In this document: one piece after another, positions 1 to 64,000 of the stretch
Layout of the letters: each line of letters starts with the position of its first letter
How positions within the stretch are numbered: the first letter of the stretch is position 1
IMG/VR virus record: IMGVR_UViG_3300033121_001167
Span: 1 to 64,000 of that record
Direction: 5' to 3' (one strand)
DNA from: a virus
Taxonomy: Duplodnaviria > Caudoviricetes
Length of the DNA stretch: 64,000 nucleotides
Program-made: the position numbers and the translations under genes
Notes under the pieces: generated by a model
Told to the model about the DNA's origin: nothing
What the model saw: only the letters and a program-made list of their open reading frames with translations
Database searches by the model: none

Positions 1-231
1 ACAGTCGTTCCAACTCACATTTTCTACAGGTAAGTCATCGCCTTTGAAATGGCTGGGGTTGTTACCCATGACCGCAAGCCACTGTGCTTGCGTCACAGGG
101 TATTTTCCGATCTCAAAATCGGGCAGTGTGATTTCGTGCTGACGCTCGTCGTCGTGGCGACCGGCTTCGCTTTCCGGGCTGCCCATCAAAAACGTGCCGC
201 CTTGGACAAAAATCATTTCTATTTCGTTCAT
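1..231 (-). CDS. FGE-sulfatase (C-type lectin fold) protein, copy C, 5' part only (runs off the window)
   Basis: nt 1-313 are identical to 2905-3217; ATG at 231 gives MNEIEMIFVQGGTFLMGS... Confidence 0.9.
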   Translation of the reverse strand, partial: MNEIEMIFVQGGTFLMGSPESEAGRHDDERQHEITLPDFEIGKYPVTQAQWLAVMGNNPSHFKGDDLPVENVSWNDC

Positions 232-259
232 AATATCGTTTGTTTTAAAAATTATAGTA

Positions 260-291
260 CAAAGGTATGTCCAAGTTCAAATGTCTCCAAA
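260..291 (-). promoter_or_regulatory. Bacteroidota-type promoter of FGE copy C
   Basis: Minus strand TTTG-N20-TACCTTTG. Confidence 0.75.
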
Positions 292-534
292 CATTTTGGT
301 ACTGTTAACTTTTCGTTTAGATTTAGGGACAACTGTTGACAAACTAAATGCAGTTAATTCCGCCTCTGTTAACTCTCTCCACCATTTCGCCATATAGCCC
401 ATAAATTTGCCTTCTGTTGCATTAAATCCAGTTTCTCGGGTGTAAGTCCCCAACACTTCCTTCCCTTCACCAGCGATGAAATAAACGGGTTGTTGGTGTT
501 GGGGATGAACAAGATGAAAATTATTGTATTTCAA
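277..534 (-). CDS. Hypothetical protein, 85 aa
   Basis: Co-oriented ORF; its last ~12 codons lie inside the 313-nt repeat. Confidence 0.6.
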   Translation of the reverse strand: MKYNNFHLVHPQHQQPVYFIAGEGKEVLGTYTRETGFNATEGKFMGYMAKWWRELTEAELTAFSLSTVVPKSKRKVNSTKMFGDI

Positions 535-539
535 TTTAG

Positions 540-818
540 TTAACCGATGAATGTTTGCGGATTGATTGCTAATGATAACTCGTCAATATTCGTCCGATAT
601 TCGCAAACAAACTTTACTCCATCGTCGCTGTTCCACACCATGCCTCCCAATTTATCAACGATAAACTGACCATTCACCTCACGAATTGGAATATCACCTT
701 TTATATTTCCAGTTGATTTTGACCACATTCTCCCAAAATCATCAACGTACACAGTTAGTATGGACTTGGATTTTAGTCCATTCCTGATTGCTTTTTTTAT
801 TGCTATGTGATTTACCAT
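540..818 (-). CDS. Hypothetical protein, 92 aa
   Basis: Co-oriented ORF downstream of a consensus promoter. Confidence 0.65.
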   Translation of the reverse strand: MVNHIAIKKAIRNGLKSKSILTVYVDDFGRMWSKSTGNIKGDIPIREVNGQFIVDKLGGMVWNSDDGVKFVCEYRTNIDELSLAINPQTFIG

Positions 819-842
819 TTCAGTAGTTATTAAATGATGTTA

Positions 843-875
843 CAAAGATAAGACACAACTACTGATAGTTGCAAA
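843..875 (-). promoter_or_regulatory. Bacteroidota-type promoter
   Basis: Minus strand TTTG-N21-TATCTTTG. Confidence 0.75.
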
Positions 876-880
876 TCAAT

Positions 881-1561
881 TTACTTCGTTAACAAATCAT
901 TTGCTTTTCTGAGGCGTTTTTGCTCTAAATGATAAGTTTGATATTCCAACACCTTAACTTTAAATTTAAACCACGCAATATCTTCCTTTCGCTGATCCCA
1001 TTTCTCATCGTTGTAGAAAAATCGTGGGCAGTGTTTTCCGGTTACATCGTGGTGACGAACAACATGTGAAATATCTAAACCTTTATTAACTAACTGCCAA
1101 CCAAGTTGTTGTGCAGTCATATCTAAAATTAAAGAATCGTTTCTATCACCGCCTAAACACATTTCAAAACTTAAAGAGTTGTTGTTCTTTATTTTGTTTT
1201 CCAACCACGGTTTTGGAATGAATCCTAACCATTTACGATCTCCAACTGCATACGCAACGTTATGCTCTTCAGTACATTGGACAATTTCTTCATCGTCGAT
1301 ACAATAATGCGTTCCAGCGCGTTCTTTTTTTCGTAAATAATACGCATTTGCCCGAGCATCAGCACCCAGATTTAAGTTGGCGGTATAATGTACGATTAAA
1401 AATTCAATGGGTCTGTTGCGATGTTTCACAGTCCTGTCTAATATTTTTACAAAAGATACAGCAGCAACGAACGGGAGTAACGCGATCAACAAAAATAATT
1501 TGTTGTGAGTTAATATCCATCTTTTTAATTTTAGACTGTAATATTTTAATTTCCGTTTCAT
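881..1561 (-). CDS. N-acetylmuramoyl-L-alanine amidase (Amidase_2) with N-terminal hydrophobic anchor
   Basis: IVHYTAN, THYCID, AYAVGD, SLSFEMC and RHHDVTGKHCP Zn-amidase motifs. Confidence 0.9.
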   Translation of the reverse strand: MKRKLKYYSLKLKRWILTHNKLFLLIALLPFVAAVSFVKILDRTVKHRNRPIEFLIVHYTANLNLGADARANAYYLRKKERAGTHYCIDDEEIVQCTEEHNVAYAVGDRKWLGFIPKPWLENKIKNNNSLSFEMCLGGDRNDSLILDMTAQQLGWQLVNKGLDISHVVRHHDVTGKHCPRFFYNDEKWDQRKEDIAWFKFKVKVLEYQTYHLEQKRLRKANDLLTK

Positions 1562-2157
1562 TTGTATTCTCCTCTTGATTTTAAAATTGGGAGATAAATT
1601 GCTAATTTGGATTGGTTCTGCTCGGTGTATTTTCTAACACTCCTCCACTCATGCGACCACAATGCAAGTTCAAATCTGCGTCTGCGGTTATGTGCTTTCC
1701 GAATATTTTTATTAGGAGACCCACATCCACTTCTTGAACCGCAACATTTTCCGAGAGATGCACCAGAATTAGTAAGACCACAGTTGTAACTGTATAATTG
1801 CAATGCCAGATTTTTATACGGGTCTTGATGCAATCTGCCATACTTTGCGATTTCTCGCAATGTAATCGTCATCGCTTCGTCGAAAGTTACTTTACGGTCT
1901 TTGGTAAATTGTTTAATTTCGTTTCTTCGCACATTTCCCAAGTCATTCCAACCAAACCCGATTGAATATGCTTGTCTTCCATTTTGTCCACGACCATCTG
2001 GATACCACCATGAACGGTAACCTTCATTGGCTTTAATTTCCCAAATTAACATTTGGTATGGAGTGTACTCAAATTTGTGTGTATTTGCTGACATCAATAT
2101 GATAAAGAATAACATACACGATGCAAATACAAGTGCAGAGTCAAGTAATTTTTTCAT
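1558..2157 (-). CDS. Phage lysozyme (GH24-like) with N-terminal signal/anchor
   Basis: IKANEGY...YPDG...YSIGFG (E-D-S/T triad spacing); LQLYSYNCG. Confidence 0.75.
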   Translation of the reverse strand: MKKLLDSALVFASCMLFFIILMSANTHKFEYTPYQMLIWEIKANEGYRSWWYPDGRGQNGRQAYSIGFGWNDLGNVRRNEIKQFTKDRKVTFDEAMTITLREIAKYGRLHQDPYKNLALQLYSYNCGLTNSGASLGKCCGSRSGCGSPNKNIRKAHNRRRRFELALWSHEWRSVRKYTEQNQSKLAIYLPILKSRGEYK

Positions 2158-2343
2158 TTTTTTGGAGTCCTTGGATTAAATATAAAAATATCAATTCCCC
2201 TAAATATGAATAGAAACAAAATAGTCAATAATATCATATAAATGTTAAGAAAATCTTAAAATTGGGAACTTTCAATTAAGTATCCGACCACAAATGTATT
2301 TATATGCAGATAACTAAAACGTTAACAAAACGTTAACATATAT

Positions 2344-2381
2344 AAAAAAGCACTTATCCTATAACATTGGGATAAGTGCTT
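2344..2381 (-). terminator. Rho-independent terminator downstream of FGE copy A
   Basis: 12-bp perfect stem AAGCACTTATCC/GGATAAGTGCTT, 10-nt loop, U-tract on the minus strand. Confidence 0.85.
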
Positions 2382-2386
2382 ATATT

Positions 2387-2478
2387 CATCATACTTCGCT
2401 ATCGGTCGCCCACGACCTCTTTGCTTGTATGACTCATTTTATTTTTTTGCTCATAATGCTACGCAGATAACCCCTGAC
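2387..2478 (-). promoter_or_regulatory. Conserved non-coding element after the FGE stop (putative DGR IMH plus hairpin), copy A
   Basis: Matches 26866-26959 apart from 2 substitutions and a 2-nt homopolymer indel; contains the GGTCG-N4-CGACC hairpin at 2404-2417. Confidence 0.75.
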
Positions 2479-3135
2479 TCACCGGGAGGCGAGGCGGAAG
2501 CCGACATGGATGAGGCGGAGCGTCGGCTCGCCGTAGTTGCGATTAGCAGAGCGGCAGCTCCGAGCATCGTTGTACCAGCTGCCGCCGCGAAGCACGCGGT
2601 ACCCGCCCGAATCCGGTCCAGTCGGGTTGACCTGCGTCTCGGCGGGGTAGTCGCCATACCAATCGTTGCACCATTGCCACACGTTGCCGCTCATGTCGTG
2701 GAGTCCCAGTTCGTTGGGCTTTTTTGTGCCAACAGGGTGGGTTTGGGCGCAATCGTACCAAGCGACTTCTTCCAAGTCGTTGCTTCCTGCGTACAAGTAG
2801 CCTTTGCTTTGAACGCCGCCACGAGCAGCGAACTCCCACTCCGCTTCCGTCGGCAAACGATATTGCCGGCCCGTCAACGAGTTGAGTTTTTGGATGAACT
2901 CCTGACAGTCGTTCCAACTCACATTTTCTACAGGTAAGTCATCGCCTTTGAAATGGCTGGGGTTGTTACCCATGACCGCAAGCCACTGTGCTTGCGTCAC
3001 AGGGTATTTTCCGATCTCAAAATCGGGCAGTGTGATTTCGTGCTGACGCTCGTCGTCGTGGCGACCGGCTTCGCTTTCCGGGCTGCCCATCAAAAACGTG
3101 CCGCCTTGGACAAAAATCATTTCTATTTCGTTCAT
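2479..3135 (-). CDS. FGE-sulfatase (C-type lectin fold) protein, putative DGR target, copy A
   Basis: YRLPTEAEWEFAARGG, LHDMSGNVWQWC, RVLRGGSW...GFRLA; lacks the catalytic FGE Cys pair. Confidence 0.95.
   Translation of the reverse strand: MNEIEMIFVQGGTFLMGSPESEAGRHDDERQHEITLPDFEIGKYPVTQAQWLAVMGNNPSHFKGDDLPVENVSWNDCQEFIQKLNSLTGRQYRLPTEAEWEFAARGGVQSKGYLYAGSNDLEEVAWYDCAQTHPVGTKKPNELGLHDMSGNVWQWCNDWYGDYPAETQVNPTGPDSGGYRVLRGGSWYNDARSCRSANRNYGEPTLRLIHVGFRLASR
2482..2619 (-). repeat. Putative DGR variable repeat VR-A
   Basis: 26 mismatches against 26963-27100, concentrated at codon positions 1-2 of NNC/NNT codons. Confidence 0.85.
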
Positions 3136-3217
3136 AATATCGTTTGTTTTAAAAATTATAGTACAAAGGTATGTCCAAGTTCAAATGTCTCCAAACATTT
3201 TGGTACTGTTAACTTTT
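2905..3217. repeat. Exact direct repeat, copy 2
   Basis: Identical to 1-313. Confidence 0.97.
3164..3195 (-). promoter_or_regulatory. Bacteroidota-type promoter of FGE copy A
   Basis: Minus strand TTTG-N20-TACCTTTG, 28 nt upstream of the ATG. Confidence 0.75.
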
Positions 3218-3228
3218 GATTAACACTA

Positions 3229-3408
3229 TCAATCATTTAAAACTTGCCTGTTGCCTTTAGTCTGCCATTCCTTCAACTTTTGAAGCGAAATAGTCAATTC
3301 AGACACATTGGTAGATGGTGGATTAGTCAGCCAAAATCGTGTGGGTCGGCGATTTTCTTGGATTGCGGTCAAATCCGTCGTTAGTATCCAAACCTTTATT
3401 GTTTCCAT
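3229..3408 (-). CDS. Small hypothetical protein, 59 aa (METIKVWILTTD...)
   Basis: Translated by hand; below the ORF-track cutoff; fills the gap. Confidence 0.4.
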   Translation of the reverse strand: METIKVWILTTDLTAIQENRRPTRFWLTNPPSTNVSELTISLQKLKEWQTKGNRQVLND

Positions 3409-3568
3409 TTTTTAACTCCGTTATTTTTTGGATGATCCCTGCATGATACAACTGAAGTTCTTCCATATATTGCTGAACTTCCAGATGTTCGTATTGAACT
3501 ACCCCGAGTTCTTTATACGCCTCATCCATTGTAAAATTATTAATATTGTGAAAAGTCAATTTCATCAT
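3323..3568 (-). CDS. Hypothetical protein (start re-called at MMKLTF)
   Basis: 3' part of ORF 3323..3715; the upstream part overlaps the HNH-like gene. Confidence 0.5.
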   Translation of the reverse strand: MMKLTFHNINNFTMDEAYKELGVVQYEHLEVQQYMEELQLYHAGIIQKITELKNGNNKGLDTNDGFDRNPRKSPTHTILAD

Positions 3569-4106
3569 CTTGTTGCGGTTCGTATTGTTCGTAAATTTTA
3601 GTTTGTTCATCTTTGTAGTATCCACCGACCGGACGCAATTTTCCATAATATGAATTATAACAATTGTGGCAAACCAATTCCACGTTTTCGCGCCTAAAAT
3701 CACGTCGGTCTCCATTTTTGAAAACTAATATTGTCGGAGAGGCATTATCAAATAATCTGCGTTCAGAATAGCCACAAATTCCGCATTCATCCAAAAATTC
3801 CCCATCTTCAATGATTCTACGCTTAAATTCAGATTTTGGAAGACTTGGATGTGTACCATTTAAAAGTTCTGTACCACTTAACCGATACCGTTTTTTGGTA
3901 TGTACTGATGCGCCTTTTCTATGGCGATGGAGTTCAAACAGGCTTTTTCCCGTCTCTGCATCAATTACCATCTTGGCGTATTTATTATAAACTGCACACG
4001 AAACATGTAAAAACCGGGCGGCCTGTGAGTTATTGCCACTGTTTCGCATTGCATACCGAATTTCAGATTCGGTCAAATTGTATCGGGGACTTTTCCAAAA
4101 ACTCAT
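3540..4106 (-). CDS. HNH-like zinc-finger protein with N-terminal HTH-like region
   Basis: CGICG...NGDRRDFRRENVELVCHNC; the canonical HNH His appears substituted. Confidence 0.6.
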   Translation of the reverse strand: MSFWKSPRYNLTESEIRYAMRNSGNNSQAARFLHVSCAVYNKYAKMVIDAETGKSLFELHRHRKGASVHTKKRYRLSGTELLNGTHPSLPKSEFKRRIIEDGEFLDECGICGYSERRLFDNASPTILVFKNGDRRDFRRENVELVCHNCYNSYYGKLRPVGGYYKDEQTKIYEQYEPQQDDEIDFSQY

Positions 4107-4378
4107 GCTGTTAATTTATCCTCAATTACATGTAAAAACCAAACACAACCAGAAAGAAACATCGTATTCAAAAACCAGTTTGTGTTGAGATTAAACTCTG
4201 GGAAAATAAGATGAACAAAAAAACTGACCCACACAGATGTGCACAAAAAACAAGTCAGCAATTTATACAAAAATGGAATACGAGTAACAAACATCATACG
4301 GAATGGTTTAAAAAGATAACTTTCGCTGATGATTTGAGTTATTTGATATATTACTACTAAAATGAATACTAAATTCAT
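4103..4378 (-). CDS. DUF1360-like membrane protein
   Basis: LLTCFLCTSVW motif and hydrophobic helices. Confidence 0.6.
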   Translation of the reverse strand: MNLVFILVVIYQITQIISESYLFKPFRMMFVTRIPFLYKLLTCFLCTSVWVSFFVHLIFPEFNLNTNWFLNTMFLSGCVWFLHVIEDKLTA

Positions 4379-4611
4379 GTTACTTCAAATGATAAATTAT
4401 TTTTTACTAATTTCGCAGTAATATTTTGAATTTCTTCTATCGTGCCTTCAAATATTTTACATTTCCCATATGATTTCAATCTTTCCACGATGATATTTGC
4501 TTGAATTGGCAGTAATTCCATTTCCACTTTTAAAAAATGCACAATTGCATCATCGGGCATTTGACCACTTTTTAAAGTAATGTTATATTTTTTGTCTTTA
4601 CAACATGCCAT
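4375..4611 (-). CDS. ClpS-like adaptor protein
   Basis: Size and pattern (...QANIIVERLKSYGKCKIFEG...NLSFEV) resemble the ClpS core. Confidence 0.45.
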   Translation of the reverse strand: MACCKDKKYNITLKSGQMPDDAIVHFLKVEMELLPIQANIIVERLKSYGKCKIFEGTIEEIQNITAKLVKNNLSFEVT

Positions 4612-4727
4612 AGATTTTCCATCACTTCTAATGCAGTGTTACCAAATTGTGCATATATGCGCTGGTCATTGAATCCAACCCATCCAAACCAACATTCATT
4701 ATGTTGTTTGATATTAAATTTTAGCAT
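4572..4727 (-). CDS. Small hypothetical protein, 51 aa (MLKFNIKQHN...)
   Basis: Translated by hand; spans the gap between neighbours. Confidence 0.35.
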   Translation of the reverse strand: MLKFNIKQHNECWFGWVGFNDQRIYAQFGNTALEVMENLWHVVKTKNITLL

Positions 4728-5196
4728 TTCTTTTCCTATGATTTTCCAATTCTTTCATCAATTGTCTCCCAACATCGTATGCGGGCGAATACCATGAAAG
4801 ATCGGGTTCTTTTTTTGGTTTTTCTTCTGGAGGAGGTTCCTCGTCGGCAGCAGGTTCTTCTTCTGAAGGTTCGGGCTTCTCCTCTTCTTCTGGAGGTTTC
4901 CCAGTCATTTGGGCATTTAGTTTATCCAACGTAATTAGCCTACCACCAGCCTTTATTTTAGTGATGTTGCGATAATCAAATTCAGTCGCATTCCCAAACT
5001 CATCATACCCGACACCACGTCTAAAATTTTCCAAGTCGCTCAAATCTGATATAATATACCAGTCATCATTTGCATACACTTTCAGTGATACTTGCTGGTC
5101 TATATATTGTGCCAAAAATTTATTATCAAAATAATACATCGTCCGGGTTTCCTTTGTTTCGGTAATTATCTTTTTTATTTGGTTTTTCAGCCTCAA
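4714..5196 (-). CDS. Hypothetical protein with Glu/Pro-rich linker
   Basis: 160-aa ORF; PPEEEEKPEPSEEE low-complexity stretch. Confidence 0.75.
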   Translation of the reverse strand: MRLKNQIKKIITETKETRTMYYFDNKFLAQYIDQQVSLKVYANDDWYIISDLSDLENFRRGVGYDEFGNATEFDYRNITKIKAGGRLITLDKLNAQMTGKPPEEEEKPEPSEEEPAADEEPPPEEKPKKEPDLSWYSPAYDVGRQLMKELENHRKRNAKI

Positions 5197-5274
5197 TCTT
5201 TTTGGGCTTCTTTTTAATTTTGATTTTGGTTGGTTCCTGTTCCCACCCTTCCAAATCGTCGTGGATATTGATTT

Positions 5275-5598
5275 TCATCTTATTTGATCAACTTTCTCCA
5301 ATTTTTTTAAAATTTGTTCAATCGTATATTTCTGACCATTTTTATTAAATATACGAGTTTTTTCCAAAATATCAGTTCGGTTTTGATTGACTAATTCTTC
5401 AAAAATTACATATCCCGCTCCGCGATTGAATGTAGTGCGATATTTAGACGAATCTGCAATTTTTGAAAATAAAAAATGCCCAAACTGGTTAATTTCATGT
5501 TCAACATCGTGTAAATTATCGCCCGGAAATGTAATATAAATTACAACATTTGGTTTATCCAACCACTCAGGTTTATTTTTGGTGTCCATCCTAAACAT
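5275..5598 (-). CDS. Hypothetical protein, 107 aa
   Basis: Co-oriented ORF. Confidence 0.65.
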   Translation of the reverse strand: MFRMDTKNKPEWLDKPNVVIYITFPGDNLHDVEHEINQFGHFLFSKIADSSKYRTTFNRGAGYVIFEELVNQNRTDILEKTRIFNKNGQKYTIEQILKKLEKVDQIR

Positions 5599-6446
5599 TT
5601 TTTTGCAAGTGAATTATCAGCACATACGAAGTTTGGTTCATTTCGTGCGGGCAAATTTCTACGAGGATACTCCTTCCCCCCAATCATGTCGCATAATTCA
5701 TTGATCGAATATGTAGTTCCAGTTCCGATGTTGAACACACCAGACTCATTATAATTTGCTGCTAACATGTTTGCTTCAATTACATCGTCAATATTTGTAA
5801 AATCTCGGCGTTGTTCACCATTCCCACAAATAGTAAATGGCAGGCCGTCATATTTTTGATTTAAAAATGTTTGAAGGGCTTGCATATATGGTCCTTCACT
5901 GGTCATGTAATTGCCATAGACATTAAAATATCTAAGTATTTTTCCTTTCAACCCAAAATGCTCGCTATAAAATTTAATGTAGTTTTCAGCCACTAATTTT
6001 TGCATTGCATAGGGGCTGGTTGGGTTTGGAGTGTCCGATTCTTTACTTGGAGTATTTTTGTTTCCATATACTGAACTACTACCAGCAAATATGAAATTAT
6101 TTAATCCAGCAGCGCGACATGCTTCCAGCGCAATTGTTGTGCCATGCACATTTGTAAGATCATACAATGGAATATTGTCAAACGATGGTTGAACCCTCGC
6201 TTTTGCGGCTAAATGAAAAAATGCGTCGGCACCATCAATTTGTTTAGCCAACGAAGTTACCTTCATTTTACCAATGTCGTAGTAATAAAATTTGATGTGC
6301 CGAAGTAAACCAGCATCCAATGTTTTTTGATCTGTGGTTGAATAATTATCATACCCAATGACAGTATGACCTTCATCCAGACATCTTTTCATTAGATGCC
6401 TTCCGATAAATCCACAACAACCTGTTATAACTATTTTTTTACTCAT
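5541..6446 (-). CDS. NAD-dependent nucleotide-sugar epimerase/dehydratase (extended SDR)
   Basis: ITGCCGFIG, HLAA, SSSVYG, YAMQK, RYFNVYG, RRDFT. Confidence 0.95.
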   Translation of the reverse strand: MSKKIVITGCCGFIGRHLMKRCLDEGHTVIGYDNYSTTDQKTLDAGLLRHIKFYYYDIGKMKVTSLAKQIDGADAFFHLAAKARVQPSFDNIPLYDLTNVHGTTIALEACRAAGLNNFIFAGSSSVYGNKNTPSKESDTPNPTSPYAMQKLVAENYIKFYSEHFGLKGKILRYFNVYGNYMTSEGPYMQALQTFLNQKYDGLPFTICGNGEQRRDFTNIDDVIEANMLAANYNESGVFNIGTGTTYSINELCDMIGGKEYPRRNLPARNEPNFVCADNSLAKKCLGWTPKINLSGWINQML

Positions 6447-6448
6447 TT

Positions 6449-8506
6449 TTAACCAATGAAAGTGAATGATTTTTCAGTACTACCACCTGTCGTAGCATAA
6501 TTAATTGTTAAAATATTTCCGTTTGATGCAGTTGCAAAATTTGAAATGCCCGATTCTGGATATTTTGCGACTGCATATATTTTATTTACACTCTCGTACC
6601 AGTCAAACATAAAAGTTTTTGTCGTTCCGGAACCAGTCGTCGTTAAATTGTAAATGGAGTCGGTTGGAACATTGCTTCCAGACAAATAAATATCAACTTT
6701 ATAATCTACAGATGTTTGTGCGCAATTTAACAATGACCCAGTAACACGATTTATGTTTTGGTTATAGGTTATATAATCCGATTTCCACGACGGTCGTTGT
6801 ATCGTGGAGGGTAACATTGTGCCTGTAAGCGGGTCAAAATATTTTAATTTAATTTGGTTCAAATATACTGGCTGATTAGTATAATTTATATACCAATTTA
6901 ATAAAAACGGCGTAATTCTCAATGACAACTCCGTAGAAAATCCAATAAAAGAACTGGCACCAAAAAACGATGCAGAAACGCCATTAGACCCGGTGCTGGC
7001 ATAATAAAATATTGGTGAACTTGGAGCAGTAGCTGAATTATACTGATTTATTGAAATAGGCGAGTGCATATAGTACGAAGTCTTAATATCGGACGATATA
7101 CTACGAGTTGGACTGAAATTCTGAGTAGTTAGAAGCGCCACTGGTGCAGTAGAAGACCCTGTGGAAAAGTAAATAATATTATTATGTCCATATACCCCAC
7201 TTGGTAATTTACTACTACTATAATTTAAAAGTAAGTACCCAGAATAACCTATATCCGAGATTGTCGCCTGGCCATATATTCCAAAATTTAAAGTATTATA
7301 TCCTGCACTTAATTGATAATTTGAACTTGTTGCTGCTTGAGAATCAAATCTATGGTTTATAGTTGCTGGGCCACCAATTGCAGTGGATGTTCTAATATTG
7401 CTGTTCCCATACGGATAATTGAATACATTATTGATTACAACCGATTTTGTATAACCCGCTGATACAATTGGCATAGTCAATATTATTGCAGAATGACACA
7501 TGGACGGATTCAATTCTGGTATTAAAAAATTACACACTCCATAAATAGATGTATTATATCCAGTGTTAAGTTTATAAAAATCCTCATTAAATGGTACCAT
7601 CATACTGGACATTATTTGTGTGCTCAAATCAGACCGATAAGTATATGTTATACACACAGTTGGGCTAACATCGGCAAATCGTTGCAAAGATGAACTTGCT
7701 TTCAGGGTATGTGCAGTTGATGTATCTAATGTCCCGCTGACATTCTGAATGTCAAAATAATATGTATCAGAAGCCATAGAATTTTGTAGAACGAATCTAG
7801 CACTCGTTGATCCAGAATCTATCTGCGTAACTAATCTCGTTGTTGTATCTAATGACCTTGCACTATCATACCCAGTATATTGTATCCATATATCTTTGTA
7901 ATCTTTTGTGGATTCTGGTAAAAATGTGTCAAATGCTGGAATATTGGTATATCCGCCAATAGTTTTTCCAAACACTTGCCTACCACCCGCTCCAGCAAAT
8001 AACCATTGCTGATTAAAATTATTAGTATCTAATGGTAGGCGAACAGTTTTTATATTTGTTACTACATCTGTGTCATCAAATTGATATGTTGCTATCAGTT
8101 TGAAACTATGTCCTGTCCACATCCCAGAATTGGCGGCTGGAAATGAAAACCGTGGGGATACAACATGAGATGACCCCGTAAAACGAGTATTAAATAAGTT
8201 TGTAAAATTTTGTTTGTAAAATAATGTTGCATGATCTCCAGTCCCATTTATTGTTGATGTTGCTGCGGGAGCACCGCCCAAATTGCCATCAACCGAACAT
8301 GAAAAAGCGTAATTAGCAACACTCGCAATTGTTGTACCTGTATTAGCATCCCGCAAGTACATCTCTATATCTACACATAAAAAAGTCCGACTTCCAGTTT
8401 CTGGTATAAAAACTTGTTTATTTGATCCTGAGACTACAATAGAACCGCTTTGAGCAGATGTCAACGTTTCCCATCCATACTCAACCGTATTAATTCTGAA
8501 AGCCAT
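6449..8506 (-). CDS. Large Ser/Thr/Asn-rich beta-strand protein, probable virion/tail component
   Basis: 685 aa with a composition typical of tail proteins; adjacent to a tail-fibre-like gene. Confidence 0.55.
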   Translation of the reverse strand: MAFRINTVEYGWETLTSAQSGSIVVSGSNKQVFIPETGSRTFLCVDIEMYLRDANTGTTIASVANYAFSCSVDGNLGGAPAATSTINGTGDHATLFYKQNFTNLFNTRFTGSSHVVSPRFSFPAANSGMWTGHSFKLIATYQFDDTDVVTNIKTVRLPLDTNNFNQQWLFAGAGGRQVFGKTIGGYTNIPAFDTFLPESTKDYKDIWIQYTGYDSARSLDTTTRLVTQIDSGSTSARFVLQNSMASDTYYFDIQNVSGTLDTSTAHTLKASSSLQRFADVSPTVCITYTYRSDLSTQIMSSMMVPFNEDFYKLNTGYNTSIYGVCNFLIPELNPSMCHSAIILTMPIVSAGYTKSVVINNVFNYPYGNSNIRTSTAIGGPATINHRFDSQAATSSNYQLSAGYNTLNFGIYGQATISDIGYSGYLLLNYSSSKLPSGVYGHNNIIYFSTGSSTAPVALLTTQNFSPTRSISSDIKTSYYMHSPISINQYNSATAPSSPIFYYASTGSNGVSASFFGASSFIGFSTELSLRITPFLLNWYINYTNQPVYLNQIKLKYFDPLTGTMLPSTIQRPSWKSDYITYNQNINRVTGSLLNCAQTSVDYKVDIYLSGSNVPTDSIYNLTTTGSGTTKTFMFDWYESVNKIYAVAKYPESGISNFATASNGNILTINYATTGGSTEKSFTFIG

Positions 8507-8507
8507 A

Positions 8508-9446
8508 CTATGTTAAAATTTTTAAAATTAAATTTACCCGTGTAACTGTGGAAACGCTGTCCACATTAAATCTAATTACATCACCAGAACTTACGGTTTT
8601 AGTCCATGTCGTTAAATTTGTGTCAGAATTTGATGCCGCAGCACTTAATGTAGGTTTCTCCGATCCTGCAATGCTGTCTAAAACAGTCGGTGGAAAATTT
8701 GCAAATACGTCCTTCCAAACATCAATCACAATTGATCCTGCTTGGTCGGCAGTTAAATACCAAGCATTTATATATCCGTTAAATGGAATTGTTATATCCC
8801 CTTTAATTCCAGTAGTGATCACGCTACCTCCGCCATCAATCGTCAAGCCAACTGTTTTAATTTCTTGAAAATATGAAGCAGTCATTGCCGTATTCGCAAA
8901 ACTGGCACTAACACTCGGACTACCGGGAGCATAACTGGCCGATATTGCATACGAAGACGTTAGATATGTTCTAATTGTTCCTACATCTGCAATGGATCGG
9001 TCATTTGATTTTAAAAAACTTCCGTAATCATATCCATACTGAATTCCAAATTTATTACTACTTCCATCAAAAAATTTAGCAGTATCGCTTACACCATCCA
9101 ACGAAAAGATGTAAAATTCATCACCAGACTTTAGCCCTTTTATGATGGTCTGTTCGTTTGTGATATAAACAGCATAATTTGCATCTCCATATACACCAAA
9201 TTCTGAATTAAACGGCATTTTGAACTGCAAACCTCCGCTGATGATCGCCTGAACATTGGGTGCAGTTGTACCACTTCCACCATATATCCCACCACCTGTT
9301 GCAGCATAACTGGCAGATGTAGCAATGATTCCAGTCAATGCACTGCCATTACCCACAAACGCAGATGCAGTTACAGAATTTTCAACAAACAAATTTTGCA
9401 GTTCCGCATCACTTCCAGACCGAACTAACTTCTGCCATGTACTCAT
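8508..9446 (-). CDS. Tail-fibre-like protein
   Basis: SASYA/SASFA/TASY repeats; C-terminal IDGGGSVITTG...GSIVIDVWKD...GDVIRFNVDS module. Confidence 0.7.
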   Translation of the reverse strand: MSTWQKLVRSGSDAELQNLFVENSVTASAFVGNGSALTGIIATSASYAATGGGIYGGSGTTAPNVQAIISGGLQFKMPFNSEFGVYGDANYAVYITNEQTIIKGLKSGDEFYIFSLDGVSDTAKFFDGSSNKFGIQYGYDYGSFLKSNDRSIADVGTIRTYLTSSYAISASYAPGSPSVSASFANTAMTASYFQEIKTVGLTIDGGGSVITTGIKGDITIPFNGYINAWYLTADQAGSIVIDVWKDVFANFPPTVLDSIAGSEKPTLSAAASNSDTNLTTWTKTVSSGDVIRFNVDSVSTVTRVNLILKILT

Positions 9447-10723
9447 TATTTATTTTTAACTACGATTAGTTCGTTTTCATAATGCTCAAGTCGTTCAATA
9501 TTCAACTTCAAATTTCCCAGCTCCATGTAACCATATTCACCACTATCAGTCAAAATTTGAGATAGTAATGTAATATACTGAAAATCAGTCTGTGTGAACG
9601 TGTTTCCATCAATTTCAACGATGATGCCGGGAATTTTAAATGTTCCAGTAGGATTTATTTTGAGGTTTAAATCGCACCACGTCGTGTTTGGCTGTTCCTT
9701 TGCGATATATTTGCTTATTTCGGGTTGATTCAAATCACACACCAACGAATCACACCAAGGCTCCAGTGTTTGCAATAATTGGTAGTAACAATTTGTTATT
9801 TTGAAGCCGATGTTATATTTGTGCGAGATGATTGGATGTAAATACTCATCATGTTTAACCATTGACCCCCATTTCCTTATAAAATTTCGGGTTGATCGGA
9901 TATTTTGTTCCTCCCACTCGGGACTATTTGTTCCGACTTCTGTAAGATTCGGATTGAATCTGCTGCCTCTACAAGTTAAATGATAGACAAACCCATCCCA
10001 AGTTTGTATAAAGCAGTTTTTTCCAAATTTTAATTTGAATCTATTGAATATGTCGCTGTCTTCCTTTGATTGCGGTGCATACAATGGGTCGTGTCCACCG
10101 ATTTCTTTAAATTCATCTACCCAGAATGCCCACGGCGCAAATACTCCGTAAGTTATTTTTTCATGTATATAATTTTCTCGGTATATTTTAACCAAATCTA
10201 AAAGCGAATCTTCGTCAAAATTTTCAGGTTCTGTGCCAAAATCATCTACTAATTTTTCTGGACCGGATGGATGTAGTGGCGGTTCTATTCGGGTGAGAGA
10301 GACAATCCGGTTTTTATTTTTTATTGGCTTTGAAGCGAATGAAGAAACCGTCATACCAGATGGATATTGCTCACGTTTAAATTTCCAGTCATACATCAAT
10401 CTGTCAATTGCATCCAACGCATTTGGGCAAAGGTACATATCACTATGGAATATCATTGCAACTTCAGTTTCCACAATTTCATTTATAATTCGGTCATACA
10501 TAATGGTATGACCCAACCGCTTACCAGTTGTATTTTCTATTGATTTTACAAATGGATCAATTTTCTTTATTTCTTCAATCCACTCCCGTGTCCCGTCCTC
10601 ACAATGATCAATTCCATAACAAATCCAAACTTCATGGTCGCCTTGATTTTTACGGATAGAATCATAGGACCATTTCAAGTATTTAAGATTGTTCCGGGTG
10701 GATACTACTAAACTAATTTTCAT
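9446..10723 (-). CDS. Glycosyltransferase family 2
   Basis: ISLVVSTRNN, DHCEDGT, FHSDMY, EDSDIF. Confidence 0.9.
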   Translation of the reverse strand: MKISLVVSTRNNLKYLKWSYDSIRKNQGDHEVWICYGIDHCEDGTREWIEEIKKIDPFVKSIENTTGKRLGHTIMYDRIINEIVETEVAMIFHSDMYLCPNALDAIDRLMYDWKFKREQYPSGMTVSSFASKPIKNKNRIVSLTRIEPPLHPSGPEKLVDDFGTEPENFDEDSLLDLVKIYRENYIHEKITYGVFAPWAFWVDEFKEIGGHDPLYAPQSKEDSDIFNRFKLKFGKNCFIQTWDGFVYHLTCRGSRFNPNLTEVGTNSPEWEEQNIRSTRNFIRKWGSMVKHDEYLHPIISHKYNIGFKITNCYYQLLQTLEPWCDSLVCDLNQPEISKYIAKEQPNTTWCDLNLKINPTGTFKIPGIIVEIDGNTFTQTDFQYITLLSQILTDSGEYGYMELGNLKLNIERLEHYENELIVVKNK

Positions 10724-11013
10724 TTTATTTTAAATGTATAAACACGGTTTAAATCTAATTCTGATACCGATTCGTTGAGTTTATTATTTACAATGAATTT
10801 TTGAATTGACTTATCACAAAATTTAGTTAATGATTCTACTACTCCAGTCATATCAACACCACAAAATTCAGTTTGGTCGTATCTAAAATAATCAAGATAT
10901 AAAAACCATTCGTCAACTTTCCAACATGGCATAATACATCCGGTATTGTGTGGTAATGTTTTCGGCGATAATATTATTTGCATAGCCACAATTATTTGAA
11001 AAATCCAAACCAT
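10720..11013 (-). CDS. Hypothetical protein, 97 aa
   Basis: Co-oriented ORF with 4-nt overlap. Confidence 0.55.
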   Translation of the reverse strand: MVWIFQIIVAMQIILSPKTLPHNTGCIMPCWKVDEWFLYLDYFRYDQTEFCGVDMTGVVESLTKFCDKSIQKFIVNNKLNESVSELDLNRVYTFKIK

Positions 11014-11058
11014 CCCTCTTTTGGGACGACTTGGACGTATTCATTTGGTTGGATTATT

Positions 11059-11265
11059 TTACTTCCGTCCAAGCGGTTTAAAAAATTGCATAAGATTGGA
11101 TTCTGGAACTGAAATCATTGGTTGTCCAGTCCGCCATACTGTACCATTTTTAATTTTCCGCATGAAATAAATTGGCTCATCGTGGGCATAAGACTTGTTC
11201 GTGTTTAGAATGTTATACACCTCGTAAACAGAACCGTCTTCAATCAGTTGAAATTGTTGATTCAT
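11059..11265 (-). CDS. Hypothetical protein, 68 aa
   Basis: Co-oriented ORF. Confidence 0.55.
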   Translation of the reverse strand: MNQQFQLIEDGSVYEVYNILNTNKSYAHDEPIYFMRKIKNGTVWRTGQPMISVPESNLMQFFKPLGRK

Positions 11266-11284
11266 TGTGTTATCCTTTTTTTGT

Positions 11285-11303
11285 GAAGGTAGTGCAGCCC
11301 TTC
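11285..11303. repeat. Inverted repeat arm 3' of hsp20
   Basis: GAAGGTAGTGCAGCCCTTC is the reverse complement of 11788-11808 apart from a 2-nt bulge. Confidence 0.7.
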
Positions 11304-11311
11304 GGGTTAAA

Positions 11312-11755
11312 TTAGTTCAATTGTTTGTTCAAATCAACGATTGCGATTTCTTTTGGAAAGGAAGCCGCCGATCTTGGAATTATCAATTTCAACATTCCGT
11401 TTTTGAATGAACTTGAAAGTTGTGATAAATCAAATTTGATTGGAATTTTCCATCCCACCTCAAAATCTCGCTTTGTAATTCCACGATAGTGATACACTAT
11501 ATTTTCAGTGGATTCTTTATTACTCCGATGATATTTGACTTTTAGTTCATTTTCAACAGTCGTAACCTTAATGTCATCTACATTTCCATCCGCAATCGGT
11601 ATGTCAATGTATAATGCGGTTTCGTCTGTATATACATCAGTCGGATAATTAATTTTTTGATTTAGCAAAGGCTGATAACCTTTACCTTGCAAAAAATTAG
11701 AAAATCGTAAATCAAACGCTTCAAAGTCGTTTAAATAAAATTGTGGTGTGTTCAT
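11312..11755 (-). CDS. Small heat-shock protein Hsp20
   Basis: YPTDVY, YRGITKRDF, SSFKNGMLKLIIP alpha-crystallin motifs. Confidence 0.92.
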   Translation of the reverse strand: MNTPQFYLNDFEAFDLRFSNFLQGKGYQPLLNQKINYPTDVYTDETALYIDIPIADGNVDDIKVTTVENELKVKYHRSNKESTENIVYHYRGITKRDFEVGWKIPIKFDLSQLSSSFKNGMLKLIIPRSAASFPKEIAIVDLNKQLN

Positions 11756-11758
11756 AGT

Positions 11759-12718
11759 TTAAAACCTCTCTTGATGGTTAAATGATTGAAGGGCTGCACT
11801 GAACCTTCTTACAAATATTTCTTCACTATAATTATCTAAATAATTTGAAACGGCCGCATCTGAACAATGCTTGTAAAAATCCGAATCCATTTTTAGACGA
11901 TTTGCTAATTGCTTTGCAGTTACTAAATCTCCTTCATCAACAGTCAAATCTGGCTGACATATTCGTTGAGGGTCCAGAGAACTGTATCCAATACAAGGAA
12001 TGCCTAAATAACTTGTATTCAAAGCAAACGTTCCGGCCGCATAAGTCCGCATCAGGTGAACTGCATATTTAAATTTACTCAATCTAACAATCCACTCGTT
12101 CCAATTCATATAGGGTAGATATGTGATGTCTTCAATATAATCTTCATACTCACGTTTCCTACCCATACTTGGAGCATAAATTTCAGTACCAAATTCGCTT
12201 GCGACGATGAACGAGTCCATCCCCCCATACCAACTGCACAAATTGCCCCCTATAACAGACGAGGCTCGCGCATGGGCGACGTTTACGATATTTGCGGGTA
12301 TTGAGTCCTCTATCATCAAAGACTGCAAAACAAACACGTTTTTGTGCGAAATAAGACCACTGTAATAATTGCGATCAATCTCGTTATGCACAAAAATACA
12401 ATCCACGTCATTCAACAATTTCAAATATCGGAATTGGTCTGGAATATCATAATCTTGCCAGCCATCTTGCGGCCCTTCCTGCATTACTGCCCACATCTTA
12501 CAACCATTTCTATTTTGGTCAAAAAAGTCAAATGCAATGTTAGGATTTTTTTTGGGAACTATAATAATGCCCAAATTGTACTTTTGCGGTGTGACTGAAT
12601 GACTAAGTGGGATGTGGTTGGCATTTAATGCACACATCCAACTTGTATCAGTTCTTCCCGCAAATTTTCGGTCAATTTTACCTGAAAAATTACTTTCAGT
12701 GAAGAATGTTATGTTCAT
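11759..12718 (-). CDS. Glycosyltransferase-like protein (GT-B)
   Basis: AVHLMRTYAAGTFALNTSYLGIPCIGY resembles the GT-B C-terminal signature. Confidence 0.65.
   Translation of the reverse strand: MNITFFTESNFSGKIDRKFAGRTDTSWMCALNANHIPLSHSVTPQKYNLGIIIVPKKNPNIAFDFFDQNRNGCKMWAVMQEGPQDGWQDYDIPDQFRYLKLLNDVDCIFVHNEIDRNYYSGLISHKNVFVLQSLMIEDSIPANIVNVAHARASSVIGGNLCSWYGGMDSFIVASEFGTEIYAPSMGRKREYEDYIEDITYLPYMNWNEWIVRLSKFKYAVHLMRTYAAGTFALNTSYLGIPCIGYSSLDPQRICQPDLTVDEGDLVTAKQLANRLKMDSDFYKHCSDAAVSNYLDNYSEEIFVRRFSAALQSFNHQERF
11788..11808. repeat. Inverted repeat arm 5' of hsp20 (inside the upstream gene's 3' end)
   Basis: GAAGGGCTGCACTGAACCTTC. Confidence 0.7.
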
Positions 12719-12941
12719 TTAATGTGTTTTTAATTTGCTCATACACAAATTGGGAATTTCCGTCCACAGATAATATCTGCTCCTTATTTTCCCAAATATT
12801 TACATAGTAAATTTCCGGTTCATCAAAATATTCGTCCATATAAATATTAAATTTGTCCATTTTACACATACCACACCAACAATCTTCACACTCATTTCCA
12901 GTAAAGATAAGATCATTTAATTGTTTTGTACTGGTAGCCAT
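12696..12941 (-). CDS. Hypothetical protein, 81 aa
   Basis: Co-oriented ORF. Confidence 0.55.
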   Translation of the reverse strand: MATSTKQLNDLIFTGNECEDCWCGMCKMDKFNIYMDEYFDEPEIYYVNIWENKEQILSVDGNSQFVYEQIKNTLNEHNILH

Positions 12942-13165
12942 ATTTTATTTGCAGTAGGGTTTTGAGATAATTCCACTTTAACTAATTCGGTAATATCTGA
13001 TATATCACTGTGAATATTCGTCTCATAAAATCCGTCTGGAAGTTTTACGATAAATTTTCTAAATTTATGCCATCCTCGGCGATGACTGAAAAATGAGTTT
13101 GTATGGTAATGATTTAACATTTCGTTGAATTGCTCGTCACTATAATCACTTCGTTTCAATACCAT
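12917..13165 (-). CDS. Hypothetical protein, 82 aa
   Basis: Co-oriented ORF. Confidence 0.55.
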   Translation of the reverse strand: MVLKRSDYSDEQFNEMLNHYHTNSFFSHRRGWHKFRKFIVKLPDGFYETNIHSDISDITELVKVELSQNPTANKIWLPVQNN

Positions 13166-13367
13166 CGCTTATCTCCTTTATAATTTGACAAAATTCGTAT
13201 AGTTCCTCGTCTTCACATAATGTCCTCAGACAATTAAGTGCCAGCAAATACTCAGAATCAGTTAACCCGTCTCTGATAGATACAAATTTTCTAAATTCGT
13301 CTAAATCATCAAACAAATTTACCGGGTTAATTAGGTCATAGTAATGGGAATCACTTATTTCGTACAT
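13146..13367 (-). CDS. Hypothetical protein, 73 aa
   Basis: Co-oriented ORF. Confidence 0.55.
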   Translation of the reverse strand: MYEISDSHYYDLINPVNLFDDLDEFRKFVSIRDGLTDSEYLLALNCLRTLCEDEELYEFCQIIKEISDGIETK

Positions 13368-13369
13368 AT

Positions 13370-13657
13370 TTATTCTCCAAGTTCAAATTCCGTATCAGCA
13401 TAAAAGATGATTGTGAAATCGCAATCAACAAAAGTCATTAGGTAAAATTCGCCGCGATATTCAACATTATTTACGGTCGCGCTTATCTCTTCAATTTCTT
13501 TTACAATCCAATTGCTAAAAGCCTTTGCGGGTTTAACTCCATAAACTACATCGTATATAGTGTTACCACTTAAAAATGGACTGCCCATAAATATGGTTTT
13601 ATAAAGTTTTATCTTCGTGCCATTTAGCCGAAGTTGTAAAAGTTCAATTATAGACAT
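13370..13657 (-). CDS. Hypothetical protein, 95 aa
   Basis: Co-oriented ORF. Confidence 0.55.
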   Translation of the reverse strand: MSIIELLQLRLNGTKIKLYKTIFMGSPFLSGNTIYDVVYGVKPAKAFSNWIVKEIEEISATVNNVEYRGEFYLMTFVDCDFTIIFYADTEFELGE

Positions 13658-14325
13658 TCTGCGAGCGTTTTAAACGAACATTCGTAGTTCTTAGTCAAAT
13701 GTTCAAGTGAGAGTTGTAGTTGTTCAAAATTTTGCCTGTTCCATACATTGTGATTGTGGGAACCCGCAATGTGGGATTGGAACATGATCATATTTTCGTT
13801 ATGAATTGATATATGTTCCTGTTGTATTCCATCATGTCCAAAGAAAGTTTTACAATTCCAGTTCATATTCCGATTGTGGTCATAATGAAGTGCGACATAT
13901 TCAAAATTCTCATCAATATAGGATTGACAATCTGGATTTAGTAACCAACCGGGAGAGCGCCATCCATTTGGAAAATTTCCAATGGAGTCATACCACTCAT
14001 CTAACATATCTCGGAATCTATACTTTACGTCATGTGCTTGTAACTCAAACCACTCACATTCTCCAAATTGTTGTGGGTTTAACGTATCGTGGAAATGCCC
14101 ATGTGCGCACAACTCAAAAAATTCAACCGAATTTAATTCATCAATCCAACCTTTGTTATCTGTCAATTTATTTCTACGATGGTAATTGGACGGAATGAAT
14201 AAATTGTATTTACATCCAAACTGTTCATGCAATTCGCGAAACCATTTCTCGGGTTCTTCTCCGATGAGTCGGTATCCTTTTTGTGGATTTATATCATCGC
14301 AAGATATTGTAATGCTCAAATTCAT
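13648..14325 (-). CDS. Polysaccharide deacetylase-like protein (NodB/DUF2334 type)
   Basis: ISCDD, ELCAHGHFH, GWRSPGW, MFQSH motifs. Confidence 0.75.
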   Translation of the reverse strand: MNLSITISCDDINPQKGYRLIGEEPEKWFRELHEQFGCKYNLFIPSNYHRRNKLTDNKGWIDELNSVEFFELCAHGHFHDTLNPQQFGECEWFELQAHDVKYRFRDMLDEWYDSIGNFPNGWRSPGWLLNPDCQSYIDENFEYVALHYDHNRNMNWNCKTFFGHDGIQQEHISIHNENMIMFQSHIAGSHNHNVWNRQNFEQLQLSLEHLTKNYECSFKTLAECL

Positions 14326-14683
14326 GTGGAAGTTTTATATTAATTATGCCATTTGCTGAGTCAAATAATGGCTTTATTTGCTCTATCGTATATCCAGCCA
14401 ATCCAGTCCCGATGGGTGTGACTAAAAATTCAAGGTCTGGATGGTTTATCGCAAACTCTATAAATTTTTGCACATATTTAGCGATTTCGGACAATGGAAG
14501 AGTTTTAATTCTAAAATCTTTGGTTGGAATTGCATACGATTGTCCTTGCAAACCTTGACCGTGACCATATATTGCCCCAAATTTCATCATCGCTTGTTTA
14601 GCGGCTCCTGCACCATGTACTCCGGCCAAATTTGATCCAAATACAAAAATTTGGTTGGGCAATAGTTCTTTGATCGTTTTCAT
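14294..14683 (-). CDS. A1S_2505-family, macrodomain-like phage protein
   Basis: QIFVFGSNLAGVHGAGAA...GQSYAIPT...FLVTPIGTGLAG. Confidence 0.8.
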   Translation of the reverse strand: MKTIKELLPNQIFVFGSNLAGVHGAGAAKQAMMKFGAIYGHGQGLQGQSYAIPTKDFRIKTLPLSEIAKYVQKFIEFAINHPDLEFLVTPIGTGLAGYTIEQIKPLFDSANGIINIKLPHEFEHYNILR

Positions 14684-15027
14684 TCGCTTCCATGATTATA
14701 TTTCTTCTCTAAAAATTCGCCGAAATGTTTGGCAATCTCGTTTTTAATCATAATTCTAAGACCATTTATATCACGGATTGCAATTGCCCTCCTACCAACT
14801 TCTTCAAGTCCAAGTTCACCTTCTTTACCCTTTCTAATGTCAGACTCTAAATCCCAAATTTGTCCGTTGGTTTTTTTCAAATCGTTGATAAAGTCTTGAT
14901 GCCAACCTCTCTCTCGTATGGCATTTTCCAATGTCAATAAATGTTGCAGATTATCCGCATTCGCTCTCTCTCTCTTTAGGAGTTCAATTGTATAGCGGTC
15001 GTATAGGTCTGGTGTAGGATATTTCAT
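14680..15027 (-). CDS. DUF6165-like helical protein
   Basis: DLYDRYTIELLK...TNGQIWDLESDIR...INGLRIMIKNEI. Confidence 0.55.
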   Translation of the reverse strand: MKYPTPDLYDRYTIELLKRERANADNLQHLLTLENAIRERGWHQDFINDLKKTNGQIWDLESDIRKGKEGELGLEEVGRRAIAIRDINGLRIMIKNEIAKHFGEFLEKKYNHGSE

Positions 15028-15359
15028 AACTGAATCGTTTTAAATGTATCAAGTTTTTCATTAATTATTCGTGGCAGAGCAAGTGCCAAATCCTCATATT
15101 CATCCGCATCTTCGTCGTAAAGTCGTGGATCATTTTCAGTATTAAATAACTCCAATTCATTCATTTTAAATACTGCCCAAAATTCGCAAAATTCAAAGGT
15201 GATTGTAATAGATGGCGCATCTCCATCAATATTTACCTGATTGTAAATTTGCTCATTTACATCTGTGACGATGTCGAGTATTTCGTCTAATGTTTTATCA
15301 AAAAATGTCATAAGTGTTTTATTTTTTACAATTATACAAAAACTTTTTAAATAATCCAA
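15024..15359 (-). CDS. Hypothetical protein, 111 aa
   Basis: Co-oriented ORF. Confidence 0.6.
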   Translation of the reverse strand: MDYLKSFCIIVKNKTLMTFFDKTLDEILDIVTDVNEQIYNQVNIDGDAPSITITFEFCEFWAVFKMNELELFNTENDPRLYDEDADEYEDLALALPRIINEKLDTFKTIQL

Positions 15360-15363
15360 ATTA

Positions 15364-15549
15364 TTAACAGATTTTTAACAAATATAAACCAATAAGTGTA
15401 AGGATCACCCACCATAAGTTTTTCATTATCAAATAAACAAATCTGAAATTTCTTGTAGTTTGTGTGATTTTTAATTTGTCTGCCTTAATTCCATATCGGC
15501 GTAGATAGTCATACATTTTTTGAATATCGTGATCATATAGTGGCTTCAT
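15364..15549 (-). CDS. Small membrane protein, 61 aa
   Basis: C-terminal hydrophobic helix. Confidence 0.5.
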   Translation of the reverse strand: MKPLYDHDIQKMYDYLRRYGIKADKLKITQTTRNFRFVYLIMKNLWWVILTLIGLYLLKIC

Positions 15550-15595
15550 CTATAATAAATAATTTTGTTTTTACAATAATATTAAAAGTTTTTGA

Positions 15596-15826
15596 TTATT
15601 GAGGAACAATCTTCCAATAGGATGGTTCACCTTCACGAAAATCGCCTTCAACAAGTTCAAGTTTCCATCCATACGATTCCAACCATTCAACCAATTTAGG
15701 ACTTTTTGAAATCTCATCATTTTTAAAAGTGAATCTACCATACGCAACCGCACATTCAATGTTAACAATCGATTTCTTTAAAAGATTGTCCGAACTTGGA
15801 TAATTTGTTTCTTCTGGTCTTAGCAT
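15596..15826 (-). CDS. Hypothetical protein, 76 aa
   Basis: Co-oriented ORF. Confidence 0.5.
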   Translation of the reverse strand: MLRPEETNYPSSDNLLKKSIVNIECAVAYGRFTFKNDEISKSPKLVEWLESYGWKLELVEGDFREGEPSYWKIVPQ

Positions 15827-16866
15827 AATTTTGAAATTTGATTTAAAACTTCTTCGTTTGTGATGAATGGTTTTTGTTTGAATAGATTATCAAAATTTTG
15901 TTTACTTGATTGTTCCAAAATACTCCACCATTCCCCCTTGTCCTTCGCAGTACATTTACCGAGTGGGTTTAATTCATCCAATACGCCCATCCGTTTTTTT
16001 GGATGCCTCCTATTATGTGAATGGAGAATATTGCTAACATTGTACTGGACAAATTCATCGCCAAGCAGTTTTTTTGCAATGACACCCAGACTTACATCTT
16101 CGGAATTGTGGATGAGTGCGTGTGGAATGTTGATGCCACTCTTTAATAAATCTGTACTAAACCCGACACACGATCCGTCAAATCTGGGGTTATCAAAACT
16201 AACTATTTCGGTACTTTCAAACGGAATATTATTCACGTCCTCCATTTCCCCCCATGACATATAACCTTTACCAGATTCAATCGCATTAAATTGCCAATCT
16301 TCATCATCTACGAATTTAACATCCTTATATTTTGGATGTAAGGGTGCAAACGAATTATCCCACAATTTTCTGTCGGCAAAATTTACAATGTATTTAGGCG
16401 TTATCGCTTTGACTGATTCATGCAATTGATCTAAAATTCTCAGTGTTTGGCTGGGCCATAATGAATCAGTTTCACTCCACAGAATTACATCTGCTTTGTC
16501 TTGGAAATCGTAACAAAAATCGCGCCTATAAGATGCTATGTTGTAAAAATCGTGGGTCGTGGCTTTTTGATAAAATTTCAACTGTTTCTTAAAATTGCGG
16601 TCAAGTTTCAAATATACCAAATCCCCGAGCGCATTCTCATTATGCCGTTCGGTTTTACCAACAGGAATTGCATATCTTTGCCGGAAATACTCCCAATCCA
16701 CCTTTTCAAGATATTGTTGGGTTGAAAAACAAAACTCAAAGGTAACATTTTCAGGATTTTCTATCCCTTCCAGCATTTTTTTACATGAATGAATGTGCTC
16801 ATCCAACATTTCCAACTCGTAAAACTGGATCAAGCATCCGAAAATGTATTTATTTTTTAAGATCAT
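15820..16866 (-). CDS. Glycosyltransferase-like protein (GT-A)
   Basis: RRDFCY...DVILWSETDS (DxD-like) and HNSEDV; cluster context. Confidence 0.55.
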   Translation of the reverse strand: MILKNKYIFGCLIQFYELEMLDEHIHSCKKMLEGIENPENVTFEFCFSTQQYLEKVDWEYFRQRYAIPVGKTERHNENALGDLVYLKLDRNFKKQLKFYQKATTHDFYNIASYRRDFCYDFQDKADVILWSETDSLWPSQTLRILDQLHESVKAITPKYIVNFADRKLWDNSFAPLHPKYKDVKFVDDEDWQFNAIESGKGYMSWGEMEDVNNIPFESTEIVSFDNPRFDGSCVGFSTDLLKSGINIPHALIHNSEDVSLGVIAKKLLGDEFVQYNVSNILHSHNRRHPKKRMGVLDELNPLGKCTAKDKGEWWSILEQSSKQNFDNLFKQKPFITNEEVLNQISKLC

Positions 16867-17434
16867 AATAAGGAAAAACGTTTCGGTCGTAATATTGTTT
16901 ACAGTCGTTCATACAAAAATCAATTTCAATTTCGGAAACTGGGCGAAAGTGCCAAGCATCAACACCGACATTTATCATCTTGGGTTGGACTTTCCACAAT
17001 CCATGAATATGTCCTGTAATTGCAAAATCAATTTGTGGGTTGTTGTGAATTTCAGTTAGACAACCAGTCGGATAATGATTCAAATGCAACTGTTGCCCGT
17101 TCAATTCAATTGTATGATTTTCATAAATTTCATCAAAATAATCAGCCAACAAATACAGTTTGTCTTCATCATAGTTTCCCACGATTAAATTCCATTTTAT
17201 TTTTGGATTGTAGTCGCGCATTTGCCGCAAAATACGAATTGAATCAGAATTGTATCCGAAAATGACATCACCCAAATGCCAAAATTCAGTCATCAGTTCG
17301 CAACTAATGAAATGATCTCGGATTGTTTCATTCTGTTCATCAATCGTATTAAATGGACGATAAAATAGATTCGGGTTGCCATCAATACCAATCCGACTTT
17401 CACCCAAATGCCAATCGCTTGAAAAATACTTCAT
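16850..17434 (-). CDS. Calcineurin-like metallophosphoesterase
   Basis: SDWHLG, HLGD, GNYD, NHYP, GHIH, NVGVD. Confidence 0.9.
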   Translation of the reverse strand: MKYFSSDWHLGESRIGIDGNPNLFYRPFNTIDEQNETIRDHFISCELMTEFWHLGDVIFGYNSDSIRILRQMRDYNPKIKWNLIVGNYDEDKLYLLADYFDEIYENHTIELNGQQLHLNHYPTGCLTEIHNNPQIDFAITGHIHGLWKVQPKMINVGVDAWHFRPVSEIEIDFCMNDCKQYYDRNVFPYYDLKK

Positions 17435-17748
17435 TTAATAGATATTATTTTGTAATTTAATATAGGAAACTCCATTATGAATTGATGAGTTCGCTTATCT
17501 TCTTTGACGAAATATAAATCTCCATTGTATCGGGTGATATAAAATATTGACTTTGCAGTTGTCCATGTTAAATCCAATATATTATTACCACACCCACAAA
17601 AATTTGCACGAATAACCGGAAAATCTGATATATGAATGTAGGTTTGATCTGCAATTATACGAGTGCCAATCAGTTCCAATTCTATTCGTTTGAAACTTGG
17701 CTGTGAATATGCAAATACCGGAAGTAACAGAAAATATAGTAATTTCAT
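17431..17748 (-). CDS. Hypothetical exported protein
   Basis: Signal-peptide-like MKLLYFLLLPVFAYSQ. Confidence 0.55.
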   Translation of the reverse strand: MKLLYFLLLPVFAYSQPSFKRIELELIGTRIIADQTYIHISDFPVIRANFCGCGNNILDLTWTTAKSIFYITRYNGDLYFVKEDKRTHQFIMEFPILNYKIISIK

Positions 17749-18242
17749 GTCGTTTTATACAAGCAAAAGCCACTAAGATCACCAACCAAGAATTTTACAT
17801 CGCTGATGCCATAGCCAGAGACTGGATATTTTTTCCAAATCATTTTATACAATTTATCTTTTTGTGGGTCTGTCTTTACACTACCATCTTTATGAACTGA
17901 TATGATTGCAACACATTGTGGTTTCTTTTTTGCAATATATCGCTCAACTGCATCTTTGACAGTTTTATATAGAGCCAACGCCGAATTAAGTTCAAGATTG
18001 GTATATTTTGCGTCTTCCCCATTCACTGTGAAACTGACATTTACCAATTCTGTTATTTTGTCTTGTAAAAACGGGAGAAATTCAAATTCATTAATGTTAG
18101 TTTTTTCGTCAAATTCAACCACAATTTCAAGATCGTCCGCAGTTTTGAATTTAGCAAAATGACCGCTCCAACGAATTGGATAAGATTTGACTGTGTTGAA
18201 ATCTAAGATTTCCTTCAAGATTTCCATTAATGATATTTTCAT
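17745..18242 (-). CDS. Hypothetical protein, 165 aa
   Basis: Co-oriented ORF. Confidence 0.7.
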   Translation of the reverse strand: MKISLMEILKEILDFNTVKSYPIRWSGHFAKFKTADDLEIVVEFDEKTNINEFEFLPFLQDKITELVNVSFTVNGEDAKYTNLELNSALALYKTVKDAVERYIAKKKPQCVAIISVHKDGSVKTDPQKDKLYKMIWKKYPVSGYGISDVKFLVGDLSGFCLYKTT

Positions 18243-18248
18243 AATCTG

Positions 18249-18854
18249 TTATGTTAATTTACAAATCATTCCCTCTGCGTCTTTTCTCAAAATGCGCTCA
18301 GGACTTCCGCCAAAATTGTGACGCACATCATGCCCAATTGAACATACTTTTTCCAGTTGTCCAACATAAATTAGTTGTTGTACTGCTAAATAAACATCAT
18401 CAAATAGTCCTACATCATCAAACACAAAATACACGTCCCCATCGGCGTGTTTTAAATTTTTTGCCCTACTAACATCCATCAGAATTTGATCGGTTGTGTG
18501 ACCCGCATCTATCACAAACACTGATATTGGACTATGTGCGAAATTTGAATCTACTGGAGTATCGTACAAATTCATCTCAATAAATTTGATATTACTCCGG
18601 TCAAAATTCAATTTTTGTGCAGCATCCATGTGTCCGGGTAAATTAATTGTGTAAACTTTGTTGAACAGATATGACAAAACCCGTGTTGTGCCACCTTTAT
18701 GTGTTCCAAATTCTACGCAATTGAATTTTTGATGGTTGGGCAATGCTTTAAAAAAATTCCACAAATCCGTTTTAAACTTATTGGATGTAGTTGTAAGATT
18801 CGTGTGTTTGTCTTCACCAACTTCCAATAAAATTTCGTCAATTGTCTTAAACAT
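18249..18854 (-). CDS. Class I SAM methyltransferase (Methyltransf_24-like)
   Basis: VEFGTHKGGT, IDAGH, VFDD. Confidence 0.8.
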   Translation of the reverse strand: MFKTIDEILLEVGEDKHTNLTTTSNKFKTDLWNFFKALPNHQKFNCVEFGTHKGGTTRVLSYLFNKVYTINLPGHMDAAQKLNFDRSNIKFIEMNLYDTPVDSNFAHSPISVFVIDAGHTTDQILMDVSRAKNLKHADGDVYFVFDDVGLFDDVYLAVQQLIYVGQLEKVCSIGHDVRHNFGGSPERILRKDAEGMICKLT

Positions 18855-19065
18855 ATATAAAATTAAATTCAGTTTCTAACGGAAACAATAATCCGCCAAT
18901 ATGAGTTTGTGAAATGGATACGAAATCAACTACTCTCGCTTTCAGTTCATCGTGTTGAATATCAGGCAATGCCCAATTTAATGGCAATTTAAAACTTATG
19001 GCTTTATCATCGGCCCAACACTTAATTTGTCCGTTCAAATTTACTTGGTATGAAATTGTTCGCAT
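18847..19065 (-). CDS. Hypothetical protein, 72 aa
   Basis: Co-oriented ORF. Confidence 0.5.
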   Translation of the reverse strand: MRTISYQVNLNGQIKCWADDKAISFKLPLNWALPDIQHDELKARVVDFVSISQTHIGGLLFPLETEFNFIYV

Positions 19066-19895
19066 TATTTTAAGATTAGTGGAGCAATGATGTCAAAATT
19101 GACTTTAAACGATGATGTTGGTTTGATTGGTAAGTTCAGTTCGGAACCAATCCTTAACAATGTATCTTTTTTGACTGCATACAGTTCTTTTTCGGTTTTA
19201 AACAACATCTTGCACACGTCTAAAAACGATTTGGGAGACGGGTGCGCGGTCTTTGGATAAACTGAAGCCATAAATTGTCTATCAACAACGGACAATTCCG
19301 TATTTTCCTTTGTCGCAAATCCATCCATTGTCCAACTTGCTGGAAATGGGTACATCATAATAGATGATGTATCAGCTTCTGTCCCATTTGTTTGATCTTT
19401 GCTGTATTTATCCAGCACATTGTGACGAATGGTCGCTACATTCCAAGAATTGGGCGGTTTACTCAAGTCTTTGATAACATTTGCTTCATTCCATTTAATG
19501 CCACCTTTTGGATTTTGGTGTTCATGCCCCATACCAATCGCATGCCCAAATTCGTGGAGGACAACTCCTTTATCCAACCATCCCAGATTCAATGTTGGTT
19601 GGTTGGTTGGAATGTCCCTTGCATCGGTACCAATGTAAGACCATGCGCCATCGTTCTCATCAAATGCTACTCTAATTTCACTATTTACGTCTTCACTTCT
19701 AACAAATTGCAAATTTACTACATCCATCCAATCCTTTAGCGCATTCATCACAAATTGTTTTTGCGATTCTGTACCTTCCATAAATTTTACCCGCAGTTTT
19801 TGCCCGTTTGTCCAATATTTTTCTGGAAATGTGACGGCTTCTGCTGAACGAGAAGTTAACTGGATTGGTAATTCTTTATCAATACAAAATTTCAT
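19065..19895 (-). CDS. Metzincin zinc metalloprotease (astacin/M12A-like)
   Basis: HEFGHAIGMGHEH and SIMMY Met-turn; AWSYIG. Confidence 0.92.
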   Translation of the reverse strand: MKFCIDKELPIQLTSRSAEAVTFPEKYWTNGQKLRVKFMEGTESQKQFVMNALKDWMDVVNLQFVRSEDVNSEIRVAFDENDGAWSYIGTDARDIPTNQPTLNLGWLDKGVVLHEFGHAIGMGHEHQNPKGGIKWNEANVIKDLSKPPNSWNVATIRHNVLDKYSKDQTNGTEADTSSIMMYPFPASWTMDGFATKENTELSVVDRQFMASVYPKTAHPSPKSFLDVCKMLFKTEKELYAVKKDTLLRIGSELNLPIKPTSSFKVNFDIIAPLILK

Positions 19896-19984
19896 TTGTT
19901 ATTCTCCCAAAAATTATAAGTGTGTATATTAAAAGTAGTGATAAAACACTACAAAACAAAATTACGTCTAAAACTGCTGACCAT

Positions 19985-20227
19985 TTAACGGTTTTCATAA
20001 TTTTGACTTAGTTTAATGGCCTTTTTTATATTATGATCTGATAAGATGAAAATTAAATCGGAAATGTTAGTCCAAAAACACTTACCAGTCGTCTTAGTGG
20101 ATATTTTTGCACGATCTTCAAAAACATACTCCAAGACAAATCGCATTTGAGGTTTGGTCTGCCATTTTGTGTGGTAATTACAGCCAATTACAATGCTGGA
20201 TTCGGTGAAGTTATGAATCAATTTCAT
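19985..20227 (-). CDS. Hypothetical protein, 80 aa
   Basis: Co-oriented ORF. Confidence 0.55.
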   Translation of the reverse strand: MKLIHNFTESSIVIGCNYHTKWQTKPQMRFVLEYVFEDRAKISTKTTGKCFWTNISDLIFILSDHNIKKAIKLSQNYENR

Positions 20228-21000
20228 GACAAACGCAACATGGTGGTTTGGCAGTTATCATACAAATATTCGTAAGTTTTTTTAAGCCAATGATTTACGT
20301 TTTTCACACCACCTTCCATCGCATTAAAATGGTAAATTCCCGGAATATCAGTAAATAACATTCGGTCATCTAAAATATTCTTCCTTGATAAATCCTGCAT
20401 GTTAAACTGGTAGGGAAGCAATTTCACATAAATATCATTTTCGTTGGTAATTAAGTTGCAAATTGGCTGGTCAGTTCCGACCCCGTACTTCTTTTGCACT
20501 TCACGAACCTTTGAATCATTTTCCCAATAAAAATCCATCAACTTTTCGTGGAATAGTATGAAGGTCGGGTTCGTTATCATAAATCCAGTATTGAAATATT
20601 TCCAAATATCAAATTTCTTAGTAAAATGGGTTGGAAACTCGTGTTGATAGTTTTCAATGCTTCGTATAATCCAATCATAGTCTCCATCATTATGAACTGC
20701 ACAGAAATTATGGTCGCTCAATTCAAAGAAATTTGGGCAATGGGGATGGACAATCGTATCAGCATCAACTAAACAAACCTGATCCACGGCTTCACCTGCA
20801 AGCAATTTATGCCAGTAATGTCGGAAGTAAATCGGACTGACGGATTCCAATGGAAACAACGGCTCGTCTAATACCCGTAGTTCGCATTTATTTGCGTTAC
20901 ACCACACTTTCCATGACTCAATGGAGTATTTATACCCCTCCGAACTTTGGGGCTTGTGTGGGCTATTTATTGCGGTTATAAGAACGAAGTTATTTTTCAA
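20224..21000 (-). CDS. Glycosyltransferase, GT8-like
   Basis: LVDADT, YFNTGF, DQPICN, FNMQ, IYHF. Confidence 0.85.
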   Translation of the reverse strand: MKNNFVLITAINSPHKPQSSEGYKYSIESWKVWCNANKCELRVLDEPLFPLESVSPIYFRHYWHKLLAGEAVDQVCLVDADTIVHPHCPNFFELSDHNFCAVHNDGDYDWIIRSIENYQHEFPTHFTKKFDIWKYFNTGFMITNPTFILFHEKLMDFYWENDSKVREVQKKYGVGTDQPICNLITNENDIYVKLLPYQFNMQDLSRKNILDDRMLFTDIPGIYHFNAMEGGVKNVNHWLKKTYEYLYDNCQTTMLRLS

Positions 21001-21322
21001 TTTTATTACTCGGTTTATAAATTACACTTACTTCGGATTCTACCCAACAAACACTATCTTCATCAAATTTCCAACCCATCTCGTATGGAGTATAATTCGG
21101 ATGACTTTGTAATGCCCAATCAAACCCGATGAGTTTGCGATTAAATTCTTGAACTGCCCATATTTTGTACCAATATGGTTCAGGTCGCTCATTTTTAATA
21201 TATATCGGATCGTAATCTTCTGTAATTAGACGGAATATGCTATTGAAGATGGGAGTTCCGTCCTCATTTAAATTGGATGGGTGGGTCTGGATGTAATCCA
21301 ATAAAAATTGTTTTGCTGTCAT
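20990..21322 (-). CDS. Hypothetical protein, 110 aa
   Basis: Co-oriented ORF. Confidence 0.6.
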   Translation of the reverse strand: MTAKQFLLDYIQTHPSNLNEDGTPIFNSIFRLITEDYDPIYIKNERPEPYWYKIWAVQEFNRKLIGFDWALQSHPNYTPYEMGWKFDEDSVCWVESEVSVIYKPSNKIEK

Positions 21323-21489
21323 ATTGAAGTGTAAATTAAATATGCAATTAATGTAATTACAAATGATGTTAGTACATTGCGATAGTATATAACAATGCTT
21401 ATGTCGGGCATCATCCGAAGAGTTTTCAAAGACCTAAAATACATCCCAACATTACAAAGGATAAATAAAATAATGAACCAATAAACCAT
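21319..21489 (-). CDS. Small membrane protein, 56 aa (MVYWFIILF...)
   Basis: Translated by hand; two hydrophobic segments; ATGA coupling to the next gene. Confidence 0.5.
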   Translation of the reverse strand: MVYWFIILFILCNVGMYFRSLKTLRMMPDISIVIYYRNVLTSFVITLIAYLIYTSI

Positions 21490-21594
21490 TTAAAATGTTT
21501 GTTTTAGTGTTGTACGGCGAAATTTATAGCATATAATTAAAAATGCTATACCACCAAGAATCATAACAACGTCTTCGGTAATAATGTAGTGCAT
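21490..21594 (-). CDS. Small membrane peptide, 34 aa (MHYIITEDV...)
   Basis: Translated by hand; TAAATG coupling. Confidence 0.4.
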   Translation of the reverse strand: MHYIITEDVVMILGGIAFLIICYKFRRTTLKQTF

Positions 21595-21622
21595 ATTTTT
21601 TCCTTTTATTTAGTTAAAAATT

Positions 21623-22705
21623 TCATTTCAACATATTATTTAATTCTTTGGAAATATGGACACACGTTGCAATTTTTCCACTGAATATGGAATATAATTG
21701 ATTGTTGTGCTTTGTTATATAACTTGGGCGACCATCATCCTGTTCTCTGTTCGGAAGAACTGTCCGAACTGTGAACATTGAGCCAGCATAATATACATTA
21801 TCACTTGCAAAATTTGGTCGCTTTTCAGTTGTTGGAATTGTTGGACTGCCATTAAAATTGAAAAAGTCGCGGCTGGCATTGATTATTTGCTTATGATTTG
21901 AGTTAGTGTATCCTTTTGTAATACCACAATTCAAATATGGGCGAATTTCAGAAGGAACTGTAAAAAACTTGCCGACTTGCCGTTCATGTATTGCTTCCTT
22001 TACATGCCCCATAATGTGGTAATATTCATTAAACCCATGCGGATCAATACAACAAAACTCCCCATCCATAATTACCGCAGATTTTCCTTTCCATTCTCGC
22101 CCAACCGAAATAACGGGCTTTTCACACAATTCAAATTGATAATCAATATGGTCATCTTCTGATAGTAAGAAATTCAAATTTGAATAGGTGCAATTTATTA
22201 CAACATCAAATTCTGACATCATTTGTTTTGTGAATTGAGTATTTAATTTCACATCTATATTACACTTCCGCAATTTTTCGTTACAAATTAAATACAATTG
22301 CGCAATATCAAATGAATTTTCATGCACTTTGACGATCAAATCTAAATTTTCACATTTCAACAAATCAAGATTTTGAATTATTTCGTAATCAAGTTTGCTT
22401 GTTTCTAAAAATGTCAGGTATTGTTCTTTATCGGTCAGTGAATTGTTGGACGCAATCGCATAATATCTATCAACTCCGTGATTGACTATACACCCATCAA
22501 ATTCACGTTCAAATTCTTGGGTGGATTGTATCATTTCGTTTGAACGTGGATAATGGTATCCTCTATGCAATCTGTACTGATTACATCCACTTGCTGAATT
22601 TAAAATTCCAGACGACATTTCAAACAAAGTGATGTTGTGCCGTTCTGAAAGTTTTATCGCAGATGTAATTCCAAAAATTCCTGCTCCAACAACTGCTATT
22701 TTCAT
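21623..22705 (-). CDS. FAD-dependent oxidoreductase (DAO-like)
   Basis: KIAVVGAGIFG, RLHRGYHYPRS, SGKIAT. Confidence 0.9.
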   Translation of the reverse strand: MKIAVVGAGIFGITSAIKLSERHNITLFEMSSGILNSASGCNQYRLHRGYHYPRSNEMIQSTQEFEREFDGCIVNHGVDRYYAIASNNSLTDKEQYLTFLETSKLDYEIIQNLDLLKCENLDLIVKVHENSFDIAQLYLICNEKLRKCNIDVKLNTQFTKQMMSEFDVVINCTYSNLNFLLSEDDHIDYQFELCEKPVISVGREWKGKSAVIMDGEFCCIDPHGFNEYYHIMGHVKEAIHERQVGKFFTVPSEIRPYLNCGITKGYTNSNHKQIINASRDFFNFNGSPTIPTTEKRPNFASDNVYYAGSMFTVRTVLPNREQDDGRPSYITKHNNQLYSIFSGKIATCVHISKELNNMLK

Positions 22706-22749
22706 ATATCAATTCCACTCTAAATAGTATTCCAGAAAAATTTATACAT

Positions 22750-23145
22750 TTATTTTCTTAACGTTAAAGGCACTCTGGCCTGTATTGAAAAAATAGGTTG
22801 ATCCCGATAATAATCTACATTTATCAATAGACATTCTTTCCAATGTATTTCAAGATTGAGAGGAGTTATGTACCCTTTACCAACAGTATAATACATTGGA
22901 GGAAGTGCTACAAATACACTGAAATCCTTCACTTTAAATGCCCTAATCGCAAATTTCAAATCAATTCGGTGGTAATTGTCCAAATTACTATTTACAGTCA
23001 ATCTTGCAAACGCAATTTTTACATTAGACTCTGCATGGGCATTAAACATCCACGGGTCTTTGTCGGAAACAGTAAACCCGCCAAACACTTTATCTTGTGC
23101 AAGTGCAAGATTTGAAAGCAATAGAAAAAATGCGATTAGTCTCAT
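22750..23145 (-). CDS. Exported beta-strand-rich protein, possibly outer-membrane
   Basis: Signal peptide MRLIAFFLLLSNLALAQ; alternating hydrophobic strands. Confidence 0.5.
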   Translation of the reverse strand: MRLIAFFLLLSNLALAQDKVFGGFTVSDKDPWMFNAHAESNVKIAFARLTVNSNLDNYHRIDLKFAIRAFKVKDFSVFVALPPMYYTVGKGYITPLNLEIHWKECLLINVDYYRDQPIFSIQARVPLTLRK

Positions 23146-23919
23146 TTATACATATTTCGTTTTAATTAAATTCCAAACATCTTGCATTACCTGAACTCGC
23201 TGCTCAATAGGAAATCCAGTGAAATGCCATATTTTCCCATATTTTAGAAAATGCGGCCAAGTTCGTTCATCTTCCATAACAAACTGGTTCGGAAAAAGTT
23301 GCCAGTTGTTTATGAACATATTTTTTTTATGGATTGAAAGCAAATTCCATTCCGGAGTTAATAACTCAACCTCAACATTTAGTTTTTGAATTACAAAATT
23401 CAACAAGGTTTGCTCCTTACCTCCACCTACGATTGAGTCTATTTCAGATTGTCTGTTTAAATACAACCAACACAGTTCTTCAAATACTTTTAGGTTAGCC
23501 TTCCCGAAAAACAAAACTCCGGCGTTTAGATATTTAAACACATCCAATTTGACATTTGGGAAGAAATGCTGTCGCTGTCCAATGGATGAATACAGCCAAT
23601 TCAAGTCACACAAATCGTTTACACCGTACATTTTGTCAGGTTCAATTTGGTCAAAAATGTTTGGAGCATCCCAGCGGATCATCGTATCACTGTCAACAAT
23701 TCCGATTTTATCATAACCAACACCTTTTTGATAAATTAATTCCTTGGTCCATATAGGGTAAGTAAACCGCTTATCGTGCTCAGTACAAACAACCAAGTCA
23801 ATGTTGTGGTTTTTACAATAGTATTCCCACGTTTTAAGCGAATATACTGCATAATCCGAACATTGGATTTGTTTGGATGGGTCGTTTATGTTGACGATAT
23901 ATACGAGGGTTTTACTCAT
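23146..23919 (-). CDS. Glycosyltransferase, GT8-like (paralog of 20224..21000)
   Basis: IVDSDT, YLNAGV, EQTLLN, EWNL, IWHF. Confidence 0.85.
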   Translation of the reverse strand: MSKTLVYIVNINDPSKQIQCSDYAVYSLKTWEYYCKNHNIDLVVCTEHDKRFTYPIWTKELIYQKGVGYDKIGIVDSDTMIRWDAPNIFDQIEPDKMYGVNDLCDLNWLYSSIGQRQHFFPNVKLDVFKYLNAGVLFFGKANLKVFEELCWLYLNRQSEIDSIVGGGKEQTLLNFVIQKLNVEVELLTPEWNLLSIHKKNMFINNWQLFPNQFVMEDERTWPHFLKYGKIWHFTGFPIEQRVQVMQDVWNLIKTKYV

Positions 23920-24348
23920 TCAGTGCAATTTATGAAATTCGTTAATTGAATCAGATACATTTTCAACTTCAGTCACTACAAATGAATCCCATGTTGATTG
24001 TTTTATTCGCAATCTATACCACTGTTCCAATTGCATTTTATTGCTTAAAAATAATTGGTTTGGCTTCTTAATTAACTTCTTCAACAATCTTGGCTGAAAA
24101 TATTGGCAGGATTGGATTGAAGTTATTTCTATCTCCACACCATATTTGCTATATGGCGACTCGTGACAATATGCGACGAGTTCCAAATGATTTTGTTTTA
24201 ACTGTTCGGTATCTTCGTAGTGCATCAGTAAAAATGATATATTGTTATACTTAACATGAGTACAATGAACCAAAACAGTATCCACAAATGCGCGTTTAGT
24301 TCTTCTCGTTCCATAGAATGTTATACGTTTCATCAAACGTTTCCACAA
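23920..24348 (-). CDS. Hypothetical protein
   Basis: Co-oriented ORF. Confidence 0.55.
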   Translation of the reverse strand: MWKRLMKRITFYGTRRTKRAFVDTVLVHCTHVKYNNISFLLMHYEDTEQLKQNHLELVAYCHESPYSKYGVEIEITSIQSCQYFQPRLLKKLIKKPNQLFLSNKMQLEQWYRLRIKQSTWDSFVVTEVENVSDSINEFHKLH

Positions 24349-24562
24349 ATGAACCTAAGCAAACCAAACCAAGAAACACTACAAGTGTTTTACCAAGGAA
24401 ATGCCATTTAAACGGGTCTGGTTCGTTGCTTATAAAATAGCAAATACCATACGTCAGCAAAAATATCACAAAGTACAATACCAATGTTATTAAAAATGCA
24501 ATTAATGATTTCATTTTACAAAATTTTAATTTAGGTAATTTATGTGGGTTTCCAATAACCAA
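24296..24562 (-). CDS. Small membrane protein
   Basis: Two hydrophobic helices. Confidence 0.55.
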   Translation of the reverse strand: MVIGNPHKLPKLKFCKMKSLIAFLITLVLYFVIFLLTYGICYFISNEPDPFKWHFLGKTLVVFLGLVCLGSFVETFDETYNILWNEKN

Positions 24563-24791
24563 TTACACTCTTAACATTGTTATGATAAGCAGTGATAGTT
24601 CCTGTTTCAAATTTAATCGGGCTAAACACAAATCTGGTATAATTTGCATCTATTAATTCCTTCATAAACTCCACAGTTTCAAACTCGTCATCGCTCAGTT
24701 CATACCAATTTTGAGGTTTTGGTGATGGGCACCCATTCGTGTCAAGCAGTATCCCAACTGTATCAGATCGGCATATAATCAGTCTTTTCAT
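24540..24791 (-). CDS. Hypothetical protein, 83 aa
   Basis: Co-oriented ORF. Confidence 0.55.
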   Translation of the reverse strand: MKRLIICRSDTVGILLDTNGCPSPKPQNWYELSDDEFETVEFMKELIDANYTRFVFSPIKFETGTITAYHNNVKSVIGYWKPT

Positions 24792-25741
24792 CTTACAAAA
24801 TTTGGATGGTTGTGAATATGTTTTGGGTGGGGAACATCAATAAATTTGGCAAACTGTCCTTCGTCTTGTCTCGATGGCCTAATCATGACTTTTTTTGAGG
24901 TTGGTAATGGGCGGAGAACAAATTCAGTTCCTTCGAGCGAATCTGCCCATTTTTTGTGAACAAAATTATCTGAATTGTATCGTATTTTTTCCAATCCAGT
25001 TTCAAAGTCCTTCCAATACTGAGGATCGCTCCGATAAATGAGTTCATACCGAAGTTCCTTCCATTTGCCATTGACAAACCACGGATAATGTCGTACCCAA
25101 AACTTATCTGTGTATTTGAGTAATGGATAATTTTGCGACATAAATCCATCCATTGCCCGTCTGTAATTTTGCATATTATCAAAACAGTAACAAAAACGAC
25201 GGAATTTTGGGCTGACTTCGTTGATTGCTTCGCAATAATACTGCGTTTCAAGAAAGTCTCTCCAAACGCATTTTAGTCCTTCGCCGGGCATCAATTTTGA
25301 GATTTCCTCGCTAATAACATCTTTGTCTAATTCGTAAAGGAACGCATCCGGTTCCAATGGAAAAATGATTGTTCCTTCACTGACAAACGATTCTAAACCG
25401 TGTGTTATAGCATTCAAAAAGCATATATTTGCATCATAATTCTTATAGTCAATAATTTTACATTCAATATGTGGCAATTTGCCATCACCATCAAATTGGT
25501 TCCGTGTATATTCGGAAACAATATCTAACGTCATTTCATAATCAAATCCAGCATTGGTGTCTTCATAACACCATTTTTTGCGAAATTGGCTGTCAATCTC
25601 TTTCTTATTTTCAACGCCTCCCGGAAAAATACCAGTGTTTATAATTATTACATCGGGTTCAATTACATCTATCATGTTCTGAATCCAATACTTCAAGAAA
25701 TGGCTGCTGGCAAATTCTGGAATTATGACAATTTTTTTCAT
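24788..25741 (-). CDS. Glycosyltransferase-like protein (GT-A)
   Basis: IVIIPEF start and IFPLEPDAF (DxD-like); cluster context. Confidence 0.5.
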   Translation of the reverse strand: MKKIVIIPEFASSHFLKYWIQNMIDVIEPDVIIINTGIFPGGVENKKEIDSQFRKKWCYEDTNAGFDYEMTLDIVSEYTRNQFDGDGKLPHIECKIIDYKNYDANICFLNAITHGLESFVSEGTIIFPLEPDAFLYELDKDVISEEISKLMPGEGLKCVWRDFLETQYYCEAINEVSPKFRRFCYCFDNMQNYRRAMDGFMSQNYPLLKYTDKFWVRHYPWFVNGKWKELRYELIYRSDPQYWKDFETGLEKIRYNSDNFVHKKWADSLEGTEFVLRPLPTSKKVMIRPSRQDEGQFAKFIDVPHPKHIHNHPNFVR

Positions 25742-25971
25742 TGTATCTGCGTTATTTTATAGCAATTGTAATTCACATACGGATCCTCAAACTCATCAAC
25801 CTCCGCCTCATCCACTGCAACTAACAACTCCATAGAAATCAAGTTTTGAGCAATATATTTAGCCACAGTACATTTAAGCGCATCAAGTGTGATTTGTTGC
25901 TCTTCGTACACAACATCAAGATCAATATCAAGTTGTATTTTCATAAATGTATAACTCCAATCCCTCCCCAC
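25738..25971 (-). CDS. Hypothetical protein
   Basis: Co-oriented ORF. Confidence 0.45.
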   Translation of the reverse strand: MGRDWSYTFMKIQLDIDLDVVYEEQQITLDALKCTVAKYIAQNLISMELLVAVDEAEVDEFEDPYVNYNCYKITQIQ

Positions 25972-26591
25972 ATTTGATCTAAGTCGTTGGTGTCTGGATA
26001 GACTATTTCAGAGGTTTTATACTTCCCGCTTGCTTTCAATTCCTGCCAAAACTCACCGACATAAACATTTCGGTCATGGTGTCGTTTGGAGATTTGGATG
26101 TCGTGGAATGCAACAATGCCACCTTTCCGTACAAATGGGGAATAATCTATCCAGTCTAACTTAACTCCGTTGTATGAATGATCCCCGTCAATGAAGAGAA
26201 AATCAATAAATGGCTTAGTGGTTTTAGAACCAGATAGTGATAATAATTCGGCTTGAGTTGCGGTGCTGTGACTATTTCCACGAATGAACTTACAATTCTT
26301 AAATTTAGTTTTGAACCATTCATCCCGATCATCCATTTCCTTCTCGCTGATCCCTCCGTGAATTCCGCCATCACTTACATCAATTGAAATGTTCAGTCCA
26401 TCCCAATTAATAGAATTCCACAAATAGAAAGTTCCGCCATACTTTGTCCCGATTTCCAGAATGTTGTATGGTTGAGTTGTATCGCGGCCGTCAAAGTGAC
26501 GAGAGACTAAATCATACAATTCAGTTATTTCCTGACGGATTTGGGGCATATAAAGTGAATATGCTGTGTTTATATTATGTTCGTTATTCAT
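25941..26591 (-). CDS. Class I SAM methyltransferase (Methyltransf_24)
   Basis: ILEIGTKYGGT, LFIDGDHSY, GGIVAFHD. Confidence 0.92.
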   Translation of the reverse strand: MNNEHNINTAYSLYMPQIRQEITELYDLVSRHFDGRDTTQPYNILEIGTKYGGTFYLWNSINWDGLNISIDVSDGGIHGGISEKEMDDRDEWFKTKFKNCKFIRGNSHSTATQAELLSLSGSKTTKPFIDFLFIDGDHSYNGVKLDWIDYSPFVRKGGIVAFHDIQISKRHHDRNVYVGEFWQELKASGKYKTSEIVYPDTNDLDQMWGGIGVIHL

Positions 26592-26835
26592 TAGTTTCTT
26601 TAAATATTTTCATCAGTACATCCGAGCCTCCACACACTTCAAAATTAGTTTGAGCGTCCCGAAAATCGTACTGAGCCAAACGTGTTTGGGTTTTAACGTG
26701 TGCAAGAATATCATCTACATTATCAAGCGCAGATACAGTTGACAATAAAGTCAGCATCGTCGTCTCCACTTTATCGGCGACATTAAGACGAATTAACATA
26801 TCAACTTGTTCGTCGGTAAACTGATTGTAGCACAT
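26584..26835 (-). CDS. Hypothetical protein, 83 aa
   Basis: Co-oriented ORF. Confidence 0.55.
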   Translation of the reverse strand: MCYNQFTDEQVDMLIRLNVADKVETTMLTLLSTVSALDNVDDILAHVKTQTRLAQYDFRDAQTNFEVCGGSDVLMKIFKETNE

Positions 26836-26865
26836 AATTAAATTTTTGTTTTAACATTCGTCATC

Positions 26866-26959
26866 CATCATACTTCGCTGTCGGTCGCCCACGACCTCTT
26901 TGCTTGTATGACTCATTTCATTTTTTTTTGCTCATAATGCTACGCAGATAACCCCTGAC
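26866..26959 (-). promoter_or_regulatory. Conserved non-coding element after the FGE stop (putative DGR IMH plus hairpin), copy B
   Basis: Near-identical to 2387-2478; hairpin at 26883-26896. Confidence 0.75.
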
Positions 26960-27634
26960 TCACTGGAGGGCGAGGCGGAAGCCAACATAGTAGGCACGGA
27001 TCGTCGGCACGAAGTTGCCGAGATCAGCGGAGCGGCAGCGCCGAGCATCGATGCTCCAGCTGCCGCCGCGAAGCACGCGGAGCCCGCCCGAATCCGGTCC
27101 TGTTGGGTTGATCTGCGGCTGCGGCTCGGATGGGTAGTCTCCAGACCAATCTTGGCACCATTCCCACACGTTGCCGCTCATGTCGTGAATACCGAGTTCG
27201 TTGGGCTTTTTTGTGCCTACCGAGTGGGTGCGTAAGTTGGAGTTTTTATACCGCCAAGCGACTTCGTCCAAGTCGTCGCTGCCAGCGTATTTATATCCGT
27301 TGGAATAAATGCCTCCACGAGCAGCGTATTCCCATTCCGCTTCCGTTGGCAAGCGGTACGCTTTGCCCGTTAGCATGTTGAGTTTTTGGATGAACTCCTG
27401 ACAGTCGGTCCAACTGACATTTTCTACGGGCAAGTCATCACCCTTGAAATGGCTGGGATTGTCACCCATGACCGCAGCCCACTGTGCTTGCGTCACTGGG
27501 CATTTTCCGATGTAGAAGTCGGAAAGTGTGACTTCGTGCTGGGTTTCGTCGTCGTAGCGCCCGACTTCGTTCTCTGGGCTTCCCATCATAAACGTACCGC
27601 CTTGGACAAAAATCATTTCTGGCTCAAAATTCAT
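26960..27634 (-). CDS. FGE-sulfatase (C-type lectin fold) protein, putative DGR target, copy B (start re-called at MNFEPEMIF)
   Basis: Paralog of 2479..3135; the longer ORF start at 27697 runs through the promoter. Confidence 0.95.
   Translation of the reverse strand: MNFEPEMIFVQGGTFMMGSPENEVGRYDDETQHEVTLSDFYIGKCPVTQAQWAAVMGDNPSHFKGDDLPVENVSWTDCQEFIQKLNMLTGKAYRLPTEAEWEYAARGGIYSNGYKYAGSDDLDEVAWRYKNSNLRTHSVGTKKPNELGIHDMSGNVWEWCQDWSGDYPSEPQPQINPTGPDSGGLRVLRGGSWSIDARRCRSADLGNFVPTIRAYYVGFRLALQ
26963..27100 (-). repeat. Putative DGR variable repeat VR-B
   Basis: Aligns without gaps to 2482-2619. Confidence 0.85.
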
Positions 27635-27665
27635 AATAGCATTGCTTGTTTTAAAAATTATAGTA

Positions 27666-27698
27666 CAAAGGTATGGTAAATTTTCAGACAATTCCAAA
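27666..27698 (-). promoter_or_regulatory. Bacteroidota-type promoter of FGE copy B
   Basis: Minus strand TTTG-N21-TACCTTTG, followed by the same TACTATAATTTTTAAAACAA leader as copies A and C. Confidence 0.75.
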
Positions 27699-27701
27699 TC
27701 A

Positions 27702-28049
27702 TTAACAAATAGTTAACGTATCACTGGTCGTTGTTATGTGTGTCATTGTACCACCTACAAACAAATTGAAATCATAGATTGGTTCACTACAAACGATCTC
27801 TTCAGTATTTAGTATTGTAATTTGTTCAGTATCGCTTCCAAAATCACAACTTGGACATTTTCCCTTTGACGATATGTCCCATCTATGCCCATGTGAGCAA
27901 GAATAACTGGTCGTAGTTGTATTCATATCGTGGTGGTGGTATTTTCCGGCAGTATCATAATAAGGAGCACAATACATTGCAGTACATGTACTCATGCCCG
28001 GATAAACATTGGATTCGAGATTCTTTTCTTGGCAGACAGGACACTTCAT
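27702..28049 (-). CDS. Cys/His-rich hypothetical protein (start re-called at MKCPVC)
   Basis: CPVC...CSHGH...CPSC; ATGA coupling. Confidence 0.6.
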   Translation of the reverse strand: MKCPVCQEKNLESNVYPGMSTCTAMYCAPYYDTAGKYHHHDMNTTTTSYSCSHGHRWDISSKGKCPSCDFGSDTEQITILNTEEIVCSEPIYDFNLFVGGTMTHITTTSDTLTIC

Positions 28050-28270
28050 AAATAAGTTGGAGAACATTTGGGGCAAGAACACGAAATATTGTGAATACAT
28101 ATACCAAGCACTGAACGACCAGTACCACGGCATTGTGGGCAAGCGTCATGCAAACATGGGTAAATTTGAGTTATAATTTTTTGCTGCTCATATTCTTTTT
28201 GAGTGAATGTTAGTGTAGTTGAGTAACTACATAATTCGGGGGTATATTTAAAATCATTTGAACTGGTCAT
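28046..28270 (-). CDS. Small Cys-rich zinc-binding protein
   Basis: CLHDACPQCRGTG...CIHNISCSCPKC. Confidence 0.65.
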   Translation of the reverse strand: MTSSNDFKYTPELCSYSTTLTFTQKEYEQQKIITQIYPCLHDACPQCRGTGRSVLGICIHNISCSCPKCSPTYL

Positions 28271-29249
28271 AAAGTCCTTCGGTTATTTCAAAATTATCAA
28301 ATGTTTGGAGTTTCCTAACAGGTTCTCGTTTAGCCCATTCCCACATTTTAGTGAGGCCATCCTTCAACGAAGTTACACATTCAAGCCCTAAAATAATTCT
28401 GGCTTTGGTATGATCTGAAAATGCTGAATGCACTTCGTATATTGGAGGATAATATTTTCGGTCAACTTTATGTCCAACTACTTCCTCCAATATATCAAGC
28501 ATTTCTACAATGGTAAATTCATTATTAGCCCCCAAATTGAATGTTCCCAACCGAGTATTTTCGGACGCTCCACATAACCACAGTGGGAGCATTAAGTCGT
28601 CAATACAAGTAAATGCACGGGTTTGGCTGCCATCTCCATAAATACTAACAGGTTCATTATTAAGTATTTTACGCATGAAAATTCCAATAACGTTCCTATA
28701 AGAATCCCATAAGTTTTGGTTTACGCCATAGACTGAATGTGGTCGCACTATGGTATATTCCAACCCATGTTGTTTCCAAGCGCATTGTAAATCCAATTCA
28801 ACGGCAAACTTTCCAATACCATAGGAATCGCAAGGGATTGGGGTCATGTTTTCAGTAAATGGAGTTGGATTGTGTCCATACACAGCCATACTGGAAGCGA
28901 ATACAAATCTTTTAACTTTATATTGTATTGCGTAATTTATCAAATTTGCACTATCTACGATGTTACTTTGGTAGTAAAATTTTCGTTTAAAATTTGCTAC
29001 ACTTTCAGCGGCTTCGGCCGAAAAATGATAAACAATTTCAATGTTATGTCGTTGGAAAATATCAGTTAAATCGCTTCCGCAATCACGATAATAGAAAATA
29101 CATTTCGGATTAACATATTCTAAAAAACCTCCAGAGAGATTGTCTATTCCAACCACGTCGTATTCTGGCTTATTTTCAACCAACCAGTTAACTAAATTAC
29201 TACCTAACAATCCAGCATTTCCGGTTACTAAAATTGATTTGTTTTTCAT
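28254..29249 (-). CDS. NAD-dependent nucleotide-sugar epimerase/dehydratase
   Basis: VTGNAGLLGS, SSMAVYG, YGIGK, RPHSVYG, RAFT. Confidence 0.95.
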   Translation of the reverse strand: MKNKSILVTGNAGLLGSNLVNWLVENKPEYDVVGIDNLSGGFLEYVNPKCIFYYRDCGSDLTDIFQRHNIEIVYHFSAEAAESVANFKRKFYYQSNIVDSANLINYAIQYKVKRFVFASSMAVYGHNPTPFTENMTPIPCDSYGIGKFAVELDLQCAWKQHGLEYTIVRPHSVYGVNQNLWDSYRNVIGIFMRKILNNEPVSIYGDGSQTRAFTCIDDLMLPLWLCGASENTRLGTFNLGANNEFTIVEMLDILEEVVGHKVDRKYYPPIYEVHSAFSDHTKARIILGLECVTSLKDGLTKMWEWAKREPVRKLQTFDNFEITEGLYDQFK

Positions 29250-29608
29250 TCTGCAATTATTTTATCAATGTTATTTTTTGTAGTGGCTCTTAATTCATTC
29301 GCAGTTCTTGCCCGAAGTTCTTGTTTCAATATTTCAATTTGTGCTAACTTCGCTCTATCAGCCTGTCCAATTTCCAAATCCGACCAAACCAATTGCTCAA
29401 CCAAATTACTAAATGTTCGTTTTTCTGAAATATATTCATAACCACTTTTGATTTCTGCAAATGCAGTTTCCAGTCGGTTTTTTATTTCATTTACAATTCC
29501 GGTTTGATGTTCAATTCTCTCATCATCGTCAAAAAAATATAGTTTAATTCGTTCAGTGATTAACCTGTCAATCAGCGCCGAAATAGTATCAATGTTTGTA
29601 ATTCGCAA
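29246..29608 (-). CDS. DUF6165/DUF4254-like helical protein
   Basis: SALIDRLITERIK...ANELRATTKNNID resembles 14680..15027. Confidence 0.45.
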   Translation of the reverse strand: MRITNIDTISALIDRLITERIKLYFFDDDERIEHQTGIVNEIKNRLETAFAEIKSGYEYISEKRTFSNLVEQLVWSDLEIGQADRAKLAQIEILKQELRARTANELRATTKNNIDKIIAE

Positions 29609-30248
29609 TATTAAATGCCTCCAACGTATTTTTAAATGGATTATTTTCTATATTACTGGCCAGTGCCATCATTTCCTCGGCAATTTCTCTAATTTCATTT
29701 TGCGCATGTTCTGAATTTCTAAGTATTTGAAAATTAAAAAACGACCGCATATTGAACATCACATCGTAAGTTATTTGGCTGTTATATGTCTTGAAATATC
29801 TGGCAGACTCTTTCGCCCGTTTCCTACCAAGAACTGGAGTTAAATCGGACAGACAACCATGATACAATTCATTTCCCATCCTCGTATATTCATCCAACAT
29901 ATCCATCCAACTACTTTCTGGATTTACAGTTGTTCGTATGTCTTGCCAATCACTTGGAAGATAATATTTGTCCTCCTTCAGTTCTTTATAGCGGGCACTC
30001 TCCGCATTCATAGAACTCATTCGGTGTTTCAAAAAATGAATATGAGTTGCAATGTCAGATGTCACTAAAAAATGAACTATACCTTTTTCAAATGGAGTGT
30101 AGTGACCATCTTTCCACAATTTTGCAATTAATTGTGGTATTCTATTGCGCTTCTCTTCACTTAAATCGCGACTGGTTGAAGTCCAAGCACTTTGAGCAAT
30201 TATTTCATCACTCCCATAATGCCCAATTAGTTCAACTGTATTTTTCAT
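29589..30248 (-). CDS. thyX: Flavin-dependent thymidylate synthase
   Basis: GHYTPFE, KHRMSSMNAESARY, ESARYF, NMRSFFNF...RNSEHAQNEIR. Confidence 0.95.
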   Translation of the reverse strand: MKNTVELIGHYGSDEIIAQSAWTSTSRDLSEEKRNRIPQLIAKLWKDGHYTPFEKGIVHFLVTSDIATHIHFLKHRMSSMNAESARYKELKEDKYYLPSDWQDIRTTVNPESSWMDMLDEYTRMGNELYHGCLSDLTPVLGRKRAKESARYFKTYNSQITYDVMFNMRSFFNFQILRNSEHAQNEIREIAEEMMALASNIENNPFKNTLEAFNIANYKH

Positions 30249-31309
30249 GTCCCAAACCCCTCCAATTTTGATAGCCAGTTATATGTGTGAACTACTAATT
30301 TTTCTGGATTGTATTGAGTGGCGTATTCCTTCCGCATATTTTCAACATAATGTTGCTGGGAAGATTCCCAGTTTTCAAGTATGCTAACAATTTTATCGTT
30401 TATATCACTGTAATTCCATGCACAATTAACATACGTCATACCGGGTTTATATACATTTGGAATAGTATTTATATGACTCATATCAGGTTTTATCAGGACT
30501 GCTCCGAGACTTGCTGCTTCAATATCTCTTGGCGCAATTTCGCCATATCCAAACGGAGCAACGATAATCTTACTTCTACTCATTAGATTGTAATATTCCT
30601 GTATCGGAACGTGAGCACCATTTACAAGTTTAGCAACCTTAACAGTTTCTGGCAAATTATCCAGATGTGAAATACAACGTCTGCGATGTCGGTCGTAATA
30701 TCTGGAAGTTTCATTTAGAAATTCTAAATTTGCTTTGGCTGGATACGAAAACAATGCAAAAACATCAATGTCTTTCTTTGCGTCTTTGTATTGAAACCAG
30801 TTTGGCGTTATAGTTCCTAACCAGTTCGTACCACTTAATTGTATTCCATTCATGTCAATGTCGGGGATGGAATAAGTAGAATATGGTAAATTAGATACTT
30901 CGTTCCAATATATGCGACCGTGCGGTGTTCCTCGCTTATAATCATCTAAGTTGGAGTATAATGTATTCTTTAACAAGAGTTTTGCTTTACTTTGTCGGAA
31001 GACTTCATAAGTTCCCATCATCGTCGCGCTGTCCTGCCCATCAAAAATTACATAATCGCCTTCAACTTTATTGTCCAAAAACCACAATCCCCGGTTAATT
31101 GCTCGTTCAAGTGGGTGATTTTTATCACAAATTGATGCCTGACCTACCCACGTTAAATCGCAATTATCGCCCTCAAATACAAATTCAACCCCAATGTCCT
31201 GAAATAAATGTTTTGCTTGGATGAACGGTCGGAATGTGGTCTCGTTCCTGTGCCTAAAAACTTCCGCTATTTTTATCTTTATCATATACTTGTAATATTT
31301 TATACGCAA
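30245..31309 (-). CDS. Glycosyltransferase-like protein (GT-B; likely start near 31285)
   Basis: SKIIVAPFGYGEIAPRDIEAASLGAVLIKP. Confidence 0.75.
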   Translation of the reverse strand: MRIKYYKYMIKIKIAEVFRHRNETTFRPFIQAKHLFQDIGVEFVFEGDNCDLTWVGQASICDKNHPLERAINRGLWFLDNKVEGDYVIFDGQDSATMMGTYEVFRQSKAKLLLKNTLYSNLDDYKRGTPHGRIYWNEVSNLPYSTYSIPDIDMNGIQLSGTNWLGTITPNWFQYKDAKKDIDVFALFSYPAKANLEFLNETSRYYDRHRRRCISHLDNLPETVKVAKLVNGAHVPIQEYYNLMSRSKIIVAPFGYGEIAPRDIEAASLGAVLIKPDMSHINTIPNVYKPGMTYVNCAWNYSDINDKIVSILENWESSQQHYVENMRKEYATQYNPEKLVVHTYNWLSKLEGFGT

Positions 31310-31490
31310 TTCCCAACCACTCGTCGGATAAAATGATGAACAATCCTACTATTGTCAGAATCAATACAAGTGATAATAAACTCCATAGTAAGAAGATTAG
31401 AAATGCACTAAAATATTTCATAAAATTTGTTTTGTTTAATTTGTCGTTGCAATTCTTTGACGTGAAAAATGCCATACCCAAAATCTGCAA
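31254..31490 (-). CDS. Small membrane protein (true start probably MKYFSAF)
   Basis: Long hydrophobic stretch. Confidence 0.45.
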   Translation of the reverse strand: MQILGMAFFTSKNCNDKLNKTNFMKYFSAFLIFLLWSLLSLVLILTIVGLFIILSDEWLGIAYKILQVYDKDKNSGSF

Positions 31491-32109
31491 ATGGAAGTTT
31501 TGCCAAGTTATTCATTCCCAACAATTTCTCATGCACTGCACCTTCCCATTTTATTTTATCGCTTCTACGATAGATACGACGTTGATAATCAGGCAAATTT
31601 ACTAAATGCACTTTGTCAGATTTCAATCCATACAATTCAAGTACTGATTTAGTATCATAATCTAATTTTTGTATCATTTCAGTTGTAACATTCCATCCCC
31701 ACGTTGTAGTCCATTCCTTTGTCAAGCCCTTTACTATATTGAAACGTGGTACATCATACGCATCAACATCTGCATTTTCTAACAGTAAAAATTTCAAAAC
31801 TGTCAAAAGTTGTTTGGATGGTATCTCATCAGCGTCAATTAAAAAGATGTAATCACTTTTACATTGTTTGGCAAAATTGGATTTGAACGTACCAAAATCT
31901 TTATTTAATGGGTATTCTATATATTGAAAGTTGGGCATTTTTGAATGCCCACGAATGACGCTGATCACAGCATCAGTCACTTTTCCTTGATCTCCCTGTA
32001 CTATAATTTCATCGCAATCTTCAACGAATGGGATTAACGTTTTTAGCAATAATTCCAGTTCGGCGGATTCGTTATGGACAGGGATGCAATAACTGATTGA
32101 TACTTTCAT
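31408..32109 (-). CDS. Glycosyltransferase family 2
   Basis: ISYCIPVHNE, YIFLIDADE, WEGAVHE. Confidence 0.9.
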   Translation of the reverse strand: MKVSISYCIPVHNESAELELLLKTLIPFVEDCDEIIVQGDQGKVTDAVISVIRGHSKMPNFQYIEYPLNKDFGTFKSNFAKQCKSDYIFLIDADEIPSKQLLTVLKFLLLENADVDAYDVPRFNIVKGLTKEWTTTWGWNVTTEMIQKLDYDTKSVLELYGLKSDKVHLVNLPDYQRRIYRRSDKIKWEGAVHEKLLGMNNLAKLPFADFGYGIFHVKELQRQIKQNKFYEIF

Positions 32110-32111
32110 TT

Positions 32112-32585
32112 TTAGTTTGGATTGGTGTCGTAAATTGTTGAATTAAGTTCGTGAAATTTGAAAAAAGCATCCTCAAATTCAAATTCACCAAACTCAATTG
32201 CATTCGTATCGTCCATAACAAACACATCCTCCCCAATCTTCATAGTCGCCCATGTAAAAGCGGGTGTAGGATTGTCACCAGCGGGCTTAAATTGCGCCAC
32301 CTTCCACTTTTTTTCGTCTGGGTATAGTACAATGCCCCTACTAAATAAAGTCGTTTTATACCAAACCTGACGCGATTTAGACTCTACAAAACGAGTCTCC
32401 AAAACTATGTCGGGTGAAGTTTCTTCAAATCGTTCTATTGCTTCGCCCCCCTCAATCCAATCACCGTAGGTTTGATAACCAGTCTCCATGTCTAACGACA
32501 TCATGGTGTTGGTCAACTCGTCAAATTCATCCAATACAGTCATTTTTCCTGTTATTGGACTTACACGATCATAATTTAGTCTCAT
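32112..32585 (-). CDS. Hypothetical protein, 157 aa
   Basis: Co-oriented ORF. Confidence 0.7.
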   Translation of the reverse strand: MRLNYDRVSPITGKMTVLDEFDELTNTMMSLDMETGYQTYGDWIEGGEAIERFEETSPDIVLETRFVESKSRQVWYKTTLFSRGIVLYPDEKKWKVAQFKPAGDNPTPAFTWATMKIGEDVFVMDDTNAIEFGEFEFEDAFFKFHELNSTIYDTNPN

Positions 32586-32587
32586 GG

Positions 32588-32761
32588 TTAAGGCTTTTTA
32601 ATGTTATCAAGTAATTCTTTTACTTTTTTTAGTTGTTCGTCCGATTCGTTTATCATTTTGGACATAGTATCATTATTTTTTTGAATTTGTGTGTAAAGTC
32701 GCACAATGTAAACTAATGCCAGCAATGAACAAACTAATGAGATAGCGTTAACGGTAGTCAT
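32588..32761 (-). CDS. Small membrane/coiled-coil protein, 57 aa (MTTVNAISL...)
   Basis: Translated by hand; ATGA coupling. Confidence 0.5.
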   Translation of the reverse strand: MTTVNAISLVCSLLALVYIVRLYTQIQKNNDTMSKMINESDEQLKKVKELLDNIKKP

Positions 32762-34050
32762 GTTAATTTTTTAAGTTGTGGAAGTTTGAGTGACAATGTA
32801 GGTTTGGGCTGTACTGTGGCGTATTTGTCAAGTAACATTTCAAATCGTTCAGTCATTTTATCTAAACTGAAATTATCTTTTGTGTGTTTGATGTGCTTAC
32901 GACTTTTTTCTAAACATTTCTCGTAGTTCTCAAAAACATGCCGCATAATTTGGCTGCCCATCGCATAACTCGCAGTAAACCATTTTCCTTCTTTTGGTAT
33001 CCATTGATTTGCAGCACTTGCATCAATTTGAGTGAGTGAACCGGGAATGAGGAAAGAAAATTGAGGATTTAAAAAATCAAGCGGTCCACCATAATTTGAA
33101 CAAATAACGGGCTTTCCAGTCGTGGTAAATTCGGCAATAGGAAGACCCCATGATTCGCCCTTTGTGAATGTAACAAACGCTTTAATTTTTGCGTGATTAT
33201 ACATCGTATTCATTTCGTCGTCAGTCAATTCACCATTCAACAAATAAATACTGGGCAATTTTCCATTAAATCCTTCGTCTCGTACAACTTCTTCTATTTG
33301 CTGAATTTTATCAATAATTCCATTCCGCTCAACATTACTAAATCCTGCCCCACTCGTTTTCAATACAAGTGCGGGCGCATTTTTTTTGTTTTTGAACGCA
33401 TTAAAAAATGTATGAATTAAACCACTTACATTTTTTCGGTCTTCTCCAAATCGTCCTTCCAACCAATGCCCACAATATAAAAATGCAAATGACTCCGGGA
33501 TTTTATTCAATTGTTCAATTATAGGAGATTTTACAATGTTTGTTTTGTTATAAATTTGTAAATCTGTTCCTTCAAACAATGTTTCAACAACACCCGTAAA
33601 TTTAAGCGATTCTATGATTTGGTTTGTGACATTATCCCTTTTTTCAATTACAGTTTCCTTCAGGACATCTACGTTGAATTGGGATGGAACAAGGACTAAA
33701 TCCATTCGGTTGCAACCGGAAATAAAATCTGGAGGACAAATATTCGCCTCCGTAAGCGCCGTCACTCCAATAGAAACCTTCCCAACCTTTTGAAATTCGC
33801 TTGGAATTGTAACATGAATACTGATGTCTGGAACTTCTGTTAGATGGGGTACAATTTTCTGTAAAATTGCAATGTGATCTGGATTCGTTTGATCCAATGC
33901 AGTTTGTGGCGTAGTTCCCCAACGGATTGGCACTATTTTTAAATCGTATTTATCCAATCTCAACAAAGATTTCGCTAAAATTCTGGAATGGATTCCATAA
34001 CCAGCAACTGAAAAGATTGGACAAATTAAGGCAAGGGTAGGTTTATTCAT
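32758..34050 (-). CDS. Glycosyltransferase family 4 (start re-called at MNKPTLAL)
   Basis: RKNVSGL, TKGESWGLPIAE, PVICSNYGG. Confidence 0.9.
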   Translation of the reverse strand: MNKPTLALICPIFSVAGYGIHSRILAKSLLRLDKYDLKIVPIRWGTTPQTALDQTNPDHIAILQKIVPHLTEVPDISIHVTIPSEFQKVGKVSIGVTALTEANICPPDFISGCNRMDLVLVPSQFNVDVLKETVIEKRDNVTNQIIESLKFTGVVETLFEGTDLQIYNKTNIVKSPIIEQLNKIPESFAFLYCGHWLEGRFGEDRKNVSGLIHTFFNAFKNKKNAPALVLKTSGAGFSNVERNGIIDKIQQIEEVVRDEGFNGKLPSIYLLNGELTDDEMNTMYNHAKIKAFVTFTKGESWGLPIAEFTTTGKPVICSNYGGPLDFLNPQFSFLIPGSLTQIDASAANQWIPKEGKWFTASYAMGSQIMRHVFENYEKCLEKSRKHIKHTKDNFSLDKMTERFEMLLDKYATVQPKPTLSLKLPQLKKLT

Positions 34051-34261
34051 TATCAAACTTAATAAGTTGTTTATAGTGTTCTGTATTAGATACCATGTCT
34101 GCGACCATATCATGCGACGCATTTCCGTAGAGCCCGAAATTATATATTCCGCGTGAAAACCATTTAAAATCTGGATAATCGTTCGCCCATGCAATTTCTG
34201 CCAATTTTTCCACTCCATCCATCTCAATTGTTCCAAGTATGAACTTAAACAGTCTTAACAT
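34043..34261 (-). CDS. Hypothetical protein, 72 aa
   Basis: Fits between neighbours once the GT4 start is re-called. Confidence 0.5.
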   Translation of the reverse strand: MLRLFKFILGTIEMDGVEKLAEIAWANDYPDFKWFSRGIYNFGLYGNASHDMVADMVSNTEHYKQLIKFDNE

Positions 34262-34542
34262 AATTTCAATAACGTATTAAATTGTTCTCTGATTTCTTGT
34301 AAACTGATTAGCGGTTCGTCCGGGATGTCCATTAAATGAATTAATTGATGGACAATACCTTCATCTCCAATCGTACATTCGCTTGGTAATTCCTTGAAAT
34401 AGGATATGATACATGCTAAATGTGCAATTTTTATTATATTTTCTTTAAATTGCAAATTCGTATAATTCACCACTTCCTCATAGCGAGTTTTTAATTCTCG
34501 GTATGACACTTCGTATTGATGATTATTGATTAGATAGGTCAT
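34255..34542 (-). CDS. Hypothetical protein, 95 aa
   Basis: Co-oriented ORF. Confidence 0.6.
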   Translation of the reverse strand: MTYLINNHQYEVSYRELKTRYEEVVNYTNLQFKENIIKIAHLACIISYFKELPSECTIGDEGIVHQLIHLMDIPDEPLISLQEIREQFNTLLKLC

Positions 34543-34963
34543 TTGAAGTCTTTAAAATTGCACCCATCCCGCCAGTGTCTGGGTATTTTCCTCCGAATAA
34601 TATCTGCTGTTCTTCTTGACTTAATTTAGCCAAAATTTTAGCACGTTTAAATTTCATTTCGGCTTCTTCAAGAATGAGGCATTCAGCCCACCACTCTCGC
34701 AAATCCTTTAATCGCAGATATTGCAACGATTTCGGCGAATTTAAAACATGTGGGGCATGTAGATTCAATTCCTTGCAAGCAAGTATCAACAATTTTGTCA
34801 ATGTTTCTATTTCATTGCATAAAGTATCATTTGAAACTTTTATGAAAACATTGAGTCTGCTTTCATCGGGTGGATATGTTGTCGGATCAACTTCATATTC
34901 CAATTCTGCCGAAGGAACATTTTGTTGTTCAATATCAAATGGAATTGGGGCTGGTTGTATCAT
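34523..34963 (-). CDS. Hypothetical protein, 146 aa
   Basis: Co-oriented ORF. Confidence 0.6.
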   Translation of the reverse strand: MIQPAPIPFDIEQQNVPSAELEYEVDPTTYPPDESRLNVFIKVSNDTLCNEIETLTKLLILACKELNLHAPHVLNSPKSLQYLRLKDLREWWAECLILEEAEMKFKRAKILAKLSQEEQQILFGGKYPDTGGMGAILKTSNDLSNQ

Positions 34964-36447
34964 ATTACGACTCCACTATTGGTTATTTTTTTACGAGAAC
35001 TGACTTTTGTAAGTTCAAATCTCGGTTTAGGTTGCCACACCTCAAAAAGTTTATTGACCGATTGAGCAAATTTTGAGCACATCTTATCAGCAGACATTCC
35101 CGATTCATCGCCTAATACCCATTCACGACCGTGCAATCCTGATGCTGTGCGCTCTTCCCCAGACATATTATATACTTCCAGCAATTTATCAGCAACATCT
35201 TCAAATTTGCAACGGTCGTCAAAAATATACGGGGTTGGAATTGAACCTTGTAATGATCTGTTGGATGGAAATACTGGAAAGCACCAATCCCCGTGATGCT
35301 GGTATGTTCCAGCATGGTTGGATGGAATTTCAGTAGTCGGCTCAAACCAATTACCATGTTCATCTTCAAATCTGCACTGATCTTGCAGCCCACCAGTCAC
35401 ATTTACCATGATGGGAGTGCCACTATGTAAAGATTCGAGTGAACTCAATCCAAACCCCTCATTACTTCCGATTGAAATGGTCAAATCTGATAGATTATAG
35501 AACCAGTTCATTATTTTTTCTGGAAGCATTTCCTCGTTGAACAATACTTTGTAATCTGGGCAAATTGCTCGCTTAACTGCCATCAAATCCGTACCATTTT
35601 CATCTCGGATTGCAGTTTTCATAAACAAACAACAATGTTTGGCTTTTTCTTTTGGAAGTTTATCGCAAAATGTTTTAAACGCCAATATCACATCACCCGG
35701 ATTTTTTCTTCGGATGTTCCGGTTGTTCCAGAATACAACGAAATCCACATCATTTTTTGATTTAAAATCCGCCACGAATTTATCATATTCTGGATCGTTT
35801 TCAATCGGGTGGAATAGTTTTGGATTGATTCCGTGTGGAAGATACGTCAACAGTGATTTGCCCGTTTCCGATGAACTGTTAGTATCCAAATCAATAAATT
35901 CAATATCTCCATATTTTAGAACTTCTTTGTGGATAATATGAGATTGTTTTGAAATGCCAAATAAAAGATCACAACTTGAATAGAATGGTAGATTCCAGTG
36001 TGGGATAGGTAAATCATCCCAAATTGCATTGTATATAATAGGAATTTTCCAATGTGTCCTTAATTCATGTTCCATCGGCCAAAACCAATAAAAATGCCGA
36101 GGATCGGTAAACAACATTATTGCATCTGGTTTTTCCAAATTCAATACTTCTCGCACAATGTCGGCAGAACCATATCCGTCCGAACAATAAATTTTTACAT
36201 AGGAATGATCAATTCCTATTTCATTATTTACATCCTCAGACAAATCAAGTATCTTGCCATGATCTGGATGTTTAATTGCTGCACCAATTTGCACCCAATC
36301 AAATTCATTTGCCGTACCGAGTACCAATTCCCGAGACATCGTTGCAACTCCGCTTTTGAAGTTCAACTGGTCTGATAGCAACATGATTTTTTTCTTCTTA
36401 GGACGATTAAGATTAATTTTCTTTAGTTTTGGAAGTTGTATTTGCAT
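34960..36447 (-). CDS. Glycosyltransferase family 4
   Basis: SGVATMSRE, NRNIRRKN, NEGFGLSSLESLHSGTP. Confidence 0.92.
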   Translation of the reverse strand: MQIQLPKLKKINLNRPKKKKIMLLSDQLNFKSGVATMSRELVLGTANEFDWVQIGAAIKHPDHGKILDLSEDVNNEIGIDHSYVKIYCSDGYGSADIVREVLNLEKPDAIMLFTDPRHFYWFWPMEHELRTHWKIPIIYNAIWDDLPIPHWNLPFYSSCDLLFGISKQSHIIHKEVLKYGDIEFIDLDTNSSSETGKSLLTYLPHGINPKLFHPIENDPEYDKFVADFKSKNDVDFVVFWNNRNIRRKNPGDVILAFKTFCDKLPKEKAKHCCLFMKTAIRDENGTDLMAVKRAICPDYKVLFNEEMLPEKIMNWFYNLSDLTISIGSNEGFGLSSLESLHSGTPIMVNVTGGLQDQCRFEDEHGNWFEPTTEIPSNHAGTYQHHGDWCFPVFPSNRSLQGSIPTPYIFDDRCKFEDVADKLLEVYNMSGEERTASGLHGREWVLGDESGMSADKMCSKFAQSVNKLFEVWQPKPRFELTKVSSRKKITNSGVVI

Positions 36448-36494
36448 AAATTAGTTAATTGTGAAACTTTTTTCACAATAATTATCTTTTTTCT

Positions 36495-36896
36495 TTAAAT
36501 TAAAACGACTGGTATTTTGAATTTTTCGGCCATTCGCAAAGTTTGTTTTATGATTGGGTCATTTACACCCTCCTCCACCCCAACAATCAATTTGTCAATG
36601 TTTGATAGCATTTTTTTATAGCGGTCAAAATAATGACTGTAATGGTATGATTTGTTGTAGTACTCTTTCTCGCATCCACTATACTGGTTATATCCGGAAA
36701 AGGATGGATTGTATTCAACATACGCCATTCCAAATTCTAAGGCGGTTTGCTTTACAACATATTCAATTCCAGATGTATTTCCGCCGCTCGCCACAGTCAC
36801 CATCGTTCCAAAATGCTGCTTAATTTTGAACAGCAAGTCTTTAACTTTTCTGTTCTTATGTACAACATTCGTACCTCCGATTATTGCGATTTTCAT
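36495..36896 (-). CDS. SLOG-like (YspA/DUF2493-type) protein
   Basis: KIAIIGG...VASGGNTSGIEY... Confidence 0.55.
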   Translation of the reverse strand: MKIAIIGGTNVVHKNRKVKDLLFKIKQHFGTMVTVASGGNTSGIEYVVKQTALEFGMAYVEYNPSFSGYNQYSGCEKEYYNKSYHYSHYFDRYKKMLSNIDKLIVGVEEGVNDPIIKQTLRMAEKFKIPVVLI

Positions 36897-37627
36897 TTAC
36901 ACCGATTTTTAGTAATTTCAATTGCAGATGGATTTATGTCGCATCCTATAAACTTCCTCCCAAATTGTTGTGATACAATTGCGGTAGTTCCAGAGCCGAG
37001 GAAAAAATCTGCAACAGTATCTCCGACATTACTACTACACAGTACAATCCGTTGAAGTAGTTTTTCATGTTTTTCCGAAAAATAGGATGTCTTCTTTTTT
37101 ACCTTCAGTCCACTTGGTATATCATCCCACACGTTTGTTGGAACAGTTCCTATGGCCAGTTTTTCAGGAGTAATATTTGGTCGGATCGTTGTTTTTGAAA
37201 TTACCGATTTGTACGGTATTCGTATAGCCAAATCATTGAATGTGTAATTTTCAGATTTGGTATAAACTACAAGATAGTCGTGCTTTTTCGGAAATTCCCG
37301 CTTTCCATACCCACCTATATTATATTTCACTACAATTTCGTTTCTAAAATTATTATATCCAAATATTTCGTCCATCATCACACGAATCCAATGGTTAATC
37401 CGTATATCGCATTGTAAATATATAGTTCCATCGTTGTGTAACACTCTATACATTTCCATTAATCTTGGGTGATAAAAATCGTATATTACATTTTTGTCGG
37501 CCACCAAATCAGCATAATCTGGAAAGATTTTCCCGGTACCGTATAAAATATCACAGTATATTAAATGTATCATTTCATCTTCTATACTGGATAATGTAAT
37601 TAGATTATCTTCGCAATACAATTTCAT
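36893..37627 (-). CDS. DNA amino-methyltransferase (beta class) with atypical DILY motif
   Basis: IYCDILYGTG in place of DPPY; FRNEIV, TNVWDDI, VADFFLGSGTT. Confidence 0.85.
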   Translation of the reverse strand: MKLYCEDNLITLSSIEDEMIHLIYCDILYGTGKIFPDYADLVADKNVIYDFYHPRLMEMYRVLHNDGTIYLQCDIRINHWIRVMMDEIFGYNNFRNEIVVKYNIGGYGKREFPKKHDYLVVYTKSENYTFNDLAIRIPYKSVISKTTIRPNITPEKLAIGTVPTNVWDDIPSGLKVKKKTSYFSEKHEKLLQRIVLCSSNVGDTVADFFLGSGTTAIVSQQFGRKFIGCDINPSAIEITKNRCK

Positions 37628-38580
37628 AAAATTATACGTTTATTTGATGGACACAAATCTTCTCTTTCTCTAAATTCACAATAGCGACAATTAAAGAAAT
37701 TGCGACCTGTTTTTGCTTGAAAGTTGTATGTTGTATTATACGAGCCGTCCGGTAGAAAACAAGAATCTAAAAATTCTTGGAACATCTTTGTTACTTTATT
37801 GCATGTAACCTTTCCGTTACTCGGTTCAAACATCTGAATGCGTTTTTGTGCCCACAGAGAATCAGGATCAAGTTTTCGCTTCAATATCATATATTCAATA
37901 TCTATCATATCAATCGGAATATCATATTGCTGCGAAAAATACACTTTGTATAATACAAGTTGTGCGGTTTTAACTTCGTCCTTCTTATCCCATTGATTCC
38001 ACCCCTTCGTACTGGTCTTGAAATCAACAATTCTATACCGACCAGTCTTTGTATTTTGTATCACCATATCCAAATATCCCATCAATACCACATTTAGTTT
38101 ATTTGGATCTGGAGGCAATAATATTGGTATTTCAGTACCAACCAGCATTTCGTATTTTTTTGAAAAATATGCAGACCTGTGCTTTCTCAAGTATTGCAAG
38201 ATTTCCAACCCATCCAGATAAAATTCGGTAAGTTCCTCTTTGGTGGAGAAGTGTTTACCTTGCTTTTCAATTTCGGCTGCGTAATTTGTTTTCAGTTCTT
38301 GCTTTAATAATTCCGAAAAATTGACTTCTTCTGATTTCTTAATCGTCTCTGTAAACAATACTTTAACCCACAATTGTATTATTGAGTGCATAGCGTCACC
38401 AAACACTGTGTGAATGCTGGCTTCTCGGTCTTTTAATTTATCAATATGGCATAATTTCCAATATAACGGGCATTTTTTAAAGTTACTAAATTGTGAATAC
38501 GAAACAAATTTGGAATTTTCTGGCTTTTGGAGGTTTAAATCAAACTGTGGTGTGACGTATGATTCTTTTACTTGCCCCAT
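37624..38580 (-). CDS. PD-(D/E)XK RecB/Cas4-like exonuclease
   Basis: SYSQFSNFKKCP, FGDAMH, GYLD, IVDFKTS, QLVLY, CRYC...C. Confidence 0.9.
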   Translation of the reverse strand: MGQVKESYVTPQFDLNLQKPENSKFVSYSQFSNFKKCPLYWKLCHIDKLKDREASIHTVFGDAMHSIIQLWVKVLFTETIKKSEEVNFSELLKQELKTNYAAEIEKQGKHFSTKEELTEFYLDGLEILQYLRKHRSAYFSKKYEMLVGTEIPILLPPDPNKLNVVLMGYLDMVIQNTKTGRYRIVDFKTSTKGWNQWDKKDEVKTAQLVLYKVYFSQQYDIPIDMIDIEYMILKRKLDPDSLWAQKRIQMFEPSNGKVTCNKVTKMFQEFLDSCFLPDGSYNTTYNFQAKTGRNFFNCRYCEFREREDLCPSNKRIIL

Positions 38581-38999
38581 TTGCCTTTTGATATGATTTG
38601 TGCTATGTTTGTATAATTTGAAATGTCGTCCAATGTGTCGTCCAATGTCTCCGTACTCACGGCGGCATCTGTTTGGATAAGATTCTTGTAACGGTTCAGT
38701 TTATCTTGCATCTTTAGATACAAATTTTGCATAGTTTCTTTCGGGGACAACCCGTCCACCAAATTAGTATGACCATAATCACGATGCTTGCGGCAAAATA
38801 ATTCAAATTGTGTGTTTTGTTGTGCAAGAAATAAATTGTAAGTTTCCGGATAATTTTCGCGGACCCAATCTTCTGCATTTAATTCTTCGGGGTCTTCATT
38901 GTTTGATGGTGTCTCCACGGATACAACAGTAGATGAAGCATTTGGTCGCCTCAAATAATCTGACAATGCGATTTGATAAATTTTGTATTCTTTACTCAT
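38568..38999 (-). CDS. DUF1599 (nucleotide-modification-associated domain) protein
   Basis: RKHRDYG...DKLNR...ETLDDTLDDISNY. Confidence 0.8.
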   Translation of the reverse strand: MSKEYKIYQIALSDYLRRPNASSTVVSVETPSNNEDPEELNAEDWVRENYPETYNLFLAQQNTQFELFCRKHRDYGHTNLVDGLSPKETMQNLYLKMQDKLNRYKNLIQTDAAVSTETLDDTLDDISNYTNIAQIISKGKWGK

Positions 39000-39436
39000 A
39001 TTTGAAATTCTTTTTTAATTTTTTTATCGTCATACCCATACTTTCGTATTTCGGATTTAACAGCATCAAGACCAGAATCAGTATTTGTCAAGATAGTCAA
39101 ATAATCTTCCAATTCGCTTGTACTAATTTCCAGTTTGGGAGATAGGAATTGTATGACTTTATCATACTTTTTTTCAGATTTGCTTGAAATGTATTTCGTA
39201 AAGAATTTCTTCTTTGGAAGCAAATCCAAATAAAAATTGTATAACTGTTCAGCAGACAATGCAGACGTATAGACCTGACACTCAGCGATCAAATCTAAAT
39301 AATCCGGGTGCATACTTAACCAACGAGTGATCATGTAAGGCTGAAACTGCTTCTTGTCGGCTTCAGTCTGATCCTTCCACTTTATTTTGTTGAAGCAAAT
39401 GTCGTTCAGTAAGTCAAAGATTGTCTTCTGTCGCAT
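38996..39436 (-). CDS. Clamp-loader small subunit (T4 gp62-like)
   Basis: FQPYMITRWLSM...LYNFYLDLLPKKKFFTKYI. Confidence 0.75.
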   Translation of the reverse strand: MRQKTIFDLLNDICFNKIKWKDQTEADKKQFQPYMITRWLSMHPDYLDLIAECQVYTSALSAEQLYNFYLDLLPKKKFFTKYISSKSEKKYDKVIQFLSPKLEISTSELEDYLTILTNTDSGLDAVKSEIRKYGYDDKKIKKEFQI

Positions 39437-39722
39437 TTTTAAATTTATTCTTTGTGGAGAATATTGTCGGCTTTGACTCCGATTCTAAGTTAAATTCCGG
39501 AGTATTTGTGACCGTAGTCCCTCCACTAGATGGAACTGTGAATGTTTGGATCGGTGTAGTCTGTTTCACTGGAGAATCTACTACAATATTAAAATTTGGA
39601 CGTGTTACTTCCTGAAAATGTCCAGATTTGATATTGATAGGCAATTTGTTATATTCCCATTCATTTAGAACAGTACCAAGTCCGTGACGACTCCATGCTT
39701 TTACACATTTAAAAGTTTTCAA
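39414..39722 (-). CDS. Hypothetical protein, 102 aa
   Basis: Co-oriented ORF. Confidence 0.5.
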   Translation of the reverse strand: MKTFKCVKAWSRHGLGTVLNEWEYNKLPINIKSGHFQEVTRPNFNIVVDSPVKQTTPIQTFTVPSSGGTTVTNTPEFNLESESKPTIFSTKNKFKNATEDNL

Positions 39723-39734
39723 AGTTTATTTCCT

Positions 39735-40112
39735 TTATATAATTAGTTTACCAGATGGTTCATTCTTTTCTTCAAATTCTGGCAAATCTGGAAGAAATTC
39801 TTTCAACAATTCTCCACATTCAGTACATTTTAGAACGGGAAGAAATACGAATTGATCTTGAGGCGATCCGGTGAGCAATCGCGAAACTCGTCTAACCATT
39901 ACTGGCTGTTCAAAAAATGAGTTATTGCACTTTCGGCACTGTACGGCCGAAGTATCGCTTGGGGCTACTTGTATATTTCCACTTTGGGCTTGCATATTCA
40001 AATGGTTTTGAAAAATATGTTTGTAAATTAACGTTTTCTGATACCAAATCAAGTACTTTATTGCGAAGTTGGCTGTCTGGTTGATACAGTCCATGCTTTG
40101 CACGGCCGGCAA
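39735..40112 (-). CDS. Zinc-ribbon protein (true start probably near MQAQSG)
   Basis: CRKC...CTECG. Confidence 0.65.
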   Translation of the reverse strand: MPAVQSMDCINQTANFAIKYLIWYQKTLIYKHIFQNHLNMQAQSGNIQVAPSDTSAVQCRKCNNSFFEQPVMVRRVSRLLTGSPQDQFVFLPVLKCTECGELLKEFLPDLPEFEEKNEPSGKLII

Positions 40113-40197
40113 TCATCAGCAATTCCTCGGCTTCAGCAATTAGCAGCAATAAATATCTAATTTCTTGTTCATTTAATGATAAACTGTATTCTTTCAC
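39922..40197 (-). CDS. Hypothetical protein, 91 aa
   Basis: ATGA-type overlap with the clamp-loader C-half. Confidence 0.45.
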   Translation of the reverse strand: MKEYSLSLNEQEIRYLLLLIAEAEELLMIAGRAKHGLYQPDSQLRNKVLDLVSENVNLQTYFSKPFEYASPKWKYTSSPKRYFGRTVPKVQ

Positions 40198-41375
40198 TTT
40201 AAATCCCGTAAAATATTTATGAACATTGCAGCAATTTGAATTTCTCCATCCACTACATTCAAGATTCGGTGCTGGTAGTCTGCTATATGAAGTATAATTT
40301 GAGCCTTTTTTCCATCAGGAACAAACTCATCCAAGTTATCATATAAATATTTAAACAGTTCATCAAATTGTCTAACTTTTGCATCTGCAATGATTTGACG
40401 GATGGTAGTAAATGCAGTTTTCACATCTCCGCCTGTTTTAATAGCATCCAATATTTTTGGGCAATAATCACTCCCAGCAATGTCTTGTGTTGAATATATC
40501 AGTTCTCCAGTATTTGAGTTGTGTTGACAGTAATTCAACATCGCTCGCTGGTCTGGATAGAATTGATTTACTATCTTCACTATATCCTTCGGATCATATT
40601 TGACGTTTTCCTTAGTCAAAATATTCGCGATGTTCCGACAAACCAATTTGATTGGTGGGGATTGGATCAAAAACGGGGAACATCGTGATACAATGGAGGG
40701 TAAAAACTTTTCTATATAGTTGCCAGTAAGAAAGTATCTTGTATGTTTACTTGTCGTTTCAATGATCTGATTGAGTGCTGATTGCGCGTTGGGGCTAAAT
40801 CCAGAAAACTCATCACAAATAACAATTTTCCAACGTTTAAATCCAACCGATGTCGCAAATGATTTAATCTTGTCTCTAACTGTGTCAATCCCATTTTCAT
40901 CAGATGCGTTAAGATATAATACATCCGCATCCAACGCATTTGCAATCAATTTACAACAACTTGTATTGTGACAAATAATACCAGAACTCGTTAGATATTC
41001 ATGCGGATAATCCAACGAAATATCAAAAACATCGCAGGGCTGGTCGCCCGTTGTCTTTGATACAATGGGAATCATATTATTATCTGCATCAATAATATGA
41101 TTAACAGATTTAATAAATCTGAATGTCCCGTCAACTTGTTTCACCAAATGCTTATTATCGCATTTAATAGATGCCCCGTTTGCAAATGTAAATGTGTTGA
41201 CAACGCCTCGTTTTTTAACGAATGCGTTTATTGGCTGCATCCCATTCGGGGTATTAATTTTTATCTCTCTATCTGGAATTTGGATAGTGTCATAAAAATC
41301 ATTATTCATCTCCAGAAAATTAAACAATTCTCCAATCGGGATTTGTAATTTATAGGTACTTTTCAACGAAGTCAT
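40194..41375 (-). CDS. Clamp-loader large subunit (RFC/gp44-like), C-half: 137-aa IntC plus 256-aa C-extein
   Basis: IntC ends SGIICHN|T; extein has LNASDENG, IVICDE, SRC. Confidence 0.95.
   Translation of the reverse strand: MTSLKSTYKLQIPIGELFNFLEMNNDFYDTIQIPDREIKINTPNGMQPINAFVKKRGVVNTFTFANGASIKCDNKHLVKQVDGTFRFIKSVNHIIDADNNMIPIVSKTTGDQPCDVFDISLDYPHEYLTSSGIICHNTSCCKLIANALDADVLYLNASDENGIDTVRDKIKSFATSVGFKRWKIVICDEFSGFSPNAQSALNQIIETTSKHTRYFLTGNYIEKFLPSIVSRCSPFLIQSPPIKLVCRNIANILTKENVKYDPKDIVKIVNQFYPDQRAMLNYCQHNSNTGELIYSTQDIAGSDYCPKILDAIKTGGDVKTAFTTIRQIIADAKVRQFDELFKYLYDNLDEFVPDGKKAQIILHIADYQHRILNVVDGEIQIAAMFINILRDLK
40965..41375 (-). mobile_element. Split intein C-fragment (137 aa)
   Basis: Block B IKCDNKH, block F DVFDISL, terminal HN followed by Thr. 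Confidence 0.92.
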
Positions 41376-42807
41376 ATATCAAATTGTTATTTTCAGTAAA
41401 TGTCGTTTCGGACTTAATTCTGAGTAGTGTAAAACCGTGTCGCTCGCATAATTCAGTTTTAAATTTATCATTTTCTATTGATTTTTCAGATGAATGCCAA
41501 AAAACACCATCATATTCAATAATTAATTTTTTTGACAATATTGTAAAATCATAAAATTTTAATTTTTTAGTATTTTTATCAAAAATATAATATTCCGAAC
41601 TACCACCTATTCCAAAATAAATATCTTCTCGCAGTACTCCACGTTTTCGTAAAAATTTAAACATCGGAATGAAATATTTCAAAGATTCCTTTGATGCCTT
41701 TCCAAACGGAACTGCTCTACTTTTAAGTAATTTTTCATACAACTCAGTTGCCAATTCAACATCGTATGCACATTTTTTTAAACAATAGTTAAAACTTTTA
41801 GAATCTTGAGATTTATAAATTCTGGACAGTTCTTCTTCACTTTTTTGCTCAAACGTCTGCTTTCGCTTTTCATAAATTTGTTGCTGTATTTGTTCGGATT
41901 CTTCAAGAGTGCAATTGAATCGTTTTTGAATATTCTCCAATGTATTTAATTGTTGCGATTCGGAAACTTTCAGTTTTGCAGTATCACTATCATATCCCCG
42001 TTCTAACCAATACTCTACGCATCTAACGCTAAATTTCTTCTGTTCTTCGGGAGTATATTTTTCTTGTCGTTTTTGATTATTTCGTTTCTGATATTCTGAA
42101 TCTCTAAATACAGTAGGTTTATTCGCATAATATGCAGCCAATACAGCATCAATTTCATGATCGTCTGTATATCCTTCAAATTTCAATCCCAAACGAGAAT
42201 ATCTATATGGCTTCTTCTCTACCATTGCAGATTTCAATAATCTGTGTATATCATCCTCATTGTTTCCTCTATCTCGGAGGCCATTCAATGAATGCAGCGT
42301 ACCGATTTGAAGCGGGCGCAATTCCAAAATGGATTTAATGTATCGCTCTTTTCCAGTCTCAGTCCAAAAATCATCGTAAAATGAATCATGCAACTTTTTA
42401 TAAAATTTTTTTCGGATTAGCCAGTGTATTATTTTTAATGTTTGTGAAAACGTATAACCTTTCTCCAGCCAAAACGAGTTTTCTAAAAATTTGGTATATA
42501 AATTTTCGGAGCGCACTCGCAATTTTGCACGTTCATTATTTTTGTAATGACCAAGTAACTTCCGGTGGATTTTTGTTATCGGGTACCACCTGTTCCAATA
42601 ACCCTGCACTCTATAATCCGATAATTTTCCAGTTTCCAAGCACAATGGTAAATATTGAGAATAATGCAATTGCATATATTCTTCAAACGAAATGCCACAG
42701 GCGGTTAAATGTTTAATAAAATTTCCAAATGTAGAATATTTCTTTCCATTGATCTTTGAAAGTAGAACATTATCACTGCGCAATTCAAGCGTTTTTGGGT
42801 CAATCAT
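41350..42807 (-). CDS. Free-standing Vsr/DUF559-like homing endonuclease
   Basis: C-terminal FYDF...KLIIEYDGVFWH...NDKFK...GFTLLRI; repeated (F/Y)WLE(K/R)GY units. Confidence 0.85.
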   Translation of the reverse strand: MIDPKTLELRSDNVLLSKINGKKYSTFGNFIKHLTACGISFEEYMQLHYSQYLPLCLETGKLSDYRVQGYWNRWYPITKIHRKLLGHYKNNERAKLRVRSENLYTKFLENSFWLEKGYTFSQTLKIIHWLIRKKFYKKLHDSFYDDFWTETGKERYIKSILELRPLQIGTLHSLNGLRDRGNNEDDIHRLLKSAMVEKKPYRYSRLGLKFEGYTDDHEIDAVLAAYYANKPTVFRDSEYQKRNNQKRQEKYTPEEQKKFSVRCVEYWLERGYDSDTAKLKVSESQQLNTLENIQKRFNCTLEESEQIQQQIYEKRKQTFEQKSEEELSRIYKSQDSKSFNYCLKKCAYDVELATELYEKLLKSRAVPFGKASKESLKYFIPMFKFLRKRGVLREDIYFGIGGSSEYYIFDKNTKKLKFYDFTILSKKLIIEYDGVFWHSSEKSIENDKFKTELCERHGFTLLRIKSETTFTENNNLIYDFVEKYL

Positions 42808-42816
42808 CTTTACCTC

Positions 42817-42856
42817 GTATATTTATGTAAATAAGTGAATTTACATATAAATATAC
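42817..42856 (-). promoter_or_regulatory. AT-rich hairpin just upstream of the endonuclease RBS
   Basis: 16-bp stem with a 2-nt bulge and 6-nt loop; GAGGT lies 4 nt before the ATG. Confidence 0.5.
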
Positions 42857-42866
42857 TTGGTAAAAA

Positions 42867-43115
42867 TCAAACTATAAATGCCGACAGTAATTTAAGTTCA
42901 GATTCAGTTAACTCAATCTCAATAGTAACTTCTTCCGAAAAATCAAGACATTTACCAGTTCCGCTCTTTTCAGAATATAGAATTAAATTCGGGACTGAAT
43001 TAGTTTCAATCCAGTACTTTACCTTCGCAATAAACTCCTCATTCCCAACATAATCATCAATTGTTTTGGGTTCATATTTTCTTGCCCAAATGAGTTCATC
43101 AAATACAGTTGTCAT
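42867..43115 (-). CDS. Clamp-loader large subunit, N-half: 55-aa N-extein plus 27-aa IntN
   Basis: WARKYEPKTIDDYVG...SGTGK|CLDFSEEV. Confidence 0.93.
   Translation of the reverse strand: MTTVFDELIWARKYEPKTIDDYVGNEEFIAKVKYWIETNSVPNLILYSEKSGTGKCLDFSEEVTIEIELTESELKLLSAFIV
42870..42950 (-). mobile_element. Atypically short split intein N-fragment (27 aa)
   Basis: Block A CLDFSEEVTI directly after the Walker A lysine, then a stop. Confidence 0.88.
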
Positions 43116-44161
43116 AGTTCTTTCAATAAATTTACGAATGGTTTGTTTGAATAATATTTAGTCGTAATCTGTTCAGTATCTGATTTCATTTTTTCGGCAA
43201 TTTCGTCATATCTTCCAACCCGGTCTATAAACAAATCTGCCAGTTGTGCGCGACTTCGCATCAAATACAAATATTTATTGTGTCGTGCTTTAGTAAGCAG
43301 ACTCGGATATTGATATTCCTTCGGGAAAACTTGGTAATACATTAGCCGACTTGGTACCATTGGAACAACGCCATTGCACATACCTTCCCACAACAATACT
43401 GGATTAGTCTCTGCAACTTGCGAACAAAACATAAGTTTTGATTGCTGTAATAAATTCCGATAAGCCGTCCGAGAACTGTGGGTATCATACGCATAAATAA
43501 AATTCAAATTAGTCAATTCTCCCTCAAGACCACGAAATGCGTTGACTTGCATATCGTTAGTTACTTTATATGGAAAAACTATCAAATTTTTTCTCTCCAT
43601 GTCAAGTTTCTTGACTCTGGATATATATTCAAAAGGATAACCAGTCACTCTGATTGAATTTGAATTTGCAACTCGCCCATATTTCCCCTCAAACAAATCA
43701 ATCTCATTTTCAGATAAAAAGCAATTGTAGTCATACGCATTAAAAAGTGCGTATTCAAATTGACGACCAAACGTTTTACTTGCACCCTTAAACCGTTGCC
43801 ACATTGGACTAAATTGGTTGTATAGTGAATCTCCCCATACACCAATCATCGTTATATTCAGTTTATATTCGTCCCGAAAATAACATAACGGGACGGCAAT
43901 ATAATTCCACGCATTTGTGAAAATAAATACATCGCCGTCCCGTATCTTTCCAGTTTCTACCATGTTCATCAACACTTTCAATTGTATTGATTTATAGTAG
44001 GTGTCCGCAAAAAGAGCCGATTCGTGTGAAATTGTGGTGCCATCTACAATTTTTATATCATATTTAGCGAAATCACCATTCCACCAACATTCTCTCCAAT
44101 AATTTTCTATCGGAGCGCCCAATTCCGTGACAATGAAAAGCGTTTTACGCCGCATCCCCAA
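43112..44161 (-). CDS. Divergent GT-B glycosyltransferase-like protein
   Basis: GDVFIFTNAWN, LIVFPY, AETNPVLLWEGMCNGVVPMVPSRLMY. Confidence 0.6.
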   Translation of the reverse strand: MGMRRKTLFIVTELGAPIENYWRECWWNGDFAKYDIKIVDGTTISHESALFADTYYKSIQLKVLMNMVETGKIRDGDVFIFTNAWNYIAVPLCYFRDEYKLNITMIGVWGDSLYNQFSPMWQRFKGASKTFGRQFEYALFNAYDYNCFLSENEIDLFEGKYGRVANSNSIRVTGYPFEYISRVKKLDMERKNLIVFPYKVTNDMQVNAFRGLEGELTNLNFIYAYDTHSSRTAYRNLLQQSKLMFCSQVAETNPVLLWEGMCNGVVPMVPSRLMYYQVFPKEYQYPSLLTKARHNKYLYLMRSRAQLADLFIDRVGRYDEIAEKMKSDTEQITTKYYSNKPFVNLLKEL

Positions 44162-44351
44162 TCACCTCTAAAATTTTTGTTTCGGCCACAGAAGTCAACT
44201 CCCAATCAATTGTGGAACCTTCATACTTTTCAGTGACATACGCTTCCACATCTGTAACACTAACTGCCTTGACTAAATATTGTTCAGTCACTTTTTGAAT
44301 TTTACCGTTATCATTTTCAGTGCGGCATTTTACTTTTGCAATGTAATACAT
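44145..44351 (-). CDS. DUF4494-like protein
   Basis: YIAKVK...ENDNGKIQKVTEQYLVKAVSVTDVEA. Confidence 0.8.
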   Translation of the reverse strand: MYYIAKVKCRTENDNGKIQKVTEQYLVKAVSVTDVEAYVTEKYEGSTIDWELTSVAETKILEVIGDAA

Positions 44352-44681
44352 AATTTTGTGTTTTAATTGTTATTGAAATATTTGGTATTGAACCAAGTTT
44401 TGACGTAATCAATCGTGAAATGGACTTCATTATGACCAAGCAAAAATGTAAGAATGCTTGGGTGATTGTCTCCGCATAGACCAATCAAATGCGTAATCGT
44501 ATGTACTATCATGGCGTTTTGCTTTCTAAAATGTATGCTAAATCGTTTTTCACAAACACTTCAAATGAAGTATCAGTTGTAAGAACGTCCAAAATGCGCG
44601 TCCATGAACTTAAATCGTAAGGGGGTTCTATGGCTAATCGCACACCATATTCGTCCTTAATCCATTTTTCTATTAAATTTC

Positions 44682-45416
44682 TCATGCAATATCAACCCTT
44701 GTTGTCATGTAAGATGTTTGCCAATCCTCACCGACAAAATTCAACACCATCAAACCAGCCAGTGAAATTGAAACGGATGCAGTCAAGCAGTCTTTATTGG
44801 CTTCAAAAATATCACCAATCAGATTTGCACTAAATGCGATTAAATCTGAAATTTGCTGTGTGACTTCTCCTTGCAAATTTAGTGTAATTCGGGTGGTGTT
44901 TGTGGTTGGGTGGTAATTAAGTACAAGTTCTATGTTCTCACCATCTGTAAATATAGCCAAATTTACATTCTTGTCCGATGTTTTCAATGCGGATAGTGAC
45001 TTTGTGAATCGACTCATCGTCTCCTTGTCCAAATCAAATTTAATGTGCATATCCGGACGATTGGTAATTTCTGGAACTTCGGGAATTACGTCCAGACTGG
45101 CCAACAAGAATTTTGCACTAACTGCACTGTCGTCAAATTGCAAGGAGACCGCCTTATTTCGCTCGTAGCCGAGTTTCATGTCAAAGTCCGTATCCAATGC
45201 TCCTAAGATGTTTTTAAGCGCAACTGGGTCAAAAATACCGAACTCTGTGGCTTCAAAATCAAAGTCGTTAAATGTTACATCGGCGCGAAATGTTTTGATG
45301 GGCTCATCACGGTGGACTATGGTTAACGTTTTGTCCTGAATCTTCCAACGGGCTGGTTGACAACGACCCGACAAATTGTACTTGGAAACGATGTTTTGAA
45401 TTTTACTTTTTTGCAT
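44682..45416 (-). CDS. Sliding clamp (gp45/PCNA-like)
   Basis: 244 aa; EFGIFDPVALKNIL; two-domain beta/alpha pattern; lies between the polymerase and clamp loader. Confidence 0.8.
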   Translation of the reverse strand: MQKSKIQNIVSKYNLSGRCQPARWKIQDKTLTIVHRDEPIKTFRADVTFNDFDFEATEFGIFDPVALKNILGALDTDFDMKLGYERNKAVSLQFDDSAVSAKFLLASLDVIPEVPEITNRPDMHIKFDLDKETMSRFTKSLSALKTSDKNVNLAIFTDGENIELVLNYHPTTNTTRITLNLQGEVTQQISDLIAFSANLIGDIFEANKDCLTASVSISLAGLMVLNFVGEDWQTSYMTTRVDIA

Positions 45417-45717
45417 TTTTAGTTTTCAAATTTAGATAAATAGTATATTGGTCTTCAATTAGATTGAAATTTTGGTGGATATTGCCGAGTTTGGTAGGCC
45501 GTTGCGAATTAAATTTTATATAATGTTGTCTATAAGATGTTAATCCGTCAACTGGATATAAATGCTCATACACTTTATCTGGGTGTCTATACAAATATTC
45601 ATTGAATCGCTCAATATAATTTGTATCTACAACTACACCCAAAAATCGCTTAACTTTTCGTCCAGTCAGCCTCAACAATATCATTTTGATAAATTTCAAC
45701 ATCATCCATAATATCAA
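45403..45717 (-). CDS. Hypothetical protein, 104 aa
   Basis: Co-oriented ORF. Confidence 0.5.
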   Translation of the reverse strand: MILWMMLKFIKMILLRLTGRKVKRFLGVVVDTNYIERFNEYLYRHPDKVYEHLYPVDGLTSYRQHYIKFNSQRPTKLGNIHQNFNLIEDQYTIYLNLKTKNAKK

Positions 45718-45835
45718 TTAACCGATCAAAAATAAATTTATCAGATGGATAATTTAGTTCAAACCCGGATGTTATATCTAAGACTGGATATATGAACTTT
45801 TGGTTTGTAATATCCCAAACTCTAAATTTTATCAT
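45650..45835 (-). CDS. Short YopX-like protein
   Basis: IKFRVWD...EIYQNDIV. Confidence 0.55.
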   Translation of the reverse strand: MIKFRVWDITNQKFIYPVLDITSGFELNYPSDKFIFDRLIDIMDDVEIYQNDIVEADWTKS

Positions 45836-46181
45836 AACTTTGAATTAAATTATGAAGGTGTAGCCAACCCTCTCTATCTACTATTTCATTAATCATATTG
45901 ATACAATCTACACGACGAAATCTCCCAATATCCATACCATCGGAAAGGCAGTCGTTCTTAAATAACTCATTAAATGCGTCCTCTCTGCTATCTTTCACAT
46001 AGTAATCAAGACCTCGCAAATATTCAATTACATAGTTCACATCTATACCATCAAGTATTTCATCTGGTGTGTATTTTCTAACGATGGTGTCGAGAGTGAA
46101 CAATTCGTTAAATTCTTCGACTAACTCTCTGCGAGTCATGTCTTTTAAAAATTTTCGCACGTCTTCAAATTCAAGTGTCAT
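45822..46181 (-). CDS. Hypothetical protein (start re-called at MTLEFE)
   Basis: Co-oriented ORF. Confidence 0.6.
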   Translation of the reverse strand: MTLEFEDVRKFLKDMTRRELVEEFNELFTLDTIVRKYTPDEILDGIDVNYVIEYLRGLDYYVKDSREDAFNELFKNDCLSDGMDIGRFRRVDCINMINEIVDREGWLHLHNLIQSYDKI

Positions 46182-46256
46182 GTTTTTTATTTTATACAAT
46201 GATACAATAATTTTCCGTATTTTGCAACTTTTATTTGTTAATGATTTGCAAATAAG

Positions 46257-48797
46257 TTAAAAGAAATTACTTTGTTCTTGCAATTGAACTGTGCCGAATC
46301 CCAAATCCTTCCAAATAGTATCCAATTTACTAATTAGTGTGTTATTGAAGACTTTTTCCTTATCAATGAATCGCTCCACAAATTCTAAAATTTCTGGCGG
46401 ATCGTCATATCCTCGTATTGCCATCGTTTCAAACCCGTATGGATTTTGCCGCATATAAGCATATAAGATTTTATCGCCATCATCAAATGGTGGCAATGAT
46501 TCAATTTTATGCAATTCAAGCAATTTATTGTAATTTTGAGCCGATTTTATGTGGATTGGTGTTCCTTTTTGCCCATGACTGTATTTACTTATCTCTTTAA
46601 CGGATGTGGGTAACATAATATCAGCCAACGGACTTTTGGTATAAATTGATTTGAAATCCTGCACTTTTTTATTCAAATCACTGACTGTCATATCATGCAG
46701 AATGTCAACGATCAATTCCTTCATCAATTTACGAAATGCTTTTGGAAATGATGAACGGACTACATCAAATCCTTTAATGTCGGGTTCCTCAACCGGAACT
46801 CCCTTCTTGTTTATAATCCACATTGCGTACCGTTTCTTGGCTTGTCCCCAAAATGCCGATTTTGCAATGACTTCTTGTTTGATGTTCAAGTAATGCGTAT
46901 CAACATTATGAAGTTTTTTAGCATACACATCATAGGATTTATTGATAAATGTTTGAATTTCAGTTGCAAATTTTAAAGTTCTTGATACGAGTTCATGTTC
47001 CTCGTCACCATCGTATTCAAGTCTGATGAGTGGTAATACAGGTAAAAATATACTATCAGTATCGCCCGCAATTACATAATCAACGCCCGATGTTTTAATT
47101 CGTGTATTGTAAAAATGATTCGCCCCACGAATTGAAAATTGAATTACGGATTGCCCAGTCAATGTTATACTTTCACCCACATCTTTATTGTAAAATCTAA
47201 ACGACGGGAGCAATAAAACTCCATAAAACGAGTTAAGCAAAATCTTTTGAATCAACTGCTTTTGATCGTAATATTTGTATTTCTCCATATCACCAGCAAT
47301 CCCATATTCTTCTGCAAGTTTACTCAGCCGCTTACGCTCATCAAACCACATTGTTAGGATTGACGGAAGAAGCCCTTGTTTTGATTTTGTGAACATTACA
47401 CCATTGCTGGCAATTGTGACATTTTTTTCTTGGATGTACAACCAAAAATTATCATGCCCCACTTCAATGATTTGATCTGGTTCGTCAAATGCCGTATTCT
47501 GTAAACTGGTATATATTTGTATTTTATATACTTTGCCAACCTTTTTTTCCCAATCCGCTTCGTTCCAGTTCAACACTTTACCAAACCTCGTTTCTGGACT
47601 CACATTTAAAGTTCTAATCAACGATGGATATAGTGAAGTTAAATCTTGGTCAATAACATATTTGTAAATACCGACCGTCGGCGGTTTGACCATTGCGCCT
47701 TCTGCCTGTGTCGCATCATTAGTATTTTCAGAACGAATTGCTATAAAATTATTTTTCTTACAATACGTCAATGCCGCACCATCCAGATATTTGGATGAAA
47801 ACGGATAATCATCATACGGAACGTGTCCTGCATGACAAATACCACGAGCAGTATCAATTAGATTTTTCTTCCTATCCAGTGAAACAATCAACTCAACATC
47901 ATTTACGTTATACTCAATGAATCCGTCAATATCATTTTCATACAATTCATCTAATGTTCCATCATACTTAAATTTACCACGTTTGAGTTCTTTTTGAGAA
48001 ATTGCCTCCAACGTATATGAACTTTCCTCGTTGTATGTAAATTTCTTATACAACTGGAGATAATCCATTTGTGCAATACCAGCAATGTTGACGACAATAT
48101 CCCGCTTCGTTACTTGTCGTTCTTCAGTTATCCCGATTGGACTTAATTTTCTGGCATAGTTTATACCCAAAACATTTTCAATCCTATTATGCAAATATGG
48201 TATATCGTACACGTCCCCATTCCATGAACTAACAAGATCTGGCTTAATTTTATTCCAATGCGAGACAAATGCCTGTAATAGTTCAGATTCTTTCCTGTAA
48301 ACTTTTACATAGACTTCAATTGTATTCTCAGTTTCAGTAACTTTTATCTGTTTTTTACAATCAGTCAGTTTGCCCTTTTCATTAAGCAGTAGGCACACAT
48401 ACTTTTGATTTTTTGTATCGTAATATGCAATGGATGTAATTTTATTTTTTGCTTCCTTAGCGGTTGAATAACGAAGTCCTTTCTCTACCTCAATGTCAAA
48501 AAATAACACGGTCAAATTAACTGCGACATCATCCGTTTCATAATACCGATCAATCAAAGTGCGAGTTGAAACTGGAACATCATGTTCAAATACCATCCCC
48601 GCTTTTTCCGCCTCTTTACCCCAACTTGTAACTTTTTTAACTTTTAGTCCAGTTAATGTAGTGTGTTCTCCTTTTGAATCAACAACATACGCATATTTCT
48701 TGTAATCAAAAACTTCATATTCTTTATCGTTATGCTTACCATCCGTCCATAAATGGATTTGGTTGGTTTTTCGGTCATAATAAAAGTTTTTATACAT
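46257..48797 (-). CDS. DNA polymerase family B with 3'-5' exonuclease
   Basis: FFDIEV, WNGDVYDIPY, DLTSLYPS, KILLNSFYG, AGDTDS, KKRYA. Confidence 0.97.
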   Translation of the reverse strand: MYKNFYYDRKTNQIHLWTDGKHNDKEYEVFDYKKYAYVVDSKGEHTTLTGLKVKKVTSWGKEAEKAGMVFEHDVPVSTRTLIDRYYETDDVAVNLTVLFFDIEVEKGLRYSTAKEAKNKITSIAYYDTKNQKYVCLLLNEKGKLTDCKKQIKVTETENTIEVYVKVYRKESELLQAFVSHWNKIKPDLVSSWNGDVYDIPYLHNRIENVLGINYARKLSPIGITEERQVTKRDIVVNIAGIAQMDYLQLYKKFTYNEESSYTLEAISQKELKRGKFKYDGTLDELYENDIDGFIEYNVNDVELIVSLDRKKNLIDTARGICHAGHVPYDDYPFSSKYLDGAALTYCKKNNFIAIRSENTNDATQAEGAMVKPPTVGIYKYVIDQDLTSLYPSLIRTLNVSPETRFGKVLNWNEADWEKKVGKVYKIQIYTSLQNTAFDEPDQIIEVGHDNFWLYIQEKNVTIASNGVMFTKSKQGLLPSILTMWFDERKRLSKLAEEYGIAGDMEKYKYYDQKQLIQKILLNSFYGVLLLPSFRFYNKDVGESITLTGQSVIQFSIRGANHFYNTRIKTSGVDYVIAGDTDSIFLPVLPLIRLEYDGDEEHELVSRTLKFATEIQTFINKSYDVYAKKLHNVDTHYLNIKQEVIAKSAFWGQAKKRYAMWIINKKGVPVEEPDIKGFDVVRSSFPKAFRKLMKELIVDILHDMTVSDLNKKVQDFKSIYTKSPLADIMLPTSVKEISKYSHGQKGTPIHIKSAQNYNKLLELHKIESLPPFDDGDKILYAYMRQNPYGFETMAIRGYDDPPEILEFVERFIDKEKVFNNTLISKLDTIWKDLGFGTVQLQEQSNFF

Positions 48798-48800
48798 ATT

Positions 48801-50372
48801 TTAAAAAAAATCAGTACGTTCAACTGAAATGTTATTTTCCGGTTTAATTTCTCGGTTTAGCACATATTTACTATACAATTGTCCTCTATTCTCCTTTGCG
48901 TGTAAAATACGCGCATTTGCAATATCACAATATTCTGGACTAATTTCAGTACCGACACAAGGAATTTCTAAAATTTCACATGCCATTGGAATTGATCCCG
49001 ACCCCACAAACGGATCAAAGAATAATTGAGGGTTTGGAGTCTTGAATAACTGTAAAATTTTAAGACACAAAGACAGTGGTTTTACTGTCGGATGTATATT
49101 TGCAACTTTAGTGCGTCGTTGTTGTTGTTCAGAATCATGTACTGATTTACACCCACAGGTATAATAGTTAGACCCCGATGGGAGACTTTTGTCGTGGATT
49201 GGGCATCTCGGTAAAGTATCGCCTAATCCTGATCCAGATGTTAATATTTTGTTGTGAGTCTCAAATTTACTCATTCCGAGATCACGTTCCGATTTGCTAA
49301 CTTTTGGGCAATAAATATACAAATCATAATCTTCTGAATCATAATCACATTTATGCAAAATTTTTGAACATCCTCCTATATCACCGTATGTTCTTCCAGC
49401 AGGTTCTCCAGTACTTTCGGACCAAATTCCACCAGATTTAGAACCTTCTCCTGTGTATTCTTGTACTTTTTTAAGTCCACTTTGCGAATCCAGCAATTCG
49501 GAGGCTTCGGAATTTACGAATGTTTGGGCCGGAAATCTGCCGTCTGGAGCAGTATATTCTAAAACTGAATTTCCCGACTGAAACCATGATTTATTGTTAC
49601 TTCCAGTTCTATTTCCAGAATAACTGCCTCCCTTATTCAACCGATCATCATCTGGCAATGTAACTCTGGACGAATCAATATTCAACGCGCCACACAAACA
49701 ATCCATATCTCCATTTTCATACGCCAATGTGTCGTGCAGACACGATCCCGTTTTGTATGGCTTTTGGAAAACCATAATTGTTTCATTTGTTTGTTTTAAT
49801 GGGGAGATGGAGTATTTAAATCCGCCGTATTTTTGGGCTAATTTATGTGAGCCAATCGCTTTATAATTAATTACCGGGTCAGTATTTGAAAATGTTCTAC
49901 CATCGGTATATCCATTACCATCATCTATTGTAGATATATTTCGTGTGCCAGTTATAGACGATGCCCCAACCACTTCCCGTTCCTCTCCAAAATGCTTATC
50001 CAAATTTTTACTTAAATCAGATGACTTTGGAAAGGAAGATGCAAAATACCAATACAAACTTTGTTGTTCATTAAATCCCGCCAAACACGCATAATATTTA
50101 TTCAACATGACTTGGCGATCCATGCCAAACATAACAACCCGGCCGCCATGTTTTAATATACGATGTGCCTCTATAAACCATTCTTCCCAAAATTTGCCGT
50201 CCGGTTGGCCCCATTTATTCATAAAATCAACCGCTTTTTTATAATCTGGCTTTCCGTCTTCTCGGATAATCACCTCACTTCCAAGTGCATACGGAGGATC
50301 GGTAAAAATAACGTCAACCGAATTTGATTTCATCGTTTTCATCCGGTCAATGCAGTTTATGGTTTCTATCAT
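48801..50372 (-). CDS. DNA N6/N4-methyltransferase (beta class)
   Basis: FTDPPY, HPTVKP, DPFVGSGS. Confidence 0.93.
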   Translation of the reverse strand: MIETINCIDRMKTMKSNSVDVIFTDPPYALGSEVIIREDGKPDYKKAVDFMNKWGQPDGKFWEEWFIEAHRILKHGGRVVMFGMDRQVMLNKYYACLAGFNEQQSLYWYFASSFPKSSDLSKNLDKHFGEEREVVGASSITGTRNISTIDDGNGYTDGRTFSNTDPVINYKAIGSHKLAQKYGGFKYSISPLKQTNETIMVFQKPYKTGSCLHDTLAYENGDMDCLCGALNIDSSRVTLPDDDRLNKGGSYSGNRTGSNNKSWFQSGNSVLEYTAPDGRFPAQTFVNSEASELLDSQSGLKKVQEYTGEGSKSGGIWSESTGEPAGRTYGDIGGCSKILHKCDYDSEDYDLYIYCPKVSKSERDLGMSKFETHNKILTSGSGLGDTLPRCPIHDKSLPSGSNYYTCGCKSVHDSEQQQRRTKVANIHPTVKPLSLCLKILQLFKTPNPQLFFDPFVGSGSIPMACEILEIPCVGTEISPEYCDIANARILHAKENRGQLYSKYVLNREIKPENNISVERTDFF

Positions 50373-51593
50373 TCAATAAAATTTATGAACATTATATAAA
50401 AATGGAGCAATTCTCTTTTTTGCAATATCTATATATTCTGGATTTATTTCAAACCCGATGAAGTTTCGTCCATGTTTTAAAGCAACTAATGCAGTTGTAC
50501 CCGACCCCATAAATGGGTCAATTACAACAGAAGGAATCGTGTCGGAAGTTTCACATTTGCATGTTTGTTCCCACCCAACACACTTAAATTGTTGCACTGT
50601 GTCCGTTAAAAATGAAGATGTTTTTCCATGTCTTCCTTTTGACTGCTCTAATTTGTGATAATCTCTTGATCCGGGTGCCCACGATACGTTTAAGTCGTCA
50701 GTTTTTTCAAAAATTCGCTGATACGGCTTTCCGCATTCTACACAACATCCATACTCAGGTGTACCCGTTTTTATACAGGGCTCTACTAAGGCTTCCGGGT
50801 ATCCCGCTACATGTTGTCCATTTGCTCCAGGCTGCAAATTGATTCTCCAAACATTACGCATGTTTGCCATCCCATGTCCAACAGCCTTGAGATTTCCATT
50901 TGTTTTTCTCCCTCCGTTTGCTTTGAATGATCCGATTTGTTGTGCAACGTCCTGTGATAATCTTCCAACCGAACTTTCGGATATTGGTTCTTTGACGGAA
51001 AATTGGTCAAAATAATATGTATCGTTTTTCGTCAACATGAACACATATTCAAAACTTCTACTAAATCTGTCAGTACAAGATTCTGGCATCGCGCTACCTT
51101 CCCTAACTTGTCCGCTTGTAGCCTTAGCCCAAATTATTGTATCCCTATGATACCATCCAGAATCTGATAATGCCATCACTAACCGATGTGGAACATTCAT
51201 CAATTCTTTTCGCTTCATTCCGGTAGGAATATACCCACTGTTTGGAATTATTCCAGATGAACACCCATTGGTTCCGGACTTACTATTCCACACAGAATCG
51301 TGTATTTCTCCAGATTTATTTCGCCCCTTGTTACTGCCAGCGTAACTATCTCCGATGTTGAGATATAGTACACCAGTAGGTTTCAAACACCTACGAATTT
51401 CGTTAAATATAGATACTAAATTAACGATATAGTCTTGAAGTGTTTCTTCTTTTCCTATTTCGCGTAAATTATCGTGAGTATATGAGCGGAGTCCAAAATA
51501 CGGAGGACTCGTGACACAGCAATCAATTGAATTGTCGGGGAGTTTTTTCAATCCTTCCAAACAATCTTCGTTATAAATAATATTTATATCCAT
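50373..51593 (-). CDS. DNA N4/N6-methyltransferase (beta class)
   Basis: [21 protein letters not shown]. Confidence 0.95.
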
Positions 51594-51982
51594 ATAATTT
51601 TTAGGGGCAATCCAAATTTTTGTGCAGTGTCAATCATGTTTTTACTTCCCAGAGAACCTGTGGTGAATACGATACAGTGGGTTGAATTTTTCGCCATTTC
51701 TGTATTTCTAAACGGTCCTGCTCGTTTTCCATGTTTATCCCAATCCGGTATAAATCGTTCTACCTTTAATTTAAACTGCTCAGCAAATCGCTCTCCCAAT
51801 TTATCTGCACCATTGGCAGTTCCAGAAATAATCGTCACATCTTTAAATTTTATCATTGCTTCTATGTTCTCAGATATTGGCAAATCTGGATCAAACAACT
51901 GGCTGTAAACAAAGGATATGACTTCTTTTCTCAATAAGTCATAATCATCAAATGTGCGACTCCCTGCTATAATTAAGCGCAT
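51584..51982 (-). CDS. DUF2493 (SLOG) protein
   Basis: [31 protein letters not shown]. Confidence 0.9.
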
Positions 51983-52559
51983 TATATAAACTCGGCTTCA
52001 ATTTGTAAATTAAATTGTGAATATAATCCAGTGTTTTTGATCTTGAAGACATCAAACTAAACCCAAAATCAAGCAACATCTTTTTGACTGTGATGGTTTG
52101 AGTGCTACGGGTATGAGCAAATTTACGATTAGCCATTTGTCGTTCCAACTCGTCACCAAGTTTTGGACTTTGACCATACACCATAAATTCTAAATTTATT
52201 GCACTACTCCACACCGCCACAACACTATAAACTCGCGGATCTTTGAAATAAGTGGCTTTTTCTGGTGTAGTATCATTCCACGTTCCTGCCCACGTTTTTG
52301 ACGTGATTGAACATTGTTTAATCTCCAGAAATTTATCTTCTGTTGAGTGTTTTGCATCAAATCCATGTTTACCCCAATTTATTAACGAATAACCAAGTTC
52401 ATTGGCAACAATTGCGTCTCGCAATGTACCAATTGTGGTGTCAGTGTCGGTTAAATTAAATTGATGCTGAAATTTTGATAATTTATTTAGTGCGTAAGTT
52501 CCATTACTTACAAATTCATGTGTTATGGGGACAAATTCCCCACGTTGAAAATAGTCCAT
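51948..52559 (-). CDS. PD-(D/E)XK restriction-endonuclease-like protein
   Basis: HGFDAK...FLEIKQ spacing; lies near two MTases. Confidence 0.55.
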   Translation of the reverse strand: MDYFQRGEFVPITHEFVSNGTYALNKLSKFQHQFNLTDTDTTIGTLRDAIVANELGYSLINWGKHGFDAKHSTEDKFLEIKQCSITSKTWAGTWNDTTPEKATYFKDPRVYSVVAVWSSAINLEFMVYGQSPKLGDELERQMANRKFAHTRSTQTITVKKMLLDFGFSLMSSRSKTLDYIHNLIYKLKPSLYNALNYSRESHI

Positions 52560-52578
52560 TTAGTAGTTTTTGAGTTAA

Positions 52579-52923
52579 TTATCCTACGATCTCTATATCG
52601 TTGCTATAAGACCGAATTAGCACACGGGTTTGCTTATAAAGACCGACCAATTCTGTTTTATCGGCAATCGCTAAATATTTGAAGTAATCTGGATTGTCTT
52701 TTGAATTTTTATAATCAAAACAAAAATCGTTTCGTCCCCAAGTTAGTGAAGTTGTAAACGTTTCCTCGGGATATTTTAGTTCAACCAATTTACAATGTAG
52801 TCCAGTAAACCCATTCAAATGAACTTTGAAAATGCCATCAAAATCGCAATTTTCGTTGTACATTTTAAATTTCATTCGTAGTAAACAGCCATCAGTTATT
52901 TCGTTGCCATTTTTATCCAACAT
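52579..52923 (-). CDS. Hypothetical protein with YopX-like start
   Basis: DKNGNEITDG. Confidence 0.55.
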   Translation of the reverse strand: MLDKNGNEITDGCLLRMKFKMYNENCDFDGIFKVHLNGFTGLHCKLVELKYPEETFTTSLTWGRNDFCFDYKNSKDNPDYFKYLAIADKTELVGLYKQTRVLIRSYSNDIEIVG

Positions 52924-53239
52924 TTTTCAATTTGTTTTCAATTTTAACTAACGAAGCCAGCAATCGTTTATACTCATCCCGGGTTGATTTCATACTGTCA
53001 ACTGCATTTGCATTTTTTTTACACTCCAGTATCATATCGTAAACTGCTTTTGCAGTCAACGGCTCAATTTGTTTTCCTTCAAGTTCTTGATTAACTAAAT
53101 TAAGATATGAATAAATTGCATTATAGTCTCGATCAAATGCTGTGACACATTGGTCAAATGTTCCAGTCATTTCCAAAAGTTTAGATTCAAAATGTTCTCT
53201 CGCATATGGACGATATTTATTTTCTATCAATAAAATCAT
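52913..53239 (-). CDS. Hypothetical protein, 108 aa
   Basis: Co-oriented ORF. Confidence 0.55.
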   Translation of the reverse strand: MILLIENKYRPYAREHFESKLLEMTGTFDQCVTAFDRDYNAIYSYLNLVNQELEGKQIEPLTAKAVYDMILECKKNANAVDSMKSTRDEYKRLLASLVKIENKLKNVG

Positions 53240-53456
53240 TTATTCTTTTGTTGAATTTTTTATATAACCGCCAATATGGTTCATCCGAGAGATATTCAAG
53301 CGAGTATTCACATAAACTATACCCGAATTCAATACGTTCACCATTTTTAAAAAAGTCTTGCAACGTAAGACCAGTCAGTTTGAAAAGTTGAGAGTCAAAG
53401 TACTCCAGTGCATCTGGAGCGCATTCATCTTCAACCAATAAAAGTTGTTTTACCAT
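53217..53456 (-). CDS. Hypothetical protein, 79 aa
   Basis: Co-oriented ORF. Confidence 0.5.
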   Translation of the reverse strand: MVKQLLLVEDECAPDALEYFDSQLFKLTGLTLQDFFKNGERIEFGYSLCEYSLEYLSDEPYWRLYKKFNKRINDFIDRK

Positions 53457-53770
53457 GATACTGAAATTAGATAATTTCCTTCCTCAATTAGACCCTTTGT
53501 GCAAAGGGCATCCAATATTGGACGGATGGTATATGAATTTGTATCGAACGGTTTACCATCAATCAAGTCTTGAATTGGTTTAACCTGTTCAGGGGATTTC
53601 ATTTTAGAAATTGGCATAATTGAACGATAGTCATAACAACTGTCGTTATTCCATTCCATCTCAACAACAATTTCATAATCCGCTAATTGTGGGAATGTTT
53701 TTTGGATTAAGTTTTCCAATTCCCAAAAATCAATGTAGATTATTTCAAATTTTTCATGTTTAAGATTCAT
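53450..53770 (-). CDS. Hypothetical protein, 106 aa
   Basis: Co-oriented ORF. Confidence 0.6.
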   Translation of the reverse strand: MNLKHEKFEIIYIDFWELENLIQKTFPQLADYEIVVEMEWNNDSCYDYRSIMPISKMKSPEQVKPIQDLIDGKPFDTNSYTIRPILDALCTKGLIEEGNYLISVSW

Positions 53771-54079
53771 ACGGAACTATAAATTAATTTTTGGTAGTTT
53801 ACTTAATGTTTGATTATTGCTCCTGCCCCATTGTAGGTCCGATGATACTGCGACGACCTTTCTTTCGTATTCGGCAATTATTTTTCTTGACATACTTCAA
53901 AACCCTTAATGCGGCTGGACTAACCTGTGGTTGATTCATACGTTATACAGTTTAGAATTTTTTTATTTTTTCGTTGAATTTATTTATCTGTGCGTCTATT
54001 ATGCGGCCATATTTTATAGACCGATATAACGCATACAGTGAAAGGAGGAATCCGAGAGTAGAAAGTATCATAAAATTTA

Positions 54080-54331
54080 TTAAAAAAATGTATTGATATG
54101 TGGTTCAATCTTAATAGTTAATCCGTATGTCCTATACTTTTCTCTAAACATTTTACGGTCATCGGACGGATTATAATAATTTTCGTTATTAATTTTCTTG
54201 TATATTTTTTTATCAGCAGTATCCATAGCAAGCATTTGTTTAGATTTCAATGCCGATAAATATTTTTCCACATCCGGCGCGCTACCAATGAACGATTCAG
54301 TTACAAATCCAGTTACAATTACTTTAAACAT
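54080..54331 (-). CDS. Hypothetical protein, 83 aa
   Basis: Co-oriented ORF. Confidence 0.55.
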   Translation of the reverse strand: MFKVIVTGFVTESFIGSAPDVEKYLSALKSKQMLAMDTADKKIYKKINNENYYNPSDDRKMFREKYRTYGLTIKIEPHINTFF

Positions 54332-54785
54332 TATACAATTTAGAATTTTTCAATGAATTGCAAAACTCATCCATGTCATGGATTGGGTTGCCATAATATT
54401 TATGAAATCCGGTCTTAGCCTTTAAAGGATTTTTTAACCGTTCCTCAATCCGCAACCGAACTTCAATTGTATCACGGAAAGAAGGCTTCCAATCCTGTCT
54501 CATAATAGGGCTAAACTCCTCCACGTTCAACGATGTGGTAGGATTGAAGCCTCTACGTCGCATTTCCTCATTAACCGATTGTAGGCGATTTTTTAGGTAT
54601 TGTAAGCGAGGCTTGAAAAAATTTATATGACCAGTACCTAAAGTGAATTGGTTGGGTACTTTGCCTTTAATAATTCCCCCATCTTTTCGCAATGCACCAC
54701 TTATCATGGTGATTTCAACTGACTCGGCGATTAAATGTTGATCGGATAGGTATTGAGGATTACAACCTACATTAATCCTTGACAT
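54324..54785 (-). CDS. denV: Pyrimidine-dimer DNA glycosylase (T4 endonuclease V-like; start re-called at MSRINV)
   Basis: SRINV...LSDQHLIAE, FTLGTGHINFF, EMRRRGF. Confidence 0.9.
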   Translation of the reverse strand: MSRINVGCNPQYLSDQHLIAESVEITMISGALRKDGGIIKGKVPNQFTLGTGHINFFKPRLQYLKNRLQSVNEEMRRRGFNPTTSLNVEEFSPIMRQDWKPSFRDTIEVRLRIEERLKNPLKAKTGFHKYYGNPIHDMDEFCNSLKNSKLYNV

Positions 54786-54800
54786 AAAATATATTTTTTG

Positions 54801-54832
54801 CAAAGATACGACAATTTTTGGAATTTTGCAAG
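54801..54832 (-). promoter_or_regulatory. Bacteroidota-type promoter of denV
   Basis: CTTG-N20-TATCTTTG. Confidence 0.65.
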
Positions 54833-54836
54833 CACA

Positions 54837-55286
54837 TTAACATCCAGTTGATCCAAACCCATTTTCAGAGCGAATGGTTGGAGTTAATTTGTCAATTTGG
54901 GTAAAATTGACTTGGTGGACTGGTTCAAAATATAATTGTCCAATCCGGTCCCCCACTTTAAACGGAAAGGGATCATATCTGATCCAATCATCATATAAAT
55001 AACTCGGAATTGCCCTAAACCTAAATTGTAGTTCTCCTCTGTAATCACAATCAATCTGACCGGGACTATTTTGAACTAACCACTTGTATTTTGTGAAACT
55101 ACTGCGGGGAACTAAAACACCTTTCCACCCAACCGGAATTTCAAGTGCGAATCCAAGATATGCAACAAAAAAATCATCGCTAATTCGTTCAATTCTATCA
55201 CAAAAAACGTCAAAACACGCATCATTTTCATGTTGTTTTTGCGGAATTTGAGCAGTAGGACTCAGTTTAAGAATTTTTATGTTCAT
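54837..55286 (-). CDS. dut: Trimeric dUTPase
   Basis: PRSS, GQIDCDYRGE, DRIGQL, RSENGFGSTG. Confidence 0.95.
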   Translation of the reverse strand: MNIKILKLSPTAQIPQKQHENDACFDVFCDRIERISDDFFVAYLGFALEIPVGWKGVLVPRSSFTKYKWLVQNSPGQIDCDYRGELQFRFRAIPSYLYDDWIRYDPFPFKVGDRIGQLYFEPVHQVNFTQIDKLTPTIRSENGFGSTGC

Positions 55287-55635
55287 TTTGATTTATAAGT
55301 TTAACGAGATTTACAATAGCAACAAATGCTACCGGACGATCACATTCAATACATGCAGTGCCAAATTGATCTAAGTAGGATGAACCTACCCAATGAGTAT
55401 CATTAGTTAAATTATCGCAATATATTAAAATTTTACGATAAACGTCCATCAACCATTGCCAATCCACTGGCAAATCTTTATGGGTTCTCCATTTTTTGCA
55501 ACCCAACATGAAACTGGTATTCGGATTTATCCAACCCGATACTTTAATTCCATTTTTTATATATGGAGAAGTCCACGGAAAATATTGGTATCCCATAAAT
55601 TTAGCCAATAATTTCTTATCTTCTATATCGTACAT
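55267..55635 (-). CDS. Hypothetical protein, 122 aa
   Basis: Co-oriented ORF. Confidence 0.6.
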   Translation of the reverse strand: MYDIEDKKLLAKFMGYQYFPWTSPYIKNGIKVSGWINPNTSFMLGCKKWRTHKDLPVDWQWLMDVYRKILIYCDNLTNDTHWVGSSYLDQFGTACIECDRPVAFVAIVNLVKLINQNEHKNS

Positions 55636-55638
55636 ACG

Positions 55639-55953
55639 TTAAAAAATTTCTTGATTGCCCTTTAAAACTTGATAAAAACAACCTTGCCCGGTAAAGCATT
55701 TTAGAATGTATCCATGCAATTCATAAGCATATAGTATAAATGCTTCGTCCTGATAAGTTACATCATTTCCGTATTCTTTGAAATATTGGATGACGCACTC
55801 AAACAAAATTGAATTTCCCTCAATACCTTTGTCATACAGTTTGGATTGATATTTTTCCTCCCACAGCAAAAATCGCTCAAATACTTCTCCAGCATTTGAA
55901 AGTGGAATTGTGTCCAGATAATCCAAAAACCGTTCATACTGCTTATTTGTCAT
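55639..55953 (-). CDS. Hypothetical protein, 104 aa
   Basis: Co-oriented ORF. Confidence 0.6.
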   Translation of the reverse strand: MTNKQYERFLDYLDTIPLSNAGEVFERFLLWEEKYQSKLYDKGIEGNSILFECVIQYFKEYGNDVTYQDEAFILYAYELHGYILKCFTGQGCFYQVLKGNQEIF

Positions 55954-56284
55954 ATTTTTCTCGTTTTTTCAATTCATTAAACAAATCTTGGATTTGGCCG
56001 TCTTCAGTCAGCCCGACATATTTTCGCAGATACTCCGCAACTGGAACTGACTTTTTCAACTTCGTGTAATAGTCAACCGTCAATTTATTCAATGAGTTGA
56101 TTATATGCGAGGTTTCCATATTTTCAATTAACAATAGTCCGGAAGTTGCTGATGCGTAATATCCACTTGGAATACCACCCGATATTTGACTTGCGTCAAT
56201 CGTCTCTTTTGCCAATTTCGCGTAATCAAGAATTTGTTGCCAAGTTCCAGCAAATTCAACGCCATTTTTAAATTTGTATTTCAT
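55943..56284 (-). CDS. Hypothetical protein, 113 aa
   Basis: Co-oriented ORF. Confidence 0.6.
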   Translation of the reverse strand: MKYKFKNGVEFAGTWQQILDYAKLAKETIDASQISGGIPSGYYASATSGLLLIENMETSHIINSLNKLTVDYYTKLKKSVPVAEYLRKYVGLTEDGQIQDLFNELKKREKYDK

Positions 56285-56286
56285 GT

Positions 56287-57330
56287 TTAGTGTTTGTTTA
56301 ATTCGTAAAGAAATTTTGTACCAGCATCAAGATTTCTGGTATATGAATTGGATTGAATAAAAATATCGTACTTTCTTGCGCATTCCATATTTCTTGGACT
56401 GCGTGTTCCAGAGGTTCCAAACGGAAGGCCCATTTGTTCGCGGCACCAAGTTGTGTTGGTTATGGTTTCTCCAGTGAGTTTGTCAATAAAGAGTACTTCC
56501 TTGTTTGCCTGTATTTTTTCACTTTCAATAAACTGATAGTACCCTTTACCAGTCTTGTAATGCAATCCCATACTCTCAACAAATTCTTTAATTTTAACTG
56601 TATGAGTAACATTCACAACTTGAAAATTACCAAGCGTTTCAAAACTTACACTTACGGATTCTGGTTCAACGCCGTTCAGTTTGGCAAACATATTTGCCAG
56701 CGAAATGTTTGTTTTAAACTCGGGTTTGCTTTGTTGAAATTGATCCAGTGTATCGTTTTGTTTGTGGGCAATTCCCAGAATGTAGTCGGTAATGTGACTA
56801 AACTGGCTCAAATCCAATTTAATCCCACCAGACAATTTTGCCATTCCTTCATAAAAAGAAATTGCATGACGATTCCCAAGTGCTTGAATGGCATAGATTG
56901 GAATGTCCACCTCTCCAAGTTTTGTACTCTCCTCTTTCCAATCGTACATTTCTTGAACTCCCCCACTCCGATCTCCTTTACTGTGTGGAAGTTCATCCCC
57001 GATCATAACTGCAATTTTATCGGAAGTTCCCCACGAAAATGATTGAAGTTCGTGTAAGACATACGAATACGCTTCCTTCGCATCACCACCGCCATTACTT
57101 GAACCACGATTAATGAATTCAACAATTTTTTGCTTATCGTTTGTCAAATCTAATCTCTGAATCAAATCTCGGTCACAATAATCGTTATGGATGATGATAC
57201 CAACCCGCAATTCTGGAATTAATTTAAACAATTGGTCAACTAACTCTTTAATCTGCGACCGAACTTGTCGTCGGACGGATGACATACTTCCTGTGTCATC
57301 AAACGAAATTACCAAATCTAATGGTTTCAT
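56287..57330 (-). CDS. von Willebrand factor A domain protein
   Basis: MIDAS DDTGSM, GGGDAKEAY, IGDELPH. Confidence 0.9.
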   Translation of the reverse strand: MKPLDLVISFDDTGSMSSVRRQVRSQIKELVDQLFKLIPELRVGIIIHNDYCDRDLIQRLDLTNDKQKIVEFINRGSSNGGGDAKEAYSYVLHELQSFSWGTSDKIAVMIGDELPHSKGDRSGGVQEMYDWKEESTKLGEVDIPIYAIQALGNRHAISFYEGMAKLSGGIKLDLSQFSHITDYILGIAHKQNDTLDQFQQSKPEFKTNISLANMFAKLNGVEPESVSVSFETLGNFQVVNVTHTVKIKEFVESMGLHYKTGKGYYQFIESEKIQANKEVLFIDKLTGETITNTTWCREQMGLPFGTSGTRSPRNMECARKYDIFIQSNSYTRNLDAGTKFLYELNKH

Positions 57331-57434
57331 TTGTTACCTTTTTTGGTTTACACCTCGGAGATTTATCCACGGCATGGTGATATAATACGAATGCTAAAAT
57401 TAGGTGCAATAAGAGCACCAAACATGTTGTTGTT

Positions 57435-58085
57435 TTATTTTTCAATCAATAAATTTTTAACTACTGGCTTTGACATCCAATGTTCTGACGTTTGAACGTG
57501 ACCTTTCCTGACCAATTTAACCACATTCTTTTTAAAATCATCGTACCGAAACTGCTCAATATTGCGTATTACCAACCCCTCAATTTTTGTTTTATCCAGA
57601 CTTTGATATATCTCCTTGACAATCTTCTCATCGTACTTCCCGACATAGTAAATTTTTGGAAACGAAAATCCAAAAGCATCAGCATAATATTTGGTTTCGT
57701 CCCAACTTAAACACTCATTCTTTTCATTCCAGATATTCAGCAAAAAACAATAAGTGGGTAGTGAATCATAAAAAATTGAATGGTGGGCATAACAATTTTC
57801 AAACACAAACCGCCATCCTTCTGGAATTTCGTGTTGAAAAGTTGCTGCAAATGCTTTTGACCAACTACGAGATGGATGATCTCCACTATCAAGTGAACGA
57901 GCGTGGGTGTCAGTTTTATAAACACTGAGCGACTCGCCGTCCATTTTCTCCGAAACAACTACATCAAATGTCTTGAATAATTCATAATCATCCAATGACA
58001 TCATTCGGTCATCATTTTGCAGACCCTCCGAAAATGGTAAGTGGAATGTTTTTGGATACTTGACTTTAGAAGTTTCCATATTCAC
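57435..58085 (-). CDS. ATP-dependent RNA ligase (nucleotidyltransferase family)
   Basis: KYPKTFHLPFS, EKMDGE (motif I), EGLVIR, KLVRKGHVQT. Confidence 0.88.
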   Translation of the reverse strand: MNMETSKVKYPKTFHLPFSEGLQNDDRMMSLDDYELFKTFDVVVSEKMDGESLSVYKTDTHARSLDSGDHPSRSWSKAFAATFQHEIPEGWRFVFENCYAHHSIFYDSLPTYCFLLNIWNEKNECLSWDETKYYADAFGFSFPKIYYVGKYDEKIVKEIYQSLDKTKIEGLVIRNIEQFRYDDFKKNVVKLVRKGHVQTSEHWMSKPVVKNLLIEK

Positions 58086-58971
58086 ATTGTAAAGTTTTTA
58101 AACCTAAATTTCTCCACATTTCAACTACTTGGTCACGATCATCAATTACTGCGATTACGTTGTATTTTGGCTCAATATATTCCCAAAATATCTCTTCCTT
58201 AATAATCGAGTCCTTTCGTTGATCTCCAGTTTTACGCATTATCAACTGATTACATGTGATTCCATTATGGGCAAGCCAGTTTCTGGTTTCATTTTTGCAA
58301 TTGTCCTCGCGACCACTTACGATCAATACCTTGTAAAATGCACCAAGTCTATTCACAATAGTTTTGACTGATACATCACAATCATCCAATTGAACTTTTG
58401 TGTAATCATACGGGCTTCGTTTTCCACTTGTATGAGCCAATGTACCATCAATATCCACAATGATAGCATCGTTCTTCTTCTCATCATGCACTGGTGCGAT
58501 ATACCGCTTCACGACTGGTGGGGCGACTTTGAAATCAAAACTATCAAGCAACTGTAAATAATCCTTCCATTGCTTTTTAATCACATCTTTTCCAACGGAT
58601 CGTTCGCGTTTTAAATCACGTTCAATTGCAGTTTCCAAAGGTATGCCAAATATCTGGTAAGTGACTGTGGCAGTATGTTTTACAATACTGGCAATCGCAT
58701 CAATGTATTTTGATTTGAGATTAGTAGCATCATAAATGACATTGTAACCATTGTTGATCAACGTGTCAATACTTGATTTTACCATCTTTGTAATGATGGT
58801 TTCAAGTTTGGTGTCAACGACACCCTTATTTTGCCAAACATAGCGAAAATCGTCACGAGAAACGATACACCATTTGTCGTTTTTAGCAACAAAGTCTTTA
58901 GCCCACGTTGATTTTCCACTGGCTGAAATCCCGATTAGAATTTTCAGTTCACACTTCTTCATCGCAATCAT
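58066..58971 (-). CDS. pseT: Polynucleotide 5'-kinase/3'-phosphatase (T4 PseT-like)
   Basis: GISASGKST P-loop plus HAD DIDGTL, IDDR. Confidence 0.95.
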   Translation of the reverse strand: MIAMKKCELKILIGISASGKSTWAKDFVAKNDKWCIVSRDDFRYVWQNKGVVDTKLETIITKMVKSSIDTLINNGYNVIYDATNLKSKYIDAIASIVKHTATVTYQIFGIPLETAIERDLKRERSVGKDVIKKQWKDYLQLLDSFDFKVAPPVVKRYIAPVHDEKKNDAIIVDIDGTLAHTSGKRSPYDYTKVQLDDCDVSVKTIVNRLGAFYKVLIVSGREDNCKNETRNWLAHNGITCNQLIMRKTGDQRKDSIIKEEIFWEYIEPKYNVIAVIDDRDQVVEMWRNLGLKTLQCEYGNF

Positions 58972-59380
58972 ATTCTGGATCGTGTGTAAATGAAAATGTA
59001 TCCACTTCTCTGTTAAGTTCTGAACAGGAAGAATATAGTTTTAATTCCACTGTTAACATATCGCCAACAATTTCGGATATTTCGTTAATCTGAATACAGG
59101 TAGAGCGTTTAGTCTCGTGATCATTGTACCATACACCATTCCCTTGTATTCCACAGGGAAGATGGTTATACATATCAAGATCATCAAGTGTACTTTCATA
59201 ATCAAAGCACCAATCGTTCAGATAATCGCCGCCATCAACATCCGTAAAATGGATTTTAATATTCCTTCTCTCAGGTGTTGAATCAATCGTGAGGGTGAAG
59301 TTTTCTAATGGAGACTCCTCGCCGATATACCATCCCATGTCAATCATTTGTTGTCCGGTCAAAAACAATTCCGTTTGCAT
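58949..59380 (-). CDS. Hypothetical acidic protein (start re-called at MQTELF)
   Basis: First gene after the promoter at 59412-59443. Confidence 0.6.
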   Translation of the reverse strand: MQTELFLTGQQMIDMGWYIGEESPLENFTLTIDSTPERRNIKIHFTDVDGGDYLNDWCFDYESTLDDLDMYNHLPCGIQGNGVWYNDHETKRSTCIQINEISEIVGDMLTVELKLYSSCSELNREVDTFSFTHDPEYDCDEEV

Positions 59381-59411
59381 AAGTAAGTAAGTTTTGTTGT
59401 TAATAATACTA

Positions 59412-59443
59412 CAAAGATACGGCAATTTTTAACAGTTTGCAAA
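59412..59443 (-). promoter_or_regulatory. Bacteroidota-type promoter
   Basis: TTTG-N20-TATCTTTG. Confidence 0.78.
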
Positions 59444-59483
59444 TTTATTTTGCAAATGAAATGTTAACGCAAGAATTTCGCAA

Positions 59484-60050
59484 TTAGCGTTCTTTCCATC
59501 CACTGTATTTTTTACGCCAAGTTTTTGGATTTGATTTCGTACCAGCAAGCCCCCACAAACCAAGTTTATTTCGTTTTGCAGTTGCTTGCAATTCTTTTAA
59601 CCGTTTAGTTTCTAATTTTGGCATATTTGCTTCATCGCGAAACCAAGCATGTCCGTTTTTCAGCATAAAAACACTCACATCAACACTGTCAACAAAAACT
59701 CGGCAAACTGATCGATCAAACATGTCGGTATAAACTGGAACAATTTGCAATTGTTTACCACGAACTAATCTTCGCAGTACGTCGGCGGCTTCCAAAGAAC
59801 CGGGCTGACGTTTTGTAACATAAATGGATGGACGTTCCGGAGCATCAATTCCATATAATCTAATATGGTACGTCGTATCTGTCACTATGGTGTCATTTAT
59901 AGCAAAAGTTTTTACAGTTGGACTATCGCCATCAAAACAACCTATACCAACTGCTGTGTATGATTGTGTTTTAACCGATTTAAACTGATGTATAGTAGTA
60001 CAATTTGCAAACAGAAGTGCAAAAATTACCAAATAAAATGCAGATTTCAT
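59484..60050 (-). CDS. Staphylococcal-nuclease-like (SNase) protein with lipoprotein-like signal
   Basis: FDGDS, IRLYGIDAPE, DMFDRSV, GHAW, KLGLW; N-terminal ...LLFANC. Confidence 0.92.
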   Translation of the reverse strand: MKSAFYLVIFALLFANCTTIHQFKSVKTQSYTAVGIGCFDGDSPTVKTFAINDTIVTDTTYHIRLYGIDAPERPSIYVTKRQPGSLEAADVLRRLVRGKQLQIVPVYTDMFDRSVCRVFVDSVDVSVFMLKNGHAWFRDEANMPKLETKRLKELQATAKRNKLGLWGLAGTKSNPKTWRKKYSGWKER

Positions 60051-60235
60051 AATTTATTTCCTTTTATTATTGCTCTATATTGAAGAATTAGTATTGAAGG
60101 GATTATTAAAATACCCATTGTTTGAAAAATTGAAATTTCGCAAATGTGGAAATAGTCCAACCATTCGTTTATCAAAAATTGCAAAAGTAAAACAATTACA
60201 ATCCATATAATGATGTACTTAATCGTTTCACTCAT
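60047..60235 (-). CDS. Small membrane protein, 62 aa
   Basis: Two hydrophobic helices. Confidence 0.55.
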   Translation of the reverse strand: MSETIKYIIIWIVIVLLLQFLINEWLDYFHICEISIFQTMGILIIPSILILQYRAIIKGNKL

Positions 60236-60578
60236 AACTGATTGAATTTAGATAAATTTGATCGGGCATTAATTGTGTAAGAATTTGAAATAATGTTTTT
60301 ACGATGTACGGGAGCGATGTGTTTTCAACATTCAAACAGTCAAACAAATCAATATCGGCATCGTCAACTGACTTAATTAACTTGTTTTCAATCATCGCTA
60401 CAAACCACGACTCAATATCAATTCCATTTATCATCAATGTTGTTGGCAGCGAATGCTCAGCCCCAATTTCAACTGTGAATGCTAATGATGTTGGACGCAC
60501 TTTCCCATTTTCAAGAATGTTGAAATGGATTGGTCGTATTGCAATTGTTTGTCGGAAATACCCTGTTTCTATTTTCAT
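60228..60578 (-). CDS. Hypothetical protein, faintly QueD/PTPS (T-fold)-like
   Basis: Length and C-terminal pattern (NTSLPYIVKTLFQIL...LNSISYE); metal-binding His not evident. Confidence 0.3.
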   Translation of the reverse strand: MKIETGYFRQTIAIRPIHFNILENGKVRPTSLAFTVEIGAEHSLPTTLMINGIDIESWFVAMIENKLIKSVDDADIDLFDCLNVENTSLPYIVKTLFQILTQLMPDQIYLNSISYE

Positions 60579-60586
60579 AATTTATT

Positions 60587-61603
60587 TCATTTTAGTTCAC
60601 ACTGTCCTCCACTGCATGCCAGTTCACCAGTCAAATCAGTGTTGTCATCCAACTCAATGACTTTGGTTAGGTCAACGGCAGTTAAGGTTTTTAATAACTC
60701 ACTATATTCATCTTCAGTGCAGTCTGTAAATGGGGCTTGTATATATGTCCCGTTATCATATGGGAGTACGGAAAGCCCATTATAATACTTTTTGTTTTTC
60801 CACATCCATTTTCCTACCTCCTCCCATTCTTCAGGTTTAATTGACACGGTGGCTGACACATTATGAGTATTTTGTCCGTCAATGTGGGCTGGTTTAATCC
60901 ATTCAACATAAAACTTCTTAATTCTTTCAAGTAAATCAAGCGGGGATTCGCTTCTTAAAATTGCATTATCCGGGGCCTTTTGTGGAATTGAAATAACTGC
61001 GGTATCATGCGGGCGGAAGTATTCATCTTCTACCAATTCAGGATGATAAATTGATAAATATGTGTAAATTGCTTCGTTTTTATTAACACGGATCCGCCGA
61101 ATATAATAATCATTATGCCAAGCATGAATTCCACTTGATGTCCCCAATACCAAACTGCTCGTTCCTGCCGGTTTTACGCAGGTTGTTCTGGCTGATGAAT
61201 TTATACCAATTAATTTAGCCACTTGTTTATTGGTTTCATTTACTAAATTGGCCGCGGCAGTTAAATTAAAATGTTGGGCCTTTCCACTTCCTATCCCGGT
61301 CATCGAAATTCCCAATAGTGCATCTTTTTCAGTAGTTCGTTGCCAAATTAGCCTCAAATAATGGAAATCGGTATAACTCGCTTGTAATGTACCAATTATC
61401 GTAGCAGCCCGCACCCGAGAATTTAAATCTTCCTGCGATTCGATATCCGAAACATTCACTTCACATAAATTACAAAATTGAAATGGTCTAAGGGCGATTT
61501 CACAATTATGTACCAAAAGTCCATTCGCAAAGAAATTATGATTATTTTCAACTGAAATATCATAAACATCTACAACAACTTCTATCTGTCTAATCTTTAA
61601 CAT
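60587..61603 (-). CDS. nrdJ: Class II (B12) ribonucleotide reductase, C-half: 33-aa IntC plus 305-aa C-extein
   Basis: ...LLVHN|CEIALRPFQFCNL; TCVKPAGT; C-terminal CSGGQC. Confidence 0.95.
   Translation of the reverse strand: MLKIRQIEVVVDVYDISVENNHNFFANGLLVHNCEIALRPFQFCNLCEVNVSDIESQEDLNSRVRAATIIGTLQASYTDFHYLRLIWQRTTEKDALLGISMTGIGSGKAQHFNLTAAANLVNETNKQVAKLIGINSSARTTCVKPAGTSSLVLGTSSGIHAWHNDYYIRRIRVNKNEAIYTYLSIYHPELVEDEYFRPHDTAVISIPQKAPDNAILRSESPLDLLERIKKFYVEWIKPAHIDGQNTHNVSATVSIKPEEWEEVGKWMWKNKKYYNGLSVLPYDNGTYIQAPFTDCTEDEYSELLKTLTAVDLTKVIELDDNTDLTGELACSGGQCELK
61505..61603 (-). mobile_element. Split intein C-fragment (33 aa)
   Basis: DVYDISVENNHNFFANGLLVHN followed by Cys. Confidence 0.95.
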
Positions 61604-62636
61604 TTATATTATCCTTTGAGTCTATTAACGCATTTTTAATGAAATTAAAGTCCTTATCTGGGTTCTTTTGAGTCAAAATATACCGCAAACCATTTTCTTT
61701 TGAATAGTTCATAGCCGCTAAAATCTTATTTTCATAATAATCTTGAAGTGGTTGATTGTAGAAACCACCTTTGGTTTCAAATAAAATCAATTCACTATCA
61801 ATTTCAATAAGAAAGTCAGGAATGTGAAAGCCATCCTTATTTATTGTTTCAATTCTAATAGTTTCATATTCCCACCAAATTCCAGTTTCTTCAAAAAACT
61901 CAATAAATGATTTCTCAAATCCACTTTTCACATATATATTTTCTTGCAATTTGCGATTAAATTTGAAACCAGTGAGTATTTCATGTTTAAAAAAACTTGG
62001 ACGGATTTTCTTTATCCTTGTATTATTTCTGATTGTATTAACTCCATGAATCCTGGTCCACAATCTTTGTATTTCGTCATCTGGCAATGTGTCTAACCAC
62101 TCAGTGGTTGGAATGATATTGTTGGTAATAAGCAGGATCAATTTCGTGAATTCATCTTCCCAATTATTAAATCGTTGTATGATTTGTTTTTTGCGGCAAA
62201 TTACACTCTTTGAATAATCTGATCTAAATTTAGAATATGCCTTAAGAATTTCATCATCTGACATGAAATCACATTCAATACCATTATTTCTAAGCCTTGA
62301 CCGTTTAAAATTTACCGAATTGACTTCGGTATTGAATAGTTTGCCAGGTTGCATTAAAGTCTTTTGGTATAATTCACTCCCATTCTTTGAAAGAAATTTC
62401 ATCTTCTTTGAATGTTCTGGTCGAGAAATACCAAACTTTGGTTCACATATAGTATTTCCACATGTTCGTTTCAAATACTTCCCAATAAGACTTTGGGCAC
62501 TATTAACTAATAATTTAATTTTACCACATTTGCATTTTGGTGATGTATTTCTACATAAATAATTGGCGGTATCTAAGTCAAGATTATGAAATGTGGCTAA
62601 TTCAATTATGTCTTCAATCGGCGTTTTTATTTTCAT
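61590..62636 (-). CDS. Free-standing PD-(D/E)XK endonuclease (T7 endo I/TnsA-like C-terminus)
   Basis: KSGFE...WEYE...HIPDF...FETKG; N-terminal CKCG...CG zinc-finger-like motif. Confidence 0.8.
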   Translation of the reverse strand: MKIKTPIEDIIELATFHNLDLDTANYLCRNTSPKCKCGKIKLLVNSAQSLIGKYLKRTCGNTICEPKFGISRPEHSKKMKFLSKNGSELYQKTLMQPGKLFNTEVNSVNFKRSRLRNNGIECDFMSDDEILKAYSKFRSDYSKSVICRKKQIIQRFNNWEDEFTKLILLITNNIIPTTEWLDTLPDDEIQRLWTRIHGVNTIRNNTRIKKIRPSFFKHEILTGFKFNRKLQENIYVKSGFEKSFIEFFEETGIWWEYETIRIETINKDGFHIPDFLIEIDSELILFETKGGFYNQPLQDYYENKILAAMNYSKENGLRYILTQKNPDKDFNFIKNALIDSKDNINVKD

Positions 62637-63904
62637 ATTTCCACTAACTCATCCATTTCATCTAAATTTTGCGCTTCAACCCAACCACGATTGGTCGTGT
62701 AAATTTTATGATCTGGTGTACATCTTATTACCTTTCCATTATATTCAAGTTCAATTAAAGTTTTGGATTTTTTAGTTAAAATTCCATCAGTAATACGATT
62801 CCATTCAAGTTGGTTGGTATCTTCATTCAATGTCAATACAAATGGCCCAATTAAATTAGTTTGACATATATCAACTAAATTTTTAATTGGAATTTGGTAT
62901 GATTGAGTTAAACTCCCATCAATATTTTCATCTCGAACTGTAATTAAAGTATCACCAACTAAACAGCATGGGTTGGTTCCCCAGTCCTTATCATTTGTCA
63001 AATAAATTCCTGGTTCTCCAGCATTACTCAATTCAATACGTTTCCATAAATCAAAGAAAAATTCCTCTGTAACTTTATGCCGCAATAAAACTGCGCTATT
63101 GTTTGCTCTACCTCGTTGTGAATTCAATTCCCACCAGTTTCCGCTTTTGCATGAAATCATTTCGTCGTCATTTGCACTAAATAGTGAGATTAGGGCTGCG
63201 CGACGAATACCACCGGCCAACACCGAGTCTGCAATGTGACAAATAATGTCATGTACTTCAATAGGACGTAGTTTATCGCCATTATTTTTTGATTCTAAAA
63301 TGCCTTCAATTTTAATCAAACATTCCTTCAATGGTTGTGGTCCGGGTGCCTTACCACCAGATGTAATCAGCCGAACTCCCTTTGGGCGAATGTCGCCAAA
63401 ATCAAAAACAATTTTAGACCCGCCGTAAAAATACGATTTCATCAATGTTTTGATTGCGTCCGCCCACCCTTCAATGTTATCGGCAATTAACCACCGTCTG
63501 GTTCTGTCTTGTTTCGGCTTTACAATTTCGGGAAGTTTTTCAACATGATGATGTTGTACTGAAAATCCAATACCAGTACCACCCAGCAACAAAAACATAA
63601 TTTCAGAAAACGCTCGCCAATCATCAACTGGAAGGTATGCACAATTGTAAATTCGCGTCGGATTTAATTCAATTGGCTTTCCCGCAAATTGCATACTCCG
63701 CATGGATGGAAGTATTTTTTTATCATATACTAATTTATACGCATTTTCAATCTCGTCACTTAATTCTGGAAATTTTTTTAAGTGCATTTCCTTGTTTCTA
63801 TCAACCAGTTCACTCCACGTTTCACGTCTTTGTTTTTCTGGTATGTATTTAGCATACTTCATAAAAACAGTAATATCACTTAAAATTCTTTGGCTTAATT
63901 CCAT
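62633..63904 (-). CDS. nrdJ: Class II ribonucleotide reductase, N-half: 313-aa N-extein plus 110-aa IntN
   Basis: LPSMRSMQFAG, YNCA, GGIRRAA, GTNPC|CLVGDT. Confidence 0.95.
   Translation of the reverse strand: MELSQRILSDITVFMKYAKYIPEKQRRETWSELVDRNKEMHLKKFPELSDEIENAYKLVYDKKILPSMRSMQFAGKPIELNPTRIYNCAYLPVDDWRAFSEIMFLLLGGTGIGFSVQHHHVEKLPEIVKPKQDRTRRWLIADNIEGWADAIKTLMKSYFYGGSKIVFDFGDIRPKGVRLITSGGKAPGPQPLKECLIKIEGILESKNNGDKLRPIEVHDIICHIADSVLAGGIRRAALISLFSANDDEMISCKSGNWWELNSQRGRANNSAVLLRHKVTEEFFFDLWKRIELSNAGEPGIYLTNDKDWGTNPCCLVGDTLITVRDENIDGSLTQSYQIPIKNLVDICQTNLIGPFVLTLNEDTNQLEWNRITDGILTKKSKTLIELEYNGKVIRCTPDHKIYTTNRGWVEAQNLDEMDELVEI
62636..62965 (-). mobile_element. Split intein N-fragment (110 aa)
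   Basis: CLVGDT block A; RCTPDHKI block B; ends GWVEAQNL... Confidence 0.95.
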
Positions 63905-64000
63905 TTAAAATAAATCCATGTTTTGAGGTTCTTGTCTGTGTGAATTCAGTGCATTTTGGACTCGCTGTGATGCTAATTGAAGTCCGTATTCATCGTCGGT
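63905..64000 (-). CDS. 3' end of an upstream gene (partial)
   Basis: Open frame TDDEYGLQLASQ...MDLF* ends 1 nt before the nrdJ ATG. Confidence 0.55.
   Translation of the reverse strand, partial: TDDEYGLQLASQRVQNALNSHRQEPQNMDLF

Follow-up and report, generated by a model that had tools for sequence, protein, structure and literature searches.

In this study, we show by sequence comparison that the parts of one diversity-generating retroelement (DGR) appear to be divided between a virus and a cell, the phage carrying targets only and a bacterium carrying the reverse transcriptase (RT), the HRDC protein and the template (TR). The template lies beside the RT in what appears to be a Bacteroidota chromosome and nowhere in the phage, and the virus therefore appears to be dependent on a bacterial DGR. 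It seems reasonably likely that the phage cassettes are remote targets of this chromosomal HRDC-type DGR and that they were written in phage DNA rarely or episodically. DGRs have been treated as self-contained, with enzyme, template and targets on one replicon, and here these parts are split between virus and cell.

Target cassettes and their variable regions

The window (the whole stretch of 64,000 nt that was analysed) contains two complete FGE-sulfatase/C-type-lectin (FGS/CLec) genes, cassettes A and B, and the start of a third, cassette C, all on the minus strand. The fold was assigned by match to the PF03781 profile. The features, including the variable regions (VRs), are as follows:

1 to 231, minus strand: cassette C, first 77 codons of an FGS/CLec gene (PF03781, E=2.8e-15); 100% identical to 2905-3135
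232 to 310, minus strand: conserved upstream block of C, putatively promoter-like; identical to 3136-3214, its core common with 27635-27700
2384 to 2478, minus strand: non-coding tail of A; 95% identical to the B tail, first 46 nt common with the bacterial target
2479 to 3135, minus strand: cassette A, stand-alone FGS/CLec protein of 218 aa without N-terminal extension (PF03781, E=1.5e-54, residues 5-216)
2482 to 2608, minus strand: VR-A, block of 127 nt homologous to the bacterial template (L125, 9988-10114; P=9.5e-11)
3136 to 3214, minus strand: conserved upstream block of A; matches the C block at 232-310
26863 to 26959, minus strand: non-coding tail of B, with a flank-complement motif (26930-26941) and a stem-loop (26866-26914) that encloses an inner hairpin (26883-26896)
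26960 to 27634, minus strand: cassette B, stand-alone FGS/CLec protein of 224 aa (PF03781, E=5.1e-53; ATG at 27632-27634)
26963 to 27089, minus strand: VR-B, block of 127 nt homologous to the bacterial template (P=2e-12)
27635 to 27700, minus strand: conserved upstream block of B; core common with the A and C blocks

The record begins inside cassette C, the variable half of which is found at the end of a complementary 127-kb record (G001, positions 126682-127036). That record also carries a fourth cassette, D, and the phage family comprises four stand-alone FGS/CLec proteins, or five in a sister strain. A sequence-only reading of the window had counted at least three targets, and this holds for the genes (A, B, and C) but not for the variable regions; since the record starts inside C and the variable end of C lies outside the window, only two VRs are present in it. 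The figures for base composition in the same reading were correct: VR-A is 69% G+C (95/138, or 68.8%, at positions 2482-2619) and the cassettes are GC-rich (56.9% for A and 55.3% for B) in a genome of about one-third G+C (35.9% for the record).

When seven copies of the VR were compared over 117 nt, every A fell within the 40 variable columns and A was present in 0 of the 77 invariant columns, a pattern with a chance of about 2e-11 at the gene-body A frequency, and the differences sit at codon positions 1 and 2. The possibility that a phage cassette is the template itself was ruled out, with A present in no more than 19 of the 40 variable columns. Compared with the 127-nt TR of the bacterial locus described below, which has 34 adenines, the mismatches at A sites and at non-A sites, respectively, number 18 and 2 for VR-A, 22 and 4 for VR-B, 16 and 2 for VR-C, 25 and 2 for VR-D, and 21 and 4 for the bacterium's own VR, so that enrichment at A sites has P values from 3e-9 to 8e-17 across the VRs. 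The non-A positions of the phage VRs match the bacterial TR at 97-98%, and both non-A mismatches of VR-A are also present in the bacterium's own VR. The phage genes have in this way the properties of DGR targets, namely a 3′ VR that matches a TR with near-exclusive adenine mismatches and the FGS/CLec fold (PF03781). Five VR states were found on phage-specific gene bodies, some of which are 100% identical to each other.

The phage map and the cognate bacterial locus

The phage has a circular map of ~206 kb, 36% G+C, and T4-like replication genes. It occurs in the JGI metagenomes 3300033121, 3300045332, and 3300045333, in the sewage-type ENA assemblies ERZ724505, ERZ724528, and ERZ724538, and in SRR32380191 and SRR23702518. 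The map consists of the 79,249-bp record and the complementary 127-kb record, joined at two verified junctions. At the first, the records overlap over 245 nt with 2 mismatches, giving a continuous ORF of 1975 aa across the join. The second runs through cassette C and is bridged by a sister-strain contig (L036), which contains window positions 4-753, then 74 nt, and then the G001 end; further contigs from other samples lead from C1 directly to C2 and then into the same flank.

Neither the 79-kb record nor its 127-kb partner yielded an RT, an HRDC gene or a template. RVT_1 had zero matches in the window or in the full 79,249-bp record at E<=1, and the same search did recover the DGR RT in a control virus record. 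Three DGR RTs, among them the cognate one, were used as phmmer and tblastn queries against the phage without a match, there were no remnants of RT, HRDC or TR in the phage at any threshold, and sensitive blastn with the VRs as query revealed no template-like copy. The Avd profile search (PF05635) missed the Avd of the control record too and is hence uninformative; moreover, DGRs of this type have HRDC and not Avd as accessory gene, so that a missing Avd carries no information. The absence of RT and template from the 64-kb window, as had been noticed from the letters alone, was thus borne out. The accompanying suggestion that a phage RT and TR outside the window serve the cassettes is now unlikely, as the ~206-kb circle is without RT, HRDC gene, and template, and no RT-TR locus adjoins copy C, the place at which an avd-TR-RT locus had been said to speak against host dependence. 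A complete DGR has RT, TR, and accessory gene on the same replicon as the target, an arrangement that is lacking across the ~206-kb map. Nor is there a receptor-binding tail protein adjoining avd-TR-brt as in BPP-1; the targets are stand-alone proteins of 218-224 aa with no RT adjoining, and their genes are scattered among glycosyltransferase, lysis, and replication genes.

To locate the cognate element, the template deduced from the phage VRs was translated and sought among short predicted ORFs; this search method, which can start from orphan VRs, led to the bacterial contig L125 (JGI 3300009870), which four DNA pattern scans had missed. With the inferred TR or the VR consensus as pattern, those scans recovered no cognate template from IMG/VR, JGI metagenome contigs or GTDB genomes; some of the patterns fixed a variable CTT/TTT codon (AAT in the TR) and could not match the TR. 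The correct pattern does match L125, which means that L125 is absent from the collections scanned with that pattern.

The order of genes on L125 is that of an HRDC-type DGR: a caspase-FGS target with a VR, an adjacent HRDC gene (E=2.7e-14), the RT (RVT_1, E=3.5e-12; YMDD motif), and then, directly 3′ of the RT, the adenine-rich 127-nt template (9988-10114). The target is a caspase(Peptidase_C14)-TSP3-FGS gene (6318-8375) and a neighbour of an EAD11 gene. L125 also bears a pyruvate kinase gene and a SprB/Por_Secre_tail gene of Bacteroidota type-IX-secretion, and this gene content fits a chromosomal contig of Bacteroidota type, in agreement with the earlier expectation that Bacteroidota would carry the template. 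The proposal that host cassettes in the phage are served by the DGR of the host gains support as to the location of the template, with a cognate HRDC-RT-TR, adenine-specific mismatches to every phage VR, and a common tail after the VR. L125 comes from another sample than the phage, and its G+C content is 55% versus 36% in the phage. The G+C contents of T4 and E. coli differ by about as much. Several other loci were considered as cognate and rejected: L015 is an unrelated avd-type DGR; L033, L123, L124, and L126 belong to the same HRDC family but have TRs that differ at non-A positions; and a Lewinellaceae homologue (P0017) has no RT within 6 kb. A cyanophage lead (DNA polymerase 39% identical to that of Microcystis phage Mel-JY01, and FGS genes of the Ma-LMM01 type) pointed to no host.

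Origin of the variable ends

Between the phage genes and the bacterial target, high identity starts exactly at the TR 5′ end; the gene bodies are 48% identical in aa and about 69-74% in nt, and the closest non-phage homologue among 5.8 billion proteins is about 66% identical. After the VR, an untemplated tail of 46 nt is identical at 45/46 positions between the phage and the L125 target. Within the tail of A, positions 2449-2460 are the reverse complement of the TR 3′ flank, with complementarity over 11 nt (a stretch of 11-13 nt), and positions 2387-2435 may form an imperfect stem-loop with an inner hairpin at 2404-2417, which at a fold z of -1.0 is a candidate only. The stem-loop is kept among the phage copies with one wobble change only, and the same z value lends it no thermodynamic support. 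The case can serve as an experiment of nature on the cis requirements of a DGR: the gene body has been free to diverge, and the VR, the 46-nt tail, and the flank-complementary motif have been kept.

We propose that, when the phage replicates in a cell with the element, the template RNA would be reverse-transcribed with errors at adenines, and the cDNA would home into the phage copies in the same way as into the caspase-FGS gene of the cell itself. Probable guides of this homing are the IMH-like 3′ end of the VR (IMH, initiation of mutagenic homing) and also the 11-13 nt of the tail with complementarity to the RNA immediately 3′ of the template. Such writing would have taken place in phage DNA, rarely or episodically.

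Across samples the alleles are nearly static. Two genomes that are near-identical over 6.1 kb have 3/3 of their differences in VR-B, at positions 27017, 27051, and 27052; these changes are dispersed and include one at a non-A site, which is unlike a single homing event. From sample to sample, VR-A changes in a single codon and VR-B in 3 nt, three assemblies with flanks differing by 5% have the same VR-C, and in the sister strain 11 contigs carry the same A protein, letter for letter, and 14 the same B protein. No wholesale rewriting of a VR was seen between samples. The cassettes recombine with breakpoints inside the VR, so that bodies of the same sequence may bear different VRs without having been rewritten after duplication.

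These observations bear on a different and, in our judgement, rather unlikely origin, in which the VR ends acquired their diversity in bacterial target genes and came into the phage already finished, by recombination or gene transfer during infection, with no cDNA homing into the phage and with the copies now being ordinary, slowly evolving genes. The near-static alleles and the frequent recombination within VRs would agree with it, as would the stand-alone FGS genes with VR-like ends that occur at many phage loci without RT (none within 10 kb at 78/80 loci), one of which is identical in nine samples. However, a recombination junction would be expected anywhere and not precisely at the TR 5′ end, upstream of the VR the two genes have diverged too far for homologous exchange, and inside it phage and bacterial target share no identical run longer than 12 nt. 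Import would have had to happen precisely and separately at least five times. Moreover, the phage VRs are at least as near to one another as any of them is to the bacterial VR; an excess of shared A-site states between the bacterial VR and any single phage VR, which would favour import, was not found, all pairs sharing about half of the doubly mutated sites.

Still less probable is that the phage acquired a same-family RT-TR together with the target, so that the VRs were written in cis and are now fossils, or that the locus is present and missing from the assemblies. The two records are classed as linear fragments, with completeness of 41% and 69%, and both junctions fall in repeats, which leaves room for a lost or unassembled DGR, but the two records add up to 206 kb (79.2 + 127.0 kb), which exceeds the 184-193 kb expected from those completeness values, and each of the junctions is spanned, the second on contigs of other samples and in the sister strain. 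The lack of any remnant of the machinery argues against a loss, and so does the fact that strains without RT-TR differ by about 5%, yet their non-A positions match the bacterial TR as closely as stated above.

With regard to writing in phage DNA by the bacterial DGR, the absence of the machinery from the phage, the fit of the VRs and tails to the bacterial locus, the five VR states on phage-specific bodies as a sign of independent copies, and the confinement of all 3 differences between near-identical genomes to VR-B were counted in its favour. Counted against it were the near-static alleles, the scattered VR-B changes, the breakpoints inside the VR, the origin of L125 from another sample, and its 55% versus 36% G+C. 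A short lytic cycle would also leave little time for a rare homing event.

Related systems and possible roles

The system is similar to that of Bordetella phage BPP-1 (mtd-avd-TR-brt) in the adenine-specific transfer from TR to VR at the 3′ end of a C-type-lectin-fold gene, and in the cis elements needed at the VR end, the equivalents of which are here predicted from sequence. This stands in contrast to BPP-1 in that the present phage is naturally without RT, TR, and accessory gene, with the template in a bacterial chromosome, that the accessory protein is HRDC and not Avd, and that the targets are four to five stand-alone, apparently cytoplasmic proteins and not a tail fibre. In the trans-complementation of BPP-1, the recipient phage itself was reportedly without Avd, TR, and brt. 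Supplied from a host plasmid, these three components act in trans (PMC5758913).

In cellular DGRs, such as those of Treponema denticola and cyanobacteria, a single RT-TR serves dispersed FGS/CLec targets with common VR and 3′ signals (PMC5758913, PMC7517822). The HRDC-type architecture with the TR 3′ of the RT is alike, whereas their remote targets are in the same genome and here the targets are in a virus and the machinery in a cell. It has been argued that remote targets are not to be expected of phage-associated DGRs, since target and machinery would not be inherited as a unit (PMC5758913). Nevertheless, this large phage keeps four to five targets with matching recognition signals for a template that is not its own. 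Orphan or frozen VRs in crAss-like and other phages likewise have a VR-like gene end without RT-TR in the phage; in contrast, the family described here is multi-copy on a nearly closed 206-kb map, its exact template has been recovered, and the untemplated tail and the flank complementarity are common with the bacterial target.

In multicellular bacteria, FGS sensor domains that are diversified by DGRs and joined to caspase, TIR or EAD effectors have been described and proposed to be hypervariable intracellular sensors of invaders (Kaur et al. 2021, PMC8195603). The L125 target, a Peptidase_C14-FGS protein beside an EAD11 gene, is of this kind, whereas the phage copies consist of the FGS domain alone without effector. 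The bacterial target adjoining the template resembles an immune sensor, which makes the case relevant to arms races between viruses and hosts, and a role of the phage copies in immunity or counter-immunity is a conjecture. We consider it doubtful, though worth stating, that they are effector-less mimics of the caspase-FGS invader sensor of the host, wired to host hypermutation and acting in counter-defence as decoy binders or as a cDNA sink. As decoys, the phage FGS binders would mask a phage ligand or poison receptor assemblies; as a sink, their high copy number during phage replication would soak up mutagenic cDNA and blunt diversification of the host receptor.

If cDNA does home into phage DNA, the virus would be evolving its binders by means of a hypermutation system of the host. 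The shared template also gives a sequence-based candidate host link for an uncultured jumbo phage. A sister-strain allele, which has other non-A VR bases together with another tail motif, hints that cassettes may be swapped to match the DGRs of different hosts.

Variable cassettes and their adenine signature

In this study, we show that a phage carries targets of a diversity-generating retroelement (DGR) whose template (TR), reverse transcriptase (RT) and HRDC gene lie in a Bacteroidota chromosome, and that the phage variable regions (VRs) are adenine-mutagenised copies of that template. The minus strand carries all long ORFs of the window, and three stretches match Pfam FGE-sulfatase (PF03781):

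Cassette A, 2479-3135, minus strand, 218 aa, PF03781 match
Cassette B, 26960-27634, minus strand, 224 aa counted from ATG, PF03781 match
Cassette C, 1-231, minus strand, PF03781 match, first 77 codons only, plus upstream block

The gene of cassette C is interrupted by the record start and, with its upstream block, is 100% identical to 2905-3214. The sequence-only reading of at least three targets in the window thus stands for the genes (A, B and C), C being present as its first 77 codons only. Its G+C count for 2482-2619 was correct (95/138 = 68.8%), as was its picture of GC-rich cassettes in a one-third G+C genome (55-57% in the cassettes against 35.9% in the record). Cassettes A and B share an upstream block and are ~85% identical across the entire cassette, and their non-coding tail (~95 nt, 95% identity) exceeds the coding region in identity. 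Each phage tail carries two copies of the palindrome TGAGTCA (window 2430-2436 and 2475-2481; 26909-26915 and 26956-26962), one overlapping the stop codon and the other at the foot of a stem-loop; the bacterial target tail described below has TGAGTCA at the stop and ACGAGTCA further on. An AT-rich motif, TTTTTACAAT..ATA, is repeated upstream of genes (window 15308-15353, 15553-15598, 44344-44383 and 46178-46221) and is probably a phage promoter family.

Seven VR copies were compared, namely A, B, a B allele, D and C of the partner record, and C1 and C2 of a sister strain. Forty columns of the 117-nt VR vary, and the adenines of all seven copies are confined to them; the 77 invariant columns hold no A (C 36, G 27, T 14; P ~2e-11 with the A frequency of the gene body as reference). 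Any two copies differ at 19-31 sites, which fall on codon positions 1 and 2. In each copy, A occupies at most 19 of the 40 variable columns, and therefore none of these phage copies is itself the template.

Phage map and missing machinery

The earlier reading had seen neither an RT nor a template in its stretch, and both observations extend to the whole 79,249-bp record, in which RVT_1 was not found at E<=1 and a blastn-short search with the VRs returned VRs alone; the RVT_1 search did detect the RT of a control DGR phage. In IMG/VR, this record is listed as a fragment with 41% completeness. A partner record, G001 (IMGVR_UViG_3300033121_000954; 127,036 bp, 69% complete), was reached via a cassette relative and contained no RVT_1, template or HRDC gene, which makes the suggestion of a phage RT and TR outside the window unlikely. 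Moreover, phmmer --max and tblastn with three DGR RTs, the cognate RT included, gave no matches in the phage.

The two records share only cassettes and a 245-nt end-to-start overlap (2 mismatches), and their joining there gives a continuous 1975-aa ORF. This ORF (full record 78020-79249, beyond the window, plus G001 1-4940) is tape-measure-like, with tandem repeats and repeated hydrophobic segments; both records break inside its tandem repeats, and the frame is open once they are joined. The remaining two ends both lie inside cassette C, where sister-strain contig L036 (ERZ724505 NODE_290) connects window 4-753, via 74 nt, to the final 355 nt of G001. In other contigs, C1 is immediately followed by another cassette (C2), after which comes the flank seen in G001. 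The overlap and this bridging of cassette C therefore make the phage map a circle of ~206 kb carrying cassettes A-D, larger than the 184-193 kb implied by the completeness values.

The 2.2 kb between cassettes C and A (window 311-2466; a 199-aa ORF, an Amidase_2 lysin and small ORFs) appears as a contig of its own in four further assemblies, always ending at the cassettes, so that the repeats evidently defeat short-read assembly. Against the tandem C1 and C2 of the sister strain (L036 13061-13862; L042 1-930; L035; L043), G001 has one cassette with the VR of C1 and the 3' end and flank of C2, reflecting either repeat-to-repeat deletion or assembly collapse.

A bacterial template and its probable route to the phage

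None of IMG/VR, the JGI metagenome contigs and the GTDB genomes gave a match to exact DNA patterns of the inferred template. With a less strict VR pattern, a single related DGR of bacteria (L033) was recovered, and its RT family occurs in MAGs of Saprospiraceae, Lewinellaceae and Phaeodactylibacter; outside phages, the cassette protein has its nearest homologues, at 60-66% identity, in Bacteroidota as well. Since the template was annotated as a 46-aa ORF in one related Bacteroidota contig, the 41-aa translation of the TR inferred from the phage VRs was run against short proteins. The best match, P0257 (100% identity across 38 residues), lies on L125 (JGI 3300009870 Ga0131092_10009748; 17,151 bp, 54.8% G+C), with the gene order:

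Pyruvate kinase
EAD11 gene
Peptidase_C14-TSP3-FGS target, 685 aa
HRDC gene
RVT_1 gene
Template, 9988-10114, 3' of RVT_1
SprB/Por_Secre_tail protein, 1268 aa, type-IX-secretion cargo that marks Bacteroidota

The proposed Bacteroidota source of the template fits the type-IX-secretion cargo beside the TR, and the second scenario of the sequence-only reading, a host DGR providing the template for phage cassettes, agrees with the chromosomal template, RT and HRDC gene and with the adenine-specific fit of the VRs.

Mismatches of VRs to the 127-nt template (34 adenines)
VR-A: 18 A-site, 2 non-A
VR-B: 22 A-site, 4 non-A
VR-C: 16 A-site, 2 non-A
VR-D: 25 A-site, 2 non-A
Bacterium's own adjacent VR: 21 A-site, 4 non-A

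The chance probability of this A-site bias is 3e-9 to 8e-17. The non-A sites (61, 106 and 122-123) are largely common to bacterial and phage VRs, and the pair 122-123 is plausibly a homing-signal difference between target and template.

High phage-bacterium identity begins exactly at the template 5' end, whereas upstream of the VR the genes share 48% protein and ~69-74% DNA identity. Cassettes A, B and D match the bacterial target at 45/46 positions in the 46 nt after the VR, which are untemplated because the TR flank differs there. It seems reasonably probable that cDNA from the bacterial DGR homed into phage DNA, an event that would take place in the cassettes during infection; this is favoured because the identity block is bounded by the template 5' end, because the untemplated tail is kept while the gene body diverges freely, and because phage-specific bodies carry five independent VR states. 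Import of finished VRs into the phage by recombination is less likely. That the phage had a DGR of its own, now lost or missed, is more improbable still.

A stretch of this tail, 11 nt long in the phage and 13 nt in the bacterium, is the reverse complement of the RNA immediately 3' of the template; a stem-loop further downstream in both tails has differing stem sequences and a fold without statistical support. The A locus of the sister strain (L036 10001-10775; L037; L038), with flanks 94-96% identical, holds a cassette whose protein identity is only 75%. The VR of this cassette departs from the L125 template at non-A bases; GGCATTCCTGTGAGC takes the place of AGCATTATGAGC as the tail motif, and LALAPQSVG forms the C-terminus of the protein. 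The cassette seems to be matched to a putative second template.

Activity and comparison with other systems

Between the near-identical phage genomes of the window and JGI 3300045333, 6.1 kb hold only three differing bases, all in VR-B (ATC to TAC, GGC to GGT; clustering by chance ~9e-6). The changes are dispersed and include one at a non-A site, which argues against a single homing event. Against JGI contig L041, window 23358-29499 has 0 differences outside VR-B and 29500-33019 has 144, the sharp switch at 29500 being a recombination boundary between two strains. Another sample departs from VR-A in the final codon, three assemblies with flanks ~5% apart share an identical VR-C, and the sister strain has the same A protein on 11 contigs and the same B protein on 14, letter for letter. 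Furthermore, the cassettes are mosaics of one another with breakpoints within the VR. Such static alleles, scattered VR-B changes and mosaic cassettes indicate that VR diversification in this phage lineage is rare, episodic or past.

Two contigs of another phage, taken from separate samples, show 17 differences in 16,145 nt, and every one lies in the VR of a similar RT-less cassette; VRs at RT-distal loci of phages therefore do undergo wholesale rewriting. The contigs (L039 3282-19426 and L040 1-16145) come from unrelated samples, their mismatches lie within ~80 nt of the VR, and the cassette encodes a stand-alone FGS protein of 230 aa and has no RT within 10 kb; seven otherwise identical proteins (P0014, P0131-P0136) show four VR variants.

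DGR parts are recorded as acting in trans from a plasmid, and phage DGRs have been argued to lack remote targets (PMC5758913). Our literature search found no account of a cellular DGR that acts on phage targets in nature. The L125 target, in which caspase and FGS are combined beside an EAD gene, shares the architecture proposed as a hypervariable intracellular invader sensor (PMC8195603), whereas the phage copies are effector-less, and a counter-defence role for them is therefore worth testing.

Among stand-alone FGS viral loci in IMG/VR (L045-L122), 78/80 are without a DGR-type RT within 10 kb, and one such gene (212 aa, L063-L071) has a VR-like end identical in nine samples. The complete genomes of the cultured Microcystis phages Ma-LMM01 and MaMV-CH01 (L021-L028) contain no RVT_1; they hold 2-4 FGS genes that end in VR-like sequence, and their FGS orthologues diverge most in the VR-like end.

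Follow-up and report, generated by a model that had tools for sequence, protein, structure and literature searches.

Two genes predicted to adopt the FGE-sulfatase fold lie on the minus strand of the 64,000-nucleotide stretch of phage DNA analysed here (the window, to which coordinates refer unless another contig is named), and nearly the same short non-coding sequence follows each of them. The genes, their VRs and these 3' tails are:

2479-3135, minus strand: cassette gene A, 218 amino acids, FGE-sulfatase / C-type-lectin fold (Pfam PF03781, E = 1.5e-54)
26960-27697, minus strand: cassette gene B, FGE-sulfatase (Pfam PF03781, E = 5e-53)
2488-2610, minus strand: VR of gene A, 5' limit approximate, with the GC-rich 15-mer GGCTTCCGCCTCGCC at its end (2488-2502)
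26969-27091, minus strand: VR of gene B, limits approximate, with the GC-rich 15-mer at 26969-26983
2387-2478, minus strand: tail A (type-1 end), 92 nt of non-coding sequence 3' of cassette gene A
26866-26959, minus strand: tail B, a 94-nt copy behind cassette gene B

Gene A has a GC content of 57%, compared with 36% for the contig, and the database copy of gene B (P0004) starts at an ATG at 27634, giving 224 amino acids. The VR occupies the C-terminus of both FGE-sulfatase-fold genes. Within its 111-nt core (approximately 2488-2598), identity is 65-81% at codon positions 1 and 2 and 92-100% at position 3, which is the reverse of the pattern in the scaffold, where third positions are 72-86% identical. 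The variable codons are of the NNC/NNT type, and the last hypervariable codon lies directly 5' of the GC-rich 15-mer. Among database variants whose scaffolds are almost the same, differences fall mainly or exclusively in the VR. This codon-position signature and these variants indicate, albeit indirectly, that genes A and B carry a DGR-type VR. Close protein relatives are present in ENA, Logan and JGI data (P0001, P0002, P0006, P0008 and P0121-P0128), and INPHARED phages yielded no DNA match and proteins of at most 48% identity.

In pairwise alignment the two tails are separated by exactly two substitutions plus an A-run indel of 2 nt, as the original prediction stated, and similarity ends as abruptly as it described, with the next difference at 2386 and a collapse beyond. 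Its reading of the minus strand is likewise correct: TGA is followed by a 30-nt block, an A-rich spacer and TCATAC...GGTCG-TGGG-CGACC...GTATGA, and TGAGTCA occurs twice per tail, which accounts for four of the six minus-strand sites in the 79-kb contig. The parts of the tail and the sequence just beyond it are:

2441-2481, minus strand: proximal conserved block in A (26922-26962 in B), which spans the stop codon, 30 nt reading GTCAGGGG...ATGAGC, and the first As of the run
2449-2478 in A and 26930-26959 in B, minus strand: the 30-nt block itself
2437-2448 in A and 26916-26929 in B, minus strand: A-rich spacer of variable length
2389-2432, minus strand: distal imperfect stem-loop in A (26868-26911 in B), with outer arms TCATAC / GTATGA
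2404-2417, minus strand: inner hairpin in A, GGTCG-TGGG-CGACC
2393-2408, minus strand: conserved motif CGACCGATAGCGAAGT within the distal stem-loop of A
2340-2381, minus strand: intrinsic terminator after tail A (12-bp stem, 10-nt loop, T-run), read directly from the sequence

Third codon positions of genes A and B outside the VR are 72% identical. At that rate the chance of two or fewer differences in 90 nt is P ~1e-10, and the conservation between tails A and B exceeds chance. The claim that the tail is more conserved than the genes holds for this pair but fails beyond it, given that a 225-nt tract of gene A (2757-2981) is identical to a further copy, D. The spacer reads A7TA4 in A and D, A9TGA3 in B and A5 in a distant relative described below (L093). 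It is non-coding, since the indel changes the reading frame between copies. We also rejected the tail as a coding or read-through sequence, because the A-run indel frames A and B differently and standard-code ORFs tile the contig.

The contig from which the window is taken and IMG/VR contig 3300033121_000954 (G001) are neighbours in one assembly, connected by exact 77-nt overlaps. The joined map of ~206 kb holds four cassettes (C, A, B and D), the additional parts being:

1-313, minus strand: 5' part of copy C (77 codons and 82 nt of upstream sequence), a 100% match to 2905-3217
G001 126682-127036: 3' half of copy C, which forms the end of the neighbouring contig; it has a VR and a type-2 end but lacks the tail
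G001 27939-28714: copy D, the cassette on the neighbouring contig

The halves of copy C thus lie at the two contig ends, and its protein terminates in …LAPQSVG*. Copy C corresponds to the 5' half of A joined to the 3' scaffold of D, and the cassettes are mosaic and recombine. The type-1 tail stands behind A, B and D, whose neighbours are non-homologous and whose promoters are phage-specific. What these contexts have in common is an ORF without a promoter of its own, followed by an imperfect inverted repeat of 92-115 nt; this unit has sharp edges at the start codon and the tail end. The B-D similarity runs 23 nt beyond the tail, to 26843, so that the 3' edge of the shared unit is 92 nt in A versus 115 nt in B and D.

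Because the cassettes recombine, gene conversion could hold the tails of A, B and D alike without selection. The tail would then be a passenger 3' UTR, the functionless end of a recently spread cassette that is kept uniform by gene conversion among the four copies. The mosaic cassettes, the 100%-identical tracts and the exact recombinant structures all favour this explanation. In addition, P0001 and copy C have the same VR tail-end peptide although their end types differ, which implies breakpoints between VR and tail. On the other hand, the identity of tails A and B is higher than that of the adjacent non-variable coding DNA, which counts against a passenger sequence.

Four tails were found in all: two in this contig, one in the sister contig and one in L093, a GC-rich metagenome cassette. 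Scans with 30-, 24-, 20-, 17- and 15-mers, and with a gapped pattern for the stem-loop, recovered no further copies in IMG/VR, JGI metagenome contigs, GTDB genomes or INPHARED, and the 15- and 17-mer matches elsewhere were all attributable to chance. A generic repeat is contradicted by this distribution, as the tail is found only behind VR-bearing cassette genes. In more distant IMG/VR homologues (L014 and L015), the 3' flanks are unrelated and no RT is present.

The evidence for selection on the tail comes from one distant relative, L093, in which the 41 bases that begin with the stop codon match at 38 positions (P ~8e-8). Its scaffold third positions are only 51-56% identical, compared with 95-97% for VR third positions, and identity begins to rise precisely at the 5' limit of the VR. 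The bases immediately 3' of the VR are conserved at the rate of a template-homogenised VR framework rather than at the gene rate. Given 38/41 identity despite such diverged scaffold third positions, the proximal block evolves with the template and not with the gene, and this is the pattern that an IMH-type signal should give. Conservation of the L093 tail is patchy, with the 38/41 stretch followed by a rearranged segment and then by 15/16 identities; motif CGACCGAYRGCGAAGT is retained and the GGTCG/CGACC hairpin is not. This patchiness argues against a passenger tail, for which recent shared descent predicts uniform similarity, and the edge at the 5' limit of the VR fits template homogenisation rather than a chance recombination tract. 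The transposase considered as a neighbour of L093 was rejected, as those ORFs have no Pfam match.

The IMH is defined as a 34-bp sequence whose first 14 positions are GC-rich and which marks the 3' limit of A-mutagenesis (PMC5758913). By analogy with BPP-1, we predict one such segment in each gene:

2468-2502, minus strand: predicted IMH-like segment of A, 35 bp (26949-26983 in B)

The segment runs from the GC-rich 15-mer through the final two codons and the stop codon to nucleotide 11 of the tail. With 12 of 15 positions G or C in GGCTTCCGCCTCGCC, its location and GC-richness agree with the published definition in both A and B. The original prediction placed the homing signal in the tail itself; by definition, however, the IMH starts in the coding region (2488-2502) and would extend only ~11-15 nt into the tail. 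Comparison with the type-2 end of copy C yields a similar limit, as only the GC-rich 15-mer and ~27 nt are common to the two ends (nhmmer model positions 2-44), a shared length that fits the canonical ~34-bp IMH (PMC5758913). Copy C and the other type-2 proteins are diversified without the tail, and both end types exhibit variation confined to the VR. The original prediction had named VR-type variation in a tail-less copy C as a result that would count against it, and this is what copy C shows. In an IMG/VR scan the type-2 end pattern matched copy C alone. These findings suggest that the first bases of the tail probably help a mutagenic retroelement to find the gene, and an IMH role is inferred for the proximal segment.

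The idea of a cis-acting, portable signal therefore survives in part: the tail moves with its ORF into unrelated neighbourhoods and its proximal bases are conserved in L093, but the distal hairpin does not fit. Published DGR hairpins have stems of 7-10 bp and a GRNA loop, and lie 4-34 bp from the VR end (PMC3240598). Within 180 nt of the stop codon, the one small hairpin with perfect pairing is GGTCG/CGACC, and its stem has 5 bp. The loop length of 4 nt is in agreement with the published criterion, whereas the loop sequence is TGGG in both A and B, with TTGG in D. The hairpin starts 61-63 nt past the stop codon, the published distance being counted from the VR end. Nor is the pairing kept, since copy D carries a T.G mismatch and L093 has a replaced 5' arm (GGGAG) that leaves three of five pairs. 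The GC hairpin consequently does not qualify as the DGR hairpin that the original prediction took it to be. A fold z-score of -3.3 was obtained for a 53-nt piece, compared with -0.7 to -1.7 for the whole tail, for which the structure signal is weak. Long-range pairing of the VR end with the distal stem was no better than in shuffled sequences.

If the tail were a passenger, the distal stem and A-run could represent a decayed convergent or antisense terminator from a GC-rich donor. On the opposite strand a T-run follows the stem in every copy, and L093 has a 14-bp GC stem followed by T5, facing convergent ORFs. The inner hairpin has decayed in D and L093, and copy A needed its own downstream terminator. 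That terminator (2340-2381) lies outside the repeat, is absent after tail B, and was missed by the terminator scan because the scan admitted loops of at most 8 nt. Because the A-rich run precedes the stem on the sense strand, the tail stem could terminate only antisense transcripts. A sense-strand terminator within the tail was rejected, as no T-run follows the stem and the scan flags only the opposite strand, weakly. With the conservation pattern of L093 weighed against these points, we regard a passenger UTR as possible but rather unlikely.

The tail lies between the stop codon and a terminator (in A) or the next gene (in B and D), and is thus expected to be transcribed with the gene. It might then act in RNA, as a 3' stem-loop that protects against exonucleases, as a processing site, or by keeping antisense transcripts from running into the VR gene. 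The A-to-G change in the stem of D leaves a G.U pair in sense RNA, whereas the opposite strand acquires a C.A mismatch, and the three L093 substitutions in the proximal block preserve or improve a small hairpin (UUAUCUG / CAxxAUGA). However, the five loci match no Rfam family, with no credible hit at E<=1, whole-tail RNA folds are ordinary (z of -1.3 to -2.1), and the helices of L093 are not homologous pair for pair. Type-2 cassettes also dispense with the tail. We consider a function at the RNA level improbable.

Integron cassettes consist of a promoterless ORF and an attC site (59-base element), an imperfect inverted repeat of ~60-140 nt that is mobile with the ORF. The phage unit, with its sharp edges and its repeat of 92-115 nt, resembles this arrangement, and its 3' edge could be an attC-like or other site-specific recombination site, or the end of a retro-copied transcript. 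An attC site was nevertheless rejected: R''/R' cores (RYYYAAC / GTTRRRY) are present at neither tail end, the nearest sequences being GTTATCT and GTTAAAA, and the 3' edge varies between 92 nt in A and 115 nt in B and D. No RT was found, ten Pfam-scanned ORFs around cassettes A and B include no integrase, and the type-2 cassette is mobile without the tail. We attach very little weight to this explanation.

Pfam families PF00078 (RT) and PF05635 (Avd) are absent from both contigs, and an RT motif regex detected no RT in the ~206-kb genome. A blastn search (word size 7) with the cassette as query found no TR in the contig, and a VR-framework pattern with N at the variable sites recovered only VRs from IMG/VR, JGI metagenome contigs and GTDB genomes. 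A ~206-kb phage genome without RT, Avd or TR suggests that the acting DGR is encoded elsewhere, although service of the phage in trans by a foreign DGR is unproven.

Taken together, the data favour, with a probability of roughly one half, a reading in which the tail is the non-coding 3' module of the type-1 allele of a horizontally mobile, recombining DGR-target cassette, itself made up of a promoterless FGE-sulfatase ORF and 92-115 nt of tail. The proximal part would prolong the VR through the GC-rich 15-mer, the last two codons, the stop codon and approximately the first 11-40 nt of the tail, and would most likely serve as the IMH-type recognition sequence for a DGR supplied in trans from outside the phage genome. 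The distal part, an A-run and a 44-nt imperfect stem-loop with motif CGRCCGAYRGCGAAGT, is specific to type 1 and not needed for diversification. It may be an accessory, efficiency-type element in place of the usual post-VR inverted repeat, or a relic of the donor genome. A more ambitious version, which we consider doubtful, makes the whole type-1 tail a portable landing pad, combining an extended IMH with a non-canonical long-loop stem bearing a conserved motif, for the DGR of a host or co-resident element acting in trans. If true, this would add a new class to the DGR target-recognition elements and reveal a new phage use of DGRs.

Among the signals that guide DGR cDNA to and into a target, only those of BPP-1 and Legionella have, to our knowledge, been dissected. 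The four cassettes of this genome, three with one 3' module and one with another, form a natural comparison set. Beyond the last variable codon, ~40 bp is all that the four have in common, and no RT accompanies any of them, which allows one to ask what the minimal target signal is and whether service in trans across replicons is possible. Should the proximal tail be sufficient, it would offer a compact tag for steering DGR-based diversification to chosen genes.

Among known elements, the tail resembles intrinsic terminators in having a stem-loop beside a homopolymer run directly after a gene, but its A-rich run precedes the stem on the sense strand and the stem interior spans 32 nt. With integron attC sites it shares the form of an imperfect inverted repeat that is carried behind a promoterless ORF to new contexts. 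DGRs act in trans and on non-adjacent targets, the trans action of avd-TR-brt being experimentally established (PMC5758913). As in the remote targets of Treponema denticola, several targets share one VR framework and lie far from an RT or have none beside them (PMC5758913). Here, however, the targets reside in a phage genome whose ~206-kb map lacks RT, Avd and TR, and remote targets are not expected for phage-associated DGRs (Wu et al. 2018, PMC5758913). The closest comparison is with BPP-1 (Guo et al. 2011, PMC3240598; Wu et al. 2018, PMC5758913), where a conserved sequence likewise lies directly 3' of a C-terminal VR, a GC-rich run at its start marks the end of the hypervariable codons, an inverted repeat is located further downstream, and the module is portable with the target gene. 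Unlike in BPP-1, no RT or TR/IMH* was found in this genome, the GC run holds three T residues, the hairpin sits inside a larger imperfect stem and is not conserved, and the conserved tail measures 92-115 nt versus the 24-35 bp needed in BPP-1.

Two near-identical non-coding tails, at 2387-2478 and 26866-26959, follow the stop codons of copies A and B of an FGE-sulfatase cassette gene with a C-terminal DGR-type VR, and the original prediction held that this tail is the homing signal of the cassette. As it described, two substitutions and a 2-nt indel in the A-run are all that separate the tails when they are read on the minus (coding) strand; their similarity ends abruptly one base past them, and TGAGTCA occurs twice in each. 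The order of elements is TGA, a 30-nt block, an A-rich spacer and a TCATAC...GTATGA stem-loop, the latter composed of TCATAC, a 9-nt gap, GGTCG-TGGG-CGACC, a 9-nt gap and GTATGA. The relevant features of this region are as follows.

2340-2381: strong intrinsic terminator (12-bp stem, 10-nt loop, T-run), directly 3' of tail A
2479-3135, minus strand: gene A, FGE-sulfatase domain PF03781 (E about 1e-54), tail directly 3' of the stop codon
26960-27697, minus strand: gene B, FGE-sulfatase domain PF03781 (E about 1e-54), tail directly 3' of the stop codon

The terminator lies between cassette A and the lysis genes (amidase at 881-1561). Outside the VR, A and B agree at just 72% of third codon positions, so a pair of tails with two differences in 90 nt is far from neutral (P about 1e-10 under the neutral expectation). 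The tail of a further copy, D, differs from tail A at three positions, two of them within the small hairpin, which in D reads GGTCG-TTGG-CGGCC with a T.G mismatch; beyond the tail, B and D have 23 further nucleotides in common. The tail is non-random and linked to the cassette.

Judged from their sequences, the cassette genes are DGR-type targets. Over the last ~111 coding nucleotides, the copies are 65-81% identical at codon positions 1-2 and 92-100% identical at position 3, the reverse of the scaffold. Variable codons follow an NNC/NNT pattern, as AAC/AAT template codons would be expected to give, and where database proteins share a near-identical scaffold, their differences lie mainly or wholly in the VR stretch. 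Hypervariable codons end immediately 5' of the GC 15-mer GGCTTCCGCCTCGCC (2488-2502 in A; 26969-26983 in B), on whose tail side (3') lies GTCAGGGGTTA. Other FGE-sulfatase sequences were also observed. A metagenome contig of a different FGE-sulfatase family (L094; ERZ891418 NODE-15940) carries three tandem VR-like repeats at 100-540, 129 and 157 nt apart, which reflect either a gene with several VRs or VR variants wrongly assembled together. The Microcystis phages Ma-LMM01, MaMV-DC and relatives (INPHARED H2-H10), which are 160-180-kb cyanophages, have two to four FGE-sulfatase genes each, 43-48% identical to gene A and annotated as 'kinase' or hypothetical.

The contig that carries the window (G000; 79,249 nt) and IMG/VR contig 3300033121_000954 (G001; 127,036 nt) have almost no common sequence apart from the cassette, and their ends bear exact k=77 de Bruijn signatures, as listed here.

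G000 end, 79173-79249: 77-nt exact overlap with G001 1-77
G001 end, 126960-127036: 77-nt exact overlap with window 2757-2833
G000 start, window 1-77: 77-nt exact overlap with G001 28469-28545

Given these overlaps, the two adjoin each other in a single k=77 assembly, which was interrupted by a tandem repeat and by the repeated cassette, and as read from these ends they close into a circle of about 206 kb, in agreement with completeness estimates of 41% and 69%. The last G000 ORF (397 amino acids), which lies beyond the window, includes a tandem repeat of about 168 nt and coincides with an assembly break (G000 about 78017-79249, G001 1-542). The ~206-kb genome holds four cassettes, C, A, B and D, the last at G001 27939-28714. 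No RT and no Avd were found in the two contigs, nor was a TR found in the ~206-kb genome.

The cassettes are mosaic. Window 2757-2981 of A is identical over 225 nt to G001 28393-28617 of D, a stretch that C presumably also carries. Window 1-313 is identical to 2905-3217 and belongs to copy C, a gene whose second half is most plausibly the truncated one at G001 126682-127036; the halves were paired by elimination, and about 71 nt are absent within the triple repeat. The 5' half of A and the 3' scaffold of D meet precisely in copy C, a recombinant whose sequence indicates active gene conversion among cassettes. B and D have non-homologous neighbours. Because upstream promoter regions are location-specific and the tail is common to cassettes, the mobile unit is the ORF plus tail, with 53-57% G+C in a genome of 36% G+C. 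Upstream of gene A (window 3144-3224) is a promoter-like TTGAAC-18-TATAAT at 3155-3184, with at least six look-alikes (73-86% identity) at G001 97265, 115629, 117097, 118852, 119397 and 121822; the region looks like one of several repeats of a phage promoter element, picked up locally by cassettes. The main rival to a homing signal is that the tail is a passenger 3' UTR held uniform by recombination, and possibly a decayed antisense or convergent terminator.

For the homing signal reading, copy C is informative. Over the terminal 262 nt of G001, all the scaffold available for C, it is identical to D, whereas 19 of 111 positions differ in the VR (third positions 97% identical). Past the GC 15-mer C diverges completely, encoding LAPQSVG* followed by an unrelated AT-rich inverted repeat, and a tail profile matches it only weakly (E=0.097) over model positions 2-44, that is, the 15-mer plus about 27 nt. 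C thus lacks the tail yet shows VR-type variation. Proteins in public collections have the same two end types, ...GFRLA(S/L)(Q/R)* and ...GFRLALAPQSVG*, and variation concentrated in the VR on near-identical scaffolds occurs both with the first end (type 1, as in A, B and D: P0001, P0122, P0124) and with the C-like end (type 2: P0121 versus copy C). Two type-2 proteins, P0006 and P0008 (ENA; contigs 62,585 nt), each recur in identical form on 11-14 contigs; static copies are thus present in some populations.

Within the ~206-kb genome, the tail is carried by A, B and D, and no further copies of it or its parts were found there or in IMG/VR, JGI metagenome contigs, GTDB genomes or INPHARED phages; Rfam gave no match. 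A distant cassette was retrieved with the VR-framework pattern on L093, a GC-rich metagenome contig of 1,885 nt. Its FGE-sulfatase scaffold is 68-70% identical to the phage cassettes (third positions 51-56%), while its VR third positions are 95-97% identical and its first 41 nt from the stop codon match the phage tails at 38 positions. Past this block come a rearranged stretch and then CGACCGACGGCGAAGT (15/16 identical). The inner GC hairpin is lost, with GGGAG in place of GGTCG, the phage outer stem is matched only in part, and a new 14-bp GC stem surrounds the whole region. An intact 22-codon ORF, MSKKAPHTATKRVRREGRPTAK, lies at 463-531 within the tail, starting at the ATGAGCAAAAA end of the proximal block; in the phage copies a TGA interrupts the equivalent frame and the A-run indel shifts it, and the GRPTAK-coding motif of the ORF is the conserved CGACCGAYRGCGAAG. 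Identity to L093 begins rising at the VR 5' edge, which homogenisation by a near-identical template explains. Such homogenisation cannot account for tail conservation under the BPP-1 model, in which transfer from the template ends in the GC run (PMC3240598). Since on that model this conservation lies beyond the template's reach, selection on the proximal tail is the simplest reading, drawn from one sequence, L093.

These findings suggest that the homing signal prediction holds in part: the proximal tail is probably of IMH type, and the distal tail is type-specific and dispensable for diversification, perhaps a relic. The chief interest of the system is its setting, an RT-less phage with multiple targets. 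The published IMH, about 34 bp long and GC-rich over its first 14 bp, forms the 3' limit of mutagenesis (PMC5758913). By analogy, the IMH here is predicted to start within the coding sequence and to take in about the first 11-15 nt of the tail, in agreement with the part that the tail and copy C have in common. Stem-loops are detectable in only 34% of DGRs (PMC5758913), and homing is enhanced by, but not strictly dependent on, the stem-loop (PMC12875486). In known DGR hairpins a GC stem of 7-10 bp carries a GRNA loop, and the structure sits 4-34 bp from the VR (PMC3240598). The GC hairpin of the tail, proposed as their counterpart, departs from them in stem length, in loop sequence, apparently in distance (it starts 61-63 nt past the stop codon) and in conservation, being mismatched in D and having its 5' arm replaced in L093.

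Follow-up and report, generated by a model that had tools for sequence, protein, structure and literature searches.

The 64,000-nt stretch of phage DNA analysed here (the window) encodes two complete stand-alone proteins of the FGE-sulfatase/C-type-lectin (CLec) type, the products of genes A and B, and begins within a third such gene, C (Table 1). In protein A the Pfam domain PF03781 spans residues 5–216 of 218, while the gene B product is identical to database protein P0004; the ORF listing for gene B runs further 5', to a TTG at 27697. The FGE genes neighbour lysis, nucleotide, and glycan genes, and tail genes are not among their neighbours. The sequence-only reading that drew attention to A and B overlooked copy C, two copies that lie on the genome's other, complementary contig, and a conserved tail of ~95 nt past the stop codon.

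Table 1. FGE/CLec genes and associated features of the window.
Feature	Position	Strand	Basis or detail
Copy C, 5' part (77 codons) of third FGE/CLec gene, truncated at contig start	1..231	-	1-313 is 100% identical to 2905-3217
Promoter/leader region of copy C, same as that of A	232..313	-	identity to A region
Likely transcription terminator past tail of A, stem-loop then T-run	2344..2379	-	direct sequence reading
Distal post-stop tail of A, conserved imperfect hairpin	2387..2441	-	
Proximal post-stop tail of A, GTCAGGGGTTATCTG...GAGCAAAAA	2442..2478	-	conserved in A, B, G1_a, C, L016
Gene A, stand-alone FGE-sulfatase/C-type-lectin protein, 218 aa	2479..3135	-	PF03781 E 1.5e-54; GC3 68%
Variable repeat of A	2482..2619	-	codon alignment with other copies
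Promoter region of A, TTGAAC-18-TATAAT at 3184..3155	3136..3217	-	core CATACCTTTGTACTATAATTTTTAAAACAA common to A, B, C
Post-stop tail of B (proximal 26923-26959, distal hairpin 26862-26922)	26862..26959	-	
Gene B, stand-alone FGE/CLec protein, 224 aa from MNFEPEM	26960..27634	-	PF03781 E 5.1e-53
Variable repeat of B	26963..27100	-	codon alignment with other copies
Promoter region of B	27635..27700	-	

The best PDB match of protein A is Treponema TvpA (2Y3C; E 6.6e-36), aligned through RVLRGGSW...GFRLA, and the variable repeat is C-terminal and inside the C-type-lectin/FGE fold, as in CLec1/FGE-sulfatase DGR targets. An AlphaFold2 model of protein A, built from a 20-sequence alignment, had a pLDDT of 35, too low for use. 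Catalytic FGE/SUMF1 enzymes have an active-site Cys pair in a C-x4-C region, as in LCHESYC; in the alignment to FGE chain 5nxl_A the second Cys (SCRSA) is retained, but a variable residue takes the place of the first, and we rejected this identity. A receptor-binding target of the Mtd type was likewise rejected, as there is no N-terminal tail-fibre or virion attachment region before the CLec domain. The products of A, B, C, and the two copies on the complementary contig (a and b) are probably small, cytoplasmic, TvpA-like FGE/C-type-lectin binding proteins.

The last 46 codons of A and B had been described as aligning without gaps, with 26 mismatches in 19 codons, 16 of which differ only at positions 1–2 and three only at the third position; recounting returned exactly these figures (12/11/3 mismatches by codon position), and the pattern is far beyond chance. 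Upstream of GPDSGG, where ordinary drift had been claimed, the variable sites of A and B indeed fall 28/17/46 by codon position, with 9-nt and 6-nt indels. Adding the two copies from the complementary contig gives four repeats from this genome with 34 variable sites (16/15/3 by codon position); at least three different bases occur at 13 sites, and some single sites have three or four. Adenine is absent from all 86 sites invariant among five repeats, compared to 27% of the invariant sites in gene bodies. Moreover, 27 of the 34 variable sites coincide with adenines of an independent template (Fisher p 1.5e-14) in a Fermentibacteria MAG (L032); this template is genuine, RT-adjacent (RVT_1 E 2e-18), and of the same repeat class, and serves as a proxy, not as the cognate template. 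Restriction of change to A-to-N is therefore seen by proxy, in the NNC codons and adenine-free invariant sites, rather than against a cognate template. As judged from these alignments, the DGR-type mutation signature in the phage FGE repeats is real and strong.

Third-position differences amount to 3–8% within the repeats versus 26–28% within the gene bodies (p 0.0004–0.016), indicating that the repeats share one recent framework. There are two framework classes, the second, different one being carried by sister-strain copies. Between A and B, the three third-position C/T differences are outside what adenine mutagenesis can make. The shared framework, the adenine coincidence, and the TvpA fold are consistent with the earlier proposal that both repeats were written from one template, but the phage lacks it, so that such a template would not be the phage's own.

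The tail past the stop codon is conserved beyond the genes themselves: those of A and B differ at three positions in 95 nt, while the genes are 82% identical, and A, B, and copy a together show 3–4 differences in all. Homology in C and in L016, a contig of non-phage origin, stops exactly past GAGCAAAAA, and the proximal tail of A is probably the IMH-like 3' end of a retrohomed unit. The distal tail of A can form a hairpin with an outer stem GUCAUAC/GUAUGAU and an inner stem GGUCG-UGGG-CGACC, folding as DNA at -8 kcal/mol (z -3.0); a single U-A to U-G change leaves the inner stem paired. The 37-nt conserved proximal tail and the distal hairpin, which shows minimal covariation, are candidates for an IMH and its nearby hairpin/cruciform. 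An Rfam search of the tail gave sub-threshold chance matches only. Past the tail of A, the sense strand has a candidate terminator, GCACTTATCC...GGATAAGTGC and then TTTTTT.

The window belongs to a 79-kb contig (G0) that closes with a 127-kb contig (G1) into a ~206-kb circle with five FGE copies. The final 245 nt of G0 recur with 99.2% identity at the beginning of G1, and the other junction is bridged through genes C and b by the sister-strain contigs L018 and L043 (313-nt overlap, 100%); G0 and G1 possibly come from different samples, and their status as a single genome rests on these end overlaps and bridges. CheckV completeness is 41% and 69%. The sister-strain contigs L018, L022, and L043 carry the full C gene followed by copy b in tandem. 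As they span the C/b junction fully, an RT cassette hidden in an assembly gap there was ruled out. Assembly chimerism as the origin of the GC-rich genes was also ruled out, since separate assemblies from several projects have these genes at the same loci.

A six-frame search of G0 and G1 with PF00078 (RVT_1) gave no RT candidate at E<=10, no ORF in either contig has an RT-like YxDD motif, and PF05635 found no Avd in the phage at the same threshold; Avd is absent from some DGRs (PMC5758913). The sequence-only reading had proposed looking by word-7 blastn for a template with A at the variable sites, but there is none in the window, the 79-kb contig, or the ~206-kb genome, and nhmmer --max likewise found none in G0 and G1. 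Beyond the phage, pattern scans of IMG/VR, a metagenome collection, and a collection of 185,579 species genomes gave no cognate template, and no RT for these repeats turned up there either. The anchor pattern suggested earlier returned no template from IMG/VR, and degenerate framework patterns (IMG/VR, metagenomes) and a tail pattern (genomes, IMG/VR) returned only repeats or nothing. Adenine-filled template patterns retrieved only two unrelated bacterial templates from public collections. Within the order to which a Lewinellaceae MAG belongs, 401 genomes gave no cognate template or RT, a self-repeat search around the FGE genes of seven other loci gave no template, and no RT lies within 8 kb of bacterial relatives at 60–65% identity. 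Because the phage carries no RT, Avd, or template, the retroelement would sit off the phage and the diversity would be made elsewhere, probably in the host.

A possible source is represented by L016, a single 1.9-kb contig at 3.8x coverage and 59% GC throughout. Over the gene body it has 68.5% identity to the phage genes, yet at 82 of the 86 framework sites and throughout the initial 37 bases of the tail it matches the phage copies. No relative of its protein is closer than 60%, and neither of its two further ORFs matched Pfam. The link of L016 to the phage host is circumstantial, resting on the ERZ7245xx accession series to which both L016 and the phage contigs of the sister strain belong; a phage-host GC gap of 26 points would be extreme. 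The phage FGE bodies have a donor-like GC3 of 61–69%, compared to 26–31% in phage genes.

The repeats recombine among loci. L031 corresponds to the a locus (99.1% identity), but its repeat and 3' half are those of A, and in the sister strain the repeat of copy b is found at locus C. Gene A and its positional counterpart show 30% third-position difference in a backbone that is 94% identical. L030, 98.5% identical to the window over 9.7 kb, has a B repeat in which a single variable codon (ATC/TAC) and a single third-position base are different, and proteins P0006 and P0008 are unchanged on 11 and 14 contigs, respectively, from several samples. From these comparisons the repeats seem largely unchanged from sample to sample, and they are shuffled among loci.

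The explanation we favour, and hold to be reasonably probable, is that a DGR off the phage wrote the C-terminal repeats of ~120 nt, and that cassettes were captured from a host-like GC-rich family and shuffled among the five loci. Reverse transcription of a template RNA, error-prone at adenines, would yield a cDNA that replaces the repeat as far as a recognition element just 3' of the stop codon. The retroelement would lie outside the phage, its likeliest location being a bacterium of ~59% GC, probably the host, or a further element within that cell, which would have homologous targets of its own. By the favoured route, FGE cassettes would be captured from, and repeatedly exchanged with, the diversified GC-rich family by recombination, and then shuffled among the phage loci.

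A host-encoded or co-resident DGR could instead retrohome directly onto phage DNA during infection, recognising the post-stop tail, so that the phage would use the hypermutation apparatus of its host to vary five binding proteins. We regard this as a tentative alternative, on the unlikely side. It would fit the conservation of the tail over that of the genes (3–4 differences in 95 nt against 82% identity), the proximal block common to GC-rich L016 together with the distal hairpin, and the conserved sequence on either side of the variable sites at codons -3 and -2, which implies that the rewritten unit reaches past the stop codon. Function in trans has precedent, as avd, TR, and brt work from a plasmid (PMC5758913). 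The flanks of L017_b and G1_b are 95% identical while 13 repeat codons differ, mostly 3' of codon -28, as in partial homing, and there are protein clusters with the same N-termini and differing repeats. However, homing cannot account for whole GC-rich gene bodies swapped between sister strains, the same repeats at different loci indicate recombination, contigs assemble cleanly across the repeats, and the repeats are static, both in P0006 and P0008 and in the single variable codon and third-position change that separate the B repeats of 98.5% identical genomes.

Static repeats that have accumulated few third-position differences could also be decaying fossils of a DGR cassette recently lost from the phage lineage, or kept in a strain variant; most phage DGR targets do lie <50 kb from a phage-borne RT (PMC5758913). 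We consider this very unlikely, given that the cassette is absent at every assembled junction in G0/G1 and the ENA sister strain (94–95% identical), that related IMG/VR contigs lack the template, and that a GC3 of 61–69% in a 30%-GC3 genome and the L016 framework would be left unexplained. An explanation that dispenses with a retroelement, in which paralogs are under diversifying selection at ligand-contact residues and gene conversion keeps the framework uniform, appears the most improbable. Gene conversion among the copies is demonstrable and the FGE C-terminus is the ligand-binding region family-wide, but selection acting on protein leaves synonymous third positions unfixed, gene conversion would have made the variable sites uniform as well, and neither the adenine-free invariant sites nor the coincidence of variable sites with adenines of an unrelated organism's template is accounted for.

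Among known systems, Treponema denticola TvpA belongs to a DGR with remote targets and has a CLec1 variable repeat within an FGE-sulfatase domain (category b); more than half of such targets are stand-alone domains (PMC5758913, Wu et al. 2018). The phage proteins resemble this system in structure, in lacking the FGE catalytic Cys pair, and in having several targets that would be served by one template. In Treponema, however, a single genome carries both RT and template, whereas the phage has neither, and here the targets are compositionally foreign genes in an AT-rich, lytic-type jumbo phage.

The DGR of Bordetella phage BPP-1 comprises Mtd, TR, Avd, and Brt, with an IMH and a downstream hairpin/cruciform. 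As in BPP-1, the variable proteins described here are phage-borne C-type lectins with adenine-specific, NNC-type variation and a conserved element and hairpin 3' of the repeat. In BPP-1 the whole cassette sits beside a single tail-fibre target, and the hairpin directly follows the IMH; here the cassette is missing, the five stand-alone targets have promoters of their own and lack any N-terminal domain for virion attachment, and ~60 nt separate the stop codon from the hairpin.

The phage departs from the expected rule that phage targets lie near a phage-borne RT (PMC5758913), being a near-complete large phage with five targets and no machinery. DGR catalogues start from the reverse transcriptase, and target arrays that move without one escape current surveys; 224 jumbo phages reviewed in 2021 were reported to have no FGS/FGE domains (PMC7824862). 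It becomes testable whether a cellular DGR diversifies the genes of an infecting virus or whether viruses take up products that host hypermutation has already made.

Bacterial relatives of the phage FGE proteins are fused to or adjoin TIR, caspase, and NACHT/iSTAND genes, and DGR-diversified putative antigen sensors of multicellular bacteria are the subject of a preprint (10.1101/2023.09.22.558884). In Microcystis, a phage copy is 75–80% identical to the FGE part of a host TIR-FGE protein and varies at the same positions. Unlike Microcystis TIR-FGE and the antigen sensors, the phage copies consist of nothing but the sensor domain and have no effector domain. Our analysis suggests that they are sensor-domain mimics of host immune receptors. 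More speculatively, and with rather little confidence, the phage may, while infecting, borrow the RT and template of its host through the post-stop docking tail, such that five effector-less copies of hypervariable, TIR/caspase/NACHT-linked FGE sensor domains of the host are rewritten and act as decoys or dominant-negative inhibitors of this immune sensing.

The Microcystis parallel offers isolated phages and a known host with near-identical TIR-FGE genes. Like the phage described here, Ma-LMM01 and MaMV-CH01 (genus Fukuivirus) are large myophages whose complete genomes contain stand-alone FGE genes (2–4) and no RT, and phage isolates vary at codon positions 1 and 2 in the C-terminal 60 codons of these genes. 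A literature search found no publication tying the Microcystis phage FGE genes to DGRs. Unlike the window genes, their signature is more decayed, with third-position differences of 10–12% in the repeat, and at the protein level they are only 43–48% identical to the window genes. The DNA polymerase of the window shares 39% identity with its counterpart in Microcystis phage Mel-JY01. In Ma-LMM01 and MaMV, the FGE genes are annotated as "kinase" or hypothetical.

The FGE genes of this virus are an orphan multi-copy target array of a diversity-generating retroelement (DGR) on a large phage, with an external retroelement as the probable supplier. Besides the complete genes A and B, the window contains a third copy (C) that the sequence-only reading had overlooked, as window positions 1-313 are 100% identical to 2905-3217. 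The PF03781 domain spans residues 5-216/218, and the FGE protein shows no evident signal peptide and no attachment domain. The closest solved structure is TvpA, a DGR variable protein of Treponema denticola (2Y3C, E 6.6e-36), with an alignment that passes through RVLRGGSW...GFRLA; of the catalytic cysteine pair that defines true FGEs, only one member is retained. An AT-rich promoter region is common to A, B, and C, each with a sigma-70-like match, and a terminator-like hairpin lies 3' of gene A. Between the identical 313-nt repeats of C and A are an Amidase_2 gene (881-1561) and a gene for a 199-aa protein (1558-2157); because this lysis region (881-2157) is flanked by direct repeats, its deletion or inversion is possible.

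Coordinates of FGE gene copies in the window and of the tandem repeat joining the two phage contigs
Feature	Position	Strand	Description
Gene A	2479-3135	minus	Single FGE-sulfatase domain, PF03781 E 1.5e-54
Gene B	26960-27634	minus	Single FGE-sulfatase domain, PF03781 E 5.1e-53
Copy C	within 1-313		Promoter and first 77 codons; truncated by contig start
168-nt tandem repeat	full record (G000) 78,750-79,249, outside the window; complementary contig (L007) 1-322		Inside coding region

The last 46 codons of A and B, their C-terminal variable repeat, align without gaps and contain 26 mismatches in 19 codons, exactly as counted previously; 16 of these codons differ at positions 1-2 alone and three at the third position alone. 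Upstream of the repeat the distribution is the opposite (28/17/46 variable sites by codon position, plus two indels). When copies a and b from the complementary contig are included, the four repeats have 34 variable sites (16/15/3 by codon position), with three or four different bases at 13 of them. A scan for an adenine-filled repeat pattern found an unrelated, genuine DGR template in a Candidatus Fermentibacteria MAG (L032), directly 3' of an RVT_1 ORF (E 2e-18). This template is not a cognate one. Of the 34 variable sites in the phage repeats, 27 coincide with its adenines (Fisher p 1.5e-14), and its AAC codons match phage variable codons -32, -31, -30, -27, -22, -20 to -18, -14, and -12 to -10. 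Adenines occupy 0 of 86 invariant sites in five close phage repeats, versus 27% in the gene body. Protein-level selection could produce neither adenine-free invariant sites nor variable sites that fall on template adenines, so it cannot be the source of the repeat pattern; the DGR-type signature proposed for A and B is supported. In L032:1-8000, the reverse transcriptase (RT)-template pair adjoins a large N6/N4 methylase and ResIII helicase gene, and no FGE target was found near the pair within this interval.

Third-position differences among A, B, a, b, and the copies of a sister strain represented by ENA contigs amount to 3-8% in the repeats versus 26-28% in the gene bodies (Fisher p 0.0004-0.016). 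Pairwise comparison divides the repeats into two framework classes: A, B, a, b, L017_b, and the contig L016 discussed below form class I (0-3 third-position differences in 41 codons), and loci A and B of the sister strain supply the two genes of class II, which have 3 third-position differences mutually and 10-13 versus class I. Given their nearly uniform third positions and shared class I framework, the earlier proposal of a single template behind both A and B is well founded.

The window covers the initial 64 kb of an IMG/VR record of 79,249 bp (G0). At the DNA level, G0 and the complementary 127-kb IMG/VR contig (G1) have only the FGE genes in common. Metagenomes that contain this phage are IMG 3300033121, 3300045333, and 3300045372 and those behind ENA ERZ724505-549. 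The final 245 nt of G0 recur at the start of G1 with 99.2% identity, within a 168-nt tandem repeat that explains the assembly break and joins both contigs. At the second junction both contigs break off within FGE genes, and the gap is bridged by ENA contigs from the sister strain (94-96% identical): L018 connects G0-like sequence, by way of a complete gene C, with the beginning of the FGE gene that comes next, L043 leads from the repeat of C through gene b to G1-like sequence, and the two overlap by 313 nt at 100% identity. With both junctions closed, and with CheckV completeness of 41% and 69% for G0 and G1, the phage genome is a ~206-kb circular map with five FGE copies. RVT_1, Avd, and RT-like YxDD ORFs were not found in this map, nor did word-7 blastn and nhmmer --max across its whole length find the postulated template; pattern scans of IMG/VR, a metagenome collection, and a genome collection yielded no cognate template. 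The template and RT are absent from the phage. Wu et al. expected phage targets near a phage RT, although they noted that the machinery is active in trans (PMC5758913).

In the sister strain, gene b follows gene C after only ~70 nt (L018:13061-13862, L043:1-930). This spacer corresponds to the final ~35 nt of whichever gene precedes copy a in G1, an identity indicating that duplication placed a segment beginning 42 nt upstream of an FGE gene precisely behind the GAGCAAAAA end of the tail of C. Immediately downstream of copy a in G1 (L031:461-3613) are a PP2C-like phosphatase gene, a protein-kinase-like gene, and then PhoH; this neighbourhood is possibly a signalling context for copy a.

The GC3 of the FGE bodies is 61-69%, versus 26-31% for phage genes. 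A metagenome scan retrieved L016, a non-phage contig of 1.9 kb with 59% GC throughout, which shares the accession series ERZ7245xx with the sister-strain phage contigs. With the phage genes its FGE body shares just 68.5% identity, yet L016 agrees with them at 82 of 86 sites of the framework and in the first 37 bases after the stop codon. This indicates that an identical or near-identical template has been active in a GC-rich genome other than that of the phage. Coverage of L016 is only 3.8x, and a perfect 20-nt palindrome at its end (L016:1844-1885) is Illumina adapter sequence, an assembly artefact. The closest named bacterial relatives (60-65% identity) are all Bacteroidota (Lewinellaceae, Bacteroidales, Alistipes, Prevotella), and several are fused with or adjoin TIR, caspase, or NACHT/iSTAND genes.

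The conserved tail of ~95 nt after the stop codon has only 3-4 differing positions among A, B, and a, versus 82% gene identity. Beyond its proximal 37 nt, the part common to L016, homology stops at an identical point, GAGCAAAAA, in L016 and gene C; this common end suggests the 3' boundary of the rewritten unit. The distal tail forms an imperfect hairpin (folded as DNA, -8 kcal/mol; z -3.0 and -2.3) whose stem is kept through one U-A to U-G change; the tail has no Rfam match. In its proximal block and distal hairpin, it may be analogous to the IMH-plus-hairpin layout of BPP-1, a Bordetella phage with a full DGR.

As for the route into the phage, we favour capture: FGE cassettes would have been captured from, and repeatedly exchanged by recombination with, a DGR-diversified host gene family. 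The GC-rich source favours this route, as does slow turnover, since one FGE protein is identical on 11 contigs and another on 14, across several samples, and between 98.5%-identical genomes the B repeat changed at only a single variable codon and a single third-position base. Shuffling among loci points the same way: L031 matches locus a at 99.1% identity yet bears the repeat and 3' half of A, locus C of the sister strain holds the repeat of b, and the locus A genes of the two strains have 30% third-position difference versus a 94%-identical backbone. The main rival is direct trans-retrohoming onto phage DNA, which is consistent with variation at 13 repeat codons of b between 95%-identical genomes and with database clusters that have the same N-termini and differing repeats. 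Capture with recombinational exchange remains the preferred route.

Isolated phages offer a parallel. The DNA polymerase of the window has its nearest counterpart in Microcystis phage Mel-JY01 (39%). Complete genomes of the Microcystis phages Ma-LMM01 and MaMV-CH01 contain two and four FGE genes, respectively, and no RT; their orthologous FGE genes differ over the last 60 codons mainly at codon positions 1-2. TIR-FGE proteins of M. aeruginosa are 75-80% identical to the phage FGE proteins and variable at the same positions, with phage-host third-position divergence falling from 22-23% in the body to 10-12% in the repeat. The phage genes (L036/L037) copy the tandem TIR-FGE genes of the host (L042, M. 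aeruginosa CP134413.1) but have no effector domain. Such RT-less, effector-less copies in isolated cyanophages appear to be undescribed in the searchable literature, in which we found no published link between Ma-LMM01 and DGRs; a jumbo-phage review reports FGS domains in 0 of 224 genomes (PMC7824862).

A different phage with 39% GC (L026; ENA ERZ28615622 scaffold_219) contains a 230-aa FGE gene at 8734-9426, with no RT or template in the 19 kb of its sequence that were covered. Seven database variants of this gene are near-identical outside the repeat and carry four different repeats.
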